A stretch of DNA of 64,000 bases. Source: a virus. Below are positions 1 to 64,000 of the stretch, one piece after another. Where the stretch lies: positions 2,458 through 66,457 of the IMG/VR virus record IMGVR_UViG_3300025880_000014; one strand, written 5' to 3'. The notes beneath the pieces were generated by a model. The model was given only the letters and a program-made list of their open reading frames with translations, was not told the origin of the DNA and searched no databases. How positions within the stretch are numbered: the stretch's first letter is position 1; each line of letters begins with the position of its first letter. The position numbers were made by a program, and so were the translations under genes.

Positions 1-3000
1 CGCTATTCCTAAGTTTTTAAATTTATTGTATATTAATCTTTCTCTCCATCTATCTTCTATTTCATCTGAGTATAATCCAATAGTTTGTTGGGTTAATGTC
101 ACTTCAGCGTCCGATTGACTTCCTGGATGGTCTATTGGATAAGGTATAATAATACCTTCTAGATCCCCGCCTGTTCTAGCGTTAGCAAAATTACCAGGGG
201 CTGGACTTTGTAATAATCCTTCAACTATATTTAAATCTGGAATTAAGGTAGATTGTACTGTATAGATATCTGTGAAATCTACTACATCGTTAAACATTGG
301 ATTATATTCGCCATTCATTCTTCTTAGAACAGTAAAGTATCCACCATCTTCTCTTTCTTTTAATATTTTACCAATCTCTTCTGAACTTAATCTATAAGAT
401 CTTGGTCTGTCGCCGTCAATTGCAGTATCAAGCACTGAAGGTTTAACTACTTCAACACCGTCTTGTACTTCTAAAACAAAATCATCAATAAATTCTTGAT
501 CTGGAAAATTACCATCTACTCTAGTATAAAATACTTCTCCAAAATTATTAAATCTCTTTGCAAAGTTGTACGATACTATTTCTTCTAGTATATTTTTCCA
601 ACCCGCTGAACCAGTTCTCCAATATTTAAACACAGTACTTGTTGGTATATAGTCTAATAATTGTGGATCTAATGGAAATCCTCCAAAGACTGGACCATCC
701 TCTAACGTGAATGGGATAGGTAATCCAGAAACAATAATTTGATCGTCATTAATAATTGAAACCACCTTCATACATGCGTATTGAGTTTGTCCATTTGCTT
801 CATATGGAAAATATATCCATGAATATTTTCCATCTTCATTCAGCGTAATCTCTTTAGTAAATGCAGATGTTCCTCCACTTACTGCTAATTGACTTGCATA
901 TACTATAACTTCATCATTAGGATTTTGTGGCCAATCAGATCTACTTAAGTCTATTTCAAAAGATATATCTGTGTCAATAATACTATCAATAGGATCGCCG
1001 TTAACGTCTAATATTTCTTCTTTAATATCTTGTAATTCATAAACCGATGAACGATCTAAGTAATCTACTATATTTTCTTTAACATTTATTGTAATAACTA
1101 CACAAATAAATTTAAATGTGTCGTTTTTAATAACTCGATATTGTACTGAATTAGATTCTCCATCTTTCTCATATTGTAGCGTAACTCCAAATTTAAAAGA
1201 ATTAACATCTGTTGTTTTCTCAAATGAGGTAGGAGCACTTTTAATGAACTCCTTTCTTTTTTTATAAATATATCGCAATCCTCTAAATACTGTACTAGGT
1301 TCTAACTCAGACGTACCTCCGTTGAATTTAGTGTATAGCTTTTTAGATTTATCATCTATCCACATTCCGTCATTTTGATTAACTGCTCCATTCCATCTAA
1401 AGTACAGACTAAAATAATCTACTAAGGTAGATTTTAATTGACCTAAACTTATTCCTTCAGTTGTTGTAAAGCTCGTGAATGAGGATAATCCAGTGAGGGT
1501 ATTGTTATCATGAAAACTTGCTGGTATTTCGTTAAAATGGAAATGCTCCATATTTAAGTTATCATAATTTCTACCTGATTCTAATCTTATTTCAGGAGAA
1601 AGATTGTTAGGACCGAATGCTTCACTTATATTTAAAATATAAGGTAAATTTCTAGCGTTTGTACCATTCTTTAATGAATATTTCATAATGGTAGGTACTA
1701 TTCTACTTTTAAGAGAGGTTTCCTTTAACTCGTTTTCATGTAATCTATCATATTCTGAGCTAATGTTAGCAGCTGCCGCATTTTCTTCTATAGTCTCTTG
1801 ATATAATACGGGAGACAATCCTGCAAAATTATCAGAAGGCACATAACCTTCACCAAAAGATTCATACTCTAATTCTCCTAATTCTGAATTTTTAGTTGAA
1901 TAAAAATCAAAATCAAAATCTTTTATCGAATACGCACTAAATTTACCAAAACTAGGGGTAAACTTATTGTATAATTGAATTGTACCGTCACTTGGTATTT
2001 TAAATTCATTATTTAAAACAACTCTATACGTGTCTTTATTTGCATGGTCCTCTACAATATCTATTATTCTAAAGTATTTAGTTAAATTAGAATGCTTTAC
2101 ATATTGGCCTACGCTGGCTTCTCCTAATTCGCTAGCATCTACCAAGAAAGCAGCTCCTACTTTAGATCCGCCCGATGCGGTATATAATGACCAGTCATCA
2201 AATTGAGTACCTGTGTAATTTTGTAACCCTGTATGATCTTCTTTAGCAACTTCAATATTTATAAAATCAGAAGCATTTAAATCATATAGTCCGAATGATA
2301 ATCTATTTCTATTATCTCCATTTGCATAATCTTCAACAATAACAGATCTACCGTCTACTTTTGTTTTATAATTAGATATATCTGCAATCAGTCTACTAAT
2401 AGTTATTGCAACTTGCTCCAAAGTACCTTGGTTTGAAAACTTATTACCAGAGAAATTACCAGCAGGTAAGTTATCATCTGCTATTAATGTAAAATCATAA
2501 ATAACATGATTTGATATTTCAATCTCTGTTTTATCCCCAATATAAAATCTATCGTTTATTATTGGCCTGTTCGTTATTTCAAACTTTATAAATGGTTTGT
2601 TTATAATTTTTTTAGAAAGAGCTTGCAGTTTATTTTGTGCAATTGCATAATTAGTTGATTTTATTAAACTACTAATATCAATACTGCTAGTAACTGGTAT
2701 TTGTAAATTTTCTACCTTTTGATTGTTCTTTATATGTAAAAATGAATCTTCTCCTAAATTAATATAAGAAAGCGTAGGCAACTTTAGCTCAGCAGTTTTT
2801 GGTAACATATCCTCGTGAGTTATTCCCGCTCCGACAACGTCATATACCGTGTGTGTTGTATTTGGTTCAATACTTACAACGTTATTAGAAGATACTGAGT
2901 TAATATTAAAAGTACCTTCTTCAATATCATCAACATATAATCCAAAGTACCTGTAAATCTTATAATCTTCTGCTGAATAATCATCAAACATAAACTCAAG

Positions 3001-3795
3001 ATTAATTAAATTAGCTGAGATTACACCATGTCTTTCAAACCCTTTTGTAATTATTTCATTGGTGTTAATTTCTAAATTATCTTGCTGAATATAGTCTTCT
3101 GCAATAAAGTCTTTCTTAGAAACAAATCCGCCTTTAGTTGTATCGATTCCTTTGTATAATACGGCACAGTTGTCTGAAAAGTTAAATTCAATAGCAGACT
3201 CTGGCATGCCTTTATCAAATACATGTGAATGTAGATATCTTCCAATGTTACTTTTTCTAGTAAGATCAAATGCTTTAACAATTGTCGCAGATTCTAATAA
3301 CTCTAGAATTCTATCATTTTGACCGAGAGTATTTTCGTTGTATTTGTTTTTATAATCAACATCATCAACTCGATATACTATGAATTTTTTAGGGATTCTA
3401 CGGTCTAACCAGATAGGAGCAAAAAGCTTATACTGTTCGTCGTATAGCTTAGTTGAATTAAAACTTGCACCATAATTATATTGATCCTCATATTGAAATG
3501 AGTAATCTGAATATGGAGTAATGTCAGAGTATTTTTTTAATGTTTGAAACCTTTCGTCAACAGGTGCTCCTTTAAAAAATCGAGCAACATCATTTGAGTA
3601 AATTCCTGTATCTGAAACTTCAAACTTTTGATATTCTACCTTTGAAAGAACTTTGTTAGCCTTAAAGGCACCTAAAAACATATTCTCCGCAGAATCAACA
3701 ATTAACTTTAAATTGCTAGTTAACTTTGGGTTTGTTCTTAGTAGTGCGAATGAAGATTCCTCCTCTTTATTATTTGTGTTAAAATTTATAGCCAT
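1..3795 (-). CDS. Large virion structural protein, 3' end outside the window (>1265 aa; begins MAINFNTNNKEEESSFALLRTNPKLTSNLKL)
   Basis: ATG at 3795. I checked the first ~65 and last 20 codons in frame and found no stop. It is absent from the ORF track, consistent with running off the edge. It lies in the structural operon. Confidence 0.8.
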   Translation of the reverse strand, partial: MAINFNTNNKEEESSFALLRTNPKLTSNLKLIVDSAENMFLGAFKANKVLSKVEYQKFEVSDTGIYSNDVARFFKGAPVDERFQTLKKYSDITPYSDYSFQYEDQYNYGASFNSTKLYDEQYKLFAPIWLDRRIPKKFIVYRVDDVDYKNKYNENTLGQNDRILELLESATIVKAFDLTRKSNIGRYLHSHVFDKGMPESAIEFNFSDNCAVLYKGIDTTKGGFVSKKDFIAEDYIQQDNLEINTNEIITKGFERHGVISANLINLEFMFDDYSAEDYKIYRYFGLYVDDIEEGTFNINSVSSNNVVSIEPNTTHTVYDVVGAGITHEDMLPKTAELKLPTLSYINLGEDSFLHIKNNQKVENLQIPVTSSIDISSLIKSTNYAIAQNKLQALSKKIINKPFIKFEITNRPIINDRFYIGDKTEIEISNHVIYDFTLIADDNLPAGNFSGNKFSNQGTLEQVAITISRLIADISNYKTKVDGRSVIVEDYANGDNRNRLSFGLYDLNASDFINIEVAKEDHTGLQNYTGTQFDDWSLYTASGGSKVGAAFLVDASELGEASVGQYVKHSNLTKYFRIIDIVEDHANKDTYRVVLNNEFKIPSDGTIQLYNKFTPSFGKFSAYSIKDFDFDFYSTKNSELGELEYESFGEGYVPSDNFAGLSPVLYQETIEENAAAANISSEYDRLHENELKETSLKSRIVPTIMKYSLKNGTNARNLPYILNISEAFGPNNLSPEIRLESGRNYDNLNMEHFHFNEIPASFHDNNTLTGLSSFTSFTTTEGISLGQLKSTLVDYFSLYFRWNGAVNQNDGMWIDDKSKKLYTKFNGGTSELEPSTVFRGLRYIYKKRKEFIKSAPTSFEKTTDVNSFKFGVTLQYEKDGESNSVQYRVIKNDTFKFICVVITINVKENIVDYLDRSSVYELQDIKEEILDVNGDPIDSIIDTDISFEIDLSRSDWPQNPNDEVIVYASQLAVSGGTSAFTKEITLNEDGKYSWIYFPYEANGQTQYACMKVVSIINDDQIIVSGLPIPFTLEDGPVFGGFPLDPQLLDYIPTSTVFKYWRTGSAGWKNILEEIVSYNFAKRFNNFGEVFYTRVDGNFPDQEFIDDFVLEVQDGVEVVKPSVLDTAIDGDRPRSYRLSSEEIGKILKEREDGGYFTVLRRMNGEYNPMFNDVVDFTDIYTVQSTLIPDLNIVEGLLQSPAPGNFANARTGGDLEGIIIPYPIDHPGSQSDAEVTLTQQTIGLYSDEIEDRWRERLIYNKFKNLGIA

Positions 3796-3799
3796 TACT

Positions 3800-3846
3800 G
3801 GGACCTCTTTTTAGTTAAATTATATATCATAATTTTAAGAGGTCCC
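3800..3846 (-). promoter_or_regulatory. 10-bp inverted repeat (GGGACCTCTT / AAGAGGTCCC) covering the SD-like AAGAGGT of the 3795 gene, with a GATATATA motif in the loop
   Basis: Arms at 3800-3809 and 3837-3846; TATATATC at 3821-3828; AAGAGGT is 7 nt before the ATG on the minus strand. Confidence 0.55.
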
Positions 3847-3861
3847 TTTATCAGGTTATGT

Positions 3862-6800
3862 CTAAAATTCTTCTCTAATGTTAGGTAGTGAAAAATCAAC
3901 GTTTCTACCTCTAAACGGAGTATATTTACCGGTTGTTGTATAATTAGTTAACATTGATGACGTTATAGAATTTATATTTTTACCAGTCGCTCTATATTTA
4001 GAATATACTTCAATATCGAATTGGAAATCATTACCGTTTGAATCTACGATATCTATACCAATTACTTTAGAATATGTTAAATTTTGTAAAGTGTTAGTAA
4101 GTATACCTCCAACTCTACCTCTAGTAGTATCTTCTTCACCATAATAATCTGTCATTCTGTATTGATATACTAAATCAACCGTTATTGCGTTAGAGCTATT
4201 TCCTTCGATTATCTTTTTACCCCTTTTATTACTAGCATCAACTGTTAAGGCGTCTTTACCTAGCGGAGATATGTATAAGAAAGATCCACATGAATGTCCT
4301 CCTAATAAGTATTGATCATTCGGTTCAAATGAATTTTTTAAAGCAGTTCTTGTACCATACGTTAAATTTCCATTAGTAGCATCAATAATAGTCGGAGTTA
4401 ATTTAAATGCGGTTTGTTGTTTTCCATGTAAATCACTAGCTCTTCTAGGTGCTGTTTTAGGTAATCCAATTAGACCGTTTTTAGCGATATCTAGTGCTGT
4501 TAAACCATCAGTACCTTTTGCTTGTTGTGAATATGGGTGAGAGTCGTGAATAAATATTGCATTATCGTATAAAGATACTGTAACATTGTCCGGTGATATT
4601 AAATTACGATCAAGTTCAGTTTCACCGTTCCAGATAAAACTAGTATCCCCTTGCACGAACGTTCCCCATGCTTCTTGTTGTGCAGTTGTAAATGATTTTG
4701 ATCCGTTTGCAATATCAGTTACCCCTATTATTTTATATGCATCATTAATACCATATTCATATTTGTCATACCCTGAAGTATCACCTAAATCAATGTCTCC
4801 ATCACTACCATCAATGTCTCTTAAATAATGCCCATTGTCGTTTGCAAGATTCATAAACCTTGAATACATAAATTGACCTCTTAGTTGAGATGACTGTACC
4901 GGACTATCATTGAAATATGTTTCGTCAGATTCAGTAGCATCTAAATTTTGATAAACAACAGGTACTAAGTCGTATTTTCCTTCGGTTGTATAATATGTAT
5001 CTGCTGCTATTATTGGATCAACTGCCCCTGTTTGTCTTCCCCATACTTGAGTATCGGTAGAAGAGTATGCAGGTTGTTCAACATCTCCTAATATTCTTGC
5101 GATTAATTCTAAGTTAGACGCTTTAGTATTAGATAGATTTATTTTAAAGTTTTTAGTAACGATGAATCCTTTACCACCTGCTCCTGTTGGAATTTCATCA
5201 ATATAATATCCAGCAAATAGTTTAACTTTACTATTATTAGATACTGGCGTTACATTACCATCTTCATCGATTATTTGTACTAGTAATTCTCCAATAGTAC
5301 CGTCGATTTGAGCTCTTAAAGATTCTACTTCGTTTTGAAGTTCTAAAAGCTTATCATATACTGAAATTGGATTTTGCTCTCCTGTTAAAAAGCCTGACGC
5401 TAATGAAGAGGCATTGTGTGCAAAATATTTTTCGTTTACAGTAAATGAATCTCCAACGTGATCATATACACCAACTGATTCTAAGTCTTCTTTTAAAGAA
5501 ACTTTTAAATTGTCTAATTCGTTTTGTGAAATTAAGCCAGCTAGTGATTCTGTAGATAATTCACCTTCTGGGAATTCTACTTTAATAACATCAGTCCATT
5601 CACTTGTTATTGGATTAGCTGGGAAACCTGCTTCTGAAACAGATTTAACCATAATCTCAACAATTTCTCCAGATCTTATTGGTAAATCAATTGAATTAAA
5701 ATTAACTGCTTGTGCATCTTCTTCGCTTTCAACTATCCATTCATATTTACCGTCTTCGTTTAACTCTCTCTTTCTAACAGGTCCATCGACTTCGATCCAG
5801 TTTGAGAATGCTGCAGTCTTTTTAGTACCGTTAGTTGTGTCATCAAACGCGATTTGATCAATGTTTGATGTTTTTCCAGAAGTAGAAACGTATCTATATC
5901 TAGTTTTAAATTGAACTACTTCTTGCGAAAGCTCATCACCAACAGTCTTGGGTGCCGGAATAGGCCAGAATCCTCTAACTCTAAATTTTGGAGTAGCTGA
6001 AGAAATATCTGCCGATTCTGCTGCTGCCTTAATTTCAGAAACAATAGATGCAAATAATTTAACTTCAGATGCTTTTTCGTTTACAAGGGCTTTAAATTCA
6101 TTAAGTTGTTTATCTCTCTCAACCTTAGACTTAAATTTCTTAGTATTTAGTAGAGATTTTTTAACCTTAATAGCCTCATTAATATTCTTTAAACTTTGTT
6201 CAGCTGCTAATTTATCTGACTTAAGTTGTTTAATTTTTTTAGTTGTGGTGTTATCTGTTAAATGCTTGTTTATTTGGATAACTTTTAAATCATTAGTAGA
6301 AACTGCTGGAGAATCCGGCTTTATACCAACTGCTGCTGGTGGAATATAATCTACTTTAAGTGCTTTAATAAATTGCCCAAAATCAGCAACCTCATTTTTA
6401 TAATAAGATGCTAATGTTTTAATAGTACCGTCTTCGGCTGCTATTTGTAATTCGTTTGAATAAAAACCAATACCCGGAGAATATTCATTTGCCGGTATGT
6501 TTGATAAAGGATCAATTGGTTTGATAAATATTACTTGTCTTTCATCAAATCCTACCTTAATTTCAACGTCTAAGTCTGTGTCAATATCTCTATATACTGA
6601 TAACACATTTGAACCTACTTTAATCGATTCAAATCCTTCAATTAACTCTAATTCAATTTGTGATGTTGAACTATCAATAGATCTTACAATATATCTGGTC
6701 TTTAGCTCTCCAGAATTAACTACTAATGAATCAGAAACTTTTAAAACTTCAGTCTCTAGAAGTGTTTTAGATGCATCTGAGTATGTCAGTTTGTCAAGAG

Positions 6801-7521
6801 TAAATAACTTAACTGTTTTAGTTCGAGTGATACCATCAACAACTTGTGACTTCTGCTCATTAGATATTTTAGTCACATCAAAGTTACCAAAATACTGTAT
6901 TGATCTAATTGGCATTTCAATTACTTCTGAGTCTAAATAATATTTTAAACCGCCTTCTGTAATTTTATCTTGTAAAGCCTTATATGTAATTTCGCTTTCT
7001 CCTTTGTATAATTCATCAAAAGAATCAGAAGTATTTCCGTCAGTTGAATCAAAGATAAATCTTTCAATATAAACTCTTTCAGTTTCCACTGGAATCTGAC
7101 CGCTAACATCTAGTTTAACAGTTAATAGAGGATTTAAAAAGTCCTCAAAGAATTCATTTAATTTTGTATTAAATTGAGTAGGTGCTGCTAGTGATGTGAT
7201 TGGCTTAGAAGGACCTTTAAGTTTAGAAGTATATACTTTTCTATAAGAACCATCTTTTAATCTTACATTTGCTCCATTACCTTCAACACCAGAAATAGAC
7301 TCTAAATTTTTATTTAGTCTTTCAATTTCTCTTTTTAAATATCCAAACGCAGGAATCTGCACGGACTTAACTCCTTCGCCAGAAGGGTCCCATAAATCTA
7401 CAGTAACTGTTTCTTTATCAGTTGAGATCGCTTCATTAATACGATTGAAAGTTTCTAGTGAATTAGTGTTTAATTCTAGAAACTGTTCGAGTAATTGTGA
7501 TATTGAATTTTGTGCACTCAT
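3862..7521 (-). CDS. Large virion structural protein (1219 aa) with a central basic coiled coil
   Basis: ORF track; beta-rich with a Lys-rich helix at about aa 425-505; in the baseplate operon. Confidence 0.6.
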   Translation of the reverse strand: MSAQNSISQLLEQFLELNTNSLETFNRINEAISTDKETVTVDLWDPSGEGVKSVQIPAFGYLKREIERLNKNLESISGVEGNGANVRLKDGSYRKVYTSKLKGPSKPITSLAAPTQFNTKLNEFFEDFLNPLLTVKLDVSGQIPVETERVYIERFIFDSTDGNTSDSFDELYKGESEITYKALQDKITEGGLKYYLDSEVIEMPIRSIQYFGNFDVTKISNEQKSQVVDGITRTKTVKLFTLDKLTYSDASKTLLETEVLKVSDSLVVNSGELKTRYIVRSIDSSTSQIELELIEGFESIKVGSNVLSVYRDIDTDLDVEIKVGFDERQVIFIKPIDPLSNIPANEYSPGIGFYSNELQIAAEDGTIKTLASYYKNEVADFGQFIKALKVDYIPPAAVGIKPDSPAVSTNDLKVIQINKHLTDNTTTKKIKQLKSDKLAAEQSLKNINEAIKVKKSLLNTKKFKSKVERDKQLNEFKALVNEKASEVKLFASIVSEIKAAAESADISSATPKFRVRGFWPIPAPKTVGDELSQEVVQFKTRYRYVSTSGKTSNIDQIAFDDTTNGTKKTAAFSNWIEVDGPVRKRELNEDGKYEWIVESEEDAQAVNFNSIDLPIRSGEIVEIMVKSVSEAGFPANPITSEWTDVIKVEFPEGELSTESLAGLISQNELDNLKVSLKEDLESVGVYDHVGDSFTVNEKYFAHNASSLASGFLTGEQNPISVYDKLLELQNEVESLRAQIDGTIGELLVQIIDEDGNVTPVSNNSKVKLFAGYYIDEIPTGAGGKGFIVTKNFKINLSNTKASNLELIARILGDVEQPAYSSTDTQVWGRQTGAVDPIIAADTYYTTEGKYDLVPVVYQNLDATESDETYFNDSPVQSSQLRGQFMYSRFMNLANDNGHYLRDIDGSDGDIDLGDTSGYDKYEYGINDAYKIIGVTDIANGSKSFTTAQQEAWGTFVQGDTSFIWNGETELDRNLISPDNVTVSLYDNAIFIHDSHPYSQQAKGTDGLTALDIAKNGLIGLPKTAPRRASDLHGKQQTAFKLTPTIIDATNGNLTYGTRTALKNSFEPNDQYLLGGHSCGSFLYISPLGKDALTVDASNKRGKKIIEGNSSNAITVDLVYQYRMTDYYGEEDTTRGRVGGILTNTLQNLTYSKVIGIDIVDSNGNDFQFDIEVYSKYRATGKNINSITSSMLTNYTTTGKYTPFRGRNVDFSLPNIREEF

Positions 7522-7523
7522 AA

Positions 7524-9506
7524 TTATCTTATAATTTCAAGTTCGAATGTCTTGTTTATTTCGTCAACGCAAACTAATTCGATATATGGCTTATTACTTA
7601 ATAGATCGGTTGAGTTGATCGTATTTTTTAATACCCATTTATCTTTTTTACCTACGTATATATTAATTCCATTATTATCTAAGTCTAAAATAGGTGTTTT
7701 AAAAGCTAATTTAACAATATGTCCTAATTTAACAGGGATAACGCTGTCATCTAAGTATATATCCAAATCACTAGTGAACGTCTCTCCTTGCTCAGTGTAT
7801 ATTCTAATTAGATTATCATATCTCTTAAGTCTTGTCCATATCCCAATACCAGATGCAGCTTGTTGAGGATTCCAAGGTGATGTTTCACTTATTTTATCAA
7901 CAACAACATTTCCACTAGAATCGTATGTGTGTAATTCATTAAGACTATATCCGTTGTTTGTGTTTTGTATTTTTATTTTTTCCGGGTTACTTTTATCTAT
8001 TAAGATACCATTTCCAGCTGCAATAACGTCTGTGTTGTATTGAACTGCTGTTGGAATCTTACCACTGATAACCTGGTTTAATCTGTCATTTGTCTTAGAT
8101 ATAATATCTAAGATTGATCCAGCATTGCTAAAGTTTAATGATGCATCTTCGATAGATTGCTCTAATGCTTCTACTTTAACAGAGATAGAGCTTTGATCAA
8201 CTGAAGTCATCATTAAATTTTCTAAACTATCTAATCTGTTAGATATGATATTAAATCTATGACTAGCTTCTGCTAATATTTTAGCAGCATTTTCTAAAGA
8301 ACTTGTAGTATCAAAAAACAAATCCATCGAGAACGTTGTAAAGTCATTGATGTTTGTTTCAATACCTACATTATCTAAAGATGAATTAAACTTAACGTTT
8401 AATTTTAAAGCAAATGCATTTCCGTTTAGTCCAGTTACTTCGTTTGGCTTATATTTACTTAATTCAGGTAGATACCATCCCGTATTAGCAGGATCATATT
8501 TCCAGTTGTCTAATATAATAACACCATATAGGTTAGTTGTTCTATTTCCTGGGTTTGATTTAGAGTAAACATCATAGTATACTAAAATTGCATTGAATCT
8601 AAAATCTCCACCTCTTTTCGAGTAGTCTTGAATTGTACTTAACTTAGAGTCTGCATCAATTGCAGCATAAGATACTGGATTCCATTCAATTCCGTAATTG
8701 TATGTTGAATTCGGATCGATATTAATTGTACCGTTTTCAGAATCTGCAAGAGACTCTAATGAAATATTAGAATCTGGGTGAGCTTGACCATCTCTTCCGT
8801 TAATATAAGAACCTGGCTGATATGCGGTAGCTGTTGTGTTAAAGGTTGAATTTTTAAATAAAACTGTTGGAGTGTATCCAGCTGAAGTAGGAACATTAAT
8901 GAAAACTTCATTATAAGTATCACCGTTATAATTTTTATCATTAGTTACGTCTACATTTCCTAAGTATTTCACTACTTGGCCGTATTCAGATCCACTTTGA
9001 ATTGAATCATCTTCTTCAACTACTCTATTATAACCTGAAGTTGCTTCTTGCGAATTAGCAGGTCTTGTTCTAAATGCTCCAATTTCATTTAACCATTTAA
9101 AAAAGATTTTTTCTGAATCAGATGCATATATTGTGCTATCAAAATCGTCATCCGTTAAGATAAAATTCTCAAGGTTGAGCGCATAATTCTGGAACGTAGT
9201 AGCAAAATGGCGATTTGCGTTATCGTCCGGAGAAGTCGCATCATAATTAGGTGCAATCCCTGGTAAGCCGGTTACCGGGTCAACAGCAACTGGTCCACCC
9301 TCATGTAAATTACCGAATTGTATGTAATTGTTTGTTGAATTACCTGAAGGTTCTGCAACCACTGGTAAATCTAATAGAGCGAATTTCGAATATTCAAAAA
9401 CAACATCTGGATTATAGTATGCGCGTGTAAGATCTCTAGCAGCACTAGAAAAAGCGTACATAGTACCTCCCTGTTCTTGAGGAATTCTAATTAATGGTGT
9501 AGCCAT
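7524..9506 (-). CDS. Virion structural protein (660 aa) with a coiled-coil segment
   Basis: ORF track; 2-nt gap to the next gene; Asn/Ser/Thr-rich. Confidence 0.55.
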   Translation of the reverse strand: MATPLIRIPQEQGGTMYAFSSAARDLTRAYYNPDVVFEYSKFALLDLPVVAEPSGNSTNNYIQFGNLHEGGPVAVDPVTGLPGIAPNYDATSPDDNANRHFATTFQNYALNLENFILTDDDFDSTIYASDSEKIFFKWLNEIGAFRTRPANSQEATSGYNRVVEEDDSIQSGSEYGQVVKYLGNVDVTNDKNYNGDTYNEVFINVPTSAGYTPTVLFKNSTFNTTATAYQPGSYINGRDGQAHPDSNISLESLADSENGTINIDPNSTYNYGIEWNPVSYAAIDADSKLSTIQDYSKRGGDFRFNAILVYYDVYSKSNPGNRTTNLYGVIILDNWKYDPANTGWYLPELSKYKPNEVTGLNGNAFALKLNVKFNSSLDNVGIETNINDFTTFSMDLFFDTTSSLENAAKILAEASHRFNIISNRLDSLENLMMTSVDQSSISVKVEALEQSIEDASLNFSNAGSILDIISKTNDRLNQVISGKIPTAVQYNTDVIAAGNGILIDKSNPEKIKIQNTNNGYSLNELHTYDSSGNVVVDKISETSPWNPQQAASGIGIWTRLKRYDNLIRIYTEQGETFTSDLDIYLDDSVIPVKLGHIVKLAFKTPILDLDNNGINIYVGKKDKWVLKNTINSTDLLSNKPYIELVCVDEINKTFELEIIR

Positions 9507-9523
9507 TTACTTGTTTTATTTTT

Positions 9524-10069
9524 TTAGAATGTTAATGTCGTGTTAGCATGAGAAATTACATACCATAATGAATTAACTTGTCTTAGTGTTAATGTTCCGT
9601 TATCGTTAATTGTGAAGTTAGCTGAAACCCCCGCAACGTTAGATGCATCGATTTGAGTATCTTCATCTGCGATAAAAGTTACACATTGTCCTTCTACTCC
9701 TAATGCAACTACATTTACTCCTGTTAAAACAGAACCGTCTAAAACGTATGTTGATTTTGTGTAAGTTGAGGGCATAACTGATACTGCACCGGTAGATACA
9801 GAATAAATTAAACCTTCTTCTAAAGTTAATGATCCTTCGATTGTTGTCGGTTTTGATAATATAACTGAAGTTGAATCTGCAGATAATACACCAGAGATAT
9901 TTAATGATGATGCTGCAACCGCCCCGGTAAGGGTTAGTGTTTGAGTATTAACATCAAGTAAATTACCGATGCTAATCAGCTCGTCGTTCATCTGCTGAAA
10001 ATTATCGTTTAATACGATTCTTGACGAAGATAGACTATCTGTTCCTAAAATTGTTGTGATACTTGCCAT
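9524..10069 (-). CDS. Small beta-rich structural or fibre-associated protein (181 aa)
   Basis: N-terminal ITTILGTDSLSSSRIVLNDNF resembles phage fibre/baseplate anchor starts; operon context. Confidence 0.45.
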   Translation of the reverse strand: MASITTILGTDSLSSSRIVLNDNFQQMNDELISIGNLLDVNTQTLTLTGAVAASSLNISGVLSADSTSVILSKPTTIEGSLTLEEGLIYSVSTGAVSVMPSTYTKSTYVLDGSVLTGVNVVALGVEGQCVTFIADEDTQIDASNVAGVSANFTINDNGTLTLRQVNSLWYVISHANTTLTF

Positions 10070-10070
10070 T

Positions 10071-12794
10071 TTAAATAATTTTTAATATGTTTTTATTTAC
10101 TGTGTTTTTATTTCCGTTAGAATCCAATAAATCTAAAGATATTGTATAATATCCCTTGTCGCTAAACAAGTGAGTTAATATTGGATTACTATAATATATA
10201 TCTTCGATATTTAATGTATTGTTAGTTAATTTCCACTGTTGGCTAATTATTCCTGGCATGTTACTTAAATCATACGAAAATGTCATATGATTTAAAAGAT
10301 GCAATTCCGCCATACTATTTACTATATATGTGTCATCAAAACTAGGGTTATAACTTATAAAGTTAATCTCCTCGTTGATTGCATTCACAGAACTTAAAAA
10401 AGATATTGATTTAAAATCAAAACTCCTAGAAGGTTCTTTTCCAACTACTAATATATATTCACATTTATCTTCAGTACCGTCCGCATCTATGTCTTTTAAA
10501 ATTGGATTGTAATTAAATTTAGAAAACAATGGATGCTCTTCTGGATCTAAAGTTCTTAATTCAAACGCAACGTCATTCCATAAAGAGATTTCAGTATGTA
10601 AAGTTGGTAGTGTAGATGTAATTGTATATGAATCTTCGATAGAATCTCCAGTTATCGGATCTTCCTGTGTAATTGTTAAAACATCTCCTTGTATTACATT
10701 AGTTAAATCTATCTGAAAAGAAGAATTAATGTCTGCGCCGACTCTTGTCATTTTCCAAGTAATCTCCGGTCCGTCGTCCCATACATGCGCCTTAAGAGAT
10801 GCCCATTGATATGGGCCAGCAGTTTCACTAAAACCACTTGCACTACTAGAATCTAAATATCTCCTAACAGTTGACGCTGCTATTCCATACTGATTTTGAT
10901 CATATATGTAATTTGCACGATCCATTGTTAAATAATAAGTTCCAATTACTTCATCAACTGGCGTGATATTTTCTCTTGACCAATCCCAACTAGAACCAGC
11001 AGTATCCCATTTATGTTTATATTCTTTCCAGTCTAATTTTTTAGGTGCTAATTGAGTCAATCCATAAACTTCAACGTTTTTGTTTTTAACTTCAATCGCA
11101 TCTTTTAAAATCTTAGTACTTTTAACGTTATATAAATCGTATGCATTTGCCTCAACAGTATAAGTACCAACATAAGGTAAAGTCATTGGAAAATGCAAAT
11201 ATTCTTCGATAGGCCCTCTGAAAGATCTTAGATAATTCTTTGGTCCTCTTAATACCCATTCAATTTCGTAAACTCCACGATGCCACCAATTATCCCAAGT
11301 CAATAGGTGATTACCAGTATCTTCGGCATCCATAAAAGAAAATTCAGCAGCATCCCAGCTGTCTTCAATTCCTTCAATGTGTAAATTGATTGGGGCTCCA
11401 ATTGGAATTCCATCAATTGTGTTAAATGTATCTAAATTGCTATTGTAATATTCTGTATAAAAATCAGTAATAGATTCCGCGATAGTTAATTTATCTGAAG
11501 AACTAATAGAACCAAAGTCCTGTGCAAATCCTGTAAGTCTATAATCAACTTTACGTAAATCTTCTATAAATATATTTCTACCAGACGGCTCAATGACAGG
11601 GTTAAATTCAACCCCAGCGTCTTGTGTTTTAATAGATTGTTGGTTGTTCCAAACGTTTTGATTAAATTGAGAAAAGTAATCACCTTCACCTGTAATATCT
11701 ACAATCTTAGCTTGCAGTGGAAGATAATCTTTTTGTAATTTCTTTTTTAATCCGTATAATTTAATTAAAACTTCATCTGGTGAATAGTCAATAGTCTCCT
11801 GTACTGTTGGAATATCCCACTCATCTTGTAGCCCTGTTGGTGTATTTAATCGATACACTAAACTAAACCTTGAGGTTTTCTTTTGATTTGAGTTTGGTAA
11901 CTCTCCTCCTTTATTTTTGTCAGCTAAGAAACCAACAACATCTTGATTTGGAACAGCAACTGCTTTTAATTTTCCAAAGTTTTCAGATTGTTCATTGATA
12001 TTTAGCCAATATTCTTTTAGTGTGATTTTATCGTATCCAAAGAAATCAATTGCATTTAGCAGAGCTTTATACGTTCCAATAAATGGCTTGATTTGAGAAG
12101 CTTGTAAAAGTAATTCTTTACGCTTTTGATTTAATATAATAAAATCAGGAGATTGTTCTTGTATGTTAGAATCTTTAAAGATAAAATAATCTAAATCATC
12201 TAAGTTCATTCCCATGTTAGAAAGTAAAGTTCTTAGTCTTTCATCCTCTCCTTCGACTTCACCGTATACTTTAATTTGTGCAATCTCTCTAGTTTCAACA
12301 CCATCAACTAATTCAGTAATGCTTAAAGTTCTAATGTGAAAACCTTCATCACTAGAATTTAGTGCAACTTGTGCAGTTATTGGTGTGGCTTTTAAATTAT
12401 CTGTAACTACTTTTATATCGTTAGATGTTGAGGTTGAAGTAGTTGCCGGCAGTAGTTGACCTACTTGTGAATTATCTATTTGTATGTATAATTCTCCTGA
12501 ATCTTGCTTAGCACTATATAGAAATAAATCTTCGCTCGTATTATAGTCATCTTTAAATCTAAATTTAAAAGAAACTTCACCAGTAGATTCTGCAATTGGA
12601 GTTACGTGTAACTTTTCACCTAAAGGCCCTACGACTTCTTCTAATATATGTAAAGTTAATGTCTCATATAGCTCAGTAGAAACAACTGGTAAATATGAAA
12701 CCCCTTTCCAAATATTTAATTCATTGTCATAAATTAAATTTAAGTCATTAGATTCACTATCAAAAAATCTTAGATTGCTATAAGTGTTTGCCAT
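10071..12794 (-). CDS. Baseplate-associated structural protein (907 aa) with Ig/PKD-like segments
   Basis: PKD-like motifs (GTYTVEANAYD; GYYTISLDLLDSNGN); downstream of the gp6-like gene. Confidence 0.5.
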   Translation of the reverse strand: MANTYSNLRFFDSESNDLNLIYDNELNIWKGVSYLPVVSTELYETLTLHILEEVVGPLGEKLHVTPIAESTGEVSFKFRFKDDYNTSEDLFLYSAKQDSGELYIQIDNSQVGQLLPATTSTSTSNDIKVVTDNLKATPITAQVALNSSDEGFHIRTLSITELVDGVETREIAQIKVYGEVEGEDERLRTLLSNMGMNLDDLDYFIFKDSNIQEQSPDFIILNQKRKELLLQASQIKPFIGTYKALLNAIDFFGYDKITLKEYWLNINEQSENFGKLKAVAVPNQDVVGFLADKNKGGELPNSNQKKTSRFSLVYRLNTPTGLQDEWDIPTVQETIDYSPDEVLIKLYGLKKKLQKDYLPLQAKIVDITGEGDYFSQFNQNVWNNQQSIKTQDAGVEFNPVIEPSGRNIFIEDLRKVDYRLTGFAQDFGSISSSDKLTIAESITDFYTEYYNSNLDTFNTIDGIPIGAPINLHIEGIEDSWDAAEFSFMDAEDTGNHLLTWDNWWHRGVYEIEWVLRGPKNYLRSFRGPIEEYLHFPMTLPYVGTYTVEANAYDLYNVKSTKILKDAIEVKNKNVEVYGLTQLAPKKLDWKEYKHKWDTAGSSWDWSRENITPVDEVIGTYYLTMDRANYIYDQNQYGIAASTVRRYLDSSSASGFSETAGPYQWASLKAHVWDDGPEITWKMTRVGADINSSFQIDLTNVIQGDVLTITQEDPITGDSIEDSYTITSTLPTLHTEISLWNDVAFELRTLDPEEHPLFSKFNYNPILKDIDADGTEDKCEYILVVGKEPSRSFDFKSISFLSSVNAINEEINFISYNPSFDDTYIVNSMAELHLLNHMTFSYDLSNMPGIISQQWKLTNNTLNIEDIYYSNPILTHLFSDKGYYTISLDLLDSNGNKNTVNKNILKII

Positions 12795-13066
12795 TATCTA
12801 AAGTTTTTATAATCTTTTTTAGTTGTAAATGATTTGAATCCTTTTAAATAAGTTACCGAACCAACTAGATCCGATAATACCTTTTGGATTAAAACTATAA
12901 AATCATTCATTCTATTATTTCTAACAATATAAGGAGAAATAGATTTTCTTAGCATGTTATTTGTATAATCATTACCTAAGTTTTTGCGATTATCCATCGC
13001 ACTCTCTCGAATACTATAATTCCTTTTCTGTCTGCTCTTAAATAGATTTTGTATTAATGATGCCAT
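12794..13066 (-). CDS. Small basic hypothetical protein (90 aa)
   Basis: ORF track; 1-nt stop/start overlaps with both neighbours. Confidence 0.6.
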   Translation of the reverse strand: MASLIQNLFKSRQKRNYSIRESAMDNRKNLGNDYTNNMLRKSISPYIVRNNRMNDFIVLIQKVLSDLVGSVTYLKGFKSFTTKKDYKNFR

Positions 13067-14886
13067 TATAGTGCTTTTCTATTTTTAGCTTGTATTTTAG
13101 AAAATATTGTGTTTGGTACTGCGGGTTCATCAAAGTAAATTGATAGTGCAGCCTGTTCTCCTAGTTTAGCATCGTCTGGGATTTCAACTCCATCACGATC
13201 TAACCAACCTCCTCTAAATAAGGCAACTTCTTCTTTACCTAATAAAATATCTCCAAAAGAATCTAAATTAATAACATCCTCTGGTAAAGCAGCATTAGGT
13301 TCAAAACTTATCTTTCTTTCAGTAACTGTTCTCTTAAAGAAAACATATTTTTGTTTTCCATTACCAATGTCTTCTAATATAGGAGTTGATGGTGTTACCA
13401 TAACTTTCTCTAGAGTGTAGTATCCTTGTCTCCTTGCATCTTCTTCTACTTTCGAGATAAATCTTACATTTACGGAATCAATCCCCTCAATGCTCTCTAA
13501 AAGGGCTATGATGTCTGACTTTGGTAAACGATCTCTTCTTGTTATATTAATTAAATAGTCTGATATTTTAGATCTGATTTCAGAATACAGTGCTGGTTTA
13601 TTATAACCTTCAAAATATCTAACCTTTACATCCATACTAAAATATTGAACATCTGGCTCAACGATCTTAACTTCAGTTGTTACCATTTGTTGGCCACTAT
13701 TTTCAAGTAATTCTAAGAATCCATTCTTTTCATCACTTGAGAAAAAGAATTCATCTAATTCTAAGTTAAAGTAATCTTTATTCTTAGTTAATTTTCTAGC
13801 AGTATCGGGTAGCATGAATAAATAAATCACGTTATCATCGTCAATGTATCCGTCATCTGTTGTATTGTATGCATCTAAATAAGAGAACATTCCGTATCTT
13901 GATAGAAAGTGCTCGAATGCTTCTGGGTTTGCCAATACAAATGAGTGAGATTGCAATGGGGCAATTAATTTAGTTAATTCAGTAGGTTCTGGATCTGCTC
14001 CCATTTTAGGTGCCGCAGTAAAAGATGATTCTAATAACTCATTTAAGTCATAAGTTTCTCCTAAAGAATCAAATCCTTCAGTTATAAATTTAAAAGTAAG
14101 ATCCTTTGATCCTGTTAAATTACCCTTTGCTCCGTCAGTAATTAAATATTCTACATCAATAGAAGAACCAGAGGCTGGAATTTCACCAAAAGAACCATTT
14201 CCAAAATAAATATCTAATCCTCCGTTGATTCCAGTTTTAACTAAATATCCTTTGGTACCAACTTTCATATCGTATAGTGAATCATATTTAGTCCATAGTT
14301 CACTGTTAACACTAACTCTAACTGAATGGTGATCTGTGTTTTTCTTAGTAATTACATTGAATGATTGTAATTTTTCACCAGTTGCTGTTATTGTTTGAGT
14401 TTCTATTTTACCTTGGGTTACTGGAATATAAATATAGTTAACATTACTTTTTTCAATTCTAAATTGATCGTTGTTTGTCTTTAAAATATATTCTAAACCA
14501 TTAGACGTACATTTTATAATAGAATTTTGTGGTATGTTAAGAGCGTCTCCTGCAATATCAGTAGCTGCTGTCGTGTTTAATCTTATTTTTATTTCACCGT
14601 ATGCACTTGCTCCTCTAAATGCGTCGTGCCCTGCTAATCTAGCAAGTCCATAAATAGATTCATTATTTTGTGCAGTTAATATATTTTGTTCAACCGTTGC
14701 GTCTTCTATGTAGAAGAAAATAAGTTTAGTTATTTCAGATAATACATCTAATACTTGAGAGAATGGAGACGCTGTTGTGAATAATTCGCCAGTCCTTCCA
14801 TATAAACGAGAAATATATGACCTCGTATCTGAGATCATTTCGTTTGCTCTTAATCTAGTTGCATTTAAAAATTTAAATTCAGCCAT
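13066..14886 (-). CDS. Baseplate wedge protein (T4 gp6 / baseplate J-like)
   Basis: EQNILTAQ..SIYGLARLAG, LDIYFGNGSFGEIP, IDVEYLITDGAKGN and GADPE motifs typical of gp6; next to a gp25-like gene. Confidence 0.72.
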   Translation of the reverse strand: MAEFKFLNATRLRANEMISDTRSYISRLYGRTGELFTTASPFSQVLDVLSEITKLIFFYIEDATVEQNILTAQNNESIYGLARLAGHDAFRGASAYGEIKIRLNTTAATDIAGDALNIPQNSIIKCTSNGLEYILKTNNDQFRIEKSNVNYIYIPVTQGKIETQTITATGEKLQSFNVITKKNTDHHSVRVSVNSELWTKYDSLYDMKVGTKGYLVKTGINGGLDIYFGNGSFGEIPASGSSIDVEYLITDGAKGNLTGSKDLTFKFITEGFDSLGETYDLNELLESSFTAAPKMGADPEPTELTKLIAPLQSHSFVLANPEAFEHFLSRYGMFSYLDAYNTTDDGYIDDDNVIYLFMLPDTARKLTKNKDYFNLELDEFFFSSDEKNGFLELLENSGQQMVTTEVKIVEPDVQYFSMDVKVRYFEGYNKPALYSEIRSKISDYLINITRRDRLPKSDIIALLESIEGIDSVNVRFISKVEEDARRQGYYTLEKVMVTPSTPILEDIGNGKQKYVFFKRTVTERKISFEPNAALPEDVINLDSFGDILLGKEEVALFRGGWLDRDGVEIPDDAKLGEQAALSIYFDEPAVPNTIFSKIQAKNRKAL

Positions 14887-14903
14887 TGTTTATTTTTATA
14901 ATT

Positions 14904-15257
14904 TTATATATAGACTCCTAATTGGAATCTAGAATCTACTGTAATATCTAAAAAGACTACGTGGTTTGCCACATCATCGACTACTTCAATACCAACACTA
15001 ACGTTATATTTAGAAGCTAGTGGTATAAATTCAGCTATTTGATTATCAATAACTGTTTTTAATTGATAGTCATTATATCTTAACTCATATACATAATCTT
15101 CTAAGTTTGCTCCAAAATTAGGTTGCCCTAATACTTCTCCCTTTCTAGTGAAAAGCATTGTTTGTATCTGCGTTAACAACATTGACAATTCACTGTCCTG
15201 TTGCATTACATCAGATTTATAGTTAGGTTCCCCAATATTTTTTACGTAAAACTCCAT
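14904..15257 (-). CDS. Baseplate wedge / sheath initiator (gp25, GPW-like)
   Basis: QIQTMLFTRKGEVLGQPNFGANLEDYVYE matches the gp25 signature; 117 aa. Confidence 0.85.
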   Translation of the reverse strand: MEFYVKNIGEPNYKSDVMQQDSELSMLLTQIQTMLFTRKGEVLGQPNFGANLEDYVYELRYNDYQLKTVIDNQIAEFIPLASKYNVSVGIEVVDDVANHVVFLDITVDSRFQLGVYI

Positions 15258-15273
15258 ATGATTATATATACGT

Positions 15274-16104
15274 TTAAGAATGCATCATCCAATCCGTTCC
15301 TTCGTCTCCTTTTATTTCTTCAATTATTGCTTCTAATTCTCCTTCTCCTAATCCCTGTATAAGATCTGCATTTACTTGAATATTTCCAGGTAATGTAAAT
15401 CCGAATATTCCTAGTTTTTGACCTAAAGAAACTTTGATCTTTGCTGCACAATATCTAAAGAATGCTTCATCTCCAAAGAGAGCGCATTCCGGAATAGTTT
15501 CGTAAACTTCAAGTATAATATCTCTTTTAGGTGTTTCTCCTGTGAATTTAAGTTCGTGTGTTAATTGGTTATAATTAAAACTAATTGGGTTATCTATGAT
15601 TTGTCTAGCAAGATCATAAAAACTTTCGTTAATTACATATGATTGTAGGTTTTCTGCAGCTGCTGCTGTGTTTGCACCGCCATATGTTCCTTGCATCATC
15701 ATTCTTTCCATACTGAAATCTCCTTTTTGAAAATCAATATCGCTTGAACCTCCCCATCTTGAACCAGTTTCTGAACAACCATACACTGAGTATATTTCGT
15801 TTCCGCCAGTTGATGGGTCCATTCCTGGTAGTGTAAAAGATCTTGTTGCTTTAAATTTGTCAGACTCAAATAGAGCGTGAGGTAAAACCACAAAACTTTC
15901 TTTGACAGAATATTCATAGTTTTTATAAAACCATTTTTTAGCTCTTTTAACTATGTTTTGAACTTCCTTTTTTGGTAAATTCATTGGGATCATACAAGAA
16001 CCTGTAACATCATCGGCTAATTCTAATACAAATGTATTAAAACAATCATTTCCTGGTTCTATGTCGTCTAGCCATGATTCTTGACCTACAAAAATATTAC
16101 TCAT
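15274..16104 (-). CDS. Neck protein (T4 gp13-like)
   Basis: C-terminal YCAAKIKVSLGQKLGIFGFTLPGNIQVNA resembles the gp13 C-terminus. Confidence 0.65.
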   Translation of the reverse strand: MSNIFVGQESWLDDIEPGNDCFNTFVLELADDVTGSCMIPMNLPKKEVQNIVKRAKKWFYKNYEYSVKESFVVLPHALFESDKFKATRSFTLPGMDPSTGGNEIYSVYGCSETGSRWGGSSDIDFQKGDFSMERMMMQGTYGGANTAAAAENLQSYVINESFYDLARQIIDNPISFNYNQLTHELKFTGETPKRDIILEVYETIPECALFGDEAFFRYCAAKIKVSLGQKLGIFGFTLPGNIQVNADLIQGLGEGELEAIIEEIKGDEGTDWMMHS

Positions 16105-16121
16105 TTTTATTATTTTATTTT

Positions 16122-17414
16122 TTAAACTTCGTTGTATAGGATCTTTTCAGTTCCTTTAAACTTTGCTAATTTTTTATCGTATCTTCCTTCTCTAAATATA
16201 CCGTCTTCCATAGTACCTTTTAAGATACCATCACCATATATATAACCGTCTTTTACCGTAACACTCTGGTGAATATAACTGCTTTTTACTTTAGATGAAA
16301 CAATTTCACAATTGTCATAAAAATTACAATCATGAATATCTGAACCTTCTATTTTACATCTAAATAGATCACAGTAAAATAACTCACCACGAATATCACA
16401 CTCGATAAAATCATATCTTTCTAATTCAACACAATATTTTAATTCACCTTTATTAACTTGAATTTTACCGGTATCTGAATCATAATTAATATGCCCCTTA
16501 ACAAGAGAACCATGTGTAAATAATCTAATTACCCTTTCTTTAATATTTTGCCAATGTAGGTCTAAAATCTGAGCATCTTTTCTTAAATCAACCGTAAACT
16601 CTACGTTTTTCCAGTTTTTTTCAATTGCTCTCCAATTAGATCTAGCGTCGATAATTCTTTTGTTCTCAGCCAATATCCTTCTTAACTCTATTGCATTAAG
16701 TTGTGTGAAATGATTATCTTCAGTCGAATTCCAAAGTTGTATTAGAAATTGATCTAACATGTGTAGGATTGATGATGTTTTCTTTTCCCAATCAGCTCCT
16801 CCAATATATCTAAACTCTAAATAATTTTTATGTCTTTTATCGAAGTTGATTCCATAGTATTTAGAATCAGGGTAGATGAAGTTTTGTGAGTGTATATGTT
16901 CTCCGTTAAAAAAACTCATACCTGATTTTGGAAGTACAAATTTTATAGATTTAGCATATGCTGAATCTTCTCTTTCCGGAAAGAATTTAAAAACCTTGTC
17001 CTCTTTAAAATCTAATATAAATTTAAGAACATTCATTTTAGAAATTCTGTTCTTTTCTTTTATCTGATTTTTATCAAAAGATAGGTTTAAGTGAATTGAT
17101 GATCTGTCGTTAGTGTAACCATTTTCTTCAATCCATCTGCATACATTAATGATCATCAGTCGAGCAGCGTAATATGGAAGTGCACCAGTAACAAGCTCCA
17201 TTAGCTTTTCACCACCACTCATATCAGGCTCTATTTTAAACTCATCTGCTGTAACTTCAAAATCGCTATGCGCCTTTGCTTCAACTCTTATTTTTTTACC
17301 AATAAGCTTTGCAAGTTCTTTTGCAGTTTCGTCAATTGTCTTATTAGAATAGAATTCAAATTCTACTCCAACCAGACATTTTTTTAGTATTTCTGAATCG
17401 TTAAATGTGTTCAT
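16122..17414 (-). CDS. Putative amidoligase (COOH-NH2 ligase type 2) with a C-terminal beta-helix-like repeat
   Basis: GVEFEF, EPD..G...ELVT, SIHLNLS, KYYGINF, LEFRYIGG motifs; C-terminal Cys/Ile 5-residue repeats. Confidence 0.7.
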   Translation of the reverse strand: MNTFNDSEILKKCLVGVEFEFYSNKTIDETAKELAKLIGKKIRVEAKAHSDFEVTADEFKIEPDMSGGEKLMELVTGALPYYAARLMIINVCRWIEENGYTNDRSSIHLNLSFDKNQIKEKNRISKMNVLKFILDFKEDKVFKFFPEREDSAYAKSIKFVLPKSGMSFFNGEHIHSQNFIYPDSKYYGINFDKRHKNYLEFRYIGGADWEKKTSSILHMLDQFLIQLWNSTEDNHFTQLNAIELRRILAENKRIIDARSNWRAIEKNWKNVEFTVDLRKDAQILDLHWQNIKERVIRLFTHGSLVKGHINYDSDTGKIQVNKGELKYCVELERYDFIECDIRGELFYCDLFRCKIEGSDIHDCNFYDNCEIVSSKVKSSYIHQSVTVKDGYIYGDGILKGTMEDGIFREGRYDKKLAKFKGTEKILYNEV

Positions 17415-17478
17415 CCTAGAATATATGTTAAACTTAAGTTAGTTTATATATTCAAGATATATTATGATAATATTGAAA

Positions 17479-17709
17479 CTATCTTTCTAGAATCACAAAA
17501 TCACCGAACGCATCATCAAAAACTTGAATTAGATTTTCATAATCTCCACTTTGCATTTGTTTCAGTAGATCTTCATATGGCTTATCTAGGTCTTGTGAAA
17601 ACTTTTTAGCATATGCAAGTAATGAAAACGCATTGCCGTCCGGTCCAGTTAAATCAATAATGATAGGTCCTCCTTGGTGTTTATGTATTTTCTTTCTAAT
17701 CATCTCCAA
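17479..17709 (-). CDS. Small hypothetical phage protein (76 aa)
   Basis: ORF track; IIIDLTGPDGNAF motif; overlaps the upstream ORF. Confidence 0.6.
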   Translation of the reverse strand: MEMIRKKIHKHQGGPIIIDLTGPDGNAFSLLAYAKKFSQDLDKPYEDLLKQMQSGDYENLIQVFDDAFGDFVILER

Positions 17710-18043
17710 GTAAATTAGTTGCTATAATAAAATTAGAAATCTCATCTTCAGTTATATTATCTATCAATGGGAATATTTCATCAATATCTTCACGGCCTAC
17801 CCATCCAATAACATCATCATTAATTCCCGGCTTTACTAGTTTAGTAAAAAAAGGTATATTATCTTTATGTAATATTGCAATCTCAAAAGAAGAATGTTCT
17901 TTTTCAGAATTTAAATCTTCTCTTGGCGTACAGTATGCTGTTTTACCAGCAGCAACACTCAATATTAATCCGTTATCGAAGTGATGTGTTGCGTTTATTC
18001 CTCCCCATCCTAATTTTCTAAATTTTAATTCTTTAAATTTCAT
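17696..18043 (-). CDS. Hypothetical protein (115 aa)
   Basis: ORF track; A-rich leader. Confidence 0.6.
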   Translation of the reverse strand: MKFKELKFRKLGWGGINATHHFDNGLILSVAAGKTAYCTPREDLNSEKEHSSFEIAILHKDNIPFFTKLVKPGINDDVIGWVGREDIDEIFPLIDNITEDEISNFIIATNLLGDD

Positions 18044-18054
18044 GTTTTAATTTT

Positions 18055-18276
18055 TTAAAGTTCAAAGTTTTCTTGAAGTTCTTTGATTAATTTTTTGATC
18101 TCACTCTTATTAAGGGTGATATGTGTGAAGAAGTCTTCTTGTGCTCTCATTGTTAATTGGAGTTTCATACCTTCTTTACCTCCACTGAATCTTGTCAATG
18201 ACATTTCAGTGTTTTCCATTTCGTTTGTCTTTTGACTGTGAAATTGACCTTTAAGTGATTTTAGTTCGGTTGACAT
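18055..18276 (-). CDS. Hypothetical protein (73 aa; start corrected to MSTELKSLK)
   Basis: The track start at 18312 lies inside the promoter motif at 18301-18332; the ATG at 18276 is 25 nt downstream of it. Confidence 0.6.
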   Translation of the reverse strand: MSTELKSLKGQFHSQKTNEMENTEMSLTRFSGGKEGMKLQLTMRAQEDFFTHITLNKSEIKKLIKELQENFEL

Positions 18277-18300
18277 ATCTATTACGTTTTTAATTATAAT

Positions 18301-18332
18301 TAAATATAACACTTTTTATTGATATAAAAAAA
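18301..18332 (-). promoter_or_regulatory. Putative early promoter, class 1: TTTTTTTATATCA-N10-TTATATTTA (copy 1)
   Basis: Same bipartite motif at 35546-35577 and 39494-39525; resembles the Bacteroidota -33 TTTG / -7 TAnnTTTG promoter. Confidence 0.7.
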
Positions 18333-18375
18333 CTTTTGGGCAATTATTTTGTAATTTATAATGATTATAAATAAG

Positions 18376-18406
18376 AAAGGCCCAAACATAAAATGAATGG
18401 GCCTTT
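18376..18406 (-). terminator. Intrinsic terminator after the bS1 gene
   Basis: AAAGGCCCA / TGGGCCTTT stem followed by a U-rich tract on the minus strand. Confidence 0.6.
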
Positions 18407-18428
18407 AGTTTATAAAAATAAAGTCGTC

Positions 18429-19697
18429 TTAGATTTTCAAGAAAATCTTTCTAGAGTCTGGATCGATTCTAGTAACCTGTACTGTGATATTATCTCCAGG
18501 TTTAATAGTTTCTAAATCTATAACATCTTCAATTTCTGAAATATGTAATAGCCCAGCAACTCCTTTTTCAATGTCTACAAAGATACCATAGTCTTTTACT
18601 GCTCGAACTGTTCCAACAATTTCACTTGGTGTTTTGATTCTATCAGTAATACCATCCCATAAGTCAACAACTGGTTTAGCATCAATCTGAGTTAAGATAA
18701 TCTTTTCGTTAGATACTACTTCTTTAATCTTAAAGTTAATATCATCTCCTGGTTTGATTTCTCTAGCTCGGTGTGCTTTTAATAGTTCAGGAGTTAGATC
18801 ATTTACGTGAATCATTCCAGTTAAACATTCATCAAACTCTACAAATACTCCGTATTTTGCAGAACCTGTAACTTTACCAGTAAGATCTTGTGTTAGATTT
18901 TCCTTTAGTGCTTCAATTTTAGAAGGAATCATTGCTTTTAAGTATTCTCTGTGAGATACTACAATAGTTCCTCTTTTTTCTGAAAAACTAACTGGCACAA
19001 CATACATATTCCCGCCTACAATAGATTCAAAATCCGCTAATTTGTTGATTCCAGCTAAAGAGCCTGGCATGAAACAATCAACCCCCTGTACAGTAACGAT
19101 GTAACCTCCGCCTGGTATCATTTGAGAAACTGTCCCCATATAACCAGTGTTACCTTCGTCAATTGAAGCCATGATTTCTTTAACTACCGCTGATTTAATA
19201 CCTGCACTAATAGATCCTAATACAAATCCTCGGCCTCCGCCCATCTGAGTAACTTGAATTTTAACCTCAGCATCTGGTACAAATAATTCTCTAACGCTTG
19301 CTTCTTCTTTTAGTACATTAACATATACATTTTCACGATATCCAATATCGACTGATACCCATTCTTGATTTATACTATAAATAGTACCTGCATATATTTC
19401 ACCAACCTCAACTTTCATCTGAGCTGGTTTAGATGCTTCATATCCGTTAAGTAAATCTACGAAATCTTGTGCGTATGGTTCATGTGAGTATACATTAAAC
19501 CTACCTGTGTTTTTAAGGCTTTTATTTATCTTTCTAGATCTAGAAGGACAATCTGCCTCATGTGCATCCCAATCAAATTTTTCAACTGGAACATTAGCAT
19601 TTTTTAAATATGCTAATTTGTCTTTTTGTTTTGTTTCTTGAGCTACTGGTTCTTCTTTAGCCAGCCTTACTCTTTTTGTTTTAACGTCTGTGGACAT
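18429..19697 (-). CDS. rpsA: Phage-encoded ribosomal protein bS1 (four S1/OB domains, 422 aa)
   Basis: S1 repeats (GYIVTVQGVDCFMPGS, YGVFVEF..LTGMIHVNDL, YGIFVDIEKGVAGLLHISEI). LKNANVPVEKFDWDAHE resembles the Bacteroidota bS1 N-terminus. Confidence 0.9.
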   Translation of the reverse strand: MSTDVKTKRVRLAKEEPVAQETKQKDKLAYLKNANVPVEKFDWDAHEADCPSRSRKINKSLKNTGRFNVYSHEPYAQDFVDLLNGYEASKPAQMKVEVGEIYAGTIYSINQEWVSVDIGYRENVYVNVLKEEASVRELFVPDAEVKIQVTQMGGGRGFVLGSISAGIKSAVVKEIMASIDEGNTGYMGTVSQMIPGGGYIVTVQGVDCFMPGSLAGINKLADFESIVGGNMYVVPVSFSEKRGTIVVSHREYLKAMIPSKIEALKENLTQDLTGKVTGSAKYGVFVEFDECLTGMIHVNDLTPELLKAHRAREIKPGDDINFKIKEVVSNEKIILTQIDAKPVVDLWDGITDRIKTPSEIVGTVRAVKDYGIFVDIEKGVAGLLHISEIEDVIDLETIKPGDNITVQVTRIDPDSRKIFLKI

Positions 19698-19755
19698 TCT
19701 TTTTTTAATTTAAATTGTTAATAGTGAATAAATAATTATAGTTTATATATACTTT

Positions 19756-21582
19756 TTAAAACGCAACTGGCATGAAACCAATCATAGGGATTGGACCACC
19801 CGGCGTTGAAATTCCTCCCAAGTATAAAAATTTTAATTGTAATAGGTGTTTAGCACATGCGGCAGCAACCGCAGTTGCAACTAATTTTGCGGCGACTGGT
19901 GTTGATGCCTGTACCTCAAAAAACTTACCATTGTTCCATGCTCTTCTTAAATCATTTGCTAACATTGATTTACTACCGTAATATATTGGAGCAAACGTGC
20001 CACCTAAAGGAGCAGTTATATTACACGGAGGTATTGGCGGTGTTTTTTTAAATGGTTGTAAAGCGGCTGATTGCCAATATTTAATAATAGCACCTGCCAT
20101 TATTTCATACGGATCTTCTCCTTCTTCCTCAATCTCTTGTTTGTTTATCTCCTCTAAATATCTAGCCCATTTTTTCTGAGTTTCCCACCATCTCTTTCTT
20201 TCCTTTTTGTATAGCGCTACTTTATTACGATTTCTTGCAAAGATCTGTGCAATATTGTTATATGCGGAGTTATATTTATCTATTGACGGAACATATGTAA
20301 ATGTTGTTATCAATTTTATTTTTATATCTTCCGGGATGTCATCAGGCCTTTGCTCATGATCTTCTTGAAATATATATTGATTAATAGAATCATCCGCTGG
20401 TATAGGTGGGATAATATTATTTTTAGTTAGAGCATGTGCAACATTACCTCTTTTTATTATTGCGCCTCTTTCCGCTTTTTCAGCAGCTCTCCACTTTGAT
20501 TCTATTTCTTTTATTCTATCATATACTTCTCGGCTCAATGAAGTACTTTGGCCTAATCTATTACTATTTAAAGTATCTACCCATTGTTTAAAATCATAAG
20601 TACCATCATTACTTAAAAGTATTCTATTTGCAAGTGCATCTATTTTCTCTTCTTTAGTTAAATCAGGGACTGTGTTTCTAACTGGTTTAGTAATACTTTC
20701 TGGATAATCAGCAGCGTCTCCTTGTAGTTTAGTATCAATATCGCTTAACTTTTCTAAAACCCCTCCATCACCTATAGTTATTGATTTAGTTCTATTAATT
20801 TTTTTTATTGAAGTTTCTCCAGATAGATCTAATATTTCTTTAAAAGAATATGTATATTTACCTGGCTCCTGTGGAACATTTAACGATGTGAAAGCCTCAG
20901 CTCCAACGCCAGCCCCGCTTCCTGAACCTGCCGAAAGTCCTCCCGATCCAACACTCCCTATTGTTAATAAAGGTTGTTCGATTTCGTTTATGGTATATCT
21001 TATCTTAAAAGATTGTTCAGGGTTAAATTTTTTAATGATAAACCTGACAACATAATTATGAGTTTGTGAATTTATATCTGAACTTGCTTTAGTAACTACA
21101 CTAAAATCTATATCCCCATCATTTGTAGTGTCATTTGGGTCCTCCTCTGGATATGGAACCGGACATGTTGATTTATATAATGGATAAAAGTTAAACTTCT
21201 GTAGAGTGTCTGTGTTCTCTAGGGTCCATTTTTCGATCTCGCAATGTGCGTCGAATGTTAAATCGGCTTCTGGTAATATTTCTGTAATAGACTGATACTG
21301 TGATAAAGATTTTCTGTCTTCTAGTGATGTAGTGTAATCAGTGTATAACTTTTTAAATGCTTTGTCAAATCCTGCCTCTAATACAGTCTTTATTCCTGCA
21401 TTACTGTGTGTATTTCCAAATGGTGTTTGTGCAGTTGCAACAGCGTTAACGTATTCATCAGCAAGAAACTTTGCAAAGTCTCCAATTCCTGGAGTATCTG
21501 GGGGTAATCCCATACTCTTTGCACTTCTGCTTGCTAATTTTGCAGATACATTATTAATAAATAAAGGCCATTTTGCCGGCAT
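19756..21582 (-). CDS. Spike- or baseplate-associated protein (608 aa) with a Gly-rich linker
   Basis: Directly downstream of the gp5-like gene; contains a GSVGSGGLSAGSGSGAGVG linker. Confidence 0.4.
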   Translation of the reverse strand: MPAKWPLFINNVSAKLASRSAKSMGLPPDTPGIGDFAKFLADEYVNAVATAQTPFGNTHSNAGIKTVLEAGFDKAFKKLYTDYTTSLEDRKSLSQYQSITEILPEADLTFDAHCEIEKWTLENTDTLQKFNFYPLYKSTCPVPYPEEDPNDTTNDGDIDFSVVTKASSDINSQTHNYVVRFIIKKFNPEQSFKIRYTINEIEQPLLTIGSVGSGGLSAGSGSGAGVGAEAFTSLNVPQEPGKYTYSFKEILDLSGETSIKKINRTKSITIGDGGVLEKLSDIDTKLQGDAADYPESITKPVRNTVPDLTKEEKIDALANRILLSNDGTYDFKQWVDTLNSNRLGQSTSLSREVYDRIKEIESKWRAAEKAERGAIIKRGNVAHALTKNNIIPPIPADDSINQYIFQEDHEQRPDDIPEDIKIKLITTFTYVPSIDKYNSAYNNIAQIFARNRNKVALYKKERKRWWETQKKWARYLEEINKQEIEEEGEDPYEIMAGAIIKYWQSAALQPFKKTPPIPPCNITAPLGGTFAPIYYGSKSMLANDLRRAWNNGKFFEVQASTPVAAKLVATAVAAACAKHLLQLKFLYLGGISTPGGPIPMIGFMPVAF

Positions 21583-21610
21583 GATTATATTGTTTTATAG
21601 ACTATATATC

Positions 21611-22330
21611 TTATTTACCTGTCTGTTGATATTTGATGTGATCCCTTTTTAACTCGTTAACAATGTATGGTGTCGGAAATAATGGAGGCCCAGTAGGCCC
21701 TGTCCCCGTTGGGTGAAAGTGTCGATTGTAATCATCTAGTAATTTGTTTAACCATTTCTCTAAAGAAACTCCTCGAACGGCTGGTTCGCTTTCGTCTGCT
21801 CCGCCTTCTCCAGTGTTGCTTAAGAATATATCACCAGAATCTAAAAATATTTTTTGATCGGTTGAGATCTTAATAATACCTTCTTCGTCTATTTGAATTA
21901 GCGGACGCTCTTTGGCTCCAGATCCTCTTGTGATTACCAACCCATCTTCAGGAGAATGATAAATCCTAACATTACGTTCAGCGTCATACACTAAACTGAC
22001 AACATCATGTGCTGCCCCTGAAGGATCTAATATATCTTCTTTTAATTCTTTGTTTTGATTGATTTGAAACCAATATTCAGGGTGATATATGTTACCGTTA
22101 TCAAAACGAACTGCTACAATATCTCCAATTCTCGGAACATGGTGAGAACCAACTAAGTCCCTATTCATAGGGGTTGCCCATGGGATAGATTCAGTTTCTA
22201 ATAAGTCGAACTTACCATAAACTTTAACTCGGCATCTACTTAAATTTGAAGGATCTACATTATCAACTACCTCACCTAACCAGTGAGTTTCTCTAATATT
22301 ATCTTTTTCTAATTCCTTGTCTCTTGCCAT
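21611..22330 (-). CDS. Baseplate central spike (gp5/VgrG N-terminal OB domain)
   Basis: GEVVDNVDP....RCRVKVYG, PWATP, VPRIGDIVAVRFDNGNIYHP; C-terminal HFHPTGTGPTGPP tip motif. Confidence 0.78.
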   Translation of the reverse strand: MARDKELEKDNIRETHWLGEVVDNVDPSNLSRCRVKVYGKFDLLETESIPWATPMNRDLVGSHHVPRIGDIVAVRFDNGNIYHPEYWFQINQNKELKEDILDPSGAAHDVVSLVYDAERNVRIYHSPEDGLVITRGSGAKERPLIQIDEEGIIKISTDQKIFLDSGDIFLSNTGEGGADESEPAVRGVSLEKWLNKLLDDYNRHFHPTGTGPTGPPLFPTPYIVNELKRDHIKYQQTGK

Positions 22331-23511
22331 TATTCATATATATTACCAAGTGATTTTGCCGCTGCTGTGTTTAGCGCATCACCTATTGTTTGACCTTGAT
22401 CTACTAAACCATGTACGTTATCCGCAATTGCGGTTTGTACGTTATTTGCGTTTACTTTAGGATTTGCTATATTATCAACACCTTGTACAAAATCCTTGTA
22501 TAAATTGTCAACAACAGCGTTTACCCTACCTATTGTAGCGTTTCTTGCTTGTTGCTTTAGTTCATTAACCTTATTGATTGATGCATTTTTTAAATCTCCA
22601 ACTGCTCTATCTGCAAATGCGGTTCCTTTTTGTACGGCTTGATCTTTTAACCAATCTCCGACACTATTAATTTCTTTATTTTCAGAATCAGGTGCCGGCG
22701 ATAAATCGTCTGTATTATAAGTAGATTCTACAATACCATTCAATACTCTAGCTTCCATATCATATAGTGCTTCATATCTTATTGATATTTCGCCAGTTGC
22801 GGCTTCAGATGTTGTTTTCTGTAAATCTGCAAATAGTGTTGTTCCTGATTTTAAATCAAATTCACAGAACTTAAGAGCAAACATAAAGTAAGGTTTTGCA
22901 CCTGTGCCTGAAATTCCGGCATTTGCATTTTTTACACCAACTTTAGGTTTAAAGTTATCTGGGAATCCTCCTAGATCAGCTCCGCTTAATGAAGGCGAAG
23001 ACATGTTTTTAATAGATCTAACTTCAGTGACATAAATATACATTCTAAATTTTCTTAAGTTAGTCGGTAAAACGTATGACCATTTTCTTTCATCGAAAAC
23101 AGCCTTTCTATATAAGTGCATTAAACCAGATATTGTCAGGTTAATTGACTCTAAAGTTCCTATAGTTATTGTAGAATCATCCCCTCCAAGATAAGGATTT
23201 AACGGATCATATTGCTGTATTTTTTCTAAGCCTGCTAAACTTTGCCAGAACCAAGGCATTTCGTTATTAATAAGCTTTAAAGCTTTTTTAAAGTTTTGAA
23301 GTGCTTCTAGTTTTTCTCCGTAATATTCAGAAGTTTCACCATCAGCTGCTAATTTTTTTAAAAAATCCTCGGCAGGCTGAGATAATAAGGGTGAATTGGC
23401 AGCGTCCGCAAAGTCAAACAACATAAGGAACGACATATAAGTCGGGTCTTGGTATTGTTGACTGGCTCTTTTACCTTTTCTAAAATCTGATATTTTCTTG
23501 AAATCTGACAT
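22330..23511 (-). CDS. Tail-tube-like / baseplate tube-initiation protein
   Basis: Lies between the hub-like and spike genes; beta-rich core; assignment from context. Confidence 0.35.
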   Translation of the reverse strand: MSDFKKISDFRKGKRASQQYQDPTYMSFLMLFDFADAANSPLLSQPAEDFLKKLAADGETSEYYGEKLEALQNFKKALKLINNEMPWFWQSLAGLEKIQQYDPLNPYLGGDDSTITIGTLESINLTISGLMHLYRKAVFDERKWSYVLPTNLRKFRMYIYVTEVRSIKNMSSPSLSGADLGGFPDNFKPKVGVKNANAGISGTGAKPYFMFALKFCEFDLKSGTTLFADLQKTTSEAATGEISIRYEALYDMEARVLNGIVESTYNTDDLSPAPDSENKEINSVGDWLKDQAVQKGTAFADRAVGDLKNASINKVNELKQQARNATIGRVNAVVDNLYKDFVQGVDNIANPKVNANNVQTAIADNVHGLVDQGQTIGDALNTAAAKSLGNIYE

Positions 23512-23542
23512 ATAGTATTTATCTTGTTTTTGTAAGAGCCTT

Positions 23543-25036
23543 TTATTGTATATTGTTTATTCTACTCGGCCACTCTCTACGTAAAAGAGTTAAATGTTGT
23601 CTAATAGTACCTGCCTTATAAACATACTTAATAGCCCCAACAATGTAAAATCCACTTAAGAATTCATCAACCACCGTTGAATAACCTGCAACGGCATCAT
23701 CTGGGTCAGCTGCAGGTGCAGCATCAAATCCTAGTTCGTCTTTTGTTTTTTTCACAGCAGCATCTAGACCTATTTGATTTTGAGTTTCATGGAATATTGC
23801 CACCGGTATTCTTTGATATCTGTATATCGCAGGGTTCCATGTTTCTAGCTCCACCTCTAAAGTCATTTTATCTAACTCCTGTAGGTTTTGTTGATTGTGT
23901 ATCCCGGCAAAGTTGTAATTTAAGTGTGTATTCGAAGTCTCAGGATCACTGTTTCTCCTACCTACATATTTATACTTTATTTCTTGTTTGTATCTCTCCT
24001 CATCCCTACGACCTTTCAGGGGCTCAACAATATCCTTTAGTTTATCGGTTGTTAATGGCTCAATATCAAAGTTAACTAATCCTTCTTCAGAATCGTTTTC
24101 AAAGTACTGTAATACTCTTTTGTATCCATTTCTTTTAGCTATTGTGCCAGCATTATTTTTAAGAGAATACTTATCAATGTATAAATTCGTTCCCTGTAAT
24201 TCGTTTTTAGTCGACAGGATTAAAGTAGACTCTATTTCATTGGTAGTATTGGTAGCGTCCGATCCTTTTGTATCGTTTAAGTCCGTGTCAAGGGCTAATA
24301 AGGCATCTTCAAAATCATCAGATGCATTTAACATTACATTTAAATCAACATAAGTTAAATAATAAAAAGGATCAATGCAAAAAGTTTGGAAAGAATCATC
24401 ATTAACATACGAGTGTTTTACTAAATCAGTCATAGTATCTAAAATAGGTTCGAAAGTTGTAACGCAATTCATTTCATCATCAGTTGAATCTATATTAGAT
24501 GCAAAACCTATTTTTAAATCGGTTGCTATTTTTTCTAAATGATCCATTGTAGTTCCTTTGCCGTATGACTTACATTGTTCTGCATTCAGTCCAGGTATTT
24601 TTATTTCTCCGGTAAAAAAATACTTACCCCCACCAGATCCTCTGGCTACCCCGTTGACTGGCGGTGATTCAACATTAGTAATATCGAAATCTATTCTAAT
24701 ATCTTTGTAATCATTCTTAGGCCTTGCTGCTAATCTGACGGTGATCACATCACCATCTCTTGGAAACGACTCCACGTTAAAATTAGATTCATTATCAATT
24801 ATCCCTAACGCTATTGTTGGAACAACTCCTTCTAATGAAATTTCAAATGATTTTATATCTTCTCTACTAAATCTTTTTCCATTAATGATTATCAATGGAT
24901 ATTCAACCCCCATTTCTCGAGTACTGTTAGAATCTCCTGGATTATCAGCATCAACTTCACCTTCTGATTTAAATTTATATTTATCCAGCTCTATTGTAGG
25001 TTCTAACCTGGTTAAAATTTTACCTTCTAATGCCAT
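23543..25036 (-). CDS. Baseplate hub protein (gp27-like)
   Basis: Lies between the gp53-like and gp5-like genes; ends FLSGFYIVGAIKYVYKAG..RQHLTLLRR as in hub proteins. Confidence 0.45.
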   Translation of the reverse strand: MALEGKILTRLEPTIELDKYKFKSEGEVDADNPGDSNSTREMGVEYPLIIINGKRFSREDIKSFEISLEGVVPTIALGIIDNESNFNVESFPRDGDVITVRLAARPKNDYKDIRIDFDITNVESPPVNGVARGSGGGKYFFTGEIKIPGLNAEQCKSYGKGTTMDHLEKIATDLKIGFASNIDSTDDEMNCVTTFEPILDTMTDLVKHSYVNDDSFQTFCIDPFYYLTYVDLNVMLNASDDFEDALLALDTDLNDTKGSDATNTTNEIESTLILSTKNELQGTNLYIDKYSLKNNAGTIAKRNGYKRVLQYFENDSEEGLVNFDIEPLTTDKLKDIVEPLKGRRDEERYKQEIKYKYVGRRNSDPETSNTHLNYNFAGIHNQQNLQELDKMTLEVELETWNPAIYRYQRIPVAIFHETQNQIGLDAAVKKTKDELGFDAAPAADPDDAVAGYSTVVDEFLSGFYIVGAIKYVYKAGTIRQHLTLLRREWPSRINNIQ

Positions 25037-25037
25037 T

Positions 25038-25529
25038 TTATAATATTATAGTGTCTCCGTTAATATCAATATTCTTGTCTCCGTCCTTTAAGATGTTAGG
25101 TGGAAGGATCTGCTTTGATCCATTTTCTTTTTGAGCAGCTTTCTTTTTTAAGTATTCTGCTCGCTTAGCGTCCTTAATTGTTAATCTTTTAGAATTAACA
25201 AATTGATCTTTAATAGAATCTTCCTTAGTGTCTCCCTCTCCTTTAATTGTTTTCCAAGCTCTAAATACTATATCGCGAGATGGTATATTTAAAACGTCTC
25301 CTTCATTTATTGAAAACGGGTTTGAGATATTATTAAATTTTAAAATAAGTTCCGCGTAATCTGCAATATTAAAATATTTAATAGATATCATATCTATTCT
25401 ACATATCTCTTCTGAGGATACCTCATGAACTGCAACTACAGGCGTGTTTTTCGGAAATAATACAACGGGTTCTGTTATTCTTAACTTACCGTCTTTTATT
25501 TTTTTATTTTGTATAGATTTAAAATTCAT
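25038..25529 (-). CDS. Baseplate wedge gp53 / LysM-like protein
   Basis: RIDMISIKYF....YAELILKFNNISNPFSINEGDVLNIP is a LysM-like motif. Confidence 0.65.
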   Translation of the reverse strand: MNFKSIQNKKIKDGKLRITEPVVLFPKNTPVVAVHEVSSEEICRIDMISIKYFNIADYAELILKFNNISNPFSINEGDVLNIPSRDIVFRAWKTIKGEGDTKEDSIKDQFVNSKRLTIKDAKRAEYLKKKAAQKENGSKQILPPNILKDGDKNIDINGDTIIL

Positions 25530-25530
25530 A

Positions 25531-27279
25531 TTAACCGTTTGAATGTTTTCTTAATTCTCCATCGAGACTTGATTTTTGAGTTTTACCATAAGCATTAACA
25601 TCAACTGTTGCGTTAGCATCTATTCCGTCAGCTGGCTGAATGTAGAATCGGCCTCTACCTGTGTTAAACATACTTTCTATTTCTGCCTTATCTCTTGGCC
25701 TTGCTGGTTTTAGTGTAATCTCGACAACCATTCTTTCTGGAAAATCCTGTAATCCCATAGGACCTTCGAAATTAATTGCAGTATCAGTACATGCTAAATT
25801 ACCAATAACACAAATAGGATTTAATGGATTACCTATTGTAACATGCCATTGACCTGTCGAATCTCCAGATAATAGTGCAGCAACAGCTTGTCCTCCTTGT
25901 GGAGAATTAAACATTTTCATCATACTACCCGACATTAAGTTATTAATAGTCTTTCCAATTCCACCTTCTTTTACAAAATCTTTAATACCTGCGGTGATAT
26001 CGCCGAACATATCCCCAGTATTCTTGCCTGATAAATCAGATACAACAGATTTCATATATCCCATATAATCTCCGCTCTTTAACAGATCATTTTTACCTAA
26101 AGGTCTTGCAACAGATCCATCCCCAATATACCTAACATCCCCACCCCAGAAAGGTGCGTTGTTATAAGTTAGTGCTAGTATATTAGCCAGTTGATCTAAC
26201 ATTAATACTTTAGGATTTGCTCCTCCTAGATCTCTAAGCTCATATTCAAACTTTAGTTTAAATTCTTGATTAAACTCAAGGCCCTGTTCTCTGACCATTG
26301 TTTTCTTAATAACATTTAAAGGACCAAACACATGATTTGGGTATGTGTTGCTAAATGAATCGTAGCCTGCATCTCCATTATCTAATCTTTCTTGTTGTTC
26401 CTGTGATCTACCTGATGCAGCGTTACTAGCCGCTTTCAGAATTTTATTATTATTAATAAATCCTCCAGCTGTACCAGATCTTGCCTTCTGTTGTGATTGT
26501 ACAGTTTGAACTTCAGCCTCTGCGTTTTTCCAATTAAAACCATGTGAGAAATTTAAGATATCTGACATATTATTTCCAGTTGCTTCACTCAGCCATGTGA
26601 CTGCTCTTGCGATATCAGGCTCTTGTGTGTTAGCTCCGTTTAATCCTAAAGGACTAATAATATCATCTGGGCTCGGTGACGAAAATCTTCTTAAAGTTAT
26701 CATCATATTGTTAGGTATCTTACCAAAGTATTTTGCCATTGCAAAATCAGAATATTGGTATCGATAACCATTACCTCCACTAGCGTCTGTTAATTCAATA
26801 ATTTTAGATGCGGTCGGGTTAACTAAAGTTCTAGGATCTATTTTATTAAAAAACTTACTTTTACCATCTGCTTTTCCTCCTTCTCCGTTAAGCGGAGTAC
26901 CTCTAAAGTTAACTAAAGAGTATTTATTAAATAAAGAATATGGGCGTTTCCCTAGGGTTATATTGGCATTTCCATTCCCATCTTTGTGCTTATATGATTC
27001 AACGTCTTGATTATAGAAAACTCCACTATTTCTAGTACCTCTGTTTTCTTGAGTTGGGGTACCTTTAGTTGCTGCTACGTTTAAACTAGAATCTTCTTCA
27101 ATAGAAGACTTTAGAGAATTTTCATCATTCCTAGTTTTTAATTGAGCATTAACCCCGTCTGGATTTTCAATATCGAACAATTTATTAAGTCCGTCCTTTA
27201 CGGCGTTAGTTCCTAATTCTGATATGTTTGTGATTGCGTCGTTTGAGTTGTTTATACCCCCGCTGATGTCTAAGCTCAT
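25531..27279 (-). CDS. Baseplate/tube-associated structural protein (582 aa)
   Basis: First gene of the hub-spike operon; C-terminal WHVTIGNPLNPI..IGNL...DFPERMVVEITLKPARPRD. Confidence 0.4.
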   Translation of the reverse strand: MSLDISGGINNSNDAITNISELGTNAVKDGLNKLFDIENPDGVNAQLKTRNDENSLKSSIEEDSSLNVAATKGTPTQENRGTRNSGVFYNQDVESYKHKDGNGNANITLGKRPYSLFNKYSLVNFRGTPLNGEGGKADGKSKFFNKIDPRTLVNPTASKIIELTDASGGNGYRYQYSDFAMAKYFGKIPNNMMITLRRFSSPSPDDIISPLGLNGANTQEPDIARAVTWLSEATGNNMSDILNFSHGFNWKNAEAEVQTVQSQQKARSGTAGGFINNNKILKAASNAASGRSQEQQERLDNGDAGYDSFSNTYPNHVFGPLNVIKKTMVREQGLEFNQEFKLKFEYELRDLGGANPKVLMLDQLANILALTYNNAPFWGGDVRYIGDGSVARPLGKNDLLKSGDYMGYMKSVVSDLSGKNTGDMFGDITAGIKDFVKEGGIGKTINNLMSGSMMKMFNSPQGGQAVAALLSGDSTGQWHVTIGNPLNPICVIGNLACTDTAINFEGPMGLQDFPERMVVEITLKPARPRDKAEIESMFNTGRGRFYIQPADGIDANATVDVNAYGKTQKSSLDGELRKHSNG

Positions 27280-27335
27280 ATATATTATTACTATTGTTTT
27301 TATACCTAGTAAGTATATATATTAAGATTAATCTA

Positions 27336-27926
27336 CTACCCTTTTAAGTTATCGTATTCTGGGCCCATTGGTCGAAATAATAATTTATTGAAGTATTCTG
27401 GATCTGTAGGAACTCTATCACCTAGGAACTTTTTAAGGTGAGCCTCAAAGACACCTTTAGATTCATAATAGTATTTACCTTTAGAATAAGAACGTCTTGA
27501 GGATTTCTCGTATAGCTCTCTGATTTCTTTTTCAATTAAAAAGTCTTGAATATTAAGGTAAAGTTCTTGGATTTGATTAAAAGTTTTAGCACACATTACT
27601 GAATCTATTGTAATCATATACGTTTCAGCGTTTGCGTCTAAATATTTTTGAAGCTCTTTTTTATTTTTGATGCTTGTTCGGTTAAATCCAAACTGAGTTG
27701 TACCTCCTTCAAAATTTTTATCAAATTTCATGCCAAAGAAATATCTTTTAAGAAAATTAATATCATCGTAAAACTTAACGATTCTAACCTTATATTTAGG
27801 CATAGTCTCGTCAAACTTAACGTCATATATTAATACTCTAACTGGAAATACTATATTTGAATATCTAGAGTTTGAAATAAGAGCATGTACATATTCACCT
27901 TTATTAAATAAACGGTGTCTAATCAT
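27336..27926 (-). CDS. Hypothetical protein (196 aa)
   Basis: ORF track. Confidence 0.6.
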   Translation of the reverse strand: MIRHRLFNKGEYVHALISNSRYSNIVFPVRVLIYDVKFDETMPKYKVRIVKFYDDINFLKRYFFGMKFDKNFEGGTTQFGFNRTSIKNKKELQKYLDANAETYMITIDSVMCAKTFNQIQELYLNIQDFLIEKEIRELYEKSSRRSYSKGKYYYESKGVFEAHLKKFLGDRVPTDPEYFNKLLFRPMGPEYDNLKG

Positions 27927-28326
27927 TATCTATAAATTTAACAAAATCAAATTGATTTAAAATATTCTTGCTTGGCACTCTGTCCATATTTAAGGAATTA
28001 AGAACAAACTTAATTTCCCTATCAGTATAACTAGAGACCATTTCTTTAAAGTTAGATATAACTGTAGCGTCTAAATCTCTGAATGTATATACTATTGTTG
28101 AAGTTTTTTTCTTTTCAGAATTCATTGCAGTTTTGAAAGAATTCATGATATTTAAACCTATCACAGAATCGCTAGGTTCATTACTATATGGATCTGCTTT
28201 AATAAGTTTATTCTTAATTATAGAAAAGTCGATAACAGTCAATTGCGGATCTTCAATAGCTCTTACGAACTTGTTAAAATCTCTCTTTGACTGATACCAA
28301 ACACATTCTATATTTAAGTTATCCAT
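27919..28326 (-). CDS. Hypothetical protein (135 aa)
   Basis: ORF track; overlaps both neighbours. Confidence 0.6.
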   Translation of the reverse strand: MDNLNIECVWYQSKRDFNKFVRAIEDPQLTVIDFSIIKNKLIKADPYSNEPSDSVIGLNIMNSFKTAMNSEKKKTSTIVYTFRDLDATVISNFKEMVSSYTDREIKFVLNSLNMDRVPSKNILNQFDFVKFIDND

Positions 28327-28633
28327 TGTTTATTTGTTCAAGATTCGATATTCGAGCCTTGAGATTCTTTATTTTAAAGGAAATTTCCTTTTCAGTTGGT
28401 TTGTAATTATCTCCCCAATCAGTCTCTACTTTAATTTGATTTTTAGAATTAGAATTACCAAACTCTAATCCCAAATCAATACATAGCTCTTCTATGAATT
28501 TAATTTTATTTAAAGCGGAATCAAATTCATATACGGTAGTTGATTCATATTCTTGACCACCTCCGTTTATATTGTCATCATGGACGCTTTTAATAACCCC
28601 ATTGTCCGCCAGTGTTATTTTAATTTGCTGCAT
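28319..28633 (-). CDS. Hypothetical protein (104 aa)
   Basis: ORF track. Confidence 0.6.
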   Translation of the reverse strand: MQQIKITLADNGVIKSVHDDNINGGGQEYESTTVYEFDSALNKIKFIEELCIDLGLEFGNSNSKNQIKVETDWGDNYKPTEKEISFKIKNLKARISNLEQINNG

Positions 28634-29012
28634 TTTTTCTAGCTAATAAAGATTGTTGAGCTTCTTTTCTTAATACATTAGCCTGCTTCTTATCGGCTCT
28701 GTATGTTTCTGAATCTTTAATTGCTGTTAAGGTCCATGCCTCTTCTAATTTTGCGATTTCTTCGGTATTATATCCTATCGTCGCCCAGTTTACTTTTAAT
28801 TTATTTAAACTTGCCGTTAGCTGTTCTTCAATAGAATCTAATCTTCTGTTTTCATTAGCACTTTCCATTGCTCGACCATCTTCTGCCATCTTATTGTGCC
28901 ATGCGATCCCTTGTTCTGAAAATCTACCAAACATGTTTTTAATTTTTAAAAAACCTGCTCTTTTGAATTCTCCTCTTCTTTGTCTTCTTGATCCTGATGC
29001 TCCTTTTGCCAT
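28620..29012 (-). CDS. Basic helical hypothetical protein (130 aa)
   Basis: ORF track; Arg-rich N-terminus. Confidence 0.6.
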   Translation of the reverse strand: MAKGASGSRRQRRGEFKRAGFLKIKNMFGRFSEQGIAWHNKMAEDGRAMESANENRRLDSIEEQLTASLNKLKVNWATIGYNTEEIAKLEEAWTLTAIKDSETYRADKKQANVLRKEAQQSLLARKNAAN

Positions 29013-29058
29013 TATGTTCTTTGTATTATATTGTTAAATATTATTTATCTTGATTTTA

Positions 29059-29595
29059 TTAACCGTAGTATTCTGATAAAAAATCAGTAACACTTGATCT
29101 AATGTATTCTTGTAATTTATCCATTTCAATTTGCGATAAAGCAACCCCCGTAATTTCTTCATTCAAATCTTGCTCTTCCATACCTTCACCTAACATACTA
29201 TATAATTGGGGTGTTGGGATATTAAGATTTATTTGAATAGGAATATTTACAACATTCTTCTTACTCATCTTTAAGATCATCTTACCCATAATTGAAGGCT
29301 CCTTAGTTTGTGTAGGTTCCTGTGCAATAGGTTGTGTAGGTTTCTGTACAGACGGCTGGGGCGTATGTTGTACATTACTTTTATTAGAGCTTGATCCTAC
29401 TCGCATAGGAGCCGGAAATGGTACGTTTCCATCAATGACTGGTTCTAAAAACTCAGACAAAACGCTTTTAAAAATACGAGTACCGTTCGTGAAATTTACG
29501 AATTCGCCTTCTTCAGATAGAACATCTACAACTTCTCCAAAGTTGTCACCTTTTTTCCATTGATACTGTTTTAACTTATCTTGCACTTCTTTCAT
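29059..29595 (-). CDS. Hypothetical protein (178 aa) with a Pro/Gln linker
   Basis: ORF track; class 2 promoter upstream. Confidence 0.6.
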   Translation of the reverse strand: MKEVQDKLKQYQWKKGDNFGEVVDVLSEEGEFVNFTNGTRIFKSVLSEFLEPVIDGNVPFPAPMRVGSSSNKSNVQHTPQPSVQKPTQPIAQEPTQTKEPSIMGKMILKMSKKNVVNIPIQINLNIPTPQLYSMLGEGMEEQDLNEEITGVALSQIEMDKLQEYIRSSVTDFLSEYYG

Positions 29596-29611
29596 TTTAA
29601 ATTATTTAATA

Positions 29612-29640
29612 GTTATATTAAAAAAATCTGTTTTGTTTAT
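29612..29640 (-). promoter_or_regulatory. Putative class 2 promoter ATAAAC-N17-TATAAC
   Basis: One of five sites with RTAAAC-N17-TATAAH at exact spacing. Confidence 0.55.
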
Positions 29641-29825
29641 TTTAAAGATCCCATGAACTCTATTCCAAACTTATTTATATAATCCATTGATTCAGTAGGG
29701 CCTATGATCGCGTCTGGGTTCGCTATGTATATTTTAAAGAACATATCGTCTCCTACTGTTTTTCTTTTTAGCTCTAGTTCCTTTAATTCCGGTACGTATC
29801 TTTTATTAAATCCCATTCCATGCAT
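29637..29825 (-). CDS. Small hypothetical protein (62 aa)
   Basis: ORF track; start uncertain, overlaps the end of dCMP deaminase. Confidence 0.45.
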   Translation of the reverse strand: MHGMGFNKRYVPELKELELKRKTVGDDMFFKIYIANPDAIIGPTESMDYINKFGIEFMGSLK

Positions 29826-30318
29826 TTACTTGTTCAACAATAATATTAGCTTGTTGTAATAACTCAACTCCACTCATATCTCTATAATCTTCTGTATAAT
29901 ATACTTTTGAAATTCCAGCCTGTATAATTAATTTAGCACATCCAAAACATGGGCATGTTGTTGTGTATAATTCAGCGCCTTCGCAACTCATAGTCGATTT
30001 TGCAACTTTCATAATTGCATTTGATTCTGCGTGAAGAACTTCAGGTTTTGTTATTGCATTATGTTTGTGACATATGCCATTATCGCATTCATACCCTTGA
30101 TCCATTAAATCTAGAGCGTGGTCTGGACTTTCATAATGCCTAATATCGGTTTCTTCACAGGCGTTATTAAATCCATGTGGCATTCCATTATAACCGAATG
30201 AAATTACTTGATGGTCTTTTACAATGACACAGCCGACCTTACGTCGTTCAGCATAACTCAGTTTTGAAAACTGATACGCGGTTTGCATGTATACTAATTC
30301 AATTGGTATCTTTGGCAT
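29806..30318 (-). CDS. dCMP deaminase
   Basis: Zn-binding HAE and PCxxC motifs (HAESNAI, CPCFGC); RRKVGCVIVKD..ISFGYNG. Confidence 0.93.
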   Translation of the reverse strand: MPKIPIELVYMQTAYQFSKLSYAERRKVGCVIVKDHQVISFGYNGMPHGFNNACEETDIRHYESPDHALDLMDQGYECDNGICHKHNAITKPEVLHAESNAIMKVAKSTMSCEGAELYTTTCPCFGCAKLIIQAGISKVYYTEDYRDMSGVELLQQANIIVEQVNAWNGI

Positions 30319-30335
30319 ATTATTATATTATAATA

Positions 30336-30364
30336 TTTATACTAATTAGTGCGGCATTGTTTAC
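30336..30364 (-). promoter_or_regulatory. Putative class 2 promoter GTAAAC-N17-TATAAA
   Basis: 18 nt upstream of the dCMP deaminase ATG. Confidence 0.55.
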
Positions 30365-30395
30365 AAAAAAAAGCCCGGATTTCTCCAGGCTTTTA
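30365..30395 (-). terminator. Intrinsic terminator (GCCUGGA-GAAA-UCCGGGC + U9)
   Basis: GNRA-loop hairpin with a poly-U tract after the acidic core protein gene. Confidence 0.85.
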
Positions 30396-30417
30396 GTTTT
30401 ATATTTAATTAAATTAA

Positions 30418-31221
30418 TTACTCTACGTCTTCAGCGTCTTCTGCTGAATCAGATTCTTTCATTTCATTAATTTTAGTAGTATATGATTCGATCATTGAAT
30501 TACAAGCTGCTTCATATGTTTCAGTTGAATAATCTTCTTTCATTTCTTTAAGAGCTCCAGCTGCTAATGCTGCAACTAACGCTGCGTTTTCAGCCATGTA
30601 AGATTCTACAGTGTGAGAGTCGTGTGCGTCTTCTTCCCATGCTTTAGCTTCGTTTTTACAAGATTCATAAGCTTCTTTTAACATCGATGCTACTGCTATT
30701 GCAGCTGCAGGATTTTCGTTTACTTCTTCAGTCTCTTCAGATTCTTCTACTTTGTAAGTTTCTCCTTCGAATTCGAATTCATCTTCACCAGCTTCTTTAG
30801 CTTTTCTAACTGCGTCTCCGAATGCATTACCTTCTTCAACCTCTTCAACTTCTTCGTCAGCCTCTTCAACTTCTTCTTCGTTTAAAGATTTTACTCTAAC
30901 TGTTGCAGTTTCTTCTGATTCTTCGATATACTCTGATAAACCAGCGTCATCCCATCCGTATTGAGAATCTGCTAATACTGTTTCAAGATCTTCTCTTTTT
31001 CCTGTTAGTTCAACTTCTGGAAATCCTGAAGGACCGTCTTGGTCGATAACTTCCATAGAAACATTGTTCTTTTTAAGTAATTTTGCAAGACCTTTTGATT
31101 TTGGATCAACTGCGTCCATTACTACTGAAGCTTCTTGTACTTCTTGGTTGGTTGCTGTTTCTTGGGCAGCGTTTGCTTGTTTTTCAGCAACATACTGTTC
31201 AAATGATTTTAATTTTGCCAT
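30418..31221 (-). CDS. Highly acidic prohead core / internal protein with a capsid-targeting-like leader
   Basis: Begins MAKLKSFEQYVAE; Glu-rich with many [LIV]-x-E sites; strong GAA/GCT/TTC codon bias; own terminator. Confidence 0.55.
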   Translation of the reverse strand: MAKLKSFEQYVAEKQANAAQETATNQEVQEASVVMDAVDPKSKGLAKLLKKNNVSMEVIDQDGPSGFPEVELTGKREDLETVLADSQYGWDDAGLSEYIEESEETATVRVKSLNEEEVEEADEEVEEVEEGNAFGDAVRKAKEAGEDEFEFEGETYKVEESEETEEVNENPAAAIAVASMLKEAYESCKNEAKAWEEDAHDSHTVESYMAENAALVAALAAGALKEMKEDYSTETYEAACNSMIESYTTKINEMKESDSAEDAEDVE

Positions 31222-31271
31222 AATATAATTTATTTTAATTGTTTTTTATTATTAATCTATATATCTATGAA

Positions 31272-32303
31272 TTAAATGATGATTTCTTTGCCATCAATAA
31301 CGTCTTGATAGTTAACTCGGCATTTAGATCTTTTAATTTGATCTTCATTCTCTTCTAGGTTAATTTTATAAATAGGTCTAATATACTCTTCATTTAAGTA
31401 TGTTTTAAACTCTCTTGGTAGTTCCTCTTTGTAAAAATCCTCGTATATTGCAACATAAACCCTAGCCATTTTATCTGCGGCCATTCCTGAGGCTGAATTG
31501 ATCTCAGCAACCCAGCATTCGCCGGATTTATCTACCATTAGATCAATTGACCAAAGTCCAAGTTTTAATTTTTCTCTAACTGTTTTACAAATATCAGTTA
31601 TTTTATCCATGAAATCTAACTTACTCATATCTTGATCTACATAAGTAAATTCGGTTTTTTCACCAGATTTTTTATCTTTAATTTCATTTTCAGTTGCTGA
31701 TACTCTTTCATGTACTAATATAACATTATCATTTACTAATAAAATTCTAAACTCTGTATCTAAGTCTTTAGCTTCTGAATAGTTTTGAAATTCACCTTTA
31801 CTTTTTTCTAAGTCTTCATAAGTATCAAAAATTTCAATACCCATTCCGGAGTGCCCGTCGTCTGGTTTTGCAATTACTGGAAATTCTAAATCTTTTGCAT
31901 CTTCTTTTTTGTATACGGCCTTTGGTATAAAATCTGAATCGCCAAACATTTTATAAAAGTCAGTTTTATTACCGCTAATCTTCATAGCTTCGGGTACATT
32001 GTACATATCATCTTCTGATATATTATACTTCTCTAGAAAATCTAAGCCTTCTTTTGAATTTCCGCCATAATAAATAAGAGGTAGTTTTGAATTAACTTCC
32101 AAGTCTTTTCCATAATCTCCTTTTGCGTAAAAAGCGTTATAAAGCTCTTTTAAACAAATCTCATTTACTTCGCCGTAAATACTATTGTTTGTGCCAGTAA
32201 GTCCTTTTACCTCTTTTCCTGCTAATATAAAATTAACTTTTTTTAGATAATCTTTATTAGACTTTTCAAATAGAAATTTCTCAAAGAGTTTAACTTTTTT
32301 CAT
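31272..32303 (-). CDS. ATP-grasp ligase (RimK-like) with a capsid-targeting-like leader
   Basis: FPVIAKPDDGHSGMGI, EFRILLV, IDLMVD...WVAEINSASG; leader MKKVKLFEKFLFE. Confidence 0.8.
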   Translation of the reverse strand: MKKVKLFEKFLFEKSNKDYLKKVNFILAGKEVKGLTGTNNSIYGEVNEICLKELYNAFYAKGDYGKDLEVNSKLPLIYYGGNSKEGLDFLEKYNISEDDMYNVPEAMKISGNKTDFYKMFGDSDFIPKAVYKKEDAKDLEFPVIAKPDDGHSGMGIEIFDTYEDLEKSKGEFQNYSEAKDLDTEFRILLVNDNVILVHERVSATENEIKDKKSGEKTEFTYVDQDMSKLDFMDKITDICKTVREKLKLGLWSIDLMVDKSGECWVAEINSASGMAADKMARVYVAIYEDFYKEELPREFKTYLNEEYIRPIYKINLEENEDQIKRSKCRVNYQDVIDGKEIII

Positions 32304-32317
32304 TATAATCTTTTTAT

Positions 32318-32665
32318 TTATAGCATATATATCTTAATTCTAAGATCGGTTGTTCCTTTTATGATTCTGTGTATATTTCCTTTAGGAATCTTAAGGTCGA
32401 TCCCTGTAATTAATGGAGTTGGCAATTCATTGTCATATTGAAATCTCCAGTCAGAATCTTCTAATACTTCAATGACCCTATCCTCAGGGTCGCTGTGCCA
32501 TTTATATAAGTGTTCTGGATAACTTGGATCGAATGTTCTTATAACATAACCATCATATTGCTCTTCAACGAAGGGCTTGGTTTGATCATTAATGTTAGCT
32601 ATCAATTCTTCCATTGACATGCTACCGCATTTACAAGATTTACATTTACAATCTTTGTTTACCAT
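32318..32665 (-). CDS. Cupin-like protein with a Cys-rich N-terminus (start corrected to MVNKDCKC)
   Basis: KWHSD..DR.IEVL....W.FQ.D..LP and IPKGNIHRIIKG pattern; the ATG overlaps the upstream stop. Confidence 0.5.
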   Translation of the reverse strand: MVNKDCKCKSCKCGSMSMEELIANINDQTKPFVEEQYDGYVIRTFDPSYPEHLYKWHSDPEDRVIEVLEDSDWRFQYDNELPTPLITGIDLKIPKGNIHRIIKGTTDLRIKIYML

Positions 32666-33198
32666 GGTTGATCTGATTTTAAACCTAATTGCTTTCCAAA
32701 AAGAGTTGGTCCATAACATGCCCAGAATCCAGCTTTCATTGGATCCATCTTTGTGGCTTTATCACAACCATGTCGAGCCCAAAAACTAGCTGCTTTTCCA
32801 GGATCATCATTTTTAACAGAAAGATTTGGATCTCCCCATTCAACCTTTTTAGCGATGATGTTTCCTTCTTTGTCTTTTCTACCTCCGTCTCGATATACAA
32901 TAAACTTTTTACCTCCACCTCTTTCAGGTGAATCTAATTTAACTTTGATTGTTTTTCCGCCACGTGGAGTATAGACTGCTGGTTTACCTACATCAAGATT
33001 TTTAGCCATCCAGCCTGAAGGTCCTTTTAGAACAATGTTGTTTTTGTCCCAGTATTCTTTAACCTCTTCGAATAATTTAGAATATGCATCGCTGCCTAAT
33101 CTAAAAAAAGAATTAGTTAAATCTAAATCTTCATTAAGATGTGCCTTTAATTCCGGTGAAACCTTTTCCCAAGCTTCGAATGTTTTTATAAATTTCAT
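32659..33198 (-). CDS. DUF6321-like phage protein with a leader (start corrected to MKFIKTFEAWE)
   Basis: KKVEWGDPNLSVKNDDP.KAASFWARHGC..AGFWAC; the ATG at 33198 follows the upstream stop at 33203. Confidence 0.5.
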   Translation of the reverse strand: MKFIKTFEAWEKVSPELKAHLNEDLDLTNSFFRLGSDAYSKLFEEVKEYWDKNNIVLKGPSGWMAKNLDVGKPAVYTPRGGKTIKVKLDSPERGGGKKFIVYRDGGRKDKEGNIIAKKVEWGDPNLSVKNDDPGKAASFWARHGCDKATKMDPMKAGFWACYGPTLFGKQLGLKSDQPW

Positions 33199-33202
33199 AT
33201 TT

Positions 33203-33508
33203 CTACTTTTCCATGTTATCAATTAAATCCTGTCGGTCTAATTGCTTATAAACTTCTTTACGAACTTTTTCCATTTTCTCAGCATATTTTGGATCGTCAT
33301 TACGATTAAATACAACTTGTTGAGTTAGTGAACCACTGATCTTCTTAACATCACCTTTACGAGTCTTTATTAACCATGCTGCTAAATCTTTAATACCTAA
33401 GTCTTTAAATCTACCCTCAGCTTCAGGTGCATCTGACTGATAAAAATCTGGAGCTCCTGGTGGTTTTTTCTCTGTAATAAACTGTTCGAATAATTTAATG
33501 CGGTTCAT
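33203..33508 (-). CDS. Small basic protein with leader MNRIKLFEQFITE
   Basis: ORF track; shared N-terminal motif. Confidence 0.6.
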   Translation of the reverse strand: MNRIKLFEQFITEKKPPGAPDFYQSDAPEAEGRFKDLGIKDLAAWLIKTRKGDVKKISGSLTQQVVFNRNDDPKYAEKMEKVRKEVYKQLDRQDLIDNMEK

Positions 33509-33509
33509 A

Positions 33510-33857
33510 TTAATTAGGGTATTTTACCATTGTATTTCTTGTTAGACTCTTATCGTTATTTTTTACAAATCCTAAATCTTTATAAAAACTAGTAAGTCTA
33601 CTAATTGAAGTGGCTCCAAAATCTTTAGATGGTGTTAGAAATATAGGCTTGCCTTCTTTGTTTGCAAAATCTATAATTAATTTCATTACTTTAGTTCCGA
33701 TGCCCTCTCCTCTTTTTTCTTTGGGTATTTCAATTCTAGATAATTCTAAATATCTTTCAGTATTATATAAATCTAATACAACTCCAAATTCATCTTCTAA
33801 ATGTTGGAGTGCCATTTCTTCATTTAAAAATTCCTCGAATAATTTAACCCTTTTCAC
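33510..33857 (-). CDS. GNAT acetyltransferase with a leader (GTG start, MKRVKLFEEFLNE)
   Basis: Motif A KEKRGEGIGTKVM and LTSFYKDLGF; the GTG at 33857 is 1 nt after the upstream TAA. Confidence 0.8.
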   Translation of the reverse strand: MKRVKLFEEFLNEEMALQHLEDEFGVVLDLYNTERYLELSRIEIPKEKRGEGIGTKVMKLIIDFANKEGKPIFLTPSKDFGATSISRLTSFYKDLGFVKNNDKSLTRNTMVKYPN

Positions 33858-33858
33858 G

Positions 33859-34323
33859 TTAATCTTCTTTTGATTTAAATGGTAACTTTTTATCGTGACC
33901 TCCGTCTCTAACTTCTTTAGCGACGTCTTTGTCAGCACCTCCCCAAGTTCCTTTTCCTTTTTCTAAGAATGCATTTATTCTAGCGTATCCCCATCCTTCT
34001 TGCGTCATACCTGGATGGTGTCCGCTGTTCCAAGCGTCCATTCCGCGTCTCATTATAATTCTCAATAATGGTACAGGTACTCCACTTTCCTTTGATTTAT
34101 TCTTGATTCCGGTTTCTACAGCCTTGCCTTTGAGTGGGCTTCTGTCTCCTTTAGCTTTTTCTGCTTCATTAACAGATTCTCCTAAAATTGGAGTATTATC
34201 ATAACCACATTCGTGACATATATAAGGTTCTTTTCCACCTTCATCTAATCTCCACGACCAATCGCAACCTTCACAAGATACTTTGTTGGCTGAAAACTCT
34301 TCAAATAGTTTAATATATTTCAT
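33859..34323 (-). CDS. Zn-ribbon + DUF5824-like protein with leader MKYIKLFEEF
   Basis: CEGC...CHEC; RRGMDAWNSGHHPGMTQEGWGYARINAFL. Confidence 0.5.
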   Translation of the reverse strand: MKYIKLFEEFSANKVSCEGCDWSWRLDEGGKEPYICHECGYDNTPILGESVNEAEKAKGDRSPLKGKAVETGIKNKSKESGVPVPLLRIIMRRGMDAWNSGHHPGMTQEGWGYARINAFLEKGKGTWGGADKDVAKEVRDGGHDKKLPFKSKED

Positions 34324-34346
34324 GATTGATTTTTCTTGATTTATAT

Positions 34347-34354
34347 TATATATC
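34347..34354 (-). promoter_or_regulatory. Putative late promoter GATATATA heading the leader-peptide cluster
   Basis: 24 nt upstream of the ATG; ATATATA recurs upstream of at least 16 other starts (see findings). Confidence 0.55.
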
Positions 34355-35282
34355 AGGATAAAACTAGATCATTTAAATATTCTTTACGATATTTGATTAA
34401 GGCAAGTTCTTTTGCTTTTACTTCTAATTCAATGTCAAGATCCATATTGTATGTTTCAATCTTTTCGTATATGTAGTCAGCATGTGCTCGTAAGATAACT
34501 GAATCATCCTCGTGCAGTTTTTTTGAAGATGAGTAGTGGCATAGCTGTCGAATACCTGCGGGCCAAGTTGATGCTGCTAATTTAAGAGCATCTTCTTCGG
34601 GCATTGGATCTTCGTAGCACCTGTGGTGGTGGTAATCGAACGTAATTGGAGTGCCAATTTTTTCGTAGATGTCATATAGATCTTGTACGGAATATTGTGC
34701 TGGTTTGTCGTCATTTTCTAGAACTAATCTAGCTTGAGCAGATGGACTTAGTCTTTTAAAATTCTCGACAAAACGTTGTTTTGCAGCTTCTTTGTCGCCA
34801 TAAGAACCCCCGACATGGATATTCATAGAATATGTGTGATTTTGTGGTAGTCCCATTGTATCTAATATAAGAGCAGACTGATCTAATTCTCGGATAGCAG
34901 CTGTAACAACCTTTGGAGTTGGGCTTGGTAAAACACAAAACTGACCTGGGTGAAAACCTACACGTTGGCCGTATTTTTGAACAAGCGTGCCAGCGCCTTT
35001 AAGTAAATTAGATATTGTTTGCCAATTAGGTAAATCAGATAATTCATACTCACTCATCCAAGGAAACATAGAGCTACTCATACGATAAACATTAATGCCT
35101 TGTTTGTGATTCCACTTTATAATCTCAATAAGATCTCGTACATTTGCTTCGGCCAATTCTCCGGCGTATTTGCTACCTTTAGCTGTGAATGTTCGTTTAA
35201 TCATTGATCGACCGATCTTGATGTCGTGATCTTTTTGTAGTGTTAAATTAATGCAACAGTATCCGTAGTTTGCTTTTCCCAT
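34353..35282 (-). CDS. uvsE: UV damage endonuclease (UvsE/UVDE)
   Basis: GYCCIN, YRMSS, HPGQF, LENDD, FDYHHH, HADYI and ELEVKAKE motifs. Confidence 0.93.
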   Translation of the reverse strand: MGKANYGYCCINLTLQKDHDIKIGRSMIKRTFTAKGSKYAGELAEANVRDLIEIIKWNHKQGINVYRMSSSMFPWMSEYELSDLPNWQTISNLLKGAGTLVQKYGQRVGFHPGQFCVLPSPTPKVVTAAIRELDQSALILDTMGLPQNHTYSMNIHVGGSYGDKEAAKQRFVENFKRLSPSAQARLVLENDDKPAQYSVQDLYDIYEKIGTPITFDYHHHRCYEDPMPEEDALKLAASTWPAGIRQLCHYSSSKKLHEDDSVILRAHADYIYEKIETYNMDLDIELEVKAKELALIKYRKEYLNDLVLS

Positions 35283-35291
35283 GTTTGTTAT

Positions 35292-35537
35292 TTATATGTT
35301 ATATAGTAATTCTTTGATTTTGTTTACAAATCTTTCAGCATCACATGCCTCGTCTAGCGTAAAAACGTCTAGATCTTGAAATAATAATCCAGTGCCTGTG
35401 TTTACAAATACGATGTCACCGACAACTTCAACGTCCACAACCTCGTGGATCGTCATATCCTCTAAGTATATTATTTTAGAGGTGGTTAGAATTCTATCCA
35501 TCCTTTGTCGAGTATTCATCATTTTGGTACTATTCAT
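35292..35537 (-). CDS. Small hypothetical protein (up to 81 aa)
   Basis: ORF track; downstream of a class 1 promoter; start may be M6 or M7. Confidence 0.55.
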   Translation of the reverse strand: MNSTKMMNTRQRMDRILTTSKIIYLEDMTIHEVVDVEVVGDIVFVNTGTGLLFQDLDVFTLDEACDAERFVNKIKELLYNI

Positions 35538-35545
35538 TTATATAG

Positions 35546-35577
35546 TAAATATAATCAATATAAATGATATAAAAAAA
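35546..35577 (-). promoter_or_regulatory. Putative early promoter, class 1 (copy 2)
   Basis: TTTTTTTATATCA-TTTATATTGA-TTATATTTA. Confidence 0.7.
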
Positions 35578-35632
35578 TATAAAGTGATTTATTTTCACAA
35601 AAAGTCCTATTTATAATGATTCTAAATAAGAC

Positions 35633-35653
35633 AAAAAAAGGGACCGAAGTCCC
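35633..35653 (-). terminator. Intrinsic terminator GGGAC-UUCG-GUCCC + U7
   Basis: C(UUCG)G tetraloop hairpin with poly-U. Confidence 0.9.
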
Positions 35654-35677
35654 TGATTGCTCGACTGGCAGTCAAGC

Positions 35678-36022
35678 TTATTTCCAAAATAATTGTATTC
35701 CTATAATGCAACATGCTAATAATAAACATATTGCTGTTTTTGTTGTAATTCCCTCGTCTAATAAATAATATGTTAGGGCGGTAAAGGTTATGATTCCACA
35801 GGTAAATCCAATAAACCTGCCAGGCCATATTTGACCATCATAATATTCTGCTATAAATCTAGTTGCAAGTATAAACATGTAACTAATTAAAGTACCTCCA
35901 ATTATCGAAATGGTTAATGGATTCTTTTTAAACCATGGCCATACGAATTGTCCGTTAGTTTGAATCCATATCATGGACTGTCCTAACGCGAATAGTAAAA
36001 CGCCTGCTAATAAGCCTCTCAA
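35678..36022 (-). CDS. Small four-TM membrane protein (DMT/EamA-like)
   Basis: Four hydrophobic segments in 114 aa; TTG start overlapping the RNase HII stop. Confidence 0.55.
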   Translation of the reverse strand: MRGLLAGVLLFALGQSMIWIQTNGQFVWPWFKKNPLTISIIGGTLISYMFILATRFIAEYYDGQIWPGRFIGFTCGIITFTALTYYLLDEGITTKTAICLLLACCIIGIQLFWK

Positions 36023-36657
36023 AACAATTCTCCGGTTGTGGTTAATAAATGCGAGATGAAACTATGCCTGTGATGTTCATTAGGTCCTGATTCTTTAATA
36101 GCATTTATATGTTGTTTGGTTCCATATCCTTTATTTGAATTCCAACCATACTGCATAAACTCTTCTTTTTCGCTTAATTCTTTCATAAGAGAATCTCGGC
36201 TTGTTTTAGCTAAAATTGAAGCAGCTGCTATCGAAGTATATTTGTTATCTCCACCTACGATTGTTTCAAATGGAATTCCATGATACCCGTGGAATTGATC
36301 GCCGTCTACTAAAATAAAATCAAACTTATGAGCATGTTCGTCAAGATTAGATAGACACTTATACATTCCTTGCATAGTTGCTCTAAGTATGTTTGTGTTT
36401 TCAATGTCTTCAACATTGACATGTTCAACGTGGAACGCGATCGCATTATTTAATACAATGTCAAGCGCAGTTTTCCTGTCTTTTTCATTTAGAAGCTTTG
36501 AGTCTTTAATTAATGGGTGAGTAAATCCGTGTGGCATTATACATGCTGCAACCGTGACAGGCCCTGCCAGCGCTCCGCGACCTGCTTCATCTATTCCAAC
36601 CTCTATGATATTTCTATCTTCGTTGAGAAATCCTTTAAGTAATATGTGTTTAGACAT
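36019..36657 (-). CDS. rnhB: Ribonuclease HII (start corrected to MSKHILLKG)
   Basis: GIDEAGRGALAGPV, DSKLL, VDG, SIAAASILAK, KGYGTKQH; a class 2 promoter lies inside the track's N-terminal extension. Confidence 0.93.
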   Translation of the reverse strand: MSKHILLKGFLNEDRNIIEVGIDEAGRGALAGPVTVAACIMPHGFTHPLIKDSKLLNEKDRKTALDIVLNNAIAFHVEHVNVEDIENTNILRATMQGMYKCLSNLDEHAHKFDFILVDGDQFHGYHGIPFETIVGGDNKYTSIAAASILAKTSRDSLMKELSEKEEFMQYGWNSNKGYGTKQHINAIKESGPNEHHRHSFISHLLTTTGELF

Positions 36658-36676
36658 TTCTATTTGGTATTTAAGT

Positions 36677-36705
36677 ATTATACCTAAATATTTCAAATAG
36701 TTTAC
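36677..36705 (-). promoter_or_regulatory. Putative class 2 promoter GTAAAC-N17-TATAAT
   Basis: 20 nt upstream of the corrected rnhB ATG. Confidence 0.6.
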
Positions 36706-37422
36706 TTATTCATTGTCTAATTTCCATCTGTCATATCTTTCAACAACATCAATTAAGATCTTAGCTCTTACAATATCTTTTTGTGTAAATTGGTGGTGAC
36801 CTATTCCTTTGATCCCTTTCATTAGTTCAGTAAACGGCTCAATACCTGCCGAGTTCTTTGAAATATCGTACTGACTCACATCACCTGTTACGATCACTTT
36901 AGAGGTCTTTCCCATTCTGGTAACAAATAACATAAGTTGTTTAAACGTGGCGTTCTGTGCCTCATCAAGTATCATGAGTGAGTCATCATAGGTATCACCT
37001 CTCATAAATGCCAAGGGTCTAAATTGAATAATTTCAGATTGGACTAATTGTTCGGTTAATACCGGTCCGACTATTTTTGTTAAATTAGATATGTATGATT
37101 GCATGTATGGATCTATCTTTTCTCCGATATCTCCAGGAAGAAACCCTAGTTTCTCACCAGCCTCTTGGATAGGCTTACATAAAATAATGTTTTTAATTTT
37201 GTTGTCTGCGAATAGTTTTAATGCAGCATAACATGCTGTAAATGTTTTTGAAGTTCCGGCAGGACCTGAGCAAAAGGTTATTTCATTTTCTAATATATTT
37301 TGTAAATACGCTTTTTGTGATTGCCTTAATTGCGCTTTTATGTCTGCTGGTTTAATAACGACTTTACGTCTATTGATTCTGTTGTTTCCGTTTCCGTTGT
37401 TGTTATCAGAATTCTTCTTCAT
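36706..37422 (-). CDS. phoH: PhoH-family ATPase
   Basis: GPAGTSKT (Walker A variant), LGFLPGD..EKIDPY, PLAFMRG, ILDEAQN, TGDVSQ. Confidence 0.93.
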   Translation of the reverse strand: MKKNSDNNNGNGNNRINRRKVVIKPADIKAQLRQSQKAYLQNILENEITFCSGPAGTSKTFTACYAALKLFADNKIKNIILCKPIQEAGEKLGFLPGDIGEKIDPYMQSYISNLTKIVGPVLTEQLVQSEIIQFRPLAFMRGDTYDDSLMILDEAQNATFKQLMLFVTRMGKTSKVIVTGDVSQYDISKNSAGIEPFTELMKGIKGIGHHQFTQKDIVRAKILIDVVERYDRWKLDNE

Positions 37423-37441
37423 ATATTATATGTATTTATGT

Positions 37442-37699
37442 TTAGTCCCCTGCCATTATAACAAGTTCTTTTAATTTCATCAATTTATCACACTTCTCAT
37501 ATTCCTCTAATCCTTCAAAATATTCTACTAAAATATCAATAAATTCACTTCTTTGCCCGATCCCATGTGGAATCTCGATTATGTCGTTTCCCTCTTTGAA
37601 AACAACAAACCTATTTACAGTTTTTGTAAAGTTTCGTGTAATTGTATAATATGAAGATCTCATCAAAGAGTCTCTGTCTTCTCCTAAAATATCTTTCAT
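37442..37699 (-). CDS. Small protein with a C-terminal UVR-like motif (YFEGLEEYEKC)
   Basis: Motif shared with 37992-38246 and 39210-39470. Confidence 0.55.
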   Translation of the reverse strand: MKDILGEDRDSLMRSSYYTITRNFTKTVNRFVVFKEGNDIIEIPHGIGQRSEFIDILVEYFEGLEEYEKCDKLMKLKELVIMAGD

Positions 37700-37809
37700 T
37701 TGATTGTTTCTATTTTTACCTTTTTCCGGTATACATTATATATTAAATAGTGTCACGGGATACTACCCATTACGTGAAAAAAAATATAATGATATTATAT
37801 TATCAAATG

Positions 37810-37998
37810 CTATTCTGGATTTTTGAATTTTTGCTCTACGTATTTTGCTTTTTGGATTTTAGCACGCTTTGCTATTGACGGTTTTGTATATTGTTTACCA
37901 TCGCGAAGAGCTTGAGTTTGCCCTGTATTTCTTACTTTATATTTATATGACTTTAAAGCCTTTTCTATGTTTCCTTTTTCTACCTTGATTATTAACAT
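37810..37998 (-). CDS. rpsU: Phage-encoded ribosomal protein bS21 (Bacteroidota type)
   Basis: MLIIKV..GNIEKALKSYK.K...TG....LR..KQYTKPS..KRAKIQKAKY follows the Flavobacteriia bS21 pattern. Confidence 0.92.
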   Translation of the reverse strand: MLIIKVEKGNIEKALKSYKYKVRNTGQTQALRDGKQYTKPSIAKRAKIQKAKYVEQKFKNPE

Positions 37999-38246
37999 TG
38001 TATCTTGTCGATAATTTTTTTAATATTAGAGCATTTCTCATATTCTTCTAATCCTATGAAAAAGTTTAAAATATTGTTAAGTGCATTTACTTTTTCTTCA
38101 GGATCTGTTTCGCTCTTAAGAGCTTTTTCTTCTCCATTAACAACTGCATTATAAATCATGTTCATCATTGTTTCCTTTGAATCTTCTTTAAGGATTTCAA
38201 TTCTATTTGAATCATTTTTTTCGGGAGTATCTCCTAAATCATGCAT
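37992..38246 (-). CDS. Small protein with a C-terminal UVR-like motif (FFIGLEEYEKC)
   Basis: Translationally coupled between dnaJ and rpsU. Confidence 0.55.
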   Translation of the reverse strand: MHDLGDTPEKNDSNRIEILKEDSKETMMNMIYNAVVNGEEKALKSETDPEEKVNALNNILNFFIGLEEYEKCSNIKKIIDKIQC

Positions 38247-39030
38247 TGCTTAATTTTTTAATTTGTTTAACGTGCTCTAACTGTTCTTCTGTTAGTTCAA
38301 TATTAGATGTTCTTAATTTAATCATTAAGTTACCATACTGATTTGTATTATATATCGGAAATCCCATGCCCATAATTCTCAAAACTTTACCGTCATTAGA
38401 ATTACTAGGTACTTTTACCTTAACACTATTAACTTTAGTGGTGACTTTAAATTCTCCACCTAGTAAAATATCATAAAATGGTAAAGTATAATCTATCCAA
38501 ATATCTCCATTGGTTACGATCATTTCAGAATCTGGCATAATATTCATTATCAATATAACATCTCCATTTGGAGCAGATGAATTGACCGGGTGCGGCATGC
38601 CTTTTCCTTTTAATTTAAGTTTAGCACCTTCGTGAATTCCTTTAGGTATATTGACTTTAAATGTAGATTGCCCGGTATCGATTCTCTTGGTAGTTCCGTG
38701 ATATACTTCCTCTAATGTTATACCAAGTCTAATCGTGATATCAGATCCTTTAGCGCTTTGATTAAACGCATTATCAAACATATTAGAAAAGTCTCCTCCG
38801 AATTGATTGTAGAAATTATCGAAGTTACCTGACCTGAAAGTATTTTTAAGATCATACTCCTTTTTCTTGGTAGAATCACTTAAAGTCTCATATGCCTGTG
38901 AGATATTTTTAAATCGCTCTTCAGATCCTCCAATATCAGGGTGGTGTACTTTAACAAGGTTTCTATATGCCTTCTTAATGTCTGACTGGTTTGCGTCAGA
39001 TTTTAAACCAAGAACCTCGTAGTAGTCCAT
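38239..39030 (-). CDS. dnaJ: DnaJ/CbpA-type co-chaperone (J domain + C-terminal domain, no Zn finger)
   Basis: DYYEVLGL...IKKAYR.L....HPD; KGSDI.I.L.ITLEEVYHG; IPKGIHEG.KL.LKGKG. Confidence 0.92.
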   Translation of the reverse strand: MDYYEVLGLKSDANQSDIKKAYRNLVKVHHPDIGGSEERFKNISQAYETLSDSTKKKEYDLKNTFRSGNFDNFYNQFGGDFSNMFDNAFNQSAKGSDITIRLGITLEEVYHGTTKRIDTGQSTFKVNIPKGIHEGAKLKLKGKGMPHPVNSSAPNGDVILIMNIMPDSEMIVTNGDIWIDYTLPFYDILLGGEFKVTTKVNSVKVKVPSNSNDGKVLRIMGMGFPIYNTNQYGNLMIKLRTSNIELTEEQLEHVKQIKKLSNA

Positions 39031-39194
39031 TACTTGGATTCTTTAAGAGGGTTTGGCTTTTGATTTTTTGTAGCTTTTTTAGCTTCTTTAATTTCATTTC
39101 TTTTTAAATTAACTTCTCTCTTTTCAGAGTTTTCCATTAATTTAGCGATCTTTTCTAAAGCTATTGCTATTCTTTCTACTTGCTGTTCAGTCAT
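39030..39194 (-). CDS. Small basic protein missing from the ORF track (54 aa, MTEQQVERIAIALEKIAKLM...KESK)
   Basis: Translated by hand; its TAA overlaps the dnaJ ATG (TAATG). Confidence 0.65.
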   Translation of the reverse strand: MTEQQVERIAIALEKIAKLMENSEKREVNLKRNEIKEAKKATKNQKPNPLKESK

Positions 39195-39209
39195 AGTGTA
39201 TTATATATC

Positions 39210-39470
39210 TTACTTAAATAATTCAATCTCTCTTTTAAGATTTGCACACTTTTCATACTCTTCAATCTCTTCAAAGTAAAACATGGTCTCTTCTATAATG
39301 TGCCTGATCATATCAGGATCCCGTGTTTTATCCTTATCGATTCCATGTTTAACTATAGCTTCATAGTTTGCACGTGCAAGGCGGTCCTTGAGGTTATCCA
39401 GATGCTCTTGATCCTGGATTTCAATTCCACCTTCTTCGTTAAATTCCGGTTCAAATTCAAAATTATCCAT
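39210..39470 (-). CDS. Small acidic protein with a C-terminal UVR-like motif (YFEEIEEYEKC)
   Basis: First gene after class 1 promoter copy 3. Confidence 0.55.
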   Translation of the reverse strand: MDNFEFEPEFNEEGGIEIQDQEHLDNLKDRLARANYEAIVKHGIDKDKTRDPDMIRHIIEETMFYFEEIEEYEKCANLKREIELFK

Positions 39471-39493
39471 AGTGTTTGTTTATTTGTTATAAG

Positions 39494-39525
39494 TAAATAT
39501 AAACCTTTTATTTGATATAAAAAAA
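39494..39525 (-). promoter_or_regulatory. Putative early promoter, class 1 (copy 3)
   Basis: TTTTTTTATATCA-AATAAAAGGT-TTATATTTA. Confidence 0.7.
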
Positions 39526-39552
39526 TCCTGGTGAAAAAACTTTCAATTATTT

Positions 39553-40275
39553 TTAAATAATTGGCATGCTAGATATTTTCAATAAGATATTCATAGTTGC
39601 AAGAACATCTTTTTCACAGTAGTCTTTAATTCTTTCCAATCCTCCTTGCCAATATACTCTATTAACGTCTGATCCTGAGATATCATCTTTAGGCGTTGGG
39701 ATTCCAAGAACATTACATAAAATTCCAAGAGATGCTCCATTATATCCTCCAAATTTCCAAACCTCTAAAGTATCTAATAGGCAGTTTTCCCACGGCTTTT
39801 GTTTGTGTAGGTGTAATTTAGTCGTAGGCATAATTCCGTTTATCAAACACCTTTTAATAATCCAAGGAGCATCGAACTTTTTAATGTTATGCCCTGTTAG
39901 TTTTACGTTTTGATTTTTGTTAAAGACTGCAATTAAAATTTGGTTAAATTCAGATAGTAATGTATGTTCATCATCTCCATAAAAAGATTTAATCTTAGAT
40001 TGTATTGGCATTCCAATTTCGTCAAACTGAATTTGACCAATTGATATTGTAACTATCTTTCCGAATTCTGGATGTAGTGATGCGTTTGACTGATAAAAAT
40101 CTTCATCGCTCAAATCAGCTTTTTCTTTTTCATATGATTTAATCTGTTCTGCCTTTTGGAGCCATAAATCATATAGACCTTTACCAAACTTTTTTAAATC
40201 TTCTAATGTTTCGTATTGAGCAGTTGTCTCAATATCTAAGAATAACATTTCTTTTAACTCAGATTGACTATACAT
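39553..40275 (-). CDS. Stand-alone DEDDy 3'-5' exonuclease (PolB exonuclease-like)
   Basis: LFLDIET, GHNIKKFD, YCEKDV. Confidence 0.85.
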   Translation of the reverse strand: MYSQSELKEMLFLDIETTAQYETLEDLKKFGKGLYDLWLQKAEQIKSYEKEKADLSDEDFYQSNASLHPEFGKIVTISIGQIQFDEIGMPIQSKIKSFYGDDEHTLLSEFNQILIAVFNKNQNVKLTGHNIKKFDAPWIIKRCLINGIMPTTKLHLHKQKPWENCLLDTLEVWKFGGYNGASLGILCNVLGIPTPKDDISGSDVNRVYWQGGLERIKDYCEKDVLATMNILLKISSMPII

Positions 40276-40504
40276 TTCTTATTAATTCGTTACGGGTTAA
40301 TGCTATTTGTCGAATGCTTACAGGATATTTGGTGCCATCTGTTGTAATAAATGAACAGAATTTTTCACCATAGTGTTTTGATAGACTTTTAGATTCTGCG
40401 TAGAATGTTCCGTGTAAAACAGAACCTGCAAAACTAAAGTAGTATTTCTCTCCTATTTTAGGAGATTTTACTGTAATGCTTCTTTGTATTTTTTTCTTTG
40501 CCAT
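40268..40504 (-). CDS. Hypothetical protein (78 aa)
   Basis: ORF track; class 2 promoter upstream. Confidence 0.6.
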   Translation of the reverse strand: MAKKKIQRSITVKSPKIGEKYYFSFAGSVLHGTFYAESKSLSKHYGEKFCSFITTDGTKYPVSIRQIALTRNELIRNV

Positions 40505-40510
40505 ATACTT

Positions 40511-40539
40511 ATTATATATGGAAATCTAAAAAAGTTTAT
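40511..40539 (-). promoter_or_regulatory. Putative class 2 promoter ATAAAC-N17-TATAAT
   Basis: Exact 17-nt spacer. Confidence 0.55.
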
Positions 40540-40769
40540 AGTTCCATCCAACTAGAATGTTCCCTAACCTCCCTAATCATTGTATATACCTCATAGTTGA
40601 CGTTTATCTCTAGGAACCCTCCAGAAATAGTTTCTGGAAGGTCTTTAGGATTAATCCAATATTCCGGTAGCTTATCTGTTCTCTTATTAATAAAATCAAA
40701 TAGAGCATCTACCTCCATATGGTGGACGTATAATGTGATATGCATGCAGTTCATGTTTGGATATGCCAT
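40536..40769 (-). CDS. Hypothetical protein (77 aa)
   Basis: ORF track. Confidence 0.55.
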   Translation of the reverse strand: MAYPNMNCMHITLYVHHMEVDALFDFINKRTDKLPEYWINPKDLPETISGGFLEINVNYEVYTMIREVREHSSWMEL

Positions 40770-40776
40770 AGCTTAA

Positions 40777-41370
40777 TTATTTGTAATGTCCTCCTCCTAG
40801 CCATAAGACAAAAGATTTTCTAGTACCTTTAGTTACGGGTTTAACTGAGTGTAACATATAACTTGGAAATAAGACTACATTTCCTTTTCCTCGAGGAGCG
40901 GTCAATACATTTGTATCTAGAGATTCTCCACCTAGCCAAAAGCATAAATCTCCACCTTCGTATTCATTACTATCAGACAATTGAACAGTAATAGATACCT
41001 TTCTAATAGATAAATTCTTATCTCCAACGTCTTGGTGCCAATCATATTTACCAAACTCAGACGCTTCATATTCAGTATATTGAATTAGCTCAGGAGCAGT
41101 ATGTAAATCGAAATTCCATAGGGTTTGATTTGCTTCAGTTGCCATGGCAATTAATTTTTCATAAAGCCATGCCCATTCTTCGCTCTGTGGAATCCATTTA
41201 ATATTAGATTTTCTGTCTTCTGTTTCTCCACCTTGAGTTTCTGCTCGAACGTATTCAATATTAGCAACCCCTTGCTCAATACTTCTTAATTCTTCAGCTG
41301 AAAATCCTTGATCAAACCAGTAATACTGTTGAGCTTCGTTTTGTTTTGGTTCAAATGTAAAATTATTCAT
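40777..41370 (-). CDS. 2OG-Fe(II) dioxygenase (prolyl hydroxylase / PKHD-like)
   Basis: YDWHQD...RKVSITVQLS...YEGGDL...LFPSYMLHSVKPVTKGTRKS, giving HxD...H...R. Confidence 0.9.
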   Translation of the reverse strand: MNNFTFEPKQNEAQQYYWFDQGFSAEELRSIEQGVANIEYVRAETQGGETEDRKSNIKWIPQSEEWAWLYEKLIAMATEANQTLWNFDLHTAPELIQYTEYEASEFGKYDWHQDVGDKNLSIRKVSITVQLSDSNEYEGGDLCFWLGGESLDTNVLTAPRGKGNVVLFPSYMLHSVKPVTKGTRKSFVLWLGGGHYK

Positions 41371-43216
41371 CTTCTCTATATGTTATATTTACTGCACCTT
41401 CTTCTTCACCAAATCTAGATCTTGCGTTAATAGGCCATTGTGGATCCTCTTCATATGCCCAATCATGCTGACCTAATTCTTCAAATCTTTCTTTAATTCT
41501 TTCATTATATCTTGAAGCGATTGTACGTGTTCTTCTTTGTATATCTGCTCTAGATAGATCATGTGTATTTCTATGACCTTGATTACTATATAAAAATTGA
41601 ATATAGCTTAACTTAGGTATCTTACACATGATAGTGTTTAAGAATGTTCTAATAATTAATTCGTAATCATCAACAACTGTTAAACTTCTATTATGTCCTC
41701 CGATTGCAAAGTATGTAGATCTTCTCCACGCTCTAATGTGATTAGGAACTCCAACAATGTGTCTAATTGTTTTTGGATTAATATTCTGTTGATTTGCAGG
41801 ACTTAGCATTCTACCTTGATATTCTTCTTCTCTATAATTACCATATCCTAATGCAAAACCAGGACCGTATTTTTGATTTTCCCATTGTTCATTTACTTCT
41901 GCAGTATCACCGTAAAAGAATCCGCATTCAGGGTGTTTTTGTGCGGCGTTATGTAAATCCTGTGCGCATGTTACTGCGAGTAAATCATCGTGATCTAGTT
42001 CTGCGATAATATATCCTCTAGCCATTGCGTTTGCTCTCCACTTGACCTCTCCGATAATCCCACCTGATTTTTCTCTAAAATCGTATAGCTTAACTCTAGG
42101 GTCATTTGCTGCAATCTGCTCGGCAATCTTAAGTGTTTTACCACCATCAGTTGAATCGTTCATTAATACCCATTCCCAGTTGTCATACGTTTGAGCAGCG
42201 ACTGAGTTATATGTGTTTATTAACTTTTCACCTGTGTTATATATTGGAGTTGTAAAAGATATCATGCTATGATCGTCCATATTTGTCGGATCTAACATTG
42301 CATTTTCAGAAACATTATACGCAATATCTCCTACATTTTTTAAATCATTATCATTATCTATATTGATCCATTTTCTCCTAAATTGAAGAGGTAGTTTTGA
42401 TAGATATCTAAAATCAGAAGAACTCTTTCCTCGAGTTACTATTGCATCTGGTTTAAAACTGGATATTTTTTTTCTAATATCAGTATCATCCTTTGCATAT
42501 TTAACCTCTAAGTTGTCATCCTCGTAATCAAGTATTTTAGTAGTTTTCATTACTGGTTCTCCAGGTCCTATATATAAAATCCTAGGTAGTTTAGGTGTTG
42601 ACACTTTTTCTAATTCATTGTAATATGAAAGAATTTCATTAATCCAAACGAATGTATCTGGGTGGTTCTTATATACTTCTTCGATAAAGTAACCATCTGC
42701 TGCATAATCTGCTGTGAAACCATATTTTTCAAAAAGCTCTGATCTAAATAATATTTGAGCTATGTCTGTTTTTCTGAAACCAGTAGATTCTGGAGTAGAT
42801 TCTCTGTATTTTAATCCGGTAAAATCTTTACCATCAACTGCTTGTCCAACCATTATGATTTTCTTTTCAGAATTTACAGGTAGCATTACGAAATCCTCGA
42901 CTCTTTGATAAAATTCAGGATGCATTATATTGTCGTCATCTAATAAATAAAACCACGAATGATCTAAGCTCCTTATTAGACTGGTTGTTTCAGGGTACAT
43001 CATCCCGCCATGTTGTCCTTTAATAAAATGTATTGTTGTATTTGACTGATCTAAAATAGATAATAGATTCGCATCAATATCCTTCAGAGCACCTGTGTCA
43101 AACATAATGTGCCAATGTACCTCTACTCCTCTTGTTTTAGAAGTATCGAATACAGTTGGTTGTATTTTTAATAAATTAGATGTTCTAGTACATCTTGTGA
43201 TTACGTTAATTTTCAT
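41363..43216 (-). CDS. Tandem GT-A (GT2-like) glycosyltransferase, two catalytic domains
   Basis: N-domain FYLLDDDN and ADYAADG; C-domain SFTTPIYNT, WEWVLMNDST, ELDHDD, VVDDYEL. Confidence 0.85.
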   Translation of the reverse strand: MKINVITRCTRTSNLLKIQPTVFDTSKTRGVEVHWHIMFDTGALKDIDANLLSILDQSNTTIHFIKGQHGGMMYPETTSLIRSLDHSWFYLLDDDNIMHPEFYQRVEDFVMLPVNSEKKIIMVGQAVDGKDFTGLKYRESTPESTGFRKTDIAQILFRSELFEKYGFTADYAADGYFIEEVYKNHPDTFVWINEILSYYNELEKVSTPKLPRILYIGPGEPVMKTTKILDYEDDNLEVKYAKDDTDIRKKISSFKPDAIVTRGKSSSDFRYLSKLPLQFRRKWINIDNDNDLKNVGDIAYNVSENAMLDPTNMDDHSMISFTTPIYNTGEKLINTYNSVAAQTYDNWEWVLMNDSTDGGKTLKIAEQIAANDPRVKLYDFREKSGGIIGEVKWRANAMARGYIIAELDHDDLLAVTCAQDLHNAAQKHPECGFFYGDTAEVNEQWENQKYGPGFALGYGNYREEEYQGRMLSPANQQNINPKTIRHIVGVPNHIRAWRRSTYFAIGGHNRSLTVVDDYELIIRTFLNTIMCKIPKLSYIQFLYSNQGHRNTHDLSRADIQRRTRTIASRYNERIKERFEELGQHDWAYEEDPQWPINARSRFGEEEGAVNITYREDE

Positions 43217-43227
43217 TTAATGTGGTT

Positions 43228-44160
43228 TTATTGTTCAATGTCAAAAAAGAACATGTGGAAAAATCTTGCATTATCAATTGCATCTCCAAAGTATTCAGTT
43301 GCTGCGTGTAATTGCGATGAGTTAAATATTACTAGTCTATTATATACGTTTCCAATATCATCAATCTTTTCAAATTGAGTTCCATCGTAGAAGTTCATTT
43401 CTTTATTAGTACCTCTGAATGTATCTACGTATTCATCTCCCATTCTAGATTCTTGACCCGGAAACGATGAAATTCCTGTAACTTTACTTCGATACATTGC
43501 AGTTCCTGTTTGTGGAGGTGCGTCTGGGGTTAAGTAAACCATTGCAGCATACATTTGACTATCTACATGGTATACTATAGGTTGATCTGCTGTACAGAAT
43601 TGAAATACACCATTAGCGTATCCACCATTGTTCCAGTTTGTTATTTTTCTACCTAATACTTCTTCAAGTTTTTCCTTAGTGCCATCTATAATATATCTAG
43701 ATTGAGATCTTTGTCCTTTGTGATATTTAGACGGTAAAAACTCTAAATTATTCATAGCATATTCTCTGACTAAATCAGGATCTGCATAGAAATTATCAAC
43801 AACAATAACGTCTTTATCTGTTTTATTAAATCCAGATGAAGAAGCTGGCCATTTTGCTAAAGAAATAAGTTCAACTGGCGCTGCATTATTTAAACTAATC
43901 CATAGTTTTTTCGTAATATCTTCGTGTAGAATCATTATATTAAATCCTACATTTTCCGGAATTGTTCCTTTATAAAAAGAAAAAACATCTGGCCTTTTTT
44001 CCCATTCAATATTCAAGGATTTTCCATCTAATAGAACGTCAGTTACTATAGTATCTTTAGTTATTGAACCTACCCATCCTCTTGCGTACCAATATCCATC
44101 GGTGCCTTTTTTAATAGAATCAATGTTTAATTTTACATTGTTTAAATTAGTTTCGTGCAT
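43228..44160 (-). CDS. 2OG-Fe(II) dioxygenase-like protein (DUF6445-like) with an extra N-terminal domain
   Basis: VVDNFYADPD.VRE, YHVD...AAMVYLTP...GT, YNRLVIF...LHA, R.FHMFF. Confidence 0.75.
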   Translation of the reverse strand: MHETNLNNVKLNIDSIKKGTDGYWYARGWVGSITKDTIVTDVLLDGKSLNIEWEKRPDVFSFYKGTIPENVGFNIMILHEDITKKLWISLNNAAPVELISLAKWPASSSGFNKTDKDVIVVDNFYADPDLVREYAMNNLEFLPSKYHKGQRSQSRYIIDGTKEKLEEVLGRKITNWNNGGYANGVFQFCTADQPIVYHVDSQMYAAMVYLTPDAPPQTGTAMYRSKVTGISSFPGQESRMGDEYVDTFRGTNKEMNFYDGTQFEKIDDIGNVYNRLVIFNSSQLHAATEYFGDAIDNARFFHMFFFDIEQ

Positions 44161-44177
44161 TACTTTAAATTTTAATA

Positions 44178-44206
44178 ATTATACATTAAATGTTTGATTT
44201 GTTTAT
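44178..44206 (-). promoter_or_regulatory. Putative class 2 promoter ATAAAC-N17-TATAAT (overlapping an ATATATA late-type motif)
   Basis: 18 nt upstream of the oxygenase ATG, just after the terminator. Confidence 0.6.
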
Positions 44207-44213
44207 ATATTAC

Positions 44214-44244
44214 AAAAAAAAGGATCCCAATGGGATCCTTTTTT
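44214..44244. terminator. Bidirectional intrinsic terminator A8-GGATCCC-AAT-GGGATCC-T6
   Basis: Perfect stem flanked by A and T tracts, after collagen A. Confidence 0.85.
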
Positions 44245-44265
44245 AATATTAAGTATGTGAGTTGA

Positions 44266-46860
44266 TTATATTTGCCCTTTGAGGCCTCCACCAGCGCCTC
44301 CGGTTTGCGTAACTAATCCATTAACGAATGTGACATTGTGTCCCGTACTAAAGTAAATGGTTTCACTAATCCCACTAGTTGGTCCGTTAGTTCCTTGAGA
44401 TCCTCGAGGACCCTTTACTCCCGCAGGACCAAGTTGGCCCGTATTTCCAGTAAATCCTTTATAACCTTGTGCTCCATTGGTACCTTTAGCTCCTGGAGCT
44501 CCTTTAGCTCCTTGAGAACCATTATTACCCTTAAGACCCTGTGGCCCTCTTGGTCCGGTGCTACCATTTAGTCCTTTATAACCTGTTGGTCCTACTAGCC
44601 GTGCTCCTTGTGGTCCTCTATATCCAACTCCTAGACTACTACCAGTAGTTCCTTGGAATCCTCGAACTGTTCCAGTTGGTCCTTTATAGCCGGTAAGTCC
44701 TTTAAATCCTGTATAGCCTGTAATAGTAGATCCAGTGGTTCCTTTTAAACCCTGTGGCCCGACATATCCTTGAACTCCTTTTGGACTTGCTCCAGTATTA
44801 CCTTGTGCTCCTTGAGGTCCAGTATATCCTTTTGCTCCTCCTGGTTGTGATCCTTTAAGACCTTGATCTCCCTGAACACCAATAAATCCAATATACCCCT
44901 TAGGCATTGCTCCTTTAGCACCCTGATTTCCTTGGGCTCCTTGTGGTCCTCTATGTCCAGTTGGAGAATCTCCAATCGGTCCGGTGTTACCATTTAGTCC
45001 TTTATAACCTGTAACTCCTTTATATGAGGTTGGACGTACACCTTGAGTTCCCTGTGGTCCTCTTGGTCCAGTGCTTCCGGTTGGTTGTGCTCCTTTATCT
45101 CCTTGAGTACCTTGTGCTCCTTGTGGTCCTCTTGATCCTCCGGGCTGTGCTCCTTTATTTCCTTGGAATCCTCTTGGTCCTGTTACTCCAATAAATCCTT
45201 TTGGCTGAGCTCCTGTATATCCTTGAACTCCTTGAGCTCCTTGAACTCCTCTAAATCCTGTTGGATTTGCTCCTTGGAAACCTCTTTCTCCATTAATTCC
45301 TGTGTAACCGGTTGCTCCTGTTGGTGAAGATCCTTGAACTCCTCTATAACCAGTTGCTCCAATAAATCCAATATACCCCTTTGGCATTGCTCCTTTTAAT
45401 CCTTGGAAACCTCTTGGTCCTGTTGGTCCAGTTGGCGAAGTTGGTCTAGCTCCTTGGAAACCTCTTGGTCCCGTATTTCCAGGATCACCGATAATTGCGT
45501 CATATGCAGGTCCTGTTGGTCCTGTATATCCTGTTGGTCCGTTTGGTCCTATGTGTCCTTTTGGACTTGCTCCGATATTACCCTGTGCTCCTTGAGATCC
45601 TTTAAGACCAGTATATCCCTTTGGACTTGGTCCTGTATATCCTGTTGGTCCGTTTACTCCTTTATCTCCTTGGAATCCTCTATTAGTACTTCCTTGAGAT
45701 CCTCTAATACCCTGTACTCCTTGAAACCCTCTTGGTCCTGTTGGTGAATTACCAATAGCTCCTTGAAAACCTCTTGGTCCAGGATCTCCTGTTTGAGCAG
45801 CTGGCGTACTTCCAGTATTTCCTTGAAAACCTCTTTCTCCGTTTAATCCTTTGTCTCCAACTGGATTTGCTCCTTGTGCTCCTTTAAAACCAGGATAACC
45901 TTCAGCTCCTTGAAAACCTTTTGGACTATTTCCAACGTCTCCTTGAAAACCTCTATCTCCGTTTAATCCTTTGTCTCCAACTGGATTTGCTCCTTGTGCT
46001 CCTTTAAAACCAGGATGACCTTCAGCTCCTTGGAAACCTTTTGGTGAATCACCAACATTTCCTTGAAAACCTCTGTCTCCAGTTTGTCCTACTTGTGCAG
46101 TTTGAGTTGAACCCTGTGCTCCTTTTAGTCCGGTAGCACCCTGTGAACCTTTATGTCCTTTTTGATTTGTACCTGCAGAACCTTGAAATCCTACATGTCC
46201 AACAAAACCAGTTGCTCCACCTGGATTTAAACCCGTAGTACCTTGATCTCCTTGAAAACCTCTGAAACCAGTTGCTCCTGTTAATTGATCTCCCTGAAAC
46301 CCTCTTGGTCCATCAGGTCCAATATCACCAACGTAAGCTGTAATTACATTACCCTGTGATCCAGTTGAACCTTGATCTCCTTTTATTCCTTTAAGACCAT
46401 TAGTTATTTTACCTGCATCTCCATCTGTTCCTTGATTTCCTCTAAAACCTTCTGGTCCTTCTGGTGAATCTCCAATTGTTCCTTGGAATCCTCTAAAACC
46501 TTGATCAGCAGTACCTTTATTTCCTTGAAAACCTCGATCTCCTTGAAAACCTATATTACCTTCATAACCTTGATGTCCTTGTGGACTGTCTCCTTGAAAA
46601 CCTCTGAAACCAGTATCTCCAACAGGTTCTAAACCTGCAGATCCTTGAACTCCTTTATCTCCTTGAAAACCTCTATCTCCTTGAAAACCTTGAGCTCCAA
46701 CAATACCTTGAAAACCTTGATCTCCTTGAAAACCTTGAGCTCCAACAATACCTTGGTCTCCCTGGTCTCCTTTCAATTCAGGATAGTTATTAGCATCAAA
46801 GTTACCAGTATGTAAGGGAGTTTCTCCCCCTACAAGTGATCCTGTATTTAATTTTGCCAT
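44266..46860 (-). CDS. Collagen-like fibre protein, chain A (864 aa), with periodic interruptions
   Basis: Gly-X-Y from aa 31 to about 828, with 34 one-residue-short interruptions. Confidence 0.9.
45841..46080. repeat. 120-bp tandem duplication in collagen A (40 aa = 14 triplet equivalents)
   Basis: 45841-45960 vs 45961-46080: 110/120 identical by manual comparison. Confidence 0.9.
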
Positions 46861-46900
46861 GTTATTTTTATTCTTTTTTTATATATAATTAACTTATTGG

Positions 46901-49558
46901 TTATTGGATAAATCCGTTTGAAACAATATAGCCTGTTCCATTATCGTCTGTGAAAAATCCGTTAAAACCATTACCTATAGATCCACTTCCATGATAACCT
47001 TGTGGTCCTCTTGGTCCTGTTGGTCCATATCCGACTGGTCCCATACTTCCAGTTAATCCTCTTGCTCCTGCTGTTCCAGCTCCTCCGCCAGATCCTTGGA
47101 ATCCTCTTGGTCCTGTTGATCCATTTGCTCCTTGATATCCGACTGATCCTACTATCTGATTTCCTTGTGCTCCTGTTGCACCCTGGGCTCCTGGTATTCC
47201 TGTATATCCTTGAGGTCCTCTTGCTCCTTGAACTCCGTTTGGTCCTTTATATCCTGTTGGTCCATTATTACCTTGTGGTCCTCTTGACCCCGTTGGTCCT
47301 GTTGAACCTGTAGCTCCCTGTGGTCCCGTATTTCCTTGTGATCCCTGTGGACCAGTTGGTCCTTTATAACCTCCACCTCCGGCGGATCCGGATCCTCCTT
47401 GATATCCTCTTGGTCCTGTATTACCAGTGGCTCCTTGTGCACCTTGGAATCCTGATATTCCTTTGTTTCCAGTGGCTCCTTGTGTTCCTCTATCTCCCAC
47501 TGCCGAAGTAGTTCCAGTAAGTCCTTTATTACCAATAAATCCAGTATAACCTTTTGCTCCAGTTACTCCTTGTGCTCCAGTTGATCCCTGTGCTCCTTGA
47601 TTTCCTTTAGCTCCAGTATTTCCCTGTGCTCCTGTTAATCCAGTTGCTCCTTTTAATCCAGTATATCCAGTTACTCCCTGTGCTCCTTGATTTCCTTGTG
47701 ATCCGTTAACTCCTGTTTTACCAATAAATCCAGTATAACCTGTTGCTCCAGTTCCTCCTTGTGAACCGTTAACTCCAGGATAACCAGTTGGTCCCGTTGG
47801 TCCTTGATTTCCAACGGCTCCAGTTCCTCCAGTTGCTCCTTTAGCTCCAACAAGTCCAGTATATCCTTTTGGTCCGGTTGCACCCTGTGCTCCTGTAAAT
47901 CCAGTAGGTCCTGTTGAACCTTTAGCTCCCTGTGCTCCTTGTGCTCCTTTTACATTAGTAAATCCTTGAGGTCCCGTTGGCCCTTGAGGACCGGTGTTAC
48001 CAACCGCAGATGTTGTTCCTGTTAATCCTTTAAAACCAGTAGCTCCTTTTGCTCCTTGTGCTCCTTGTACTCCTGTTAATCCTTTAAAACCAGTAGCTCC
48101 TTTTGCTCCTTGTGCTCCTTGTGCTCCTTTAGGTCTTTGAGATCCCTGAGGTCCCTGAGCTCCTTTTGCTCCTTGAGAACCTTTATTACCAGTAGCTCCT
48201 TTAGCTCCTATTGCTCCCTGGAATCCTCTTTCACCAAGTGAACCTTGATTTCCGATAACACCCTGGGGTCCAGTTGATCCCTGTGCTCCTTGATTTCCTT
48301 TTACTCCTTCAAATCCTGTTGAACCAACAATTCCTATATAACCAGTATCTCCTTTGAAACCGGTAAATCCTGTAGATCCTTTAGCACCCTGTGCTCCAGT
48401 AACTCCTTGGAATCCCTTTGGTCCCGTAACTCCTTGTGGTCCTCTTCCACCAGCTCCGCCAGTTAATCCTTGATAACCAGTTGCTCCAATATTACCTTTA
48501 GCTCCTTGATTTCCTTTAGCTCCAGTATCTCCTTTAAGTCCGTTAGATCCTGTAATACCAACATACCCAGTAGAACCTGTAGCTCCTGTTGCTCCTTGAT
48601 AACCAGTTGCTCCAATATTACCTTTAGCTCCTTGATTTCCTTTAGCTCCAGTATCTCCTTTAAGTCCGTTAGATCCTGTAATACCAACATACCCAGTAGA
48701 ACCTGTAGCTCCAGTATCTCCTTGATAACCTGTTGCTCCAGTAGATCCTTGCGCTCCTTGAGATCCAGTACTTCCTTTATCTCCTAAAAGACCTTGAAAT
48801 CCTCTTTCACCAGGATCTCCTGGTAAAGAATCCGAAGCAGTTGCTCCTTTAAATCCTTTTTGTCCTGTTGAACCTTTAGCTCCCTGAGATCCTTTAACTC
48901 CATTAGTTCCAGGTAATCCTTCAAAACCGGTAGATCCTTTAGATCCCTGTGCTCCATCAACTCCGGTAAATCCTTTTAAACCGGTTGAACCTTGTGATCC
49001 TTTATTTCCTTTAACTGATGTTGCTCCTTTTGCTCCTTGGAATCCTCTTTCTCCAGTATCTCCTTGTGTACCTTGTGTACCTTTAATACCGACAGAACCT
49101 TGACTTCCTTGAAAACCTCTTTCTCCGTTAATTCCTTTTACACCCTGTGCTCCAGTAAAACCTTGGAATCCTTGAAGTCCAATAGAACCTTGATCGCCGA
49201 CTTGTCCTTGATAACCATTAGAACCATTAGGACCTAATATACCTGTTATTCCTTTTTCTCCTCTAATTCCAGTAGCTCCGGTAAAACCTTGAAGACCAGT
49301 AGATCCTTGATTACCTTTACTACCAGTAGATCCTTGATCACCTTGACTACCTTGATAACCCCCAGTTCCAACGAAACCTTGATTACCTGTATCACCTTGA
49401 TGACCGACACTACCGTCGGATCCAACAGATCCTTGGGATCCTTGAGATCCCAATTCACCGTTCGGTCCAATAAGCTGAGGAAAATTCGTGCTATTAAGGT
49501 TACCACTGTGTAATACGAGATTACCGTCTAACGTAGTACCTAAGATAAATTTTGCCAT
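46901..49558 (-). CDS. Collagen-like fibre protein, chain B (885 aa)
   Basis: Gly-X-Y from aa 31 to about 859 (277 triplet equivalents). Confidence 0.9.
48017..48124. repeat. 54-bp tandem duplication in collagen B ([15 protein letters not shown])
   Basis: Identical run starting at 48017 and 48071. Confidence 0.8.
48471..48722. repeat. 126-bp tandem duplication in collagen B (14 triplets)
   Basis: 48471-48596 vs 48597-48722: 123/126 identical. Confidence 0.9.
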
Positions 49559-49593
49559 GTTATTATTTTTATATTTTTATTTGTTTTATATTG

Positions 49594-52467
49594 TTATCCA
49601 ATATTTACACCGTTTTGGATAGTACGTACTCCACGCGTATGAAATATTTGACCGCTAAATCCTCCGGTTGCATTATTACCTTGATAACCCTGTGGTCCTC
49701 TTGCTCCGGTACCAGATCCACCCTGGACTCCTTGATAACCTTGTGGTCCTCTTGCAGGTGCAGGCTGTCCTCCAGCGCCTTGATAACCTTGAGGTCCTGA
49801 TGTTGCGGAAGCTCCTTTTGCTCCTTGTGTTCCTTGTGCTCCTGTTGCTCCTTTTAAACCTTGAGGTCCTCTTGGTCCTGCACCACCATTAAGTCCTACA
49901 TAACCTTGTGCTCCACGTGCTCCAACGTTTCCGTTTGCACCTTGTACTCCTTGAGGTCCTGTATATCCTTGAACTCCTTGAGCTCCCTGGGTTCCTTGAG
50001 CTCCTCTTACAGTACCTGCAGGTCCAATAAAACCTTTAAGTCCGGTTGAACCTTGTGGTCCTCTTACTCCCTGTGGCCCTGTTGGTCCTGTATATCCTTT
50101 TGGTCCTGTTGCTCCTTGGAATCCTCTGTGACCTGGCGCACCACTATAACCTTGTGGTCCAGTTAGTCCTTTATAACCCTGTACTCCTTGAGTTCCTCTT
50201 GCAGCCGCAGTTCCCTGTGGTCCAGTTATTCCTTTATCACCAGTAGCTCCTTGTGGTCCTCTTGGTCCAGTAGATCCTTTAAAACCTGTATCTCCTTTTG
50301 CTCCTTGTGCTCCTCTAATTCCTTGTGGTCCAAGATCTCCAGTAGGTCCAGTTGCTCCTTTAGGTCCGATATATCCGATATATCCTTTTGGTCCAGTTGC
50401 TCCTTGAGGTCCTTTAATTCCTTTTGCTCCAGTTGCTCCTTGATTACCCTTTGGTCCAGTTATTCCCTGAACTCCTTTTGCTCCTTGAACACCAATTGTT
50501 CCCTGAGCTCCTTGAGGTCCAGTATTTCCTTGAGGTCCTCTAATAGTTCCAGTACTTCCGGTTGCTCCTTGAAAACCTTTATTACCAGTAGCTCCGGTTG
50601 CTCCTTGATTACCTTTAATTCCTTGGAATCCTCTGTCTCCAGTTGCTGCAGTAGATCCTTTAAGACCTTGTGCTCCTCTAACTCCTTGATTTCCTTGGAA
50701 TCCTCTTGGTGCAGCAGTTCCCTGTGCTCCAGTATTTCCTTGAAATCCAATCTTTCCAGTTGGTCCTAAATCACCAATTGCTCCGGTATTTCCTTGAACT
50801 CCAATAAATCCTTTATCTCCTTTAATTGCACTTGGTGCGATATATCCAGTATCTCCCTGGAATCCTCTGTCTCCAGTTGCTCCTTGATTACCCTGTGCTC
50901 CTGTTACTCCAGTATATCCTTTTGCACCAGTAGTACCTTTAGCTCCTTGGAATCCTCTTGGTCCGCTAGATCCTTGATGTCCTCTTTCACCAGCATCTCC
51001 TTGAACTCCTTTTGAACCTTGTGGTCCAACTGCTCCAACAGATCCCTGTGCTCCTATTATTCCAGTGTTTCCTTGAACTCCAGTTGCTCCAGTTGCTCCT
51101 TTATCTCCAGTTGCTCCTTGAGGTCCTGTATAACCTTTTGCTCCTTGTGCTCCAAGAGGTCCTGTTAAACCTTTAGCTCCTTGATCTCCTTTGAAACCTT
51201 GATCTCCTTTAAGACCAACATTTCCAATAACACCTTGGTTTCCTTGAAAACCTCTTGGACCAGTGTTACCCTGTGCTCCAGTTGATCCTTTTAAACCTTT
51301 AGCTCCTTGATCTCCTTTGAAACCTTGATCTCCTTTAAGACCAACATTTCCAATAACACCTTGGTTTCCTTGAAAACCTCTTGGACCAGTGTTACCCTGT
51401 GCTCCAGTTGATCCTTTTAAACCTTTAGCTCCCTGTGATCCTTTAAAACCTCTTTCACCAATGATACCATCGGCTCCAGTAGATCCTTGATAACCTGTTG
51501 CTCCAGTAGATCCTTGTGTTCCTATTACTTTATTAATACCAGCGTCTCCTTGAGTTCCTTGATTTCCTTGAAAACCTCTGTCTCCTACGGGTCCGTTAAT
51601 ACCTGTTGTTCCTTTAATTCCTTTGTCTCCTTGGAATCCTCTGGCTCCATTTGAACCATTATTTCCTTTTGCTCCTTGAGGTCCTGTAAATCCAACGTCT
51701 CCTTGTGCTCCTCTGTTTCCATCAAGTCCTTTATAACCTGTTGCTCCAGTTGAACCTTTAAAACCTTGATCTCCGATTACTCCATCAGAACCTTGATCAC
51801 CTTTATAACCGGTAACCCCTTGATTTCCCTGAACTCCAATAGGTCCAGTAACTCCTTTGTTTCCGATAGATCCTTGGAATCCTCTGGCACCGTCTACGCC
51901 TGTTAAACCCTTAGTACCTTGAGTACCTTTAGTTCCTTGGTTTCCTTGGAATCCTCTTTCACCTTGATTTCCAACAATACCTTTAGATCCTTGAAATCCT
52001 CTTTCACCTTTAGCCCCAGTAGTACCTGAAATACCAATATCTCCTACTAATCCTTTACTACCACGTGATCCTTCACTACCAGTATCTCCTACTAATCCAG
52101 TATTTCCGAGAGAACCTTTATCTCCACGAAAACCTTCATCACCGGTATTTCCTTTTACTCCTTTTAAAGAAGAGAAATCACTAGGTGTAAAATTACCAGG
52201 TCTTAATATTAGATTGCCACCGATTGTTGAATCAGCCTTAAAGCTTCCGCCACCATCAAAAATACCACCCGCTATAATTGCGGAATCAGTACTCCTAATA
52301 GTTAACACATTCCCCGCAGGGAATGTGTTTAACTCTTCTAGGTAAGACGGCGTATAGACGATAGCTGAATCTTGGTCAATTCCTGCTCTGTTCGAGTTTT
52401 CATCGATCTGAGCCTGGAATTCTCCGGTAGATTGTACTAGTTTTATCGCTATTTTATTAAATGCCAT
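49594..52467 (-). CDS. Collagen-like fibre protein, chain C (957 aa) with a 102-aa N-terminal domain
   Basis: Gly-X-Y from aa 103 to about 932 (276 triplet equivalents). Confidence 0.9.
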   Translation of the reverse strand: MAFNKIAIKLVQSTGEFQAQIDENSNRAGIDQDSAIVYTPSYLEELNTFPAGNVLTIRSTDSAIIAGGIFDGGGSFKADSTIGGNLILRPGNFTPSDFSSLKGVKGNTGDEGFRGDKGSLGNTGLVGDTGSEGSRGSKGLVGDIGISGTTGAKGERGFQGSKGIVGNQGERGFQGNQGTKGTQGTKGLTGVDGARGFQGSIGNKGVTGPIGVQGNQGVTGYKGDQGSDGVIGDQGFKGSTGATGYKGLDGNRGAQGDVGFTGPQGAKGNNGSNGARGFQGDKGIKGTTGINGPVGDRGFQGNQGTQGDAGINKVIGTQGSTGATGYQGSTGADGIIGERGFKGSQGAKGLKGSTGAQGNTGPRGFQGNQGVIGNVGLKGDQGFKGDQGAKGLKGSTGAQGNTGPRGFQGNQGVIGNVGLKGDQGFKGDQGAKGLTGPLGAQGAKGYTGPQGATGDKGATGATGVQGNTGIIGAQGSVGAVGPQGSKGVQGDAGERGHQGSSGPRGFQGAKGTTGAKGYTGVTGAQGNQGATGDRGFQGDTGYIAPSAIKGDKGFIGVQGNTGAIGDLGPTGKIGFQGNTGAQGTAAPRGFQGNQGVRGAQGLKGSTAATGDRGFQGIKGNQGATGATGNKGFQGATGSTGTIRGPQGNTGPQGAQGTIGVQGAKGVQGITGPKGNQGATGAKGIKGPQGATGPKGYIGYIGPKGATGPTGDLGPQGIRGAQGAKGDTGFKGSTGPRGPQGATGDKGITGPQGTAAARGTQGVQGYKGLTGPQGYSGAPGHRGFQGATGPKGYTGPTGPQGVRGPQGSTGLKGFIGPAGTVRGAQGTQGAQGVQGYTGPQGVQGANGNVGARGAQGYVGLNGGAGPRGPQGLKGATGAQGTQGAKGASATSGPQGYQGAGGQPAPARGPQGYQGVQGGSGTGARGPQGYQGNNATGGFSGQIFHTRGVRTIQNGVNIG
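51165..51432. repeat. 126-bp perfect tandem duplication in collagen C (14 triplets)
   Basis: 51165-51290 vs 51291-51416: 126/126 identical, plus a 16-bp third partial copy. Confidence 0.9.
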
Positions 52468-52521
52468 ATCTTTGTTTTTATTATTTTTTAGTTACTCCTG
52501 TTTTATTTATTCCAATTAATA

Positions 52522-55500
52522 TTAATCGAATGAGAATGTAATGTCTCCATTTGCATCTCTTTCAATTCTTGCCGTTGGGTTACCGTTAGCATCTTCGAAA
52601 TAAATAGCTTTATCATTGGCGATTGTTATTGAATCTCCATCAAATGCTCCAGTTTCTCCTTGGAATCCTTGATCTCCTTTAGCTCCAGTTAAACCCTGTG
52701 CTCCAGTATCTCCTTTGAAACCTTGATCTCCTTTGAATCCTTGGTCTCCTTTAGCTCCAGTTAAACCCTGTGCTCCAGTATCTCCTTTGAAACCTTGATC
52801 TCCTTTGAATCCTTGGTCTCCTTTAATACCTTGAATACCATCGTCTCCTTTAGTACCTTGAACTCCTTGAATACCTTGAATACCATCGTCTCCTTTGAAT
52901 CCTTGATCTCCTTTTAAACCAGTATCTCCTTTGAAACCTTGATCTCCTTTAAGACCTTGAATACCTTGAATACCATCGTCTCCTTTAGTACCCTGAACTC
53001 CAATAACTCCTTGTTCCCCTTGGAAACCTTGAATACCTTGCTCTCCAGTATCTCCTTTGAAACCTTGATCTCCTTTAAGACCTTGAATACCTTGAATACC
53101 ATCGTCTCCTTTAGTACCTTGAACTCCTTGAATACCTTGAATACCATCGTCTCCTTTGAATCCTTGATCTCCTTTTAAACCAGTATCTCCTTTGAAACCT
53201 TGATCTCCTTTTAAACCAGTATCTCCTTTGAAACCTTGATCTCCTTTAAGACCTTGAATACCTTGAATACCATCGTCTCCTTTAGTACCCTGAACTCCAA
53301 TAACTCCTTGTTCCCCTTGGAAACCTTGAATACCTTGCTCTCCAGTATCTCCTTTGAAACCTTGATCTCCTTTGAAACCTTGATCTCCTTTAGCTCCTAA
53401 AGTACCTGATTCTCCTTGGAAACCTTGATCTCCTTTAAGACCTTGAATACCTTGAATACCATCGTCTCCTTTAAGACCTGTATCTCCTTTAAGACCAGTT
53501 TCTCCTTGGAATCCTTGATCTCCTTTAGCTCCAGTATCTCCCTGGAAACCTTGAATACCTTGTTCTCCTTGATCTCCTTTAAGACCATCAATACCTTGGA
53601 AACCTTGATCTCCTTTAGCTCCAGTATCTCCTTGGAAACCTTGATCTCCTTGGAAACCTTGGAAACCTTGATCACCCTGTGCTCCAATTTTCATTGGTGT
53701 GAAAGATACAATAATTTGACCATTTGCTGATGGGATGTTCGCTGCGTACGCGTCGTTAGTCATGTGTTCCGCAGAAGAAGTACCACCATCGTAATTACTG
53801 TTTGAACCACCAACTCTTACCATGTCTACTCTAAGATCTCCTCTTCCGGCAGAACCTAAAATAATGGAAGCGTTTGATGCTTCATATAAATGATATTTAC
53901 TAGAGTCTCCATTCTTAGAAACTTTTACGTAAATTCTATCGTAACCATCAGATACCATATTTGTAAATAAAGAATTCATGTGGTTGATATCTTGCAATCC
54001 GTTTGCGATATCTGAGAACCACCATTCTTGAGAACCTCCATAAATAAATGAAGATGCTTCAGTATGTCCTAATTGATTAACGTTTGTGTATTTATTATCT
54101 GAGAAGGTAATACCATCATAAACAACTGATAAACCACCAGCGTTACCTACAGTACCTTGGAATCCTTGATCTCCTTGATCTCCTTTAAGACCTTGGAAAC
54201 CTTGATCTCCTTGGAAACCTTGGAAACCTTGATCTCCAGTTTCTCCTTGAATACCTTGTTCTCCTTGATCTCCTTTAAGACCAGTATCTCCTTGGAAACC
54301 TTGATCACCTTGGAAACCTTGATCACCTTGGAAACCTTGGAAACCTTGATCTCCTTTAGCTCCTAATGTACCATCAACTCCTTGGAAACCTTGATCTCCT
54401 TTAGCTCCAGTATCTCCTTGGAATCCTTGATCTCCTTTAGTACCCTGAACTCCGATAACTCCTTGTTCTCCAGTATCTCCTTTGAAACCTTGAATACCTT
54501 GCTCTCCAGTATCTCCTTTGAAACCTTGATCTCCTTTAAGACCTTGAATACCTTGCTCTCCTGTATCTCCTTTAGTACCCTGAACTCCAATAACTCCTTG
54601 TTCCCCTTGGAAACCTTGAATACCTTGCTCTCCTGTATCTCCTTTAAGACCAGTTTCTCCTTGGATACCTTGGATACCTTGTTCTCCAGTATCTCCTTTA
54701 AAACCTTGATCTCCTTTAAGACCTTGAATACCTTGAATACCATCGTCTCCTTTAAGACCTGTATCTCCTTTAAGACCAGTTTCTCCTTGGATACCTTGGA
54801 TACCTTGTTCTCCAGTATCTCCTTTAAAACCTTGATCTCCTTTAAGACCTGTATCTCCTTTAAGACCAGTTTCTCCTTGGATACCTTGCTCTCCTGTATC
54901 TCCTTTAAAACCTTGATCTCCTTTAAGACCTTGAATACCTTGTTCTCCAGTGTCTCCTTTGAATCCTTGATCTCCTTTAAGACCAGTTTCTCCTTGGATA
55001 CCTTGGATACCTTGTTCTCCAGTATCTCCTTTAAGACCAGTTTCTCCTTGGATACCTTGAATACCTTGTTCTCCAGTATCTCCTTTAGTACCCTGAACTC
55101 CAATAACTCCTTGTTCCCCTTGGAAACCTTGAATACCTTGCTCTCCTGTATCTCCTTTAAGACCTGTATCTCCTTGGAATCCTTGATCTCCTTTAAGACC
55201 AGTTTCTCCTTGGATACCTTGGATACCTTGTTCTCCAGTATCTCCTTTGAAACCTTGATCTCCTTTAAGACCTTGAATACCTTGTTCTCCAGTATCTCCT
55301 TTAAAACCTTGATCTCCTTTAAGACCTTGAATACCTTGCTCTCCTGTATCTCCTTTAAGACCTGTATCTCCTTGGAATCCTTGATCTCCTTTAAGACCAG
55401 TTTCTCCTTGGATACCTTGTTCTCCAGTATCTCCTTTAAGACCAGTTTCTCCTTGGATACCTTGAATACCTTGTTCTCCAGTATCTCCTTTAGTACCTAC

Positions 55501-56361
55501 AGTACCTTGAACTCCGATAACTCCTTGTTCCCCTTGGAAACCTTGAATACCTTGTTCTCCAGTGTCTCCTTTGAATCCTTGATCTCCTTTAAGACCAGTT
55601 TCTCCTTGGATACCTTGGATACCTTGTTCTCCAGTATCTCCTTTAAGACCAGTTTCTCCTTGGATACCTTGAATACCTTGTTCTCCAGTATCTCCTTTAA
55701 AACCTTGATCTCCTTTAAGACCTTGAATACCTTGTTCCCCAGTATCTCCTTTAGTACCTACAGTACCTTGAACTCCGATAACTCCTTGTTCCCCTTGGAA
55801 ACCTTGAATACCTTGATCTCCTTTAAGACCAGTTTCTCCTTGAATACCTTGTTCTCCTTGATCTCCTTGGATACCTTGGTCTCCTTGGATACCTTGATCT
55901 CCTTTTAATCCTTGATCTCCTTTAATACCTTGAATACCATCGTCTCCTTTGAAACCTTGATCTCCTTGAAGACCTTGATCTCCTGTATCTCCTTTAGTAC
56001 CTACAGTACCTTGAACTCCGATAACTCCTTGTTCCCCTTGGAAACCTTGAATACCTTGATCTCCTTTAAGACCAGTTTCTCCTTGAATACCTTGTTCTCC
56101 TTGATCTCCTTTAAGACCAGTTTCTCCTTTAAGACCAGTTTCTCCTTTGAAACCTTGATCTCCTTTAATACCTTGAATACCTTGTTCACCGGTATCTCCT
56201 TTAAAACCTTGATCTCCTTGAAGACCTTGATCTCCTTGAAAACCTTGAACCCCATCAATACCCTGATCTCCTTGGAAACCTTGATCTCCTTGTGTACCTT
56301 GATATCCGGATCCTTGATCTCCCTGAGGACCTGCGGTAGAAATATATGCTGAATATGCCAT
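52522..56361 (-). CDS. Collagen-like protein D (1279 aa): two Gly-X-Y tracts (about aa 11-741 and 893-1240) around a ~150-aa globular insert
   Basis: Built from GDQ/GFQ/GLK/GDT/GEQ/GIQ modules; almost Pro-free. Confidence 0.9.
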   Translation of the reverse strand: MAYSAYISTAGPQGDQGSGYQGTQGDQGFQGDQGIDGVQGFQGDQGLQGDQGFKGDTGEQGIQGIKGDQGFKGETGLKGETGLKGDQGEQGIQGETGLKGDQGIQGFQGEQGVIGVQGTVGTKGDTGDQGLQGDQGFKGDDGIQGIKGDQGLKGDQGIQGDQGIQGDQGEQGIQGETGLKGDQGIQGFQGEQGVIGVQGTVGTKGDTGEQGIQGLKGDQGFKGDTGEQGIQGIQGETGLKGDTGEQGIQGIQGETGLKGDQGFKGDTGEQGIQGFQGEQGVIGVQGTVGTKGDTGEQGIQGIQGETGLKGDTGEQGIQGETGLKGDQGFQGDTGLKGDTGEQGIQGLKGDQGFKGDTGEQGIQGLKGDQGFKGDTGEQGIQGIQGETGLKGDQGFQGDTGLKGDTGEQGIQGFQGEQGVIGVQGTKGDTGEQGIQGIQGETGLKGDTGEQGIQGIQGETGLKGDQGFKGDTGEQGIQGLKGDQGFKGDTGEQGIQGETGLKGDTGLKGDQGFKGDTGEQGIQGIQGETGLKGDTGLKGDDGIQGIQGLKGDQGFKGDTGEQGIQGIQGETGLKGDTGEQGIQGFQGEQGVIGVQGTKGDTGEQGIQGLKGDQGFKGDTGEQGIQGFKGDTGEQGVIGVQGTKGDQGFQGDTGAKGDQGFQGVDGTLGAKGDQGFQGFQGDQGFQGDQGFQGDTGLKGDQGEQGIQGETGDQGFQGFQGDQGFQGLKGDQGDQGFQGTVGNAGGLSVVYDGITFSDNKYTNVNQLGHTEASSFIYGGSQEWWFSDIANGLQDINHMNSLFTNMVSDGYDRIYVKVSKNGDSSKYHLYEASNASIILGSAGRGDLRVDMVRVGGSNSNYDGGTSSAEHMTNDAYAANIPSANGQIIVSFTPMKIGAQGDQGFQGFQGDQGFQGDTGAKGDQGFQGIDGLKGDQGEQGIQGFQGDTGAKGDQGFQGETGLKGDTGLKGDDGIQGIQGLKGDQGFQGESGTLGAKGDQGFKGDQGFKGDTGEQGIQGFQGEQGVIGVQGTKGDDGIQGIQGLKGDQGFKGDTGLKGDQGFKGDTGLKGDQGFKGDDGIQGIQGVQGTKGDDGIQGIQGLKGDQGFKGDTGEQGIQGFQGEQGVIGVQGTKGDDGIQGIQGLKGDQGFKGDTGLKGDQGFKGDDGIQGIQGVQGTKGDDGIQGIKGDQGFKGDQGFKGDTGAQGLTGAKGDQGFKGDQGFKGDTGAQGLTGAKGDQGFQGETGAFDGDSITIANDKAIYFEDANGNPTARIERDANGDITFSFD
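52650..53685. repeat. Low-complexity repeats (second collagen tract of D)
   Basis: Repeated ccttgaataccatcgtctcc and aaaccttgatctcc blocks. Confidence 0.85.
54150..56330. repeat. Low-complexity minisatellite of 9-bp-multiple modules (first collagen tract of D)
   Basis: Recurrent near-identical blocks such as ccttgatctcctttaagacc and ccttgttctccagtatctcc. Confidence 0.85.
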
Positions 56362-56389
56362 AGTTTAATTTACTTTATTTTTATTTTTA

Positions 56390-57154
56390 TTAGTCTAATG
56401 AGTTTTTCTCGTATACTATATCGAAAAGATCTCCTCCTCCGATTTCATATCCTGCGAAATTTGAATTCCAAAACAGTTCATCACCAGCTTCTAAATCTGC
56501 AACAGATTTGGCAGTGATACCTGCGTTGTTAGAGAAATATACATCTCCTGTTTTTTCTCCGTAAGTTTCAGTAACAGCTACACCGTTAATATAAACCTGT
56601 ACAGTTGAATCTGCGAAAGGAGTATAGTCTAATGTAATACCTGTTGCCGATTCATCTCCGTTAGATGCAAGAGGTGTTAAATCAGCCTGTGTGTATTCAG
56701 AACCCTGTGCTACCTGAGTTGGACCTAAACTTGGTCTCCATGGTAGAACTTGTGCTTTTGTTGCTGAAATCGCTTGTAAAACTGGATTGCTGTATGCATA
56801 CGCTGGATCAGAAGCATCTACAAACGCTGCGATAGAACCTGAATCAGATTCATCAACTACGTAAAAAGTACCTGGAGTTAAATTCCAAGTCGATACTTCA
56901 ATGTTACCAATTTGTACTGCAATAAAATTAGAATCATCAGTAGCTTCTTCAACTACTAATCTTCCCAATTTGTCGGCAGTTTTAGAATCTGCTAAAACCC
57001 AAGAACCGTTAAAGAATGCAATAACATTCCCTGCTGCAAAACCATGAGCAGCTTGTTCATAACTTGATTTTAAAGATCCTGATGCCAGTTGAGAATCGAT
57101 AGACTCTAACTTTGTCTGTAAGCCTTCGATTTGCTTAATTTTTAATTGTGACAT
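56390..57154 (-). CDS. Fibre-associated structural protein (254 aa)
   Basis: C-terminal domain paralogous to that of 61921-63147; heads the collagen operon. Confidence 0.55.
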   Translation of the reverse strand: MSQLKIKQIEGLQTKLESIDSQLASGSLKSSYEQAAHGFAAGNVIAFFNGSWVLADSKTADKLGRLVVEEATDDSNFIAVQIGNIEVSTWNLTPGTFYVVDESDSGSIAAFVDASDPAYAYSNPVLQAISATKAQVLPWRPSLGPTQVAQGSEYTQADLTPLASNGDESATGITLDYTPFADSTVQVYINGVAVTETYGEKTGDVYFSNNAGITAKSVADLEAGDELFWNSNFAGYEIGGGDLFDIVYEKNSLD

Positions 57155-57279
57155 AGATTTTTAATTTTTTTTATTTTTTTATAATTTAAAAGAGGCTTTT
57201 TAACCTAATTTATCAATTCTATATATCATGATTAAAGAGGCGTAATGTCTATATACCTCCATAATATGGTAATATAATT

Positions 57280-57882
57280 ATGATAATAATTATGATAAAT
57301 AGTATAATGAATAGTATTACTAAGAAGATAGTTAGAGATTACATATATTTTAGAGAAACATTAGATGACGTAAAATCTATTTCTAGTGATGCGGAAGGTA
57401 TGTTCAGAGACGCAATGCACGAGCATAACGAGGTTGCACTAACAGCTCTCACTCCACCGGAAGGAGCACCTCCTATTAAAAAAATTGATGAAGAACTTGT
57501 TGTAAAATTTGAAGACAAGCTCTTTAAAAAGCTTTTTAGAAAGATAGCGGTATTATGCCATCCAGATAAATTAGATGATTCCTACTCTGAAAGAGAAGCT
57601 GCATTTTTAAAAAAATGCTATGAAGATCTTAATACTTCTAACCAAACATATGATTGGGGATTGTTGTTAAAGGTTGCTATGGAACTGGATGTTGAAATTC
57701 CGGAATTGAGCGATGAGCAATTTATTAATATTAATAATAATATAGAATCTATTAAAAATACTATTAACCAGTTTGAAGGATCTATGGCTTATAAATGGTA
57801 TACCCTCTCTGACACTGATGCCAAGAAAGGGTATTTAGAAAGCTGTGCTTCTATATTTATGAATAGTTTAAAGAATCGTTAA
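57280..57882 (+). CDS. Divergent J-domain protein (internal HPD motif)
   Basis: KKLFRKIAVLCHPDKL...FLKKCYEDLN; only substantial plus-strand gene; start may be M6 or M10. Confidence 0.65.
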   Translation: MIIIMINSIMNSITKKIVRDYIYFRETLDDVKSISSDAEGMFRDAMHEHNEVALTALTPPEGAPPIKKIDEELVVKFEDKLFKKLFRKIAVLCHPDKLDDSYSEREAAFLKKCYEDLNTSNQTYDWGLLLKVAMELDVEIPELSDEQFININNNIESIKNTINQFEGSMAYKWYTLSDTDAKKGYLESCASIFMNSLKNR

Positions 57883-58661
57883 ACGTCCCACTTATCAGTT
57901 AGATGGCATCTTACATAAACAGGTGCCTGATACGCAATACCATTAGGATATTCTGATTGCAATCTCGTATAAAAGTCTACATCTTCTGACGTGTCTTTAG
58001 AGATAACATCTCTCCATTTTGTTGATAAATTAGCTTTGTGCATAAATAACCAGGGTGCCATTATCTGTCTGCCTGGTTTTATTTGAATTGGCTTCCATGC
58101 CTCTGGTAAACCTTCTATCTGAATTGCCGGTGTTTCTGAAGGATCTAATATAGCATTCCCATTAGTTAGCTCAGTTGAAACGGACTCATGATCAAACCAT
58201 GAGGTATTTATCCACCAATCTTTTTCTGGGTTTGCGTTAAAATATAAAAGAGATGTCATCGTTGCATTTGGCATTAAAAAATCATCTGAATCCATATACA
58301 TTACAACGTGGCCGGTTGCTGCAGCTGCACCTAGTCTTCTACCGAATCCTCTATAATATCTTCCTTTATCTTCTATTTCCTCGTACATTTGAGGAGTATC
58401 TGTTCTATCGAAATATATTAGTTTTATATTTGGTGTGTTCTTGTGTGATCTATTAAATAGTTGATGTGTTTTATTACACCCATCTGCTACTATAATAAGT
58501 TCGCAGTTTTTATATGTTTGGTTTTGAAAACTTTCGACTGCCCTGTGAAATTTACCAATAGGATCTTTTCTTGAATTTTCGTAGTTTTCTAGGTTTACTT
58601 GCATCACTATAGATATTTTTATCTTGTTTAGTGATTCGAATATTTCTTTAAAATTGCTCAT
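57879..58661 (-). CDS. GT-A (GT2-like) glycosyltransferase
   Basis: RAVESFQNQTYKNCELIIVADG, VVMYMDSDD, SEDVDF. Confidence 0.85.
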   Translation of the reverse strand: MSNFKEIFESLNKIKISIVMQVNLENYENSRKDPIGKFHRAVESFQNQTYKNCELIIVADGCNKTHQLFNRSHKNTPNIKLIYFDRTDTPQMYEEIEDKGRYYRGFGRRLGAAAATGHVVMYMDSDDFLMPNATMTSLLYFNANPEKDWWINTSWFDHESVSTELTNGNAILDPSETPAIQIEGLPEAWKPIQIKPGRQIMAPWLFMHKANLSTKWRDVISKDTSEDVDFYTRLQSEYPNGIAYQAPVYVRCHLTDKWDV

Positions 58662-59857
58662 TATTTATATAGGTTTGTTTTCCAATTATATTCATAAGAT
58701 AATTCATGTGTTCCTGGTTTAAATAAATTATCTATTAACTTTTTATATGTATCTACGAGATCTACGTTAGTTGACAAATAACGGTCTAATACTTTTTTAC
58801 TGTTTTCATTATATTGATCTAGATTATTGTCATGTTCCTCAAGTGCCAATTTTAATTGATCGGCTCCTTGTGATATATTAAATCCTTCATAATAATATCC
58901 TGCATCCTTTATCATGTCTGCGTTGTGCACTATAGGGTACCCGAAATAGAGTGCGTCTAGGTATGCATAGTTTAATGGGTTTTCCCATTGGTGTGATAAG
59001 ACTATGTCTGTTTCACTTGCTAAGAACGTCGATACTGGGTACCTTCCAACATACTTTATTTTGTTATCTGGAGAGTTAACTATGTCGAAATTCTTAATCA
59101 TCGCTAAATAGTATTTATTCTTTAGTAATTTCTTGCCAGATCCTATGTATATTTGTTTAAACGCGTTTTTACCAGATTCTCTAAAAACTCTTTCAGCAAT
59201 CATGATAGTCATCAATGAATATTTAACAACATTTATATTTGGTTCCATTACAGATAGCTTTTTATCTTTAGCATCCTTTGGAATATATCCCGGAATCAAT
59301 TTGCCGGCACGTTTTAGTAATTTATTAAATTCATCAAGCGGCTCAGGGTCCCATATGAAAGGAACTGTTTTTATCTGAGAATCCTCTTGTCTGTATATTG
59401 TTTTAAAGTATTCTAGGTTTTGATATTCCTGTTGAGGTATTACCCATGTTTCGTCGTGGCCTCCGTCCCATGAAGGAACCATTGACTCGGTAATTGTATC
59501 AAACATTACTCGTTCCATGTCAACTACATAACTATTTCCACATTGGTATTTTACTACTTTTAAATTTGGATTTTTGCTTTTCATTAAAGATATCCTACTT
59601 GTAGGCAAAGAAGCACCTACCATAAACATTAAGTCTATCTCATTCTCCATCGCTGTGAATTTTGCGATTTTATATTTATTATAATCCCAGTTTACTTTAG
59701 TTAAATCAGAAACATTCTTAGCTGCGTCTAAAATATAAACATCAAGTCCTTCTATTTGGTTTAACATTTTAGATAGGTTCAGCGCATTTAATTTAATGCC
59801 GTTGATCCACATGCTTTCATATTCCTTTGTTAGAGATATTATAATTCCTACTTTCAT
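58661..59857 (-). CDS. DUF2827-like protein (predicted GT-B glycosyltransferase)
   Basis: WINGI..NA, VPFIWDP, VMEPNINVVK, VLSHQWENPLNYAYLDALYFGYPIVHN. Confidence 0.65.
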   Translation of the reverse strand: MKVGIIISLTKEYESMWINGIKLNALNLSKMLNQIEGLDVYILDAAKNVSDLTKVNWDYNKYKIAKFTAMENEIDLMFMVGASLPTSRISLMKSKNPNLKVVKYQCGNSYVVDMERVMFDTITESMVPSWDGGHDETWVIPQQEYQNLEYFKTIYRQEDSQIKTVPFIWDPEPLDEFNKLLKRAGKLIPGYIPKDAKDKKLSVMEPNINVVKYSLMTIMIAERVFRESGKNAFKQIYIGSGKKLLKNKYYLAMIKNFDIVNSPDNKIKYVGRYPVSTFLASETDIVLSHQWENPLNYAYLDALYFGYPIVHNADMIKDAGYYYEGFNISQGADQLKLALEEHDNNLDQYNENSKKVLDRYLSTNVDLVDTYKKLIDNLFKPGTHELSYEYNWKTNLYK

Positions 59858-59889
59858 AAATTATACTTTATTTATTATATCTATATATT

Positions 59890-59922
59890 TAAAAAAGAAA
59901 GGGTCCCCGTTAGAGGACCCTT
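59890..59922 (-). terminator. Intrinsic terminator after the coiled-coil fibre gene
   Basis: AAGGGUCCUC-UAAC-GGGGACCCUU followed by UCUUUUUUU. Confidence 0.85.
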
Positions 59923-59962
59923 AATTTAAAAACTATGAATTAATACTTTCGTATTTTTCTTC

Positions 59963-61735
59963 TTAGTGTTGGTAAACGAATACTACTTCGTCTTGTGCAT
60001 CAATCACATAACCTGGGTTAGCTAAAGTAACTTGTGGTCCTGCAACTGTTTGAACAAATACTCTGTGCCCGTTAACGAATACATCTACTAAAGATGCTTG
60101 GTCTTCCTGTACAGGGTTTGCTAAAGTATAAACGAATCCAGCTCCTGGGAATGTTTCAGTAGCCATTTGATCATCTTCGATGATAGCAGCTTCTAATACA
60201 TCTAATCTACCGTCTTGAACTGATTGCTCAGCGTTAGTAGAAGCGATTTCAGCAGCTAGTGCAGAATCAATTCTTGTAACGTCAGCGTTAGTAGCAGCGA
60301 TTTCAGCGTTTAACTGAGCTTGTAAGTCAGCATCGGCGTCTCCTCTTAATTGAGCCTCAGCAGCCATTTCAGCGTCATGCTTAGCTTCTAATGAAGTAAA
60401 GTCTGCGTTAGTAGCAGCGATTTCAGCAGTTAATGCAGCTTCTACACCAGATACTCTAGTATCGATTGAAGTGAATTCTGCAGTGATAGCTCCTTCTAAA
60501 GAAATAACATCAGAATTAGTAGCAGTGATTTCAGCTTGTAAAGCATTATCGATTCTAGTAACATCAGAGTTAGTAGCAGCGATTTCAGCAGATAAAGCAG
60601 AATTGATACTAGTGATATCAGAATCAGTAGCAGCGATTTCAGCGTTTAAGTTAGAAATTACTACAGCTAAAGCGTCATCATTTACAGTATCAACAGCGTT
60701 GATTAAAGAAACAACCTCAACGAATGTATCTTTGTCAGCGTCAGCAGCTAATAAGATTGCGTCGATTCTTGCGTTTTCTGCATCAATGTTAGCTTGTAAC
60801 GTTGAGTCAGCAGCAGCATAAGCAGCTTCAACTCTTACGAAGTCAGAATTAGTAGATGCAATTTCTGCAGCTAATTCTCCTTCAACTCTTGTAAAGTCAG
60901 AGTTTGTAGCAGCGATTTCAGCTTGTAAAGCAGAATCAATACTTGTAACGTCTCCATTAGTAGCTAAAATTTCTGCAGCTAAAGCAACTTCTAAAGAATC
61001 AACTGAATCAACTAAGTCTCCAGATACTGCACCTAATCTTAAGTCAATAGAAGTAACATCAGAATTAGTAGATGCGATTTCATTGTCTAAAGCAGATTGT
61101 AAAGCAGTGTCAGCTAGTGCTCTTGCTGATTCCTCAGCAGCCATTTCAGCGTCATGCTTAGCCTCTAATGAAGTGAAGTCAGAGTTAGTAGCTGCAATCT
61201 CTGCAGATAATTCTCCTTCAACTCTTGTAAAGTCAGAGTTTGTTGCAGCGATCTCTTGAGAGATTGCTAAGTTAATGCTTGTGAAATCTGCGTTAGTTGC
61301 AGAGATCTCATTGTTTAAGTCAACGATTACCGCTCCTAAAGCGTTATCATTTTCTAAATCAACAGCATTGATTAAAGAAACAACCTCAACGAATGTATCT
61401 TTATCAGCATCAGCTGCTAATAAGATTGCGTCGATTCTTGCATTTTCTGCATCAATGTTAGCTTGTAACGTTGATTCAGCGCCTGTCGCTCTAGTTTGTT
61501 CAGCAGATAAATCTCCTTCTAATCTAGTAACGTCTGCGTTTGTAGCTGATACTTCACCAGCTAAAGCAACTTCTAAAGAGTCAATTGATGCGTCTAATTC
61601 AGTTTGAGCTGCAACGATCTCATCACCAACGTACTTTGCGATGTCAGATGTGTTTGCAATCTCAAAAGAAGATGTAGCTGCCCAGTTTACTGTGCTTAAG
61701 AAATCCTTAATTTGTTTTGAACGAATTTGTGCCAT
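59963..61735 (-). CDS. Acidic coiled-coil fibre/whisker protein (590 aa) with 18-residue repeats
   Basis: About 14 xEIxxTNxD repeats; duplicated DADKDTFVEVVSLINAVD segment; strong codon bias; own promoter motif and terminator. Confidence 0.7.
   Translation of the reverse strand: MAQIRSKQIKDFLSTVNWAATSSFEIANTSDIAKYVGDEIVAAQTELDASIDSLEVALAGEVSATNADVTRLEGDLSAEQTRATGAESTLQANIDAENARIDAILLAADADKDTFVEVVSLINAVDLENDNALGAVIVDLNNEISATNADFTSINLAISQEIAATNSDFTRVEGELSAEIAATNSDFTSLEAKHDAEMAAEESARALADTALQSALDNEIASTNSDVTSIDLRLGAVSGDLVDSVDSLEVALAAEILATNGDVTSIDSALQAEIAATNSDFTRVEGELAAEIASTNSDFVRVEAAYAAADSTLQANIDAENARIDAILLAADADKDTFVEVVSLINAVDTVNDDALAVVISNLNAEIAATDSDITSINSALSAEIAATNSDVTRIDNALQAEITATNSDVISLEGAITAEFTSIDTRVSGVEAALTAEIAATNADFTSLEAKHDAEMAAEAQLRGDADADLQAQLNAEIAATNADVTRIDSALAAEIASTNAEQSVQDGRLDVLEAAIIEDDQMATETFPGAGFVYTLANPVQEDQASLVDVFVNGHRVFVQTVAGPQVTLANPGYVIDAQDEVVFVYQH
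60690..61480. repeat. About 120-bp dispersed direct repeat (60690-60811 and 61359-61480; offset 669 bp)
   Basis: Encodes STLQANIDAENARIDAILLAADADKDTFVEVVSLINAVD twice. Confidence 0.85.
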
Positions 61736-61920
61736 ATTATTTATTATATTATATTTTGGCCTAACAACATTATTATCGTTAGTGATTTATATATTCAAGT
61801 GAAACGATATACTTTGTCATTTTTTGACGTAATATGTTAATAGAATTTAGAAAATTGGGTTTTTCCCATTTTCCCTATTAAAGATAAGGTATACGTGTGC
61901 GCGGATGAATTATTATATTA

Positions 61921-63147
61921 TTATCTTAGATCGTCAGATTTTGCTTCGTAGATTAAATTAATCTCATCTCCTATTTCTAAGTCGTATCCTGCAATCTCTC
62001 CATTCCAATATAATTGATCTCCTGATCTAATCTCTTCAACACTTGCAGCCGCTAATCCGTTATTACCTGAAAAGTATGCATCTTTATCTTTGGCTCCATC
62101 ACCAACCTCAACACTAAGTCCATTTACTTCAACCATAACATAAGAATCTTGATATGGTGAATGTGTTATTAGTATTCCTGTTGCAGAATGATTTCCTACA
62201 GATGCTGATGGGTTTATATTCTTATCAACGTAAGTTAATATACCGTCTGGTAATACTGAAGCCGATGTAATTCCATGTGCATCCATGCTATATGATATTG
62301 ATTGACCAACTTGCCACGTGCTTTGAGTTACGCCTGGCCCGGTTGAAGCCATTTCCAGTGATACGTTTATTTTTACTCCATCTAAATTATCTGCGTCTCC
62401 ACCGCCTACGTTAAGATCTAATCTCTCCCATGATTCTACTCGATAGATTGCATACATATTAGTTTCTGCAATATCATTTATAGTAATGATACCATTAATA
62501 TTATCACCTGATATTCTTTTAGTTAAAAAGTTTTCTAATCCAGATATTCTTATTCCATTTTTATCTAGATTTCTAAATATAATGGAATCTACTAGAGCAG
62601 GATCTTGTGAACTCATAGATACCATTCCACGATCTGATGGATCTGATCCATCAACATATTCTATTTGGAATTCTGCTTCAATTGGACCTCTTTCGATAAT
62701 TGTAGTAGTTCCAGTTGGCGTTTCTTCTGTTCCATTATCTACATTAGGATTATTTATAACCTCACCTATTAAAATTCTTGGGAATACATAGTTTTTAGGC
62801 TGTGGATAATAGTTCTCGTAATATACACTTACCTGTGCAAAAAGTTGACCAGGCGACATGTGTGTTGAGTTAGCTTCGTTAATTTCAAAAGTAAGTTTAC
62901 CTGTATCATTTGTTAAATCAACGTCTAAATCAACTGAAACACCTGATATTGAAGGTCTTGAGAATTGTAAAGCTTTTTTATCTTCAACAAATATCGCAAC
63001 ATTAAATGATGTTGGTTGATTTAAGTTTAATATTGAACCTATATAATCCTTATACAGTATAATTTCGTATGTTTGAGAATTACCTTGAATGAAGTTTGAT
63101 TCACCGTCAATAAATGCTATTATGTCGTCCTTTGCTACGTAAGCCAT
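61921..63147 (-). CDS. Structural protein (408 aa), C-terminal domain paralogous to 56390-57154
   Basis: SATGILITHSPYQDSYVMVEVNG...YFS...GDQLYWNGEIAGYDL...LIYE. Confidence 0.55.
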   Translation of the reverse strand: MAYVAKDDIIAFIDGESNFIQGNSQTYEIILYKDYIGSILNLNQPTSFNVAIFVEDKKALQFSRPSISGVSVDLDVDLTNDTGKLTFEINEANSTHMSPGQLFAQVSVYYENYYPQPKNYVFPRILIGEVINNPNVDNGTEETPTGTTTIIERGPIEAEFQIEYVDGSDPSDRGMVSMSSQDPALVDSIIFRNLDKNGIRISGLENFLTKRISGDNINGIITINDIAETNMYAIYRVESWERLDLNVGGGDADNLDGVKINVSLEMASTGPGVTQSTWQVGQSISYSMDAHGITSASVLPDGILTYVDKNINPSASVGNHSATGILITHSPYQDSYVMVEVNGLSVEVGDGAKDKDAYFSGNNGLAAASVEEIRSGDQLYWNGEIAGYDLEIGDEINLIYEAKSDDLR

Positions 63148-63189
63148 TTCTGTTAAATATTTTTTATATATATTCGTGTAAATTTAACT

Positions 63190-63876
63190 CTATTTTGTTA
63201 ATTTACTATATAGTGAGTATCTGACAACTGGCAATATACATCCTTCTAAGTCATCATTTAATTTGTAATCTACCCTCCAGAATCTACTTTCGTCAGATTT
63301 TAATTTTGACTCAGCAACATACTCTACCATTTCTTCGACTCCGTTTAATTTAACATCTACCTCTTTTAATTGCATATCCCTCCATTCCCCTATTAATCTA
63401 TATGGATTAATATAAGAATAAGTTAATATATTATTATGGTTTTTGTTTATTAAGAAAACTTCTCCCTTTGTTTTCGTAGGCATTTTATATGGAATCTCTG
63501 TAATTAGCAACTTAGACATCATAGATCTCCATTTAACTCGAATCATTCTAAATAAAGATTCAAATTCTTCAATTGCTATTTCAACTAAATTGTATATGTG
63601 GAAGATTTCATCCTGCTCGTCGGGATATTCGTAATCAAGAGACATTGTATCTAGATTGATTCCTTTAAGAACCTTTAACCTATCGTCTATTTCGTTCTTT
63701 TGGTTTTTAAGTATGTATAGATCTTCTAGCTGATATTCAACCTCAATAAGAGCCTCGTGTAGAAATCCGGCTTTGATAATTGATTTTATTTTTTGAGTTG
63801 CCCCTAAAAGTTTATATCTTTTTAATTCAAAGTCGAATGGTAATTCAGTTAGCCAATTTTTTTCTAATACGTTCAT
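63190..63876 (-). CDS. Hypothetical protein (228 aa)
   Basis: ORF track. Confidence 0.6.
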   Translation of the reverse strand: MNVLEKNWLTELPFDFELKRYKLLGATQKIKSIIKAGFLHEALIEVEYQLEDLYILKNQKNEIDDRLKVLKGINLDTMSLDYEYPDEQDEIFHIYNLVEIAIEEFESLFRMIRVKWRSMMSKLLITEIPYKMPTKTKGEVFLINKNHNNILTYSYINPYRLIGEWRDMQLKEVDVKLNGVEEMVEYVAESKLKSDESRFWRVDYKLNDDLEGCILPVVRYSLYSKLTK

Positions 63877-63927
63877 GAATATATTTATTCATCTTTATTC
63901 TGTATCTTTATAAAAATTGGATTTATA

Positions 63928-63999
63928 TTATAAAGTTTTTTTGTTGAAGTTTTTTTGTTGCTGTAGATTATCTTTATTAGGTTTTCCTGTATCTAGAGT
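63928..63999 (-). CDS. Possible 3' end of a gene entering from beyond the window (...TLDTGKPNKDNLQQQKNFNKKTL*)
   Basis: 23 open codons ending in TAA; too short to be sure. Confidence 0.3.
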   Translation of the reverse strand, partial: TLDTGKPNKDNLQQQKNFNKKTL

Positions 64000-64000
64000 A

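Follow-up and report, generated by a model that had tools for sequence, protein, structure and literature searches.

The capsid-targeting CTS of bacteriophage T4 is the peptide MKTYQEFIAE (PMC8442874), in which targeting depends on residues 4 and 7 and processing on residues 8 and 10, and the T4 protease gp21 cleaves after L/I-X-E (PMC9026906). The leader described here, found in the window (the whole 64,000-nucleotide stretch of viral DNA that was analysed), is like the T4 CTS a short N-terminal peptide common to unrelated proteins, and its residues F7-x-x-F10-[ILV]11-x-E13 correspond to Y4-x-x-F7-I8-x-E10 of T4. A sequence-only reading of this DNA had proposed that a T4-like capsid-targeting leader is carried by a cluster of unrelated cargo proteins that are packaged and injected with the DNA.

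A common N-terminus in a minus-strand gene cluster

The motif M-x-x-[IVL]-K-x-F-E-x-[FYW] opens six minus-strand genes, numbered g1 to g6 here, with starts at 31221, 32303, 33198, 33508, 33857 (GTG) and 34323 that all fall within 3.1 kb, and when the window and the full 71,584-bp contig were scanned in six frames with a regular expression, no other gene start matched. All six N-termini given by the sequence-only reading were present exactly, and the motif scan that it had proposed as a check recovered many more in IMG/VR relatives. The 13-residue consensus is M-K-H-I-K-L-F-E-Q/E-F-[IVL]-x-E, a short amphipathic peptide that is basic at positions 2 and 5 and acidic at 8 and 13, with a conserved aromatic/hydrophobic pair three apart (F7 and F/Y/W10) directly ahead of the cut motif. 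Residues 11–13 were [ILV]-x-E in four of the six leaders (V-A-E in g1), and g3 and g6 lacked [ILV]-x-E at this position. BLASTP among the six proteins aligned residues 1–21 alone and their bodies differed by Pfam (an acidic protein, ATP-grasp, GNAT, zinc ribbon with DUF5824, and two, g3 and g4, of unassigned family), which bears out the earlier claim that one leader is fused to unrelated bodies.

The first gene of the cluster, g6 (33859..34323, minus strand; 154 aa), encodes the leader MKYIKLFEEF (MKYIKLFEEFSAN) followed by a CxxC...CxxC zinc ribbon and then DUF5824 (residues 75–133; Pfam E=2.8e-10, 40.9 bits against a cut-off of 25). In relatives, a zinc ribbon of this type is fused to a GNAT domain or DUF5824 lies directly behind the leader. 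The next gene, g5 (33510..33857, minus strand; 115 aa), joins the leader MKRVKLFEEFLNE to a small GNAT acetyltransferase domain, a marginal assignment to Acetyltransf_1 (22.3 bits against a cut-off of 20.7) with the other Pfam GNAT models all under their cut-offs, and matches positions 2692–2781 of the 3925 of phrog_10691. Two leaders had been said to emerge only after correction of start codons, and both corrections held. The GTG start of g5 lies 1 nt past the g6 stop, and its GNAT orthologue in G002, a complete relative of 256 kb with terminal repeats that is syntenic with the window's contig at 30–77% protein identity, has an ATG start and the same leader. The start of g3 at 33198 is the first in-frame ATG, 4 nt past the g4 stop, within a longer TTG-started frame.

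Two basic proteins follow. The product of g4 (33203..33508, minus strand; 101 aa) has the leader MNRIKLFEQFITE and a body without family assignment, which in relatives (L118) is fused to DUF5824 behind a single leader. That of g3 (32659..33198, minus strand; 179 aa) begins with the degenerate leader MKFIKTFEAWE and has 265 homologues with E <= 0.001, those among the 120 matches listed being 71–92% identical and from marine metagenomes. In the g3 homologues E8 is not conserved and L-x-E is absent. No fold match was found for the AF2 model of g3 (pLDDT 75.8), and because residues 2–3 form a strand in this model, these two may belong to the fold.

A seventh gene, the leaderless g2b (32318..32665, minus strand; 115 aa), also lies inside the cluster; it has a Cys-rich N-terminus and its start overlaps the g3 stop (ATGGTAA). 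Its homologues in four loci (L064, L119, L008, L041) are likewise leaderless, and in L064 the gene again comes after g3.

The largest product, that of g2 (31272..32303, minus strand; 343 aa), carries the leader MKKVKLFEKFLFE and then an ATP-grasp ligase domain of RimK / D-Ala-D-Ala-ligase-like type (Pfam Dala_Dala_lig_C 28.7 bits, cut-off 24; ATP-grasp_3 24.2, cut-off 23.2; RimK 22.9, cut-off 21). It matches phrog_2599 and has 11 leader-bearing homologues within the fetched loci. The description of g2 and g5 as protein-modifying enzymes is a guess at the level of the family. The last gene, g1 (30418..31221, minus strand; 267 aa), encodes a very acidic protein of net charge about -50 with the leader MAKLKSFEQYVAE and 13 [ILV]-x-E sites, and has a syntenic, leader-bearing orthologue in G002 (136198–136917). 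Downstream of g1, an intrinsic-terminator-like hairpin followed by a T run (30369..30394, minus strand) closes the cluster.

The sequence-only reading also placed a motif, GATATATA, ahead of three of the genes, and this promoter-like motif was found on the minus strand 23–37 nt upstream of all three: 24 nt upstream of the g6 start (34347..34354), 23 nt upstream of that of g2 (32326..32333) and 37 nt upstream of that of g1 (31258..31265). In G002 it lies 35 nt ahead of the g1 orthologue, and it also stands ahead of the genes for capsid, protease, tail tube, sheath and baseplate. The number of occurrences here was not above that in shuffles (10 vs 6.05 +/- 2.6), so that strand and position alone speak for the motif; all 10 were on the coding strand, and in G002 the strand bias was 30 vs 1. 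Contigs from RNA libraries indicate presence only.

The leader and the head module in related phages

A degenerate DNA pattern of the leader gave at least 153 matches on at least 119 IMG/VR loci, nearly all at ORF starts, and a relaxed scan of the fetched loci yielded 266 leader ORFs with at least 129 body families. Large contigs had 3–22 matches each to the real pattern, in comparison to 0 for a reversed-pattern control. Residues 11–13, which lay outside the search pattern, were [ILV]-x-E in 92 of 130 proteins of a wider set against a background of 1.6%, and leader conservation in this set stopped after E13. The canonical cut motif was absent from 29% of the wider-set leaders, and some relatives' leaders read FEQFIAE. 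Complete or near-complete relatives had about 20–24 leader carriers per genome (about 24 genes in G002). The window region was near-identical in metagenomes from 11 studies. A cultured member of the clade was not found, and in the cultured relatives examined (Tenacibaculum phages PTm1 and pT24, and Pelagibacter phage HTVC008M) the leader was absent.

PF03420 was not found in the window's contig, a 24% complete fragment from which the head module is absent, and for this reason we infer the protease and scaffold of this phage from its relatives. A Peptidase_S77 protease was present in nine of ten large leader-bearing contigs. Head genes in G002 follow the T4 order, with Portal_T4 (8.5e-68), Peptidase_S77 and Gp23 (3.8e-43). 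In four relatives (G001–G004) the leader is present on the small acidic gene that separates portal from protease, and a leader gene occupies the gp67/68 position, judged by position, in three more (G008–G010).

Protease and scaffold form one protein of 604–638 aa in these phages, and its repeats (e.g. YSKYLAE, YSSYIAE, YAEYVAE, FFKFIAE) share the leader core [YF]-x-x-[YF]-[ILV]-A-E. In the G002 proteome the pattern [FYW]xx[FYW][ILVM]xE occurred six times in the protease-scaffold, with N-termini accounting for about 26 further occurrences and other sites for about 10. Additionally, the N-terminal half of g1 aligned from residue 1 to residues 369–495 of the G004 protease-scaffold (BLASTP, E=6e-19), with the g1 leader opposite a scaffold repeat ending YIAE.

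A probable capsid-targeting propeptide and its alternatives

These comparisons indicate that the 13-residue N-terminus is probably a propeptide that targets proteins to the capsid in the manner of the T4 CTS. The proposal of a T4-like leader on unrelated cargo is well supported by the likeness to the scaffold, the end of conservation at the cut site, the leader on a head-module gene, the association with the protease and GATATATA, and is weakened by g3 and g6, which are without the cut motif. That the cargo docks, is cleaved, stays in the head and is injected is what we infer from sequence. The cluster genes would be transcribed late, along with the head genes, and the amphipathic leader would mimic a single repeat (aromatic-x-x-aromatic-[ILV]-x-E) of the acidic scaffold, a likeness by which it is proposed to co-assemble with the scaffolding core within the procapsid. 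The prohead protease of the gp21 family, which would cut the scaffold repeats after [ILV]-x-E, is predicted to cleave the leader after E13 too. In the window the cargo would consist of the ATP-grasp ligase, the GNAT and the zinc-ribbon/DUF5824 protein together with both basic proteins and the acidic, scaffold-related one; once cleaved, it would stay free within the head and exit with the DNA at infection.

Delivery may not extend to every carrier. Whereas the T4 internal proteins are basic, g1, g2 and the protein of the head module are acidic, and they may belong to a core that is broken down instead of being delivered. In a rival reading, the leader would dock proteins on the prohead core but some or all carriers would be assembly-phase parts, degraded and expelled before DNA entry, and there would be no injected kit; the carriers would be scaffold accessories or size/shape determinants like T4 gp67/68. 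We consider this unlikely, even though the products of g1 and of the head-module gene are highly acidic, the many [ILV]-x-E sites of g1 are scaffold-like, g1 is homologous to part of a scaffold polyprotein, and T4 gp67/68, which occupy the same place on the map, are processed to fragments (PMC9026906). Such parts would not be expected to include enzymes and binding modules without a plausible assembly role, and the leader cargo takes in ATP-grasp and GNAT domains and, elsewhere, 2H phosphoesterase, a Tad3-family protein (E=9e-22), ankyrin and a zeta-toxin-like kinase. In g4 and g5, moreover, [ILV]-x-E occurs only at residues 8 and 13, so that a single cut would leave the domain intact. Cassette content also differs between close relatives whose shared proteins are 94–98% identical, a variation unexpected for assembly parts.

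Alternatively, the leader could be a tag unrelated to the capsid, such as an amphipathic helix that directs proteins to a membrane or replication compartment, a shared site of interaction with a chaperone of phage or host, or a degron controlling the timing of turnover. A short, amphipathic peptide would suit such roles, and one leader-bearing contig, G005, had no significant protease match. This alternative is improbable, as it leaves unexplained why conservation ends exactly at [ILV]-x-E, why the leader core is repeated within the protease-scaffold protein, why g1 is interchangeable with a scaffold-embedded segment and why a head-module gene bears the leader.

Synonymous codon use in the leader was close to that of gene bodies, which argues for selection on the peptide. 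It is accordingly very improbable that the leader is a nucleic-acid element with an incidental peptide (one that is AU-rich and enhances translation initiation, binds a translational regulator or provides microhomology for cassette exchange), since despite leader codons that are all AT-rich, a mild excess of A-ending codons at K5 and L6 (AAA 94% vs 75%; TTA+CTA 88% vs 62%) and a relative without the GNAT cassette, shown by a metatranscriptome contig and locus L049, in which the alignment joint falls inside both leaders, synonymous sites at F7, E8, F10, E13 and I4 vary like gene bodies, the window's six leaders encode the same residues with different codons, amino acids are kept where the DNA differs, and an RNA element would neither end at a protease site nor recur in a scaffold protein.

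Proteins carried in with phage DNA are hard to find without purified virions, and to our knowledge the injected protein set is unknown for almost all uncultured phages. Should the tag prove to act as the T4 CTS does, cargo could be listed from sequence for a widespread group of abundant marine jumbo phages, and its enzymes and likely counter-defence proteins would act before any phage gene expression. More tentatively, the leader may be a free-standing copy of a scaffold repeat, such that any protein acquiring it would be packaged and released by the protease and the injected proteome, counter-defence and host-modifying proteins included, could be read from sequence. Were this so, the injected proteome would amount to some 20 or more proteins per genome and well over a hundred families, with pre-loaded counter-defence that includes a Tad3-family Thoeris inhibitor and Acb1-superfamily 2H phosphoesterases in addition to host-modifying enzymes. 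The likeness of tag and scaffold repeat suggests a simple route by which such tags may arise and dock, and the tag could double as a packaging handle for capsid engineering in this group.

Comparison with T4 and other large phages

The leader shares with the T4 CTS a core of aromatic-x-x-F-[ILV]-x-E that finishes at the gp21 cut motif, and differs in its length of 13 residues, in comparison to 10 in T4, with the extra M-K-x-I-K-L in front. As for the T4 internal proteins, the genes lie in a variable cluster, and the portal, protease and capsid of the clade make up a module of T4 type. The small, acidic, leader-bearing gene located between those for portal and protease resembles T4 gp67/gp68, and the scaffold region is acidic and rich in L/I-x-E sites like T4 gp22. 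The leader core motif, shared here by the scaffold repeats, was not found in T4 gp22, gp67 or gp68, the strict motif being found in T4 only at gp23 residues 59–65, and unlike in T4 the protease and scaffold are joined in one protein. Carriers number about 20–24 per complete or near-complete genome, whereas T4 has three IPs plus Alt, and the cargo includes enzymes and acidic proteins, whereas T4 internal proteins are small and basic. The host lineage is distant from that of T4, the phage being an uncultured marine jumbo phage nearest by baseplate to the Lak and Tenacibaculum jumbo phages.

A large packaged set is also known from phiKZ, 201phi2-1 and SPN3US, in which many head-internal proteins are cut after Glu by a gp21-related protease (PMC9026906, PMC7411985), as is predicted here. 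The propeptides of these phages are long and mutually dissimilar with an S/A/G-x-E cut motif (PMC9026906, PMC7411985) and offer no short common leader from which to read the cargo, unlike the phages described here, in which such a leader may serve this purpose.

A shared N-terminal leader on unrelated proteins

Seven tightly packed minus-strand genes were found in the window, bordered on one side by a UvdE-type UV endonuclease gene (34353-35282) and on the other by an intrinsic terminator (30369-30394) that is followed by a dCMP deaminase gene. As the sequence-only reading had claimed, six of the seven genes (g1-g6) encode a common N-terminal peptide, referred to here as the leader. These are g1 (start 31221; MAKLKSFEQYVAE; an acidic body, 267 aa), g2 (start 32303; MKKVKLFEKFLFE; an ATP-grasp ligase, 343 aa), g3 (start 33198; MKFIKTFEAWE; basic and of unknown family, 179 aa), g4 (start 33508; MNRIKLFEQFITE; likewise basic and of unknown family, 101 aa), g5 (GTG start 33857; MKRVKLFEEFLNE; a small GNAT, 115 aa) and g6 (start 34323; MKYIKLFEEF; a Zn-ribbon with DUF5824, 154 aa). 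The seventh gene, g2b (32318-32665), overlaps the stop of g3 and is leaderless both here and in relatives. No further gene start with the leader motif was identified when the entire 71.6-kb contig was scanned in six frames. Both start-codon corrections made in the earlier reading proved sound, as ATG 33198 lies 4 nt past the g4 stop and GTG 33857 lies 1 nt past the g6 stop, and a GNAT orthologue of g5 in a relative has an ATG start followed by the leader. BLASTP among the six proteins aligned the first 10-21 residues only and their Pfam families differ, confirming that the leader is fused to unrelated bodies and ruling out paralogy of the bodies, which have no BLAST similarity past residue 21.

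Genes g3 and g2b (32318-33198) form a conserved pair with a stop/start overlap (ATGGTAA), and g2b is Cys-rich. Metagenomic homologues of g3 (n=265, Tara Oceans included) were unusually conserved, with 71-92% identity among the 120 listed; an AF2 model of g3 (pLDDT 75.8) gave no PDB match, and AlphaFold DB clusters returned uncharacterised entries only. The small GNAT (33510-33857) matches positions 2692-2781 of the 3925 in phrog_10691, indicating that giant multi-domain proteins of phages contain this domain as well.

A degenerate DNA pattern encoding M-K-x-I-K-L-F-E-[EQ]-F was searched in IMG/VR and gave at least 153 matches on at least 119 loci, often two to four per locus, nearly all of which were ORF starts. 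Residues 11-13, which lie outside the search pattern, were [ILV]-x-E in 92 of 130 distinct proteins in comparison to a background of 1.6%, and conservation was absent from residue 14 on, so that the leader can be delimited as 13 residues terminated by Glu. A relaxed scan recovered 266 leader ORFs with bodies from at least 129 unrelated families, and a looser pattern applied to five large contigs gave 3, 4, 22, 21 and 20 matches (0 for the reversed control). Synonymous codon use at F7, E8, F10, E13 and I4 was as in gene bodies, which argues for selection on the peptide rather than at the RNA or DNA level; K5 and L6 alone mildly favoured A-ending codons.

Leader, scaffold and prohead protease

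The window's contig is a 24%-complete fragment. Over its full length it is syntenic, at a protein identity of 30-77%, with the complete relative G002 (256,444 bp, terminal repeats, 32.3% GC). The G002 head module consists of Portal_T4 (8.5e-68), a small acidic gene, a Peptidase_S77 protease (604 aa) and a Gp23 capsid gene (3.8e-43), keeping the order of the T4 map 20-67-68-21-22-23, and its capsid protein matches T4 gp23 at E=2e-13. Approximately 24 leader genes were counted in G002, and a single array at 193.6-200.3 kb comprises 16 of these. They include the small acidic gene that separates portal from protease, in the position of T4 gp67/68, and its orthologues in three other large leader-bearing contigs also carry the leader (G001, MKIIKTFEDFITE; G003, MKHIKLFEEFVSE; G004, MKIYNTFESFIKE), and in G008-G010 a leader gene lies immediately upstream of the protease. 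The protease family is encoded by nine of the ten large leader-bearing contigs.

This prohead protease (G002 51569-53383, minus strand, corresponding to L126:11569-13383; also in loci L120, L121 and L122) carries a long, acidic, scaffold-like extension with repeats of ~14 residues ending in [ILV]-A-E, giving fusion proteins of 604-638 aa. Many of these repeats read [YF]-x-x-[YF]-[ILV]-A-E, for example YSKYLAE, YSSYIAE, YAEYVAE and FFKFIAE, and the leader core F7-x-x-F10-[ILV]-x-E13 is the core of the scaffold repeats. The same core is found in the capsid targeting sequence (CTS) of T4 internal proteins, Y4-Q-E-F7-I8-A9-E10 (PMC8442874). Within the G002 proteome, the core motif was counted six times in the protease-scaffold; ~26 further occurrences are at N-termini and ~10 elsewhere.

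The strongest single argument that the leader stands in for scaffold attachment comes from g1, which matched the G004 protease-scaffold at residues 369-495 (E=6e-19). This alignment begins at g1 residue 1, so that the g1 leader faces a scaffold repeat that ends in YIAE, with one shared domain next to it in both proteins. This domain is thus inserted in the scaffold polyprotein of G004 and encoded by a separate leader-bearing gene in the window, a natural fusion and fission. The g1 product may itself be a core component instead of an effector.

In T4, the first ten residues of IPIII are enough for packaging, residues 4 and 7 are required for targeting and residues 8 and 10 for processing, the prohead protease gp21 cleaves after L/I-X-E, and the diverse internal proteins of T-even phages have the CTS alone in common (PMC9026906, PMC3012670). 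By analogy with T4, and from the likeness to scaffold repeats, the leader would dock on the scaffolding core as an additional repeat and be cut after E13 by the scaffold-dismantling protease, and the cargo would be retained in the head and exit with the DNA. Genes g3 and g6 encode leaders without the cut motif [ILV]-x-E, which may reflect targeting without cleavage, like the T4 E10D mutant, or that these two are not true carriers. The protease may recognise the CTS core as a general element. Among the T4 head genes examined (NC_000866, L142), strict [FYW]xx[FYW][ILVM]xE occurred only as FGSFLTE in gp23 (residues 59-65). This segment, ending in Glu65, is the gp23 maturation cut site, which is what suggests the more general role of the core. 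FGSFLTE was not conserved in the aligned G002 capsid protein, where a motif match at residue 117 lies inside the mature fold. Overall, the earlier proposal of T4-like capsid targeting by the leader is well supported by sequence evidence, and the reading as a whole, with its predicted cleavage and injection, can be considered partly supported.

The upstream motif and expression

The promoter-like motif GATATATA was found 23-37 nt upstream of g6, g2 and g1, in agreement with the earlier reading, and g5, g4, g3 and g2b form a gapless run after g6. All ten sites in the window are on the coding strand, including minus-strand sites at 3821-3828, 7756-7763, 10195-10202, 21603-21610, 38349-38356, 39202-39209 and 57220-57227, and in G002 the strand ratio was 30 to 1. 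Sites in G002 lie 21-117 nt upstream of capsid, protease, tail tube, sheath, baseplate, fibre and lysozyme-like genes, and several are kept upstream of orthologous genes in both phages. Neither the UvdE gene nor the dCMP deaminase gene has the motif in front of it. In this clade GATATATA probably serves as the late promoter, as TATAAATA does in T4, and its placement fits late co-expression with head genes; this is still a motif argument, as the GATATATA count alone was not above shuffles. A sigma-70 scan remained at chance level. Across all loci, GATATATA preceded 35 of 244 leader genes in comparison to 109 of 1330 ORFs overall, which is uninformative because most leader genes lie inside tightly packed arrays. 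Contigs from RNA libraries (three studies) span pieces of all genes; they are blind to strand, level and timing and may include DNA.

Cargo in relatives and comparison with known phages

In relatives, the leader was identified on a Tad3-family protein (9e-22, above cut-off) and on 2H phosphoesterases (2_5_RNA_ligase2 at its cut-off, Acb1 below its cut-off), in addition to ankyrin repeats, a zeta-toxin/AAA_33 kinase, a cytidylyltransferase-like protein and ATP-grasp ligases. Leader-bearing genes for a Tad3-family Thoeris inhibitor, a 2H phosphoesterase (Acb1 superfamily), a zeta-toxin-like kinase and an ankyrin-repeat protein map to L116:4618-5370, L103:10488-11045, L111:1120-1851 and L087:106-783, and to 197-200 kb of G002. 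Such cargo suggests counter-defence proteins pre-loaded into the capsid.

Behind a single leader, the order of zinc ribbon, GNAT, DUF5824 and g4 modules varies from phage to phage (fusions at L118:457-1473, L107:6002-6457, L078:12853-13305 and L004:73-414), and these modules probably work in one pathway. A 'cytidyltransferase' of Pelagibacter phage HTVC008M has DUF5824 at its C-terminus. Cassette content differs among close relatives whose shared proteins are 94-98% identical, some having no GNAT gene, which is reminiscent of the variable loci for internal proteins in T-even phages. The GNAT cassette (window 33493-33852) is missing in a metatranscriptome contig and in IMG/VR contig L049 of a near-identical phage. 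The joint of the GNAT-less alignment lies inside the g5 and g4 leaders, indicating that leader-coding sequence may be used in cassette gain or loss.

Marine metagenomes from 11 studies contain near-identical versions of the window region, and DNA similarity to deposited phages was limited to a single 99-bp match. By baseplate protein, the nearest deposited phages were an uncultured 462-kb phage, Lak megaphages and Tenacibaculum jumbo phages, which points to Bacteroidota as candidate hosts. LR756500 contained one leader match, and the leader was not found in Tenacibaculum phages PTm1 and pT24 or in HTVC008M. Our literature search found no description of this leader, and on capsid targeting and anti-defence it returned work on T4, P1 and phiKZ/SPN3US only. 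The principle is already known from T4; what is new is the occurrence of a distinct leader of 13 residues in marine jumbo phages of a distant clade, its scale (~20 or more carriers in a genome, and more than a hundred families of bodies), the enzyme and counter-defence-like cargo, and a leader that is visibly like the scaffold repeat.

Follow-up and report, generated by a model that had tools for sequence, protein, structure and literature searches.

Hydroxylation of collagen lysines followed by glycosylation is known from the animal enzymes LH3/PLOD and COLGALT1 and from the mimivirus protein L230. At the phage locus described here, Pfam and PDB sequence searches identified neither PLOD/L230-type nor GT25-type proteins; the enzymes belong instead to DUF6445, a PiuC-like PKHD type, GT2 and DUF2827, and their partner collagens are mostly devoid of Lys. 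In prokaryotes, Bacillus anthracis BclA and related exosporium collagen-like glycoproteins form fibres with Pro at the X and Thr at the Y position, whose GXT repeats are O-glycosylated on Thr by dedicated transferases; no oxygenase is known to be part of this system. The GPT-rich repeats of one relative in our phage clade (L100) resemble BclA, whereas several other partner collagens are nearly free of Ser and Thr. The collagen prolyl hydroxylase vCPH of Chlorella virus PBCV-1 acts on Pro-rich repeats, in contrast to the Pro-poor Y positions here. The same virus encodes A064R, a multi-domain protein of two glycosyltransferases and a methyltransferase that builds the capsid glycan. [quoted passage not shown] 2010, PMC2938197). 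As in our case, the inference was based on gene neighbourhood and holds that a co-encoded collagen-like protein is hydroxylated and the hydroxyl then decorated, but the oxygenases are of other families and the decoration is sulfation rather than the glycosylation proposed here; DUF6445 appears neither in that study nor in the other literature searched. Mycobacteriophage transferases glycosylate the phages' own structural proteins (Freeman et al. 2023, cited in PMC12619734), as we propose for fibres, although the targets in that case are the C-termini of capsid and tail-tube subunits and neither an oxygenase nor a collagen repeat takes part.

Our window, i.e. the whole stretch of 64,000 nt in which genes were read, comes from a record that is a 71.6-kb fragment. 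The label of jumbo phage in an earlier note on this DNA does not follow from the record itself, but relatives of 175-256 kb and a Lak-type baseplate similarity suggest it. The region is best explained as the fibre module of a Lak-related marine jumbo phage, comprising four collagen-like chains, accessory fibre proteins and its own post-translational modification kit (table 1). All genes named previously were recovered, the collagens and flanking enzymes on the minus strand and the J-domain gene on the plus strand.

Table 1. Features of the collagen-like fibre module, with positions in the window.
Feature	Position	Strand	Evidence and remarks
197-aa Fe(II)/2OG oxygenase, P4H/PKHD type	40777..41370	-	Pfam 2OG-FeII_Oxy_3 E 1.2e-13; phrog_61 E 2e-30
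617-aa two-domain glycosyltransferase	41363..43216	-	N-terminal GT-A-like, linker domain, C-terminal GT2 (Pfam GT2, residues 321-458)
310-aa DUF6445 Fe(II)/2OG oxygenase	43228..44160	-	DUF6445 51.8 bits, cutoff 24; weak 2OG-FeII_Oxy_3
Promoter-like site before DUF6445 gene	44178..44205	-	TAAACA-N16-TATAAT
Intrinsic terminator after collagen A	44214..44238	-	GGATCCC-ATT-GGGATCC then T8, read in sequence
Collagen-like chain A, 864 aa	44266..46860	-	Pfam Collagen E 3e-67; 20-residue periodic interruption
Collagen-like chain B, 885 aa	46901..49558	-	Pfam Collagen E 2e-115; triplet runs 91% of protein
Collagen-like chain C, 957 aa	49594..52467	-	Pfam Collagen E 2e-118
Collagen-like chain D, 1279 aa	52522..56361	-	Pfam Collagen E 4e-179
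254-aa fibre-module protein	56390..57154	-	C-terminal domain common to 408-aa protein at 61921-63147
200-aa probable J-domain co-chaperone	57280..57882	+	DnaJ E 0.003, 18.1 bits vs Pfam cutoff 27.8
260-aa GT2 glycosyltransferase	57879..58661	-	Pfam GT2 E 3.5e-9
398-aa DUF2827 protein, predicted GT-B glycosyltransferase	58661..59857	-	Pfam DUF2827 E 4.9e-88
Strong intrinsic terminator	59899..59922	-	10-pair stem then T run; separates DUF2827 from coiled-coil fibre gene
590-aa repetitive coiled-coil fibre-like protein	59963..61735	-	Upstream edge of fibre module

The four collagen genes (44266-56361, Pfam E 3e-67 to 4e-179) encode proteins of which 80% to 91% consists of Gly-X-Y runs. Chain A has 35 such runs, most of six triplets, while chain D, in which Pro is nearly absent, has a non-collagen domain between its two triplet blocks (residues 19-744 and 893-1240). 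The Y position had been described as rich in Gln, Lys, Thr and Arg and poor in Pro, which agrees with our counts over the 1120 triplets of all four chains: Gln 415 (37%), Thr 232 (21%), Lys 197 (18%), Arg 61 (5%) and Pro 11 (1%), compared to 87 Pro at the X position. The slot of the 254-aa protein directly upstream of the collagen genes is kept in relatives, and the 590-aa coiled-coil protein adjoins DUF2827 in all relatives of the clade.

The identities of these genes, and the catalytic motifs and folds of their products, were established. Located 3' of collagen A are, as the earlier note had it in outline and as Pfam bears out, the DUF6445 oxygenase, the two-domain GT-A glycosyltransferase and the PiuC/P4H-like oxygenase. 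DUF6445 begins with a beta-sandwich domain (residues 1-110); AlkB homologues ranked at the top of its Foldseek matches with TM <0.5. The best whole-chain matches of the 617-aa enzyme were capsule and matrix polysaccharide polymerases, and in its two-domain build it resembles the enzymes that polymerize chondroitin, heparosan and matriglycan. The 197-aa oxygenase is closest to PiuC/YbiX, with PiuC as nearest solved relative (9ghl, E 1e-5). Its gene is optional among relatives and tends to occur where the X position holds Pro (uncorrected for phylogeny). Of 113 unselected collagen loci, 4 have a similar gene beside the collagen gene, and in all four X-Pro reaches at least 32%.

The earlier note was right that these enzymes adjoin collagen A, but they lie outside the collagen operon, since a terminator and a promoter-like site stand in between. 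With the latter, the window contains five minus-strand TAAAC-N17-TATAAH sites, where 0.55 are expected. The downstream enzymes form a transcription unit of their own, which is a point against collagen modification as their role.

The earlier note had named lack of linkage in relatives as what would refute its proposal; we found linkage within the clade, in non-syntenic phages, in bacteria, and in an unbiased reverse search that used random loci for comparison. Most clade relatives whose flanking sequence is long enough have one to four collagen genes and, 90-150 bp behind them, a DUF6445 homologue (49-96% identity), which keeps this place while the number and length of the collagen genes vary; in three sub-lineages the distance is 1.2-3 kb. 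A non-syntenic phage lineage encodes, in this order, collagen-like fibres with S74 chaperone ends, a 2OG-FeII_Oxy_3 protein, a methyltransferase-GT2-TPR protein (fused to DUF6445 in some members), DUF6445 and a GT2 homologous to the C-terminal half of the 617-aa enzyme. In the cultured cyanophage DSL-LC02, a cassette of mannosyltransferase, methyltransferase and DUF6445 separates the collagen-like genes from those for tail fibres. The reverse search detected the glycosyltransferase or DUF6445 in 11 of 120 G-x-Q collagen loci on viral contigs (1.02 Mb), while 119 random loci gave no case (0.98 Mb; Fisher p = 7.7e-4), an excess that does not speak to collagen over fibres generally, the control being random loci, themselves free of collagen genes, and not non-collagen tail-fibre loci. 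The enzyme mostly adjoins the collagen gene on the same strand in these 11 loci, and the glycosyltransferases formed 22 clusters at 70% identity, 14 of them with collagen-adjacent members. Among bacterial DUF6445 loci, 15 of 79 have a collagen-like ORF in their flanks, in six taxa including Thiothrix and Pandoraea. Housekeeping genes flank the collagen, glycosyltransferase and DUF6445 genes of Thiolinea. In Pandoraea, a PP-loop enzyme, DUF6445 and a radical SAM enzyme are encoded behind a (G-x-Q)n collagen, and no glycosyltransferase is present, which argues that DUF6445 works on protein and not on glycan. These neighbourhoods support a functional tie of the DUF6445, glycosyltransferase and 2OG families to collagen-like genes beyond this phage clade. 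Most collagen loci lack the enzymes; the share that has them nearby is about 9% among G-x-Q loci and 2-3% among unselected ones. They lie 21 kb away from a 2383-aa collagen gene in one 236-kb relative, and in other lineages the cassette is found beside ribonucleotide reductase or within sugar/glycosyltransferase clusters (S-SSM7, L024, L028, L031). In S-WAM2, DUF6445 follows non-collagen fibres, and with random loci as the control the link may extend to fibres in general.

Y-position Gln is present in every enzyme-linked collagen set. Of 13 independent partner lineages, 12 have at least 29% Gln, a level that 27% of 109 viral collagen loci taken without selection attain (binomial 1.2e-6; Mann-Whitney 2.3e-7). 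As lineages are related, this and the other statistics given here are independent only in a rough sense. The residues on which the earlier note had centred its proposal are less constant. If the phage followed animals and mimivirus, an oxygenase would hydroxylate Y-Lys and glycosyltransferases would act on the hydroxylysine, with or without direct O-glycosylation of Y-Thr as in BclA or vent-worm collagen. Y-Lys is, however, 0% in 12 of 19 enzyme-linked sets, even in clade members that retain both DUF6445 and the 617-aa enzyme (L013, L100), and four sets (Pandoraea, L022, L042, L046) have Ser or Thr at no more than 0-3% of the positions not taken by Gly. Together with the missing PLOD/L230 and GT25 homologues and the ranking of prolyl-hydroxylase folds ahead of lysyl hydroxylases, this speaks against Lys hydroxylation and glycosylation, and likewise Thr glycosylation, as the conserved function, and we consider the animal-like scheme distinctly unlikely. 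Thr O-glycosylation and Lys modification are possible in this phage itself, given its own Y-Thr and Y-Lys contents.

The enzymes might instead build or alter a polysaccharide. This could be a free glycan, or else LPS or capsule of the host, changed so as to exclude superinfection or to keep progeny from sticking to debris, and proximity to fibres would then reflect a shared variable host-recognition region. Glycosyltransferases in the host-recognition cluster of pelagimyophages and cyanophages were read by the authors as O-chain modifiers (PMC7029224), and both the nucleotide-sugar/glycosyltransferase surroundings of DUF6445 in S-SSM7 and the polymerase-like build of the 617-aa enzyme fit this idea. 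It leaves unexplained the collagen link in bacterial chromosomes, the Pandoraea cluster and the Gln enrichment of partner collagens, while the TPR fusions point to protein recognition and AF2 models of DUF6445 and the 617-aa enzyme are compact globular domains; a polysaccharide target is possible but rather unlikely. It seems very improbable that the enzymes hypermodify phage DNA or nucleotides by hydroxylating bases and then glycosylating them, in the manner of TET/JBP-type phage systems: phage oxygenase-glycosyltransferase pairs for DNA hypermodification are known (cited in PMC12619734), AlkB homologues head the DUF6445 matches despite their low TM, and DUF6445 adjoins a thymidylate-synthase-like gene in one relative, but Pfam assigns the two oxygenases to DUF6445 and 2OG-FeII_Oxy_3, with no match to the TET/JBP family, and DNA modification gives no reason for the repeated collagen adjacency in phages and bacteria or for the TPR fusions.

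We therefore favour, with a probability of roughly 0.55, modification of the collagen-like fibres by the phage's own oxygenase and glycosyltransferase kit, with hydroxylation by DUF6445 as the first step. Fibre modification is made probable by the occurrence of these families beside Gln-rich collagen-like genes in unrelated phages and bacteria, a statistically supported neighbourhood link observed across lineages; we infer from it the collagen chains as substrate, the order of hydroxylation before glycosylation, and the modified residues. DUF6445, a protein-hydroxylase-like Fe(II)/2OG enzyme, would most likely hydroxylate the collagen-like repeat, the PiuC/P4H-like oxygenase may add a second hydroxylation, plausibly on X-position Pro, and the two-domain GT-A enzyme would then furnish the fibre with a glycan, either short or repeating. 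Since the enzymes are probably soluble and have their own predicted promoter apart from the collagen genes, they would act in the cytoplasm, ahead of assembly.

DUF2827, the 260-aa GT2 and the J-domain protein probably help glycosylation and folding of the same fibre module. Their genes lie 5' of the collagen genes as previously noted; DnaJ scores below cutoff, but all six homologues retain FKKLFRKIA..CHPDK, which includes the HPD motif, as well as helix II, and the gene position is conserved in relatives. The nearest Atlas feature clusters of DUF2827 are the GT-B families GT56, GT4, AGT and WsaF (score 0.92, a lead). Linkage of DUF2827 and the 260-aa GT2 to collagen was seen only inside the phage clade. 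The earlier alternative that such enzymes modify capsid, DNA or host surface thus stands for these two, while cross-lineage linkage weakens it for the three downstream enzymes. DUF2827 genes adjoin trimeric autotransporter adhesins in Burkholderia, Veillonellales and Pasteurellales (bioRxiv 10.64898/2026.01.22.700529), and a role as cytoplasmic protein glycosyltransferase is proposed in both settings. The same Pfam family thus neighbours genes for long trimeric fibrous surface proteins in each, autotransporters in the bacteria and a coiled-coil fibre and collagen-like chains in the phage.

Our analysis points to a set of enzymes tied to Pro-poor, Gln-rich collagen-like fibres and different from the known animal, microbial and viral systems of collagen modification. 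For this locus, the earlier note had proposed Lys hydroxylation and glycosylation, or Thr glycosylation. The set is made up of the uncharacterised DUF6445 oxygenase family, a PiuC-like oxygenase and a particular GT-A lineage, i.e. homologues of the 617-aa glycosyltransferase (GT), and its carriers include jumbo phages as well as phages of other lineages, a cyanophage in culture and bacteria from several groups. Judging from sequence comparisons, we put the probability that these enzymes modify collagen-like chains at roughly 0.55.

Features of the collagen locus in order of transcription, followed by a promoter-like class and by features of other genomes (L numbers are retrieved loci of relatives or other genomes; G001 is the record containing L107)
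Feature	Positions	Strand	Remark
408-aa protein	61921-63147	-	C-terminal domain shared with 254-aa protein
590-aa coiled-coil repeat protein
Strong terminator
DUF2827 protein	58661-59857	-
260-aa GT2	57879-58661	-
200-aa J-domain candidate	57280-57882	+	opposite strand
254-aa protein	56390-57154	-
Collagen D	52522-56361	-	242 and 116 unbroken triplets flank a 148-residue non-collagen domain
Collagen C	49594-52467	-
Collagen B	46901-49558	-
Collagen A	44266-46860	-	strict 20-residue period
Terminator	44214-44238	-	hairpin GGATCCC-ATT-GGGATCC, then eight T's; closes collagen unit
Promoter-like site	44178-44205	-	TAAACA-N16-TATAAT ahead of DUF6445
DUF6445 protein	43228-44160	-
617-aa GT	41363-43216	-
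197-aa 2OG-FeII_Oxy_3 oxygenase	40777-41370	-
TAAAC-N17-TATAAH sites	29612-44205	-	five coding-strand copies, 0.55 expected
Near-equal-length collagen trios	L034:741-6912; L082:3735-8787
408-aa homologues with 129-193 collagen triplets	L376:3089-5812; L381:2869-5907
371-aa ORF with Hint/intein-splicing matches	L100:7702-8817		between collagen gene and DUF6445
2383-aa and 881-aa collagen-like ORFs	G001 133771-141079		about 21 kb from DUF6445
Pandoraea bronchicola cluster	L405:7732-12124		121-aa ORF between DUF6445 and radical SAM enzyme; also L407, L408, L410, L414

The protein encoded directly behind the collagen unit scored 51.8 bits with the DUF6445 profile (PF20043; cutoff 24, E 1.3e-13), and the H-x-D...H iron triad and a basic 2OG-binding residue are present on a double-stranded beta-helix (DSBH). 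Homologue searches returned about 1400 unnamed metagenomic proteins and no functional hint, PDB sequence searches gave no match at E up to 1 for DUF6445 or DUF2827, and Foldseek comparison of the DUF6445 model with PDB and Swiss-Prot retrieved generic DSBH matches only (TM <0.5), with no substrate discrimination. Our literature search turned up papers neither on DUF6445 nor on PiuC as a 2OG hydroxylase. The 197-aa oxygenase carries a P4H-type PF13640 (2OG-FeII_Oxy_3) domain (E 1.2e-13); its nearest solved relative is PiuC and not a collagen P4H, and it is closest to PiuC/YbiX-type PKHD hydroxylases. The 617-aa GT has a C-terminal GT2 domain with a DxD motif and a candidate second GT-A domain at the N-terminus; hhalign detected no relationship between its N and C halves. 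DUF2827 (PF10933) was matched over its full length (295.8 bits, E 4.9e-88), and its nearest Atlas feature clusters are GT-B families, a lead only, as the score of 0.92 is also attained by 4-10% of shuffled proteins. It has been described as a probable cytoplasmic glycosyltransferase, constantly beside trimeric autotransporter adhesins, and structural homology to transferases is cited (bioRxiv 10.64898/2026.01.22.700529). A tblastn search of phages gave no match for DUF2827 and among viral contigs it was found only within the window phage's own clade, so that its linkage is confined to these relatives.

Within this clade, a block of the order p228-p408-coiled coil-DUF2827-GT2-(J)-p254-collagen(s)-DUF6445-GT-(197-aa oxygenase) is kept down to about 46-50% identity, with collagen genes varying from one to four in number and from 600 to 2000 residues in length. 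Since PhoH and an exonuclease are also conserved nearby, the block alone could be inherited synteny. One clade relative has an ORF with intein-like matches inserted in the block (see table). In a non-syntenic phage lineage, collagen-like tail fibres with a terminal S74 intramolecular-chaperone domain precede the enzyme set. The latter consists here of an oxygenase of the 2OG-FeII_Oxy_3 type, a protein that combines methyltransferase (MT), GT2 and TPR, then DUF6445, and lastly a GT2 with homology to the C-terminal half of the 617-aa enzyme. Some members have DUF6445 and the MT-GT2-TPR protein as a fusion, which together with the TPR repeats argues for what would be a single pathway involving a protein partner. 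Synechococcus phage DSL-LC02, a cultured phage, encodes a mannosyltransferase-methyltransferase-DUF6445 cassette between annotated collagen-like and tail-fibre genes.

A reverse search of viral contigs for runs of eight G-x-Q codon triplets retrieved 120 loci, and a random 14-mer gave 119 control loci of equal total length. The GT lineage or DUF6445 was present in 11 of the G-x-Q loci, mostly directly adjoining a same-strand collagen ORF, versus none of the controls (Fisher p = 7.7e-4), which represent random DNA rather than non-collagen fibre loci and held no collagen gene. Clustering at 70% identity divides the GTs into 22 groups, 14 of them with collagen-adjacent members. Among prokaryotes, sampled with one genome per species, a collagen-like ORF flanks 15 of 79 DUF6445 loci. 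Thiothrix and Thiolinea carry, between RNase HII and LpxB, a collagen gene, a small ORF and the same GT lineage, oriented divergently from a full-length DUF6445 gene. In five Pandoraea species a Pfam Collagen gene (E 4e-46) is accompanied by genes for a PP-loop protein, DUF6445 and a radical SAM enzyme, and in Pandoraea bronchicola the collagen-like protein is a (G-x-Q)n repeat with 99% Gln at Y and the PP-loop protein is ATPase-like. The arrangement resembles a cluster for peptide modification, the substrate of which would be collagen-like. Collagen-DUF6445 pairing was also found in Vampirovibrionaceae, Methylococcus, Saprospirales and Porticoccaceae assemblies. The association with collagen genes that the earlier note had seen in the window thus extends to clade members, non-syntenic phages, DSL-LC02, the loci of the reverse search and bacteria.

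The same enzymes might instead act on polysaccharides or the host surface, which we consider rather unlikely, or on DNA, which appears very improbable. Glycosyltransferases of pelagimyophages and 'moraphages' lie in host-recognition regions or among core genes and have been assigned to host LPS, to DNA, or left open (PMC7029224, PMC12619734). The linkage to collagen also has its limits: the majority of collagen loci lack all of these enzymes in their vicinity, and the cassette occurs elsewhere beside ribonucleotide reductase or in GT/methyltransferase clusters with no nearby collagen gene. DUF6445 lies within a nucleotide-sugar cluster in S-SSM7, and in S-WAM2 it follows, together with another oxygenase, non-collagen tail fibres. 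Even within the clade, the enzymes of a 236-kb member are located between ClpB-like, thymidylate-synthase-like and other genes, its collagen-like ORFs being distant (G001 in the table), and one further relative gave weak collagen matches only. The Pandoraea cluster, on the other hand, contains no transferase, which favours DUF6445 acting on protein and not on sugar.

If modification of the collagen-like chains is the function, the target residue can be approached through composition. In the window, a count over 1120 triplets confirmed the earlier description of a Y position dominated by Gln (415), Thr (232, 21%), Lys (197, 18%) and Arg (61), with rare Pro (11, 1%); the X position is chiefly Asp, Ala, Phe and Pro (Pro 87, 8%). 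We compared 19 collagen sets that were found via the enzymes, none of them picked for composition. In 15 of these sets Lys makes up no more than 3% of Y positions, and in 12 it is 0%, so Lys is not a conserved target and the animal/mimivirus model of Lys hydroxylation not the conserved function. Ser and Thr together make up 0-3% of non-Gly positions in Pandoraea and at loci L022, L042 and L046, and direct Thr/Ser glycosylation is therefore not the conserved function either. Several sets are devoid of Pro. The idea of a collagen maturation kit is thus supported by comparative genomics, whereas the composition of the 19 sets argues against Lys/Thr chemistry as its conserved mechanism, and we regard the specific Lys/Thr pathway as quite unlikely; in the window phage itself, Lys modification and Thr/Ser glycosylation are possible.

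The only residues common to all 19 sets are Ala at X and Gln at Y, the latter with a minimum of 8%, a median of about 53% and 86-99% in sets lacking Lys, Ser, Thr and Pro. In 109 unselected viral collagen loci the median was 11% and 27% of loci had at least 29% Gln at Y, a level reached by 12 of 13 independent enzyme-linked lineages (binomial 1.2e-6, Mann-Whitney 2.3e-7). A pooled comparison was discarded because its negative group included loci selected for G-x-Q. In host-guest peptides, Gln at Y is one of the non-imino residues that favour the helix more. The enzymes may recognise Gln or the G-x-Q helix, or G-x-Q collagens and enzymes may travel as one mobile module. Based on the universal presence of Gln at Y and its strong enrichment over unselected viral collagens, DUF6445 could conceivably be a hydroxylase of Y-position glutamine in G-X-Q collagens, a speculative proposal with the odds clearly against it. 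If true, the modification would be new for collagen; hydroxylated Gln would take the helix-stabilising part of hydroxyproline/hydroxylysine and, where transferases are present, offer a sugar attachment point on repeats otherwise without a hydroxyl. Homologues of the 197-aa oxygenase adjoin the collagen gene at four of 113 unselected collagen loci, and X-Pro is 32% or more at each of the four; X-Pro amounts to 22% in loci with the gene versus 6.6% in those without. As relatedness is not accounted for and a different PF13640 subfamily adjoins Pro-free collagens (L042, L046), we keep the tie to X-Pro as a lead only.

The hydroxylation and glycosylation of collagen belong to the textbook chemistry of animals, and microbes and viruses provide few examples (such as mimivirus L230, PBCV-1 vCPH and BclA). 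The PLOD-LH3/L230/COLGALT system has a GT25 or LH3-type transferase, whereas Pfam places the window transferases in GT2 and DUF2827 only, and their PDB sequence matches are GT2 enzymes, unlike the GT25 COLGALT. Lys at Y is shared by the PLOD system and the window but missing from the 12 sets. The P4H-type catalytic domain of C-P4H, vCPH and bacterial P4H is also found in the 197-aa protein; collagen P4H acts on X-Pro-Gly, unlike the scarce Y-Pro here. O-glycosylated collagen-like proteins of the BclA type have Thr-rich Y positions and dedicated transferases, to which the window compares with its Thr share and three adjacent transferase genes. From gene neighbourhoods, Iyer et al. 2010 (PMC2938197) predicted that 2OG oxygenases of other families and sulfotransferases modify co-encoded bacterial collagen-like proteins. 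Modification of collagen-like chains, if real, would give DUF6445 a function and account for the glycosyltransferase clusters of phage host-recognition regions, whose enzymes are usually interpreted as modifying host LPS. It would also be another hydroxyproline-free route to a stabilised or decorated triple helix, of relevance for recombinant collagen design and phage host recognition, and the cultured carriers DSL-LC02, Thiothrix eikelboomii and Pandoraea make the idea testable.

All four collagen genes matched Pfam Collagen (E 3e-67 to 4e-179), and Cys is absent from all four chains. The repeat unit of chain A consists of six triplets and a G-x-[S/Q/M/N]-P-[K/T]-G interruption; the resulting Pro-Lys or Pro-Thr sites, about 30 in all and evenly spaced, could serve for recognition or modification. 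Chains A, B and C are similar in length and have a common 30-residue N-terminal motif; comparable trios in relatives and in an unrelated lineage suggest heterotrimeric fibres. Chain D, of 1279 residues, contains just four Pro and is composed of highly repetitive units, namely G-D-Q, G-F-K and G-I-Q. Many enzyme-linked phage collagens (L042, L046, L034, L022, L030, L066, L100) have at their C-terminus a motif known from self-cleaving tail fibres, the S74 intramolecular-chaperone motif (YSD-x-RLK ... IAQE ... EAIKEL), which is typical of such fibres; it is missing from the four window chains, whose ends are short motifs rich in Gly/Asn.

The window, 64 kb long, derives from a single viral contig of 71.6 kb with nearly all genes on the minus strand and a GC content of 40-45% within the collagen genes vs ~32% outside. 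Megablast of both flanks against GenBank phages gave no match. A baseplate protein shares 42% identity with its counterpart from an uncultured huge phage of 462 kb and about 32-35% with the counterparts from Prevotella Lak megaphages, and close relatives lie on contigs of 175-256 kb; the window is therefore best explained as a fragment of a large Lak-related marine phage and not of a cyanophage. The C-terminal domain common to the 254-aa and 408-aa proteins, and the collagen triplets in 408-aa homologues of some relatives, mark 56.4-63.9 kb as one fibre module. The J-domain candidate scored 18.1 bits for DnaJ (PF00226), below the cutoff of 27.8, with HPD and the preceding basic helix kept in six of six homologues. 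The HPD-motif gene keeps its opposite-strand place inside the fibre module in relatives (401 aa at L376), and its product may recruit host Hsp70 to fold the fibres.

Concerning transcription, a T4-type late promoter (TATAAATA) was sought ahead of the collagen genes and not found. The terminator and the promoter-like site between collagen A and DUF6445 indicate that the downstream enzymes are not co-transcribed with the collagen genes, and they may be expressed on a different schedule. The excess of TAAAC-N17-TATAAH sites points to a distinct promoter class, and the remaining four copies precede genes or operons that are non-structural by their sequence-only names in the earlier note.

Follow-up and report, generated by a model that had tools for sequence, protein, structure and literature searches.

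Three adjoining genes of an uncultured marine jumbo phage, C, B and A, code for different collagen chains, and their products probably join in equal numbers (1:1:1) to form one collagen triple helix (we put the probability at roughly 0.88). One ABC helix had been proposed in the initial annotation of the window, i.e., the whole stretch of 64,000 nucleotides that was analyzed (positions 2,458 to 66,457 of IMG/VR record IMGVR_UViG_3300025880_000014). The heterotrimer reading is strongly supported at the level of sequence, both by coupling of contact residues between the three genes and by joint changes in the length of the three rods.

Table 1. Features of the collagen locus (positions in the window; rod slots are triplet equivalents)
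Feature	Position	Strand	Residues or slots	Remarks
Intrinsic-terminator-like hairpin	44214..44238	(-)		GGATCC, 5-nt loop, GGATCC, then eight T
Chain A gene	44266..46860	(-)	864 aa	putative trailing strand
Chain A collar			30 aa
Chain A rod	44377-46770		aa31-828	277 slots from 798 residues
Chain A knob			aa829-864
Chain A tandem 40-aa module	45814..46080	(-)	aa261-349; slots 81-111	~2.25 copies, 37/40 identical
Chain B gene	46901..49558	(-)	885 aa	putative leading strand
Chain B collar			30 aa
Chain B rod	46982-49468		aa31-859	277 slots
Chain B knob			aa860-885
Chain B tandem 42-aa module	48467..48748	(-)	aa271-364; slots 81-112	copies 41/42 identical
Chain C gene	49594..52467	(-)	957 aa	putative middle strand
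Chain C extra N-terminal domain	52252-52467		aa1-72
Chain C collar	52162-52251		aa73-102, 30 aa
Chain C rod	49672-52161		aa103-932	276 slots
Chain C knob			aa933-957	short
Chain C tandem 42-aa module	51166..51450	(-)	aa340-434; slots 80-111	copies 42/42 identical
Chain D gene	52522..56361	(-)	1279 aa	outside the proposed trimer
Break, A/B/C			slot 70	GTNQK / GATASDSLP / GINKVI
Break, A/B/C			slots 147-149	GPAYDAII / GSQRPK / GYIAPSAIK
Break, A/B/C			slots 161-162	GAMPK / GTTSAV / GTAAPR
Break, A/B/C			slot 168	GSSPT / GFTNVK / GSTAAT
Break, A/B/C			slots 217-218	GAMPK / GTTSAV / GTAAAR
Break, A + B			slots 49-50
Break, A + C			slots 238-239
Break, B + C			slot 272

Each of the three chains matches the collagen family PF01391 (E = 2.9e-67 for A, 1.7e-115 for B, and 2e-118 for C). 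Pfam searches of A, B, and C returned no other family (and none on C aa1-105), and the C1q head, NC1, and NC2 chain-selection domains were not found on the three chains. A, B, and C have homologous collars at the N terminus and homologous knobs at the C terminus. Directly after chain A lies a terminator-like hairpin, which was read by eye and is absent from the consensus-scan list, and direct reading of the C-B and B-A spacers (35 and 40 nt) revealed no hairpin; hence the three genes appear to be transcribed as a unit. Every chain carries a net positive charge (+30, +34, and +42) and is low in imino acids. Since Pro is almost absent from Y positions, hydroxyproline-type stabilization is not expected in A, B, or C.

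The collagen genes adjoin 2OG-oxygenase-like and glycosyltransferase genes. Downstream, positions 40777-44160 code for three enzymes. The baseplate wedge gene is related to that of Bacteroidota megaphages, and the host is a bacterium; a neighboring DUF6445 protein matches only cyanophage genes (24-42% identity). Pieces of the locus recur without differences in independent marine runs from different studies (Logan contigs, broken at repeats), and neither the locus nor the N-terminal domain of chain C had a DNA or protein match among cultured relatives in the phage collection. With that domain as query, no new viral contigs were recovered and a word-indexed protein search gave no match; an exhaustive search returned only five matches, mostly fragments.

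To compare the rods, we used scripted Gly-register parsing in which a unit of L residues counts as round(L/3) triplet slots. The rod starts given in the initial annotation (A aa31, B aa31, C aa103) were reproduced, its near-equal rod lengths (277-278, 277, and 276) came out as 277, 277, and 276 slots, and every break that it listed was found again. Chain A has a strict period of 20 residues, made up of five triplets and a 5-residue G-x-x-P-x unit or, alternatively, of four triplets and an 8-residue unit. The rod of chain B has eight breaks, most of them 6-residue units without Gly. No 7-slot sequence periodicity was detected in B or C. In a permutation test on the window, of the eight breaks in B, six share slots with a break in C (p = 5e-5). 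For chain A, coincidence is weak in this locus (B-A p = 0.048, C-A p = 0.13), as A is interrupted once per 7 slots and 32% of all slots fall within its breaks. The earlier claim of coinciding breaks thus stands for B and C, and its A part is partly trivial within a single locus. Across loci, coincidence with A is significant: at shift 0, 112/141 B and C breaks share slots with a break in A, compared with 16-25 at off-phase shifts. The breaks are phase-locked in slot coordinates; in residue coordinates the count is 52/107, as expected by chance.

The chains share no long identical sequence, as had been stated: in-register identity at X and Y positions is 0.09-0.14 (0.088-0.141, compared with 0.146-0.161 for shifted alignments). 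Given this lack of in-register similarity, and of a 7-slot periodicity in B and C, we rejected shared ancestry as the cause of the match between the rods. The tandem modules of A, B, and C occupy the same rod slots.

We also compared 11 related marine phage loci, in which rod length spans 161 to 279 slots and the A, B, and C rods stay matched in 10 of 11. The A/B/C slot counts are 277/277/276 in the window, 262/263/262 in L003, 218/223/217 in L064, 190/191/189 in L072, 232/233/231 in L073, 190/190/189 in L008, and 162/161/161 in L027. Correlations of length between chains exceed 0.99, with a label-permutation p ≤ 1e-5 that ignores the relatedness of the loci. The chains thus vary in length jointly, not independently. 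Indels of 14 or 42 slots recur at the same place in all three genes: the window differs from L003 by a single gap of 40, 42, and 42 aa (A, B, and C), L073 from L072 by indels of 120, 126, and 126 aa at slots 65-101, and L003 from L064 by indels of ~123, 126, and 129 aa at slots 58-97. Such coordinated indels occurred in at least three lineages. The one discordant locus is L066, whose A gene as assembled falls 14-16 slots short of B and C. We rejected it as an example of independent chains: beyond the missing stretch, its contacts are displaced by exactly 14 slots, i.e., exactly one module is missing in A; an assembly collapse and a real deletion cannot be told apart. Chain C is off by 6-9 slots in L004, L006, L064, and L075. 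The B and C chains of relatives carry inserted globular domains, preferentially facing the short units of A. As the loci are interrelated, sums over them contain fewer independent observations than their size suggests; tests within a single locus are not affected by this.

Residues that would touch in a triple helix are coupled between the genes. When Lys (Y) to Asp/Glu (X) pairs were summed over 10 loci, three contacts stood out: B to C at +1 slot (147 vs 65.6, z 6.3), C to A at +1 (133 vs 44.7, z 7.5), and A to B at +2 (97 vs 34.1, z 9.8), the last offset having been predicted before the calculation. All other chain pairs and offsets gave z ≤ 3.4. The same contacts are enriched in the window alone (B-C 17/4.3, C-A 19/3.7, and A-B 9/1.2) and in each clade whose charged residues are numerous enough. 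An unbiased mutual-information scan picked the same three (z 8.0, 6.4, and 7.6), with no signal for reverse pairs, X-X, or Y-Y. Further coupled pairs are Arg-Tyr (171 vs 25.9, z 21.6), Gln-Phe (279 vs 118), and Lys-Asn (203 vs 89); heterotrimer design draws on axial Gln-Phe and N-to-C cation-pi pairs as known stabilizers (PMC9599227, PMC12086834). The observed offsets of +1, +1, and +2 slots amount to i+2 (B-C), i+2 (C-A), and i+5 (A-B), which is the published spacing between the leading, middle, and trailing strands (PMC11923368), and a one-residue stagger of three strands would agree with coupling at these spacings only. Counting the 5- and 8-residue units as two and three triplets, as in the initial annotation, proved essential, for contact peaks appear only under that mapping (361 and 297 vs medians of 133 and 111 with the 5-residue unit of A taken as two slots). 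The peaks vanish when A is matched to the other two chains by residue numbering or when break lengths are rounded down, and both alignments were rejected.

We also counted literature-defined favorable pairs for all 27 ordered trimers in six clades. B-C-A scored highest in six of six; the top label in L027, ACB, denotes the same chain types by collar motif. In the window, B-C-A yields 159 favorable pairs, the next best arrangement 105, and homotrimers 47-70, against a triplet-shuffle null of 61.1 +/- 5.6 (z = 17.4 for B-C-A). By these sequence data the cyclic strand order of the proposed helix is fixed as B, C, A. On the assumption that the three rods begin flush with each other at their homologous N-terminal collars of 30 residues, B would be leading, C middle, and A trailing.

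Chain D, encoded next to chain C, serves as an internal control. Its collagen is uninterrupted, with one internal globular domain, and in 82 of 82 cases a Y-position Lys is followed by Gly-Asp/Glu, the self-complementary signature of a homotrimer. Single-gene relatives show the same for 61-100% of their Y-position Lys. The corresponding values for A (1/28, 4%), B (3/40, 7%), and C (7/47, 15%) are all at chance level. Acidic X residues of A, B, and C instead lie opposite a Lys of the predicted partner in 19/23, 17/28, and 9/17 cases. It is therefore very unlikely that AAA, BBB, and CCC exist as separate homotrimers held to equal length, for instance by side-by-side bundling or by having to cover the same span. 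Such an arrangement would account for the matched lengths, yet the axial signature that is complete in D is missing from A, B, and C; the coupling occurs at within-helix strand offsets and is directional and cyclic, which bundled helices would not give; and equal rise per residue would cause the breaks, locked in slots and not in residues, to drift.

There is likewise only a slim chance that the mixed helix has another make-up, e.g., two chains in an A2B-type arrangement with the third chain forming a fiber of its own. The breaks of B and C do agree better with each other than with A in the window; against this, the B-C, C-A, and A-B contacts are about equally strong, and two-chain ordered trimers score at most 105 in the window compared with 159 for B-C-A. 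Scarcely probable at all is an in-register polyproline-II assembly other than the canonical collagen triple helix. The low imino-acid content and the departure of chain A from Gly-X-Y every 20 residues would fit it, but i+2, i+2, i+5 spacing is specific to the one-residue-staggered triple helix (PMC11923368), and all three chains match the Pfam Collagen family strongly (E 3e-67 to 2e-118). That A, B, and C are physically uncoupled paralogues with a merely inherited layout, to which their homologous collars and knobs might point and which the initial annotation had allowed for as a partial cause, is hardly tenable: it is already contradicted by rods that retain no in-register similarity, by three genes that change length together through indels, and by cross-gene coupling that is directional.

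We counted the net-positive chains, the low imino-acid content, the short A gene of L066, and the length deviations of chain C against the ABC helix. Net-charge complementarity between the chains was considered and rejected, as all three are net positive. When the C-terminal ends (A 781-864, B 806-885, and C 880-957) were predicted as a complex, the score was 0.19 (mark, 0.34), which weighs neither way.

In the proposed ABC helix, the C, B, and A genes would act as an operon-like unit producing a fiber about 237 nm long (277 triplets). Some 200 cross-strand axial pairs along the whole rod, namely Lys-Asp/Glu salt bridges, Arg-Tyr/Phe cation-pi pairs, Gln-Phe, Lys-Asn, and Ile-Pro, specify composition and register. 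Chain A contributes one residue fewer per seven triplets and regains register after each such unit, so a 5-residue unit spans the length of two B or C triplets. The helix may be locally loosened at these sites, which would make the central Gly of B and C dispensable there; B and C lose Gly preferentially opposite the short units of A. Seven triplets make one superhelical turn of a 7/2 helix, and with this spacing the loosened sites may share one face of the rod, where they could serve as hinges, sites of curvature, or docking points. The collars may attach the fiber to the virion, and the C-terminal knobs, 25-39 residues long, may help trimerization. More speculatively, the locus could encode a self-registering ABC collagen whose trailing chain drops one residue per superhelical turn to give a programmed curved, hinged, or ruler-like fiber, with loosened sites, Gly-less B and C breaks, and single-copy side domains on one face of a 160-240 nm rod; we consider this possible but rather doubtful. 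If true, it would be without counterpart among known collagens.

C1q, with its A, B, and C chains, and animal collagen IV have separate clustered genes, equal collagenous lengths, co-located interruptions, and one register. The phage locus resembles them in its three distinct chains, rods of equal length (277/277/276), matched interruptions, and inter-chain complementarity. It differs in its viral or prokaryotic origin, in terminal domains that are not homologous to theirs, in the near absence of Y-position Pro, and in the strictly periodic one-residue omission of chain A. The phage trimer would thus work like these heterotrimers (for the register rule and collagen IV alignments, see PMC11923368) without being a member of their group by descent. 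Designed ABC collagen-mimetic heterotrimers use the same pair types and axial Y-to-X' geometry and avoid self-pairs (PMC9599227, PMC12086834, PMC12533406). The phage rod, in contrast, is natural and ~830 residues long compared with ~30, and adds Lys-Asn and Ile-Pro pairs, for which we found no description in designed heterotrimers.

Scl1/Scl2, BclA, the E. coli prophage protein EPclA, and phage tail fibers share with A, B, and C Gly-X-Y rods rich in Thr, Gln, and charged residues, non-collagen flanks, and a phage structural-gene neighborhood (PMC8968730, PMC3368898); these proteins are homotrimers (PMC8968730). Unlike them, A, B, and C lack the self-complementary signature and show complementarity between three genes, while chain D is of the ordinary kind. 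As in mimivirus, several adjacent viral collagen genes lie beside 2OG-oxygenase-like and glycosyltransferase genes, here in a virus whose host is, unlike that of mimivirus, a bacterium; to our knowledge, no heterotrimeric collagen has been shown in mimivirus. Hydroxylation and glycosylation of mimivirus collagen are mentioned in the literature (PMC8968730).

In our literature search, no phage or bacterium turned up with a natural heterotrimeric collagen. If confirmed, the ABC helix would extend mixed-chain collagen beyond animals. It would be a long natural example of the pairwise code of peptide designers (Lys-Asp/Glu, cation-pi, and Gln-Phe), with Lys-Asn and Ile-Pro as new candidate pairs, and could supply a bacterial-type scaffold for recombinant heterotrimers of fixed register. 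It would also be a test bed for how well the triple helix tolerates breaks without Gly and the periodic omission of single residues, a matter that bears on the interruptions of collagen IV and on disease caused by Gly substitution. The locus itself shows length co-evolution of three genes through matched module duplications.

The four collagen-like ORFs D, C, B and A lie in a row on the minus strand of the window. The C-B spacer (35 nt) and the B-A spacer (40 nt) are A/T-rich and, on inspection of their sequence, free of hairpins; 3' of A, a GGATCC/GGATCC hairpin is followed by eight T. Because the spacers are hairpin-free and this hairpin with its T run comes only after A, C, B and A look like a single transcription unit. 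In a metatranscriptome library (run X15), contigs align with stretches of A, B and C at roughly 93-96% identity, which hints at transcription of a relative; DNA carry-over is an alternative source. The DUF6445 protein encoded downstream has a further match in the PHROG family 'minor coat protein', and Lys at Y (28-47 per rod) and Thr, abundant in the A, B and C rods, are candidate modification sites. The virus genome record consists of one 71.6-kb contig. A baseplate wedge gene is also present in the window; its closest matches in the phage collection come from an uncultured 462-kb phage and Prevotella Lak megaphages, and Tenacibaculum phages are likewise represented. The collagen locus was found in marine metagenomes of many independent studies, and searches of the phage collection with the locus, the N-terminal domain of chain C and the neighbouring DUF6445 protein found no cultured relative with a three-chain system.

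Coordinates of the collagen genes, their neighbours and variants in related loci (L numbers)
Feature	Coordinates	Strand	Remarks
Chain D ORF	52522-56361	minus	1279 aa, strong Pfam Collagen match
Chain C ORF	49594-52467	minus	957 aa, strong Pfam Collagen match
Chain B ORF	46901-49558	minus	885 aa, strong Pfam Collagen match
Chain A ORF	44266-46860	minus	864 aa, strong Pfam Collagen match
DUF6445 protein, 617-aa family-2 glycosyltransferase, 197-aa 2OG-Fe(II) oxygenase	40777-44160	minus	downstream of terminator after A
Region partly spanned by X15 contigs	44266-52467
Assembled A of L066	L066:7414-9885		short form
A orthologues with extra C-terminal domain	L004:6927-9890; L006:7228-9510; L075:6928-9891
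Mid-rod globular inserts	L006:5698-6225; L008:6421-6894; L008:4736-5260		also L064, L067, L075
Distant three-chain set	L027:3735-8787		also L031, L086, L087

The Gly register was parsed by script, a unit of L residues being counted as round(L/3) slots. Rods start at aa31 in A, aa31 in B and aa103 in C, each preceded by a homologous 30-residue collar. The near-equal rod lengths reported in the initial annotation were recovered (A 277, B 277, C 276 slots), as were all of its listed breaks. Its claim of coinciding interruptions stood for B and C when permuted in the window (6 of 8 B breaks overlap a C break, p=5e-5), but overlap with A was unimpressive (p=0.048 and 0.13), since A breaks occupy one third of all slots. 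Between aa130 and aa710, A keeps to an exact 20-residue period, each period combining a 5-residue unit (consensus G-x-x-P-x) with five triplets, or an 8-residue unit with four. Breaks in the largely regular B and C chains are in most cases 6-residue units without the middle Gly. Across loci, 112 of 141 B/C breaks inside A's periodic zone coincide with an A break when unshifted (shift 0), compared with 16-25 at off-phase shifts and 91-107 at shifts of 7 or 14; in residue coordinates overlap is at chance (52/107). B/C breaks are ~4-fold commoner opposite A short units (83/592) than elsewhere (45/1314).

In a triple helix, a Lys at Y finds its Asp/Glu partner at i+2 of the next strand when it lies on the leading or middle strand, and at i+5 of the leading strand when it lies on the trailing one (PMC11923368). 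We counted Y Lys of one chain at slot i against X Asp/Glu of the same or another chain at slot i+offset for all nine ordered pairs, taking the background from distant offsets. Totals over ten loci showed enrichment of three contacts: B to C at +1 (147 vs 65.6 background, z 6.3), C to A at +1 (133 vs 44.7, z 7.5) and A to B at +2 (97 vs 34.1, z 9.8), the last offset having been predicted from the other two peaks ahead of computation. All remaining pairs and offsets in these loci, including B and C self pairs and reverse pairs, gave z <=3.4. The window alone showed the same contacts (observed/background: B-C 17/4.3, C-A 19/3.7, A-B 9/1.2; z 6.2-7.7), as did each clade with enough charged residues. 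A mutual-information scan of one locus per clade, in which residue types were not preselected, returned these three contacts (z 8.0, 6.4 and 7.6) and no signal for X-X, Y-Y or reverse pairs. Axial pairs observed above expectation were Arg-Tyr (171, expected 25.9), Gln-Phe (279, 118), Lys-Asn (203, 89), Ile-Pro (108, 36.5) and Arg-Phe (65, 23.7). Designed heterotrimers have made use of axial Gln-Phe and N-to-C cation-pi pairs, both of which are established stabilisers (PMC9599227, PMC12086834).

Scored with literature-defined favourable pairs only, B-C-A (B leading, C middle, A trailing) ranked first among 27 ordered trimers in six of six clades, the top-scoring label of L027, ACB, being equivalent in chain type when the collar motifs are compared. 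In the window B-C-A scored 159, the runner-up 105 and homotrimers 47-70; 5000 shuffles of triplets within chains gave 61.1 +/- 5.6 and never more than 82. The computed contacts would couple B-C, C-A and A-B, in keeping with the initial proposal of one ABC helix, to which we give a probability of nearly nine in ten. The data fix the cyclic strand order B, C, A; naming the leading strand assumes that all rods begin level at the collars. Cross-strand Lys-Asp/Glu pairs number 13, 8, 15, 4, 5 and 0 per successive sixth of the window rods. They are thus enriched in the N-terminal half, whereas about half of such pairs in human collagens fall in the C-terminal quarter (PMC11923368). The N-terminal enrichment may reflect folding from the collars.

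Chain D served as an internal control. In D, 82 of 82 Y-Lys are followed by Gly-Asp/Glu, the full homotrimer signature, and single-gene D-type relatives show 61-100%. The corresponding values for A (4%), B (7%) and C (15%) are at chance level; acidic X residues instead face Lys of a partner (A, 19/23, Lys of C; C, 17/28, Lys of B; B, 9/17, Lys of A). D is highly repetitive and uninterrupted apart from one internal globular domain of ~139 aa (aa742-880). In other phages its relatives occur as single genes (1790-2026 aa) with a C-terminal non-collagen region that resembles, by eye, a putative intramolecular-chaperone (S74-like) end.

Shared ancestry, which the initial annotation allowed might underlie part of the co-location, does not account for it: A, B and C have homologous collars and short C-terminal knobs, but the rods lack colinear similarity and B and C have no 7-slot sequence periodicity of their own. 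In-register X/Y identity of the window rods (A-B 0.088, A-C 0.130, B-C 0.141) is below that of shifted alignments (0.146-0.161), consistent with the earlier remark that the chains share no long identical sequence.

The contact peaks require each 5-residue unit to occupy two slots and each 8-residue unit three (peaks 361 and 297 vs medians 133 and 111). When A was mapped by residue number, or its units rounded down, the peaks vanished. Peak offset is constant along the window rod wherever pairs are sufficiently numerous. Since peaks appear only under the two/three-slot mapping, register is regained after every A short unit, five A residues spanning the length of six B/C residues. From a rise of 0.286 nm, we estimate that a short unit needs ~0.34 nm per residue, near a fully extended chain. 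The helix may be locally loosened there, which would account for Gly-less B/C breaks being tolerated mainly at these sites. Seven triplets make one superhelical turn of a 7/2 triple helix; because the units recur at this spacing, they are possibly aligned on one rod face.

With the DUF6445 neighbour as query, we obtained 62 viral and 52 metagenomic loci, and complete C-B-A sets in eleven distinct loci.

Rod lengths (slots) in loci with complete C-B-A sets
Locus	A	B	C
window	277	277	276
L003	262	263	262
L004	258	260	267
L075	257	261	253
L064	218	223	217
L006	185	183	192
L008	190	190	189
L072	190	191	189
L073	232	233	231
L027	162	161	161
L066	263	279	278

Apart from A of L066, the three chains stay matched in length across these loci. 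Correlations between chain lengths exceed 0.99 (locus-label permutation p<=1e-5, with relatedness among loci ignored). Outside L066, A is 2 to 43 residues shorter than B, tracking its short-unit count, and differs from B by 0-5 slots. C is off by 6-9 slots in four loci, some with 11-residue loops or large inserts that make the slot value uncertain. Matched indels in the same rod part of all three genes (A/B/C) are seen in three comparisons of related phages: window vs L003, a single gap per chain of 40/42/42 aa at A261, B274 and C345; L073 vs L072, 120/126/126 aa at slots 65-101; and L003 vs L064, ~123/126/129 aa at slots 58-97. The extra module of the window is a tandem duplication over slots 80-112 of each chain, with copies identical at 37/40 (A), 41/42 (B) and 42/42 (C) positions; the modules of A, B and C are mutually unrelated in sequence. 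All three chain types co-occur wherever the contig extends far enough. Other relatives carry a D-type gene alone, and D-type genes range from 180 to 2026 aa independently of A, B and C length.

In L066, the assembled A has the short form and B and C the long form. Contact peaks of the N-terminal part lie at the usual offsets, given one extra slot opening the A rod; past the module position they move to -12 and +15, exactly 14 slots, so downstream A matches B/C as if minus one 40-aa module. As module copies can be identical (40/40 in L001), collapse of tandem copies in short-read assembly is plausible; the alternative is a very recent deletion.

In function the phage set resembles C1q and collagen IV in having three chains of equal length with common interruptions and one register, and designed ABC peptides in its pair code. 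No homologue of the chain-selection domain of C1q/collagen IV was found on A, B or C with Pfam, and judged by sequence the set therefore does not belong to those families by ancestry. Literature searches on the subject found no natural phage or bacterial heterotrimeric collagen.

Other loci vary the chain ends, gene order and rods. Window A ends in a Gly-rich tail; three orthologues carry an extra C-terminal domain of ~190 aa, with Cys at its start and THN at its end, like a Hint/intein self-cleaving domain (Pfam matches below threshold). The distant set of L027 (553, 540 and 564 aa) is built of six 14-slot modules; at the same places, one chain gains a residue (7-residue unit), another loses one (5-residue unit) and the third stays regular. 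Its gene order is unlike that of the window, the third gene being B-type and the second A-type by collar motif. B/C orthologues carry mid-rod globular inserts of 157-185 aa, each in only one chain. Several are in phase with A short units (slots 84 and ~168), and one has a sub-threshold CBM_4_9 match. If the chains form a heterotrimer, these inserts would be single-copy side domains.

Follow-up and report, generated by a model that had tools for sequence, protein, structure and literature searches.

Three adjacent collagen-like genes of a marine T4-like phage probably encode a length-locked heterotrimeric fibre

Described collagen heterotrimers and the phage gene trio

To our knowledge, heterotrimeric collagens have been considered peculiar to animals, with the known collagen-like proteins of microbes and viruses treated as homotrimers. 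The vertebrate complement component C1q is built from A, B and C collagen-like chains, which are encoded by adjacent genes and assemble as an A-B-C heterotrimer. Within a collagen helix, Lys or Arg at the Y position of one chain pairs axially with Asp or Glu at the X position one triplet further on in the next staggered chain; from the trailing to the leading chain, the offset of such an axial pair is two triplets, as established for KGE/KGD pairs and designed A-B-C peptides. The collagen-like tail-fibre proteins of phages and prophages are single-gene homotrimers that often carry a C-terminal S74 chaperone domain. The nearest prokaryotic analogue of the genes described here is found in Pasteuria ramosa, whose collagen-like genes occur in triplets of three sequence groups with a fixed order and a single orientation (PMC13233619); for collagen-like proteins of Pasteuria, the formation of mixed trimers has been suggested (PMC7743900). 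We compared these triplets by arrangement only: they too are adjacent, co-oriented collagen-like genes of distinct sequence groups, but they encode surface fibres of a bacterial endospore. A literature search found no register, charge-pair or synchronised-indel evidence for the Pasteuria triplets, and it found no phage heterotrimeric collagen.

The window analysed here, a stretch of 64,000 nucleotides with a G+C content of ca. 32%, is part of an IMG/VR virus record of 71.6 kb with an estimated completeness of 24%. It encodes a baseplate wedge gene of T4 type and four successive collagen-like genes in the order D, C, B, A, all on the minus strand (Table 1). The C, B and A genes are separated by spacers of only 35-40 nt; gene D, despite adjoining this trio, lies outside the length-matched set. 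All three chains belong to PF01391, the family of long Gly-X-Y repeats, and they have in common a short N-terminal motif (ca. 30 aa) and a short C-terminal motif; C also has an N-terminal extension of 102 aa. A Pfam scan of A, B and C returned only PF01391, with no head or trimerisation domain and no Peptidase_S74 (PF13884). Proline is scarce (33-60 residues per ca. 280 triplets), and the phage collagen is likely to be stabilised by other means. The three genes downstream of the trio (40777..44160), which are syntenic with it in all related loci, are likely modifiers of the collagen. Promoter and terminator scans gave scores no higher than those of shuffled sequence.

The functionally closest systems are C1q, other animal heterotrimeric collagens and the designed A-B-C peptides. 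C1q resembles the phage trio in having three different chains, adjacent genes and matched helix lengths, with an interruption at a common position. However, its stalk is only ca. 80 residues long and its chains are selected by the C-terminal gC1q head, whereas the phage rod has ca. 840 residues, no Pfam head, short shared terminal motifs and one chain that is a residue short at every seventh triplet. Matched chain lengths and aligned interruptions are likewise seen in animal types IV and IX collagens, and in the designed peptides the register is set by axial pairs from Y-Lys to X-Asp/Glu, as it appears to be in the phage trio. These systems are metazoan or synthetic, whereas the trio is viral, proline-poor and neighboured by oxygenase and glycosyltransferase genes. 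The homotrimeric tail fibres are also phage-encoded Gly-X-Y rods serving as fibres, but A, B and C lack S74, and the three chains appear to need each other.

Table 1. Features of the collagen locus (window coordinates)
Feature	Position	Strand	Description
2OG-Fe(II) oxygenase	40777-41370	-	Pfam; downstream of trio
GT2 glycosyltransferase	41363-43216	-	Pfam; downstream of trio
DUF6445 protein	43228-44160	-	Pfam; downstream of trio; anchor for relative search
Collagen chain A	44266..46860	-	864 aa; ORF; Pfam PF01391, E 2.9e-67; helix residues 31-828; 278 lattice triplets
Tandem duplication in A	45841..46080	-	2 x 120 bp (2 x 40 aa = 2 x 14 lattice triplets); 110/120 identical
Collagen chain B	46901..49558	-	885 aa; ORF; Pfam PF01391, E 1.7e-115; helix residues 31-869; 281 lattice triplets
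Tandem duplication in B	48479..48730	-	2 x 126 bp (2 x 42 aa); 123/126 identical
Collagen chain C	49594..52467	-	957 aa; ORF; Pfam PF01391, E 2e-118; helix residues 103-941; 282 lattice triplets
Tandem duplication in C	51181..51432	-	2 x 126 bp (2 x 42 aa); 126/126 identical
Collagen-like gene D	52522..56361	-	1279 aa; highly repetitive; globular insert; adjoins trio

Matched rod lengths and three tandem duplications

We numbered the triplets of each chain by counting Gly-X-Y from the first Gly past the conserved N-terminal motif. Breaks were given lattice points too, ceil(n/3) for a break of n residues, so that each two-residue break in A takes one point. Such a "short triplet", one residue short, occurs in A at every seventh triplet, and the resulting deficit of one residue per seven triplets has no counterpart in B or C, which contain a few Gly-replacement triplets. 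The Gly-replacement breaks common to B and C (71, 148-149, 162-163, 169 and 219) all fall on the 7-triplet lattice of A. Accordingly counted, lattice points agree better than residues: the helix of A has 798 residues against 839 in each of B and C, but the three rods have 278, 281 and 282 points. RGF[QK]G motifs hold preferred phases modulo 7, and autocorrelation of the chains in an unduplicated relative (L011) is prominent at lags of 14, 21, 28 and 35 triplets.

Relatives were located through the DUF6445 anchor gene, which gave 62 viral and 52 metagenomic loci; all are short-read metagenome assemblies, in which exact repeats of 120-126 bp can collapse or expand. The gene order C-B-A is kept in all relatives that bear the trio. 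Over 12 lineages, rod length spans 163-282 triplets with inter-chain correlations of r >= 0.995, and the chains are length-matched in 11 of the 12, L074 being the exception (Table 2). When B and C were permuted among phages, the within-phage spread was never as small as observed (p <= 1e-5). In L016, L072 and L014 one chain carries a globular insert, and its collagen parts still total the matched length. Two candidates were set aside as independent relatives: L071, which is identical to L011 across the collagen trio, and L082, which covers the same contig range as L009.

Table 2. Lattice triplets per chain in twelve lineages
Lineage	A	B	C
Window and L009	278	281	282
L011	264	267	269
L012	260	264	269
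L083	258	262	267
L081	232	235	232
L072	220	225	222
L080	190	193	190
L016	190	195	198
L014	188	185	187
L035	163	166	167
L074	264	279	280

Each gene of the trio contains one tandem duplication, and exact base counting between the two copies reproduced to the base the identities claimed by an earlier, sequence-only reading of this DNA. Tandem Repeats Finder reports a period of 120 at 45817-46085 and a period of 126 at 48467-48761 and at 51146-51451. Because a tandem copy can be rotated, copy 1 may start at triplet 81-85 in A, 83-85 in B and 82-84 in C, which agrees within one triplet with the positions given in that reading (81-108, 82-109 and 82-109, respectively). Its equation of the 40-aa unit of A with 14 triplets also holds: two two-residue breaks (-PK and -PV) lie inside the unit, and the equation is further supported by the charge signal described below, which is lost if the short triplets of A are not counted. 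The units had been called unrelated in sequence, and those of B and C indeed share 52% DNA identity in register, within the 48-64% of the other 13 rotations. Since this identity is no higher in register, one unit did not arise as a copy of another, and the duplications were separate events. If one 14-triplet duplication per chain were placed at random, starts within two triplets of each other would be expected with P ~3e-4. The only other near-perfect in-frame repeats are one of 54 bp in B (48017-48128) and one of 45 bp in A (46661-46755), and neither makes a length difference relative to the related phages.

The description of the duplications as recent found no support in comparison with the relatives, since the copies within one genome are more alike than orthologues between genomes. 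The C copies agree at 126/126 positions within the window and at 121/126 within L074, against ca. 104-107/126 between the two genomes, which points to concerted evolution or repeated gain and loss. With copies homogenised in this way, their identity is no clock: the values of 110/120, 123/126 and 126/126 establish neither the age of the events nor a sequence in which A came first, B second and C last. The borders of the duplications were considered as a test of one old versus repeated events and were rejected, since direct repeats that already flanked the unit would yield an identical product.

Among the closest relatives, L009 and L010 (99.7% identical to each other, with 96% identity in the anchor gene) have all three duplications, and L011 (94% anchor identity) is shorter at these sites by exactly 40 aa in A and 42 aa in each of B and C. 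In the three alignments, the duplications are the only large indels. The more distant L074 (86% anchor identity) is duplicated in B and C, with nearly identical copies in tandem, but has the unit only once in A. The three duplications had been predicted to be present all or none; this is borne out in the closest clade and fails in L074, where either the assembly has collapsed the repeat or the phage is a genuine variant with mismatched, out-of-register chains. Because the relatives share phylogenetic history, the number of independent events behind "all or none" is small. A second, independent synchronised length change separates L081 from L080, where one block adds 120 aa to A, 126 to B and 126 to C. 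Each chain thereby gains 42 lattice triplets, and in all three the block lies within an array of 7-triplet repeats.

Charge pairs between the chains

We correlated the Y charges of one chain with the X charges of another at 91 offsets, from -45 to +45 triplets. In the window, the lowest of the 91 scores fell at +1 from B to C (-16), at +1 from C to A (-21) and at +2 from A to B (-10), and the pattern of offsets in L011 is identical. The summed B-C-A score at zero shift is -47, compared with -13.3 +/- 4.5 for a null of lattices displaced by up to 40 triplets (z -7.5); not one of ca. 6,500 such alternatives reached so low a score. The signal is reproduced in L009, L011, L081 and L080 (z -4.7 to -6.5). 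B-C-A is the best of the 27 possible strand fillings in the window, L009 and L011, where homotrimers score only -4 to -21, and same-chain charge pairs are at or near background. Thus, the charge pattern favours a mixed helix in a single register.

Collinear paralogy between the chains was not detected: X/Y identity is not raised in register, and between A and B it is depleted (z -3.5). Shared ancestry therefore does not explain the register. Together with the occurrence of charge pairs at +1, +1 and +2 only, this upholds the earlier suggestion that the register is maintained rather than merely inherited.

The B-C-A pairs are distributed over the zone upstream of the duplications (-22), the duplicated zone itself (-12) and the zone downstream (-13). 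It is the first two thirds of the rod that carry the signal; in the sparsely charged last third, no offset stands out clearly. Downstream, the in-register arrangement scores best of 3,721 shift combinations. Past triplet 110 the charge register is intact because all three chains gained the block, and it holds only with all three duplications present or with none; L011, with all units single, and the window, with all double, are each self-consistent. In L074 as assembled, the downstream scores are 0 from C to A and -1 from A to B, and shifting A by 14 triplets gives -5 and -7, the best of 61 shifts. The claim that selection keeps the chains length- and phase-matched is thus supported by the downstream charge register, by the co-variation over 12 lineages and by the gain of 42 triplets in each chain between L080 and L081.

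We also predicted the structure of three N-terminal 90-residue pieces, which scored 0.38, against 0.02 for the best of three controls. The mark used for such predictions is reached by 51 of 78 solved complexes and by 2 of 108 mismatched pairs; at structure scores of 0.60 or less it is reached by only 5 of the 78 solved complexes and by all 4 passing mismatches. The prediction may thus be taken as weak backing for an A-B-C complex, from a method that is blind to the difference between a heterotrimer and homotrimers.

A proposed B-C-A fibre and its alternatives

From the sequences of these genes and their relatives, we propose that A, B and C probably form a length-locked B-C-A heterotrimeric collagen-like fibre of a marine T4-like phage. 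Such a fibre of ca. 280 triplets would be roughly 240 nm long at 0.286 nm per residue. Just past the N-terminal motif of 30 residues that they share, its chains would start in register, winding with a stagger of one residue in which B leads, C is in the middle and A trails, and each two-residue short triplet of A would take one lattice point. Composition and register would be set by axial salt bridges from Lys/Arg at Y to Asp/Glu at X of the next chain. The weak 7/14-triplet repeat in each gene may allow unequal recombination or slippage between short direct repeats to add or remove blocks of 7n triplets. A length change in a single chain would put everything downstream out of charge register, and genomes with the same block at the same lattice position in all three chains would for that reason be favoured. 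The three unrelated 14-triplet duplications would then be a matched set that adds about 12 nm of rod. With somewhat less confidence, we favour the fuller reading that the trio represents a natural non-animal A-B-C heterotrimer of this phage family, with its composition and single register fixed by axial salt bridges, its length quantised in 7n triplets as unrelated repeat blocks are gained or lost in step in all three genes, and one chain a residue short at every seventh triplet.

Equal rod lengths could also arise if A, B and C formed separate homotrimeric fibres that are bundled side by side or cover the same span of the virion, with no selection on register. A pure length constraint of this kind would likewise lead one to expect the length co-variation and the synchronised inserts, but it does not account for cross-chain charge peaks at exactly the +1, +1 and +2 of intra-helix geometry, nor for the scores of the homotrimeric fillings, which range from only -8 to -21 against -47 for B-C-A. 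The periodic one-residue deletions of A would fit better if all three strands had them, and the known bacterial and phage collagen-like proteins are, as is generally held, homotrimeric; against this, the chains match better in lattice triplets than in residue numbers, and the collagen parts of L016, L072 and L014 reach the matched length despite a globular insert. On this evidence, we consider separate homotrimers unlikely.

Two further alternatives concern the duplications themselves. A mutational hot spot, formed by direct repeats 120/126 nt apart in each gene, might have produced states that are co-inherited by linkage and unselected. Direct repeats of ca. 30-40 nt with this spacing do flank the unit in the single-copy A and C genes of L011, where they are a plausible substrate for unequal recombination; the pair in B is weaker and falls below our threshold. 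Each L011 gene holds 21-27 comparable pairs of short direct repeats at many positions and spacings, so that the common site was not forced by a unique hot spot. Homogenisation within genomes shows that recombination is active, and L074 provides an instance of uncoupled states. However, the size and lattice position of the unit are alike in all three genes, which chance would seldom produce (see the co-location estimate above), the lengths are matched over 12 lineages and include the independent case of +42/+42/+42, and the downstream charge register needs synchrony; we therefore judge an unselected hot spot to be quite improbable. Least credible of all, with very little weight in our judgement, is an assembly artefact, in which the duplications, or their absence from L011 and L074, would stem from short-read metagenomes. 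The C copies are identical across 136 nt, a length at which exact repeats are frequently resolved wrongly; in L074, moreover, the A gene could be a collapse, given that its downstream charge register demands 14 more triplets. Artificial doubling is nevertheless ruled out in A and B by the 10 and 3 differences between their copies, the arrays recur in the independently assembled L009 and L010, and the all-single and all-double genomes each agree with their own charge register. Eighteen public runs from 12 studies contain the stretch or part of it as pre-assembled unitigs, which break at repeats and so are silent on copies per molecule and on single-copy haplotypes. In runs from three of these studies the unitigs branch and end at the repeat borders (48496/48722 and 51194), as expected for true repeats, and in run X1 the contig of the C unit has a word depth of 81, against 36-38 in its flanks (ca. 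2.2 times).

If A, B and C do form a mixed fibre, the trio would be a recombinant-friendly natural template for the design of heterotrimeric collagens, because charge pairs, in place of a large globular domain for chain selection, apparently set its register. It would also be a clean evolutionary case of compensatory length change in three co-assembling genes, and would offer a handle on how phages tune fibre length, in steps of at least 12 nm and presumably to the architecture of the host surface. The restriction of short triplets to one chain would raise a new structural question, namely how a mixed helix tolerates asymmetric interruptions.

Outside the related loci, a megablast search of positions 41000-46000 against cultured phage records gave no match, and a protein search with the anchor gene gave only distant cyanophage relatives (24-42% identity); thus, no cultured relative or host is known. 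A search of 5.8 billion proteins with full-length B was swamped by generic collagen matches, often with PF13884, and yielded no orthologues, and nothing was found in the same set with residues 1-45 of B. A scan of viral contigs with the N-terminal 102 aa of C found only three contigs, all of which were already included in the analysis. In the globular inserts and long C-terminal tails of the relatives' chains, Pfam detected nothing but Collagen. Our impression is that the A chains of L012, L014 and L083 may have an intein/Hint-like C-terminus.

Register and tandem copies in chain A

Three adjacent collagen-like chains, A, B and C, are proposed to form a single B-C-A heterotrimer. Every seventh triplet of chain A is one residue short, mostly Pro-Lys/Thr/Val, and B and C have no deletion matching these short triplets. 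In the charge-pair register, the short triplets act as full lattice points, that is, as complete Gly-X-Y positions.

The 10 differences between the two 120-bp copies of the tandem duplication in A are clustered in the first ~65 nt of the unit. Comparison with the duplication of a related locus, L009, identified copy 1 of the window's phage as the outlier: it is 110-111/120 identical to copy 2 and to both L009 copies, which share 118-119/120 positions with one another. This pattern suggests a later conversion or recombination patch.

Inserts and extensions in related chains

The helix of one chain, either B or C, is interrupted in several relatives by a globular insert of ~150-170 aa that had no family match in Pfam. 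Taken together, the collagen parts flanking the insert are still as long as the partner chains that lack one (in L014, for instance, 84 + 101 for B vs 188 for A and 187 for C), which would fit a domain that is looped out while the mixed helix continues.

Chain A carries a C-terminal extension of ~190-220 aa in three related loci (L012, L014 and L083), also without a match in Pfam. It starts at ...GPxCLIxGTQ in all three and ends near ...ANGI[IV]THNRK in L014 and L083; we take these motifs to resemble those of Hint/intein splicing, a putative assignment.

Positions of the features discussed (coordinates after a colon are within the related locus)
Feature	Position	Source or placement
Flanking genes	window 40777-44160 and 57879-59857	Pfam
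Chain A with short triplets	window 44377-46770	
Copies of the A duplication	window 45841-45960 and 45961-46080	
Loci with insert-bearing chain	L016:2882-7929; L072:2619-5510; L075:2491-5727; L083:1054-4308; L014:4855-7200	
Chain A with extension	L012:6903-9887; L014:7216-9507; L083:6925-9888	
Distant trio	L035:3732-8784	
Giant-ORF group	L019-L034, L040-L044, L052, L066-L068	upstream of anchor gene

Neighbouring genes and distant relatives

Pfam places a 2OG-Fe(II) oxygenase, two GT2 glycosyltransferases, a DUF6445 protein (the anchor used to fetch the related loci) and a DUF2827 protein around the collagen genes. All three chains are Pro-poor and Thr-rich, with 66-91 Thr per chain, and it is conceivable that glycosylated Thr or hydroxylated residues stabilize the helix.

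The distant L035 trio has 163/166/167 triplets, with 2-residue breaks in one chain and 4-residue breaks in another, both at ~14-triplet spacing. Its best charge-pair order is not B-C-A, with the B>A peak at +1 (z -5.3); its chain names were given by gene order and may be non-orthologous to A, B and C. In many more distant relatives, with anchor identities of 53-55%, one giant collagen-like ORF of 1794-1989 aa occupies the place of the trio.
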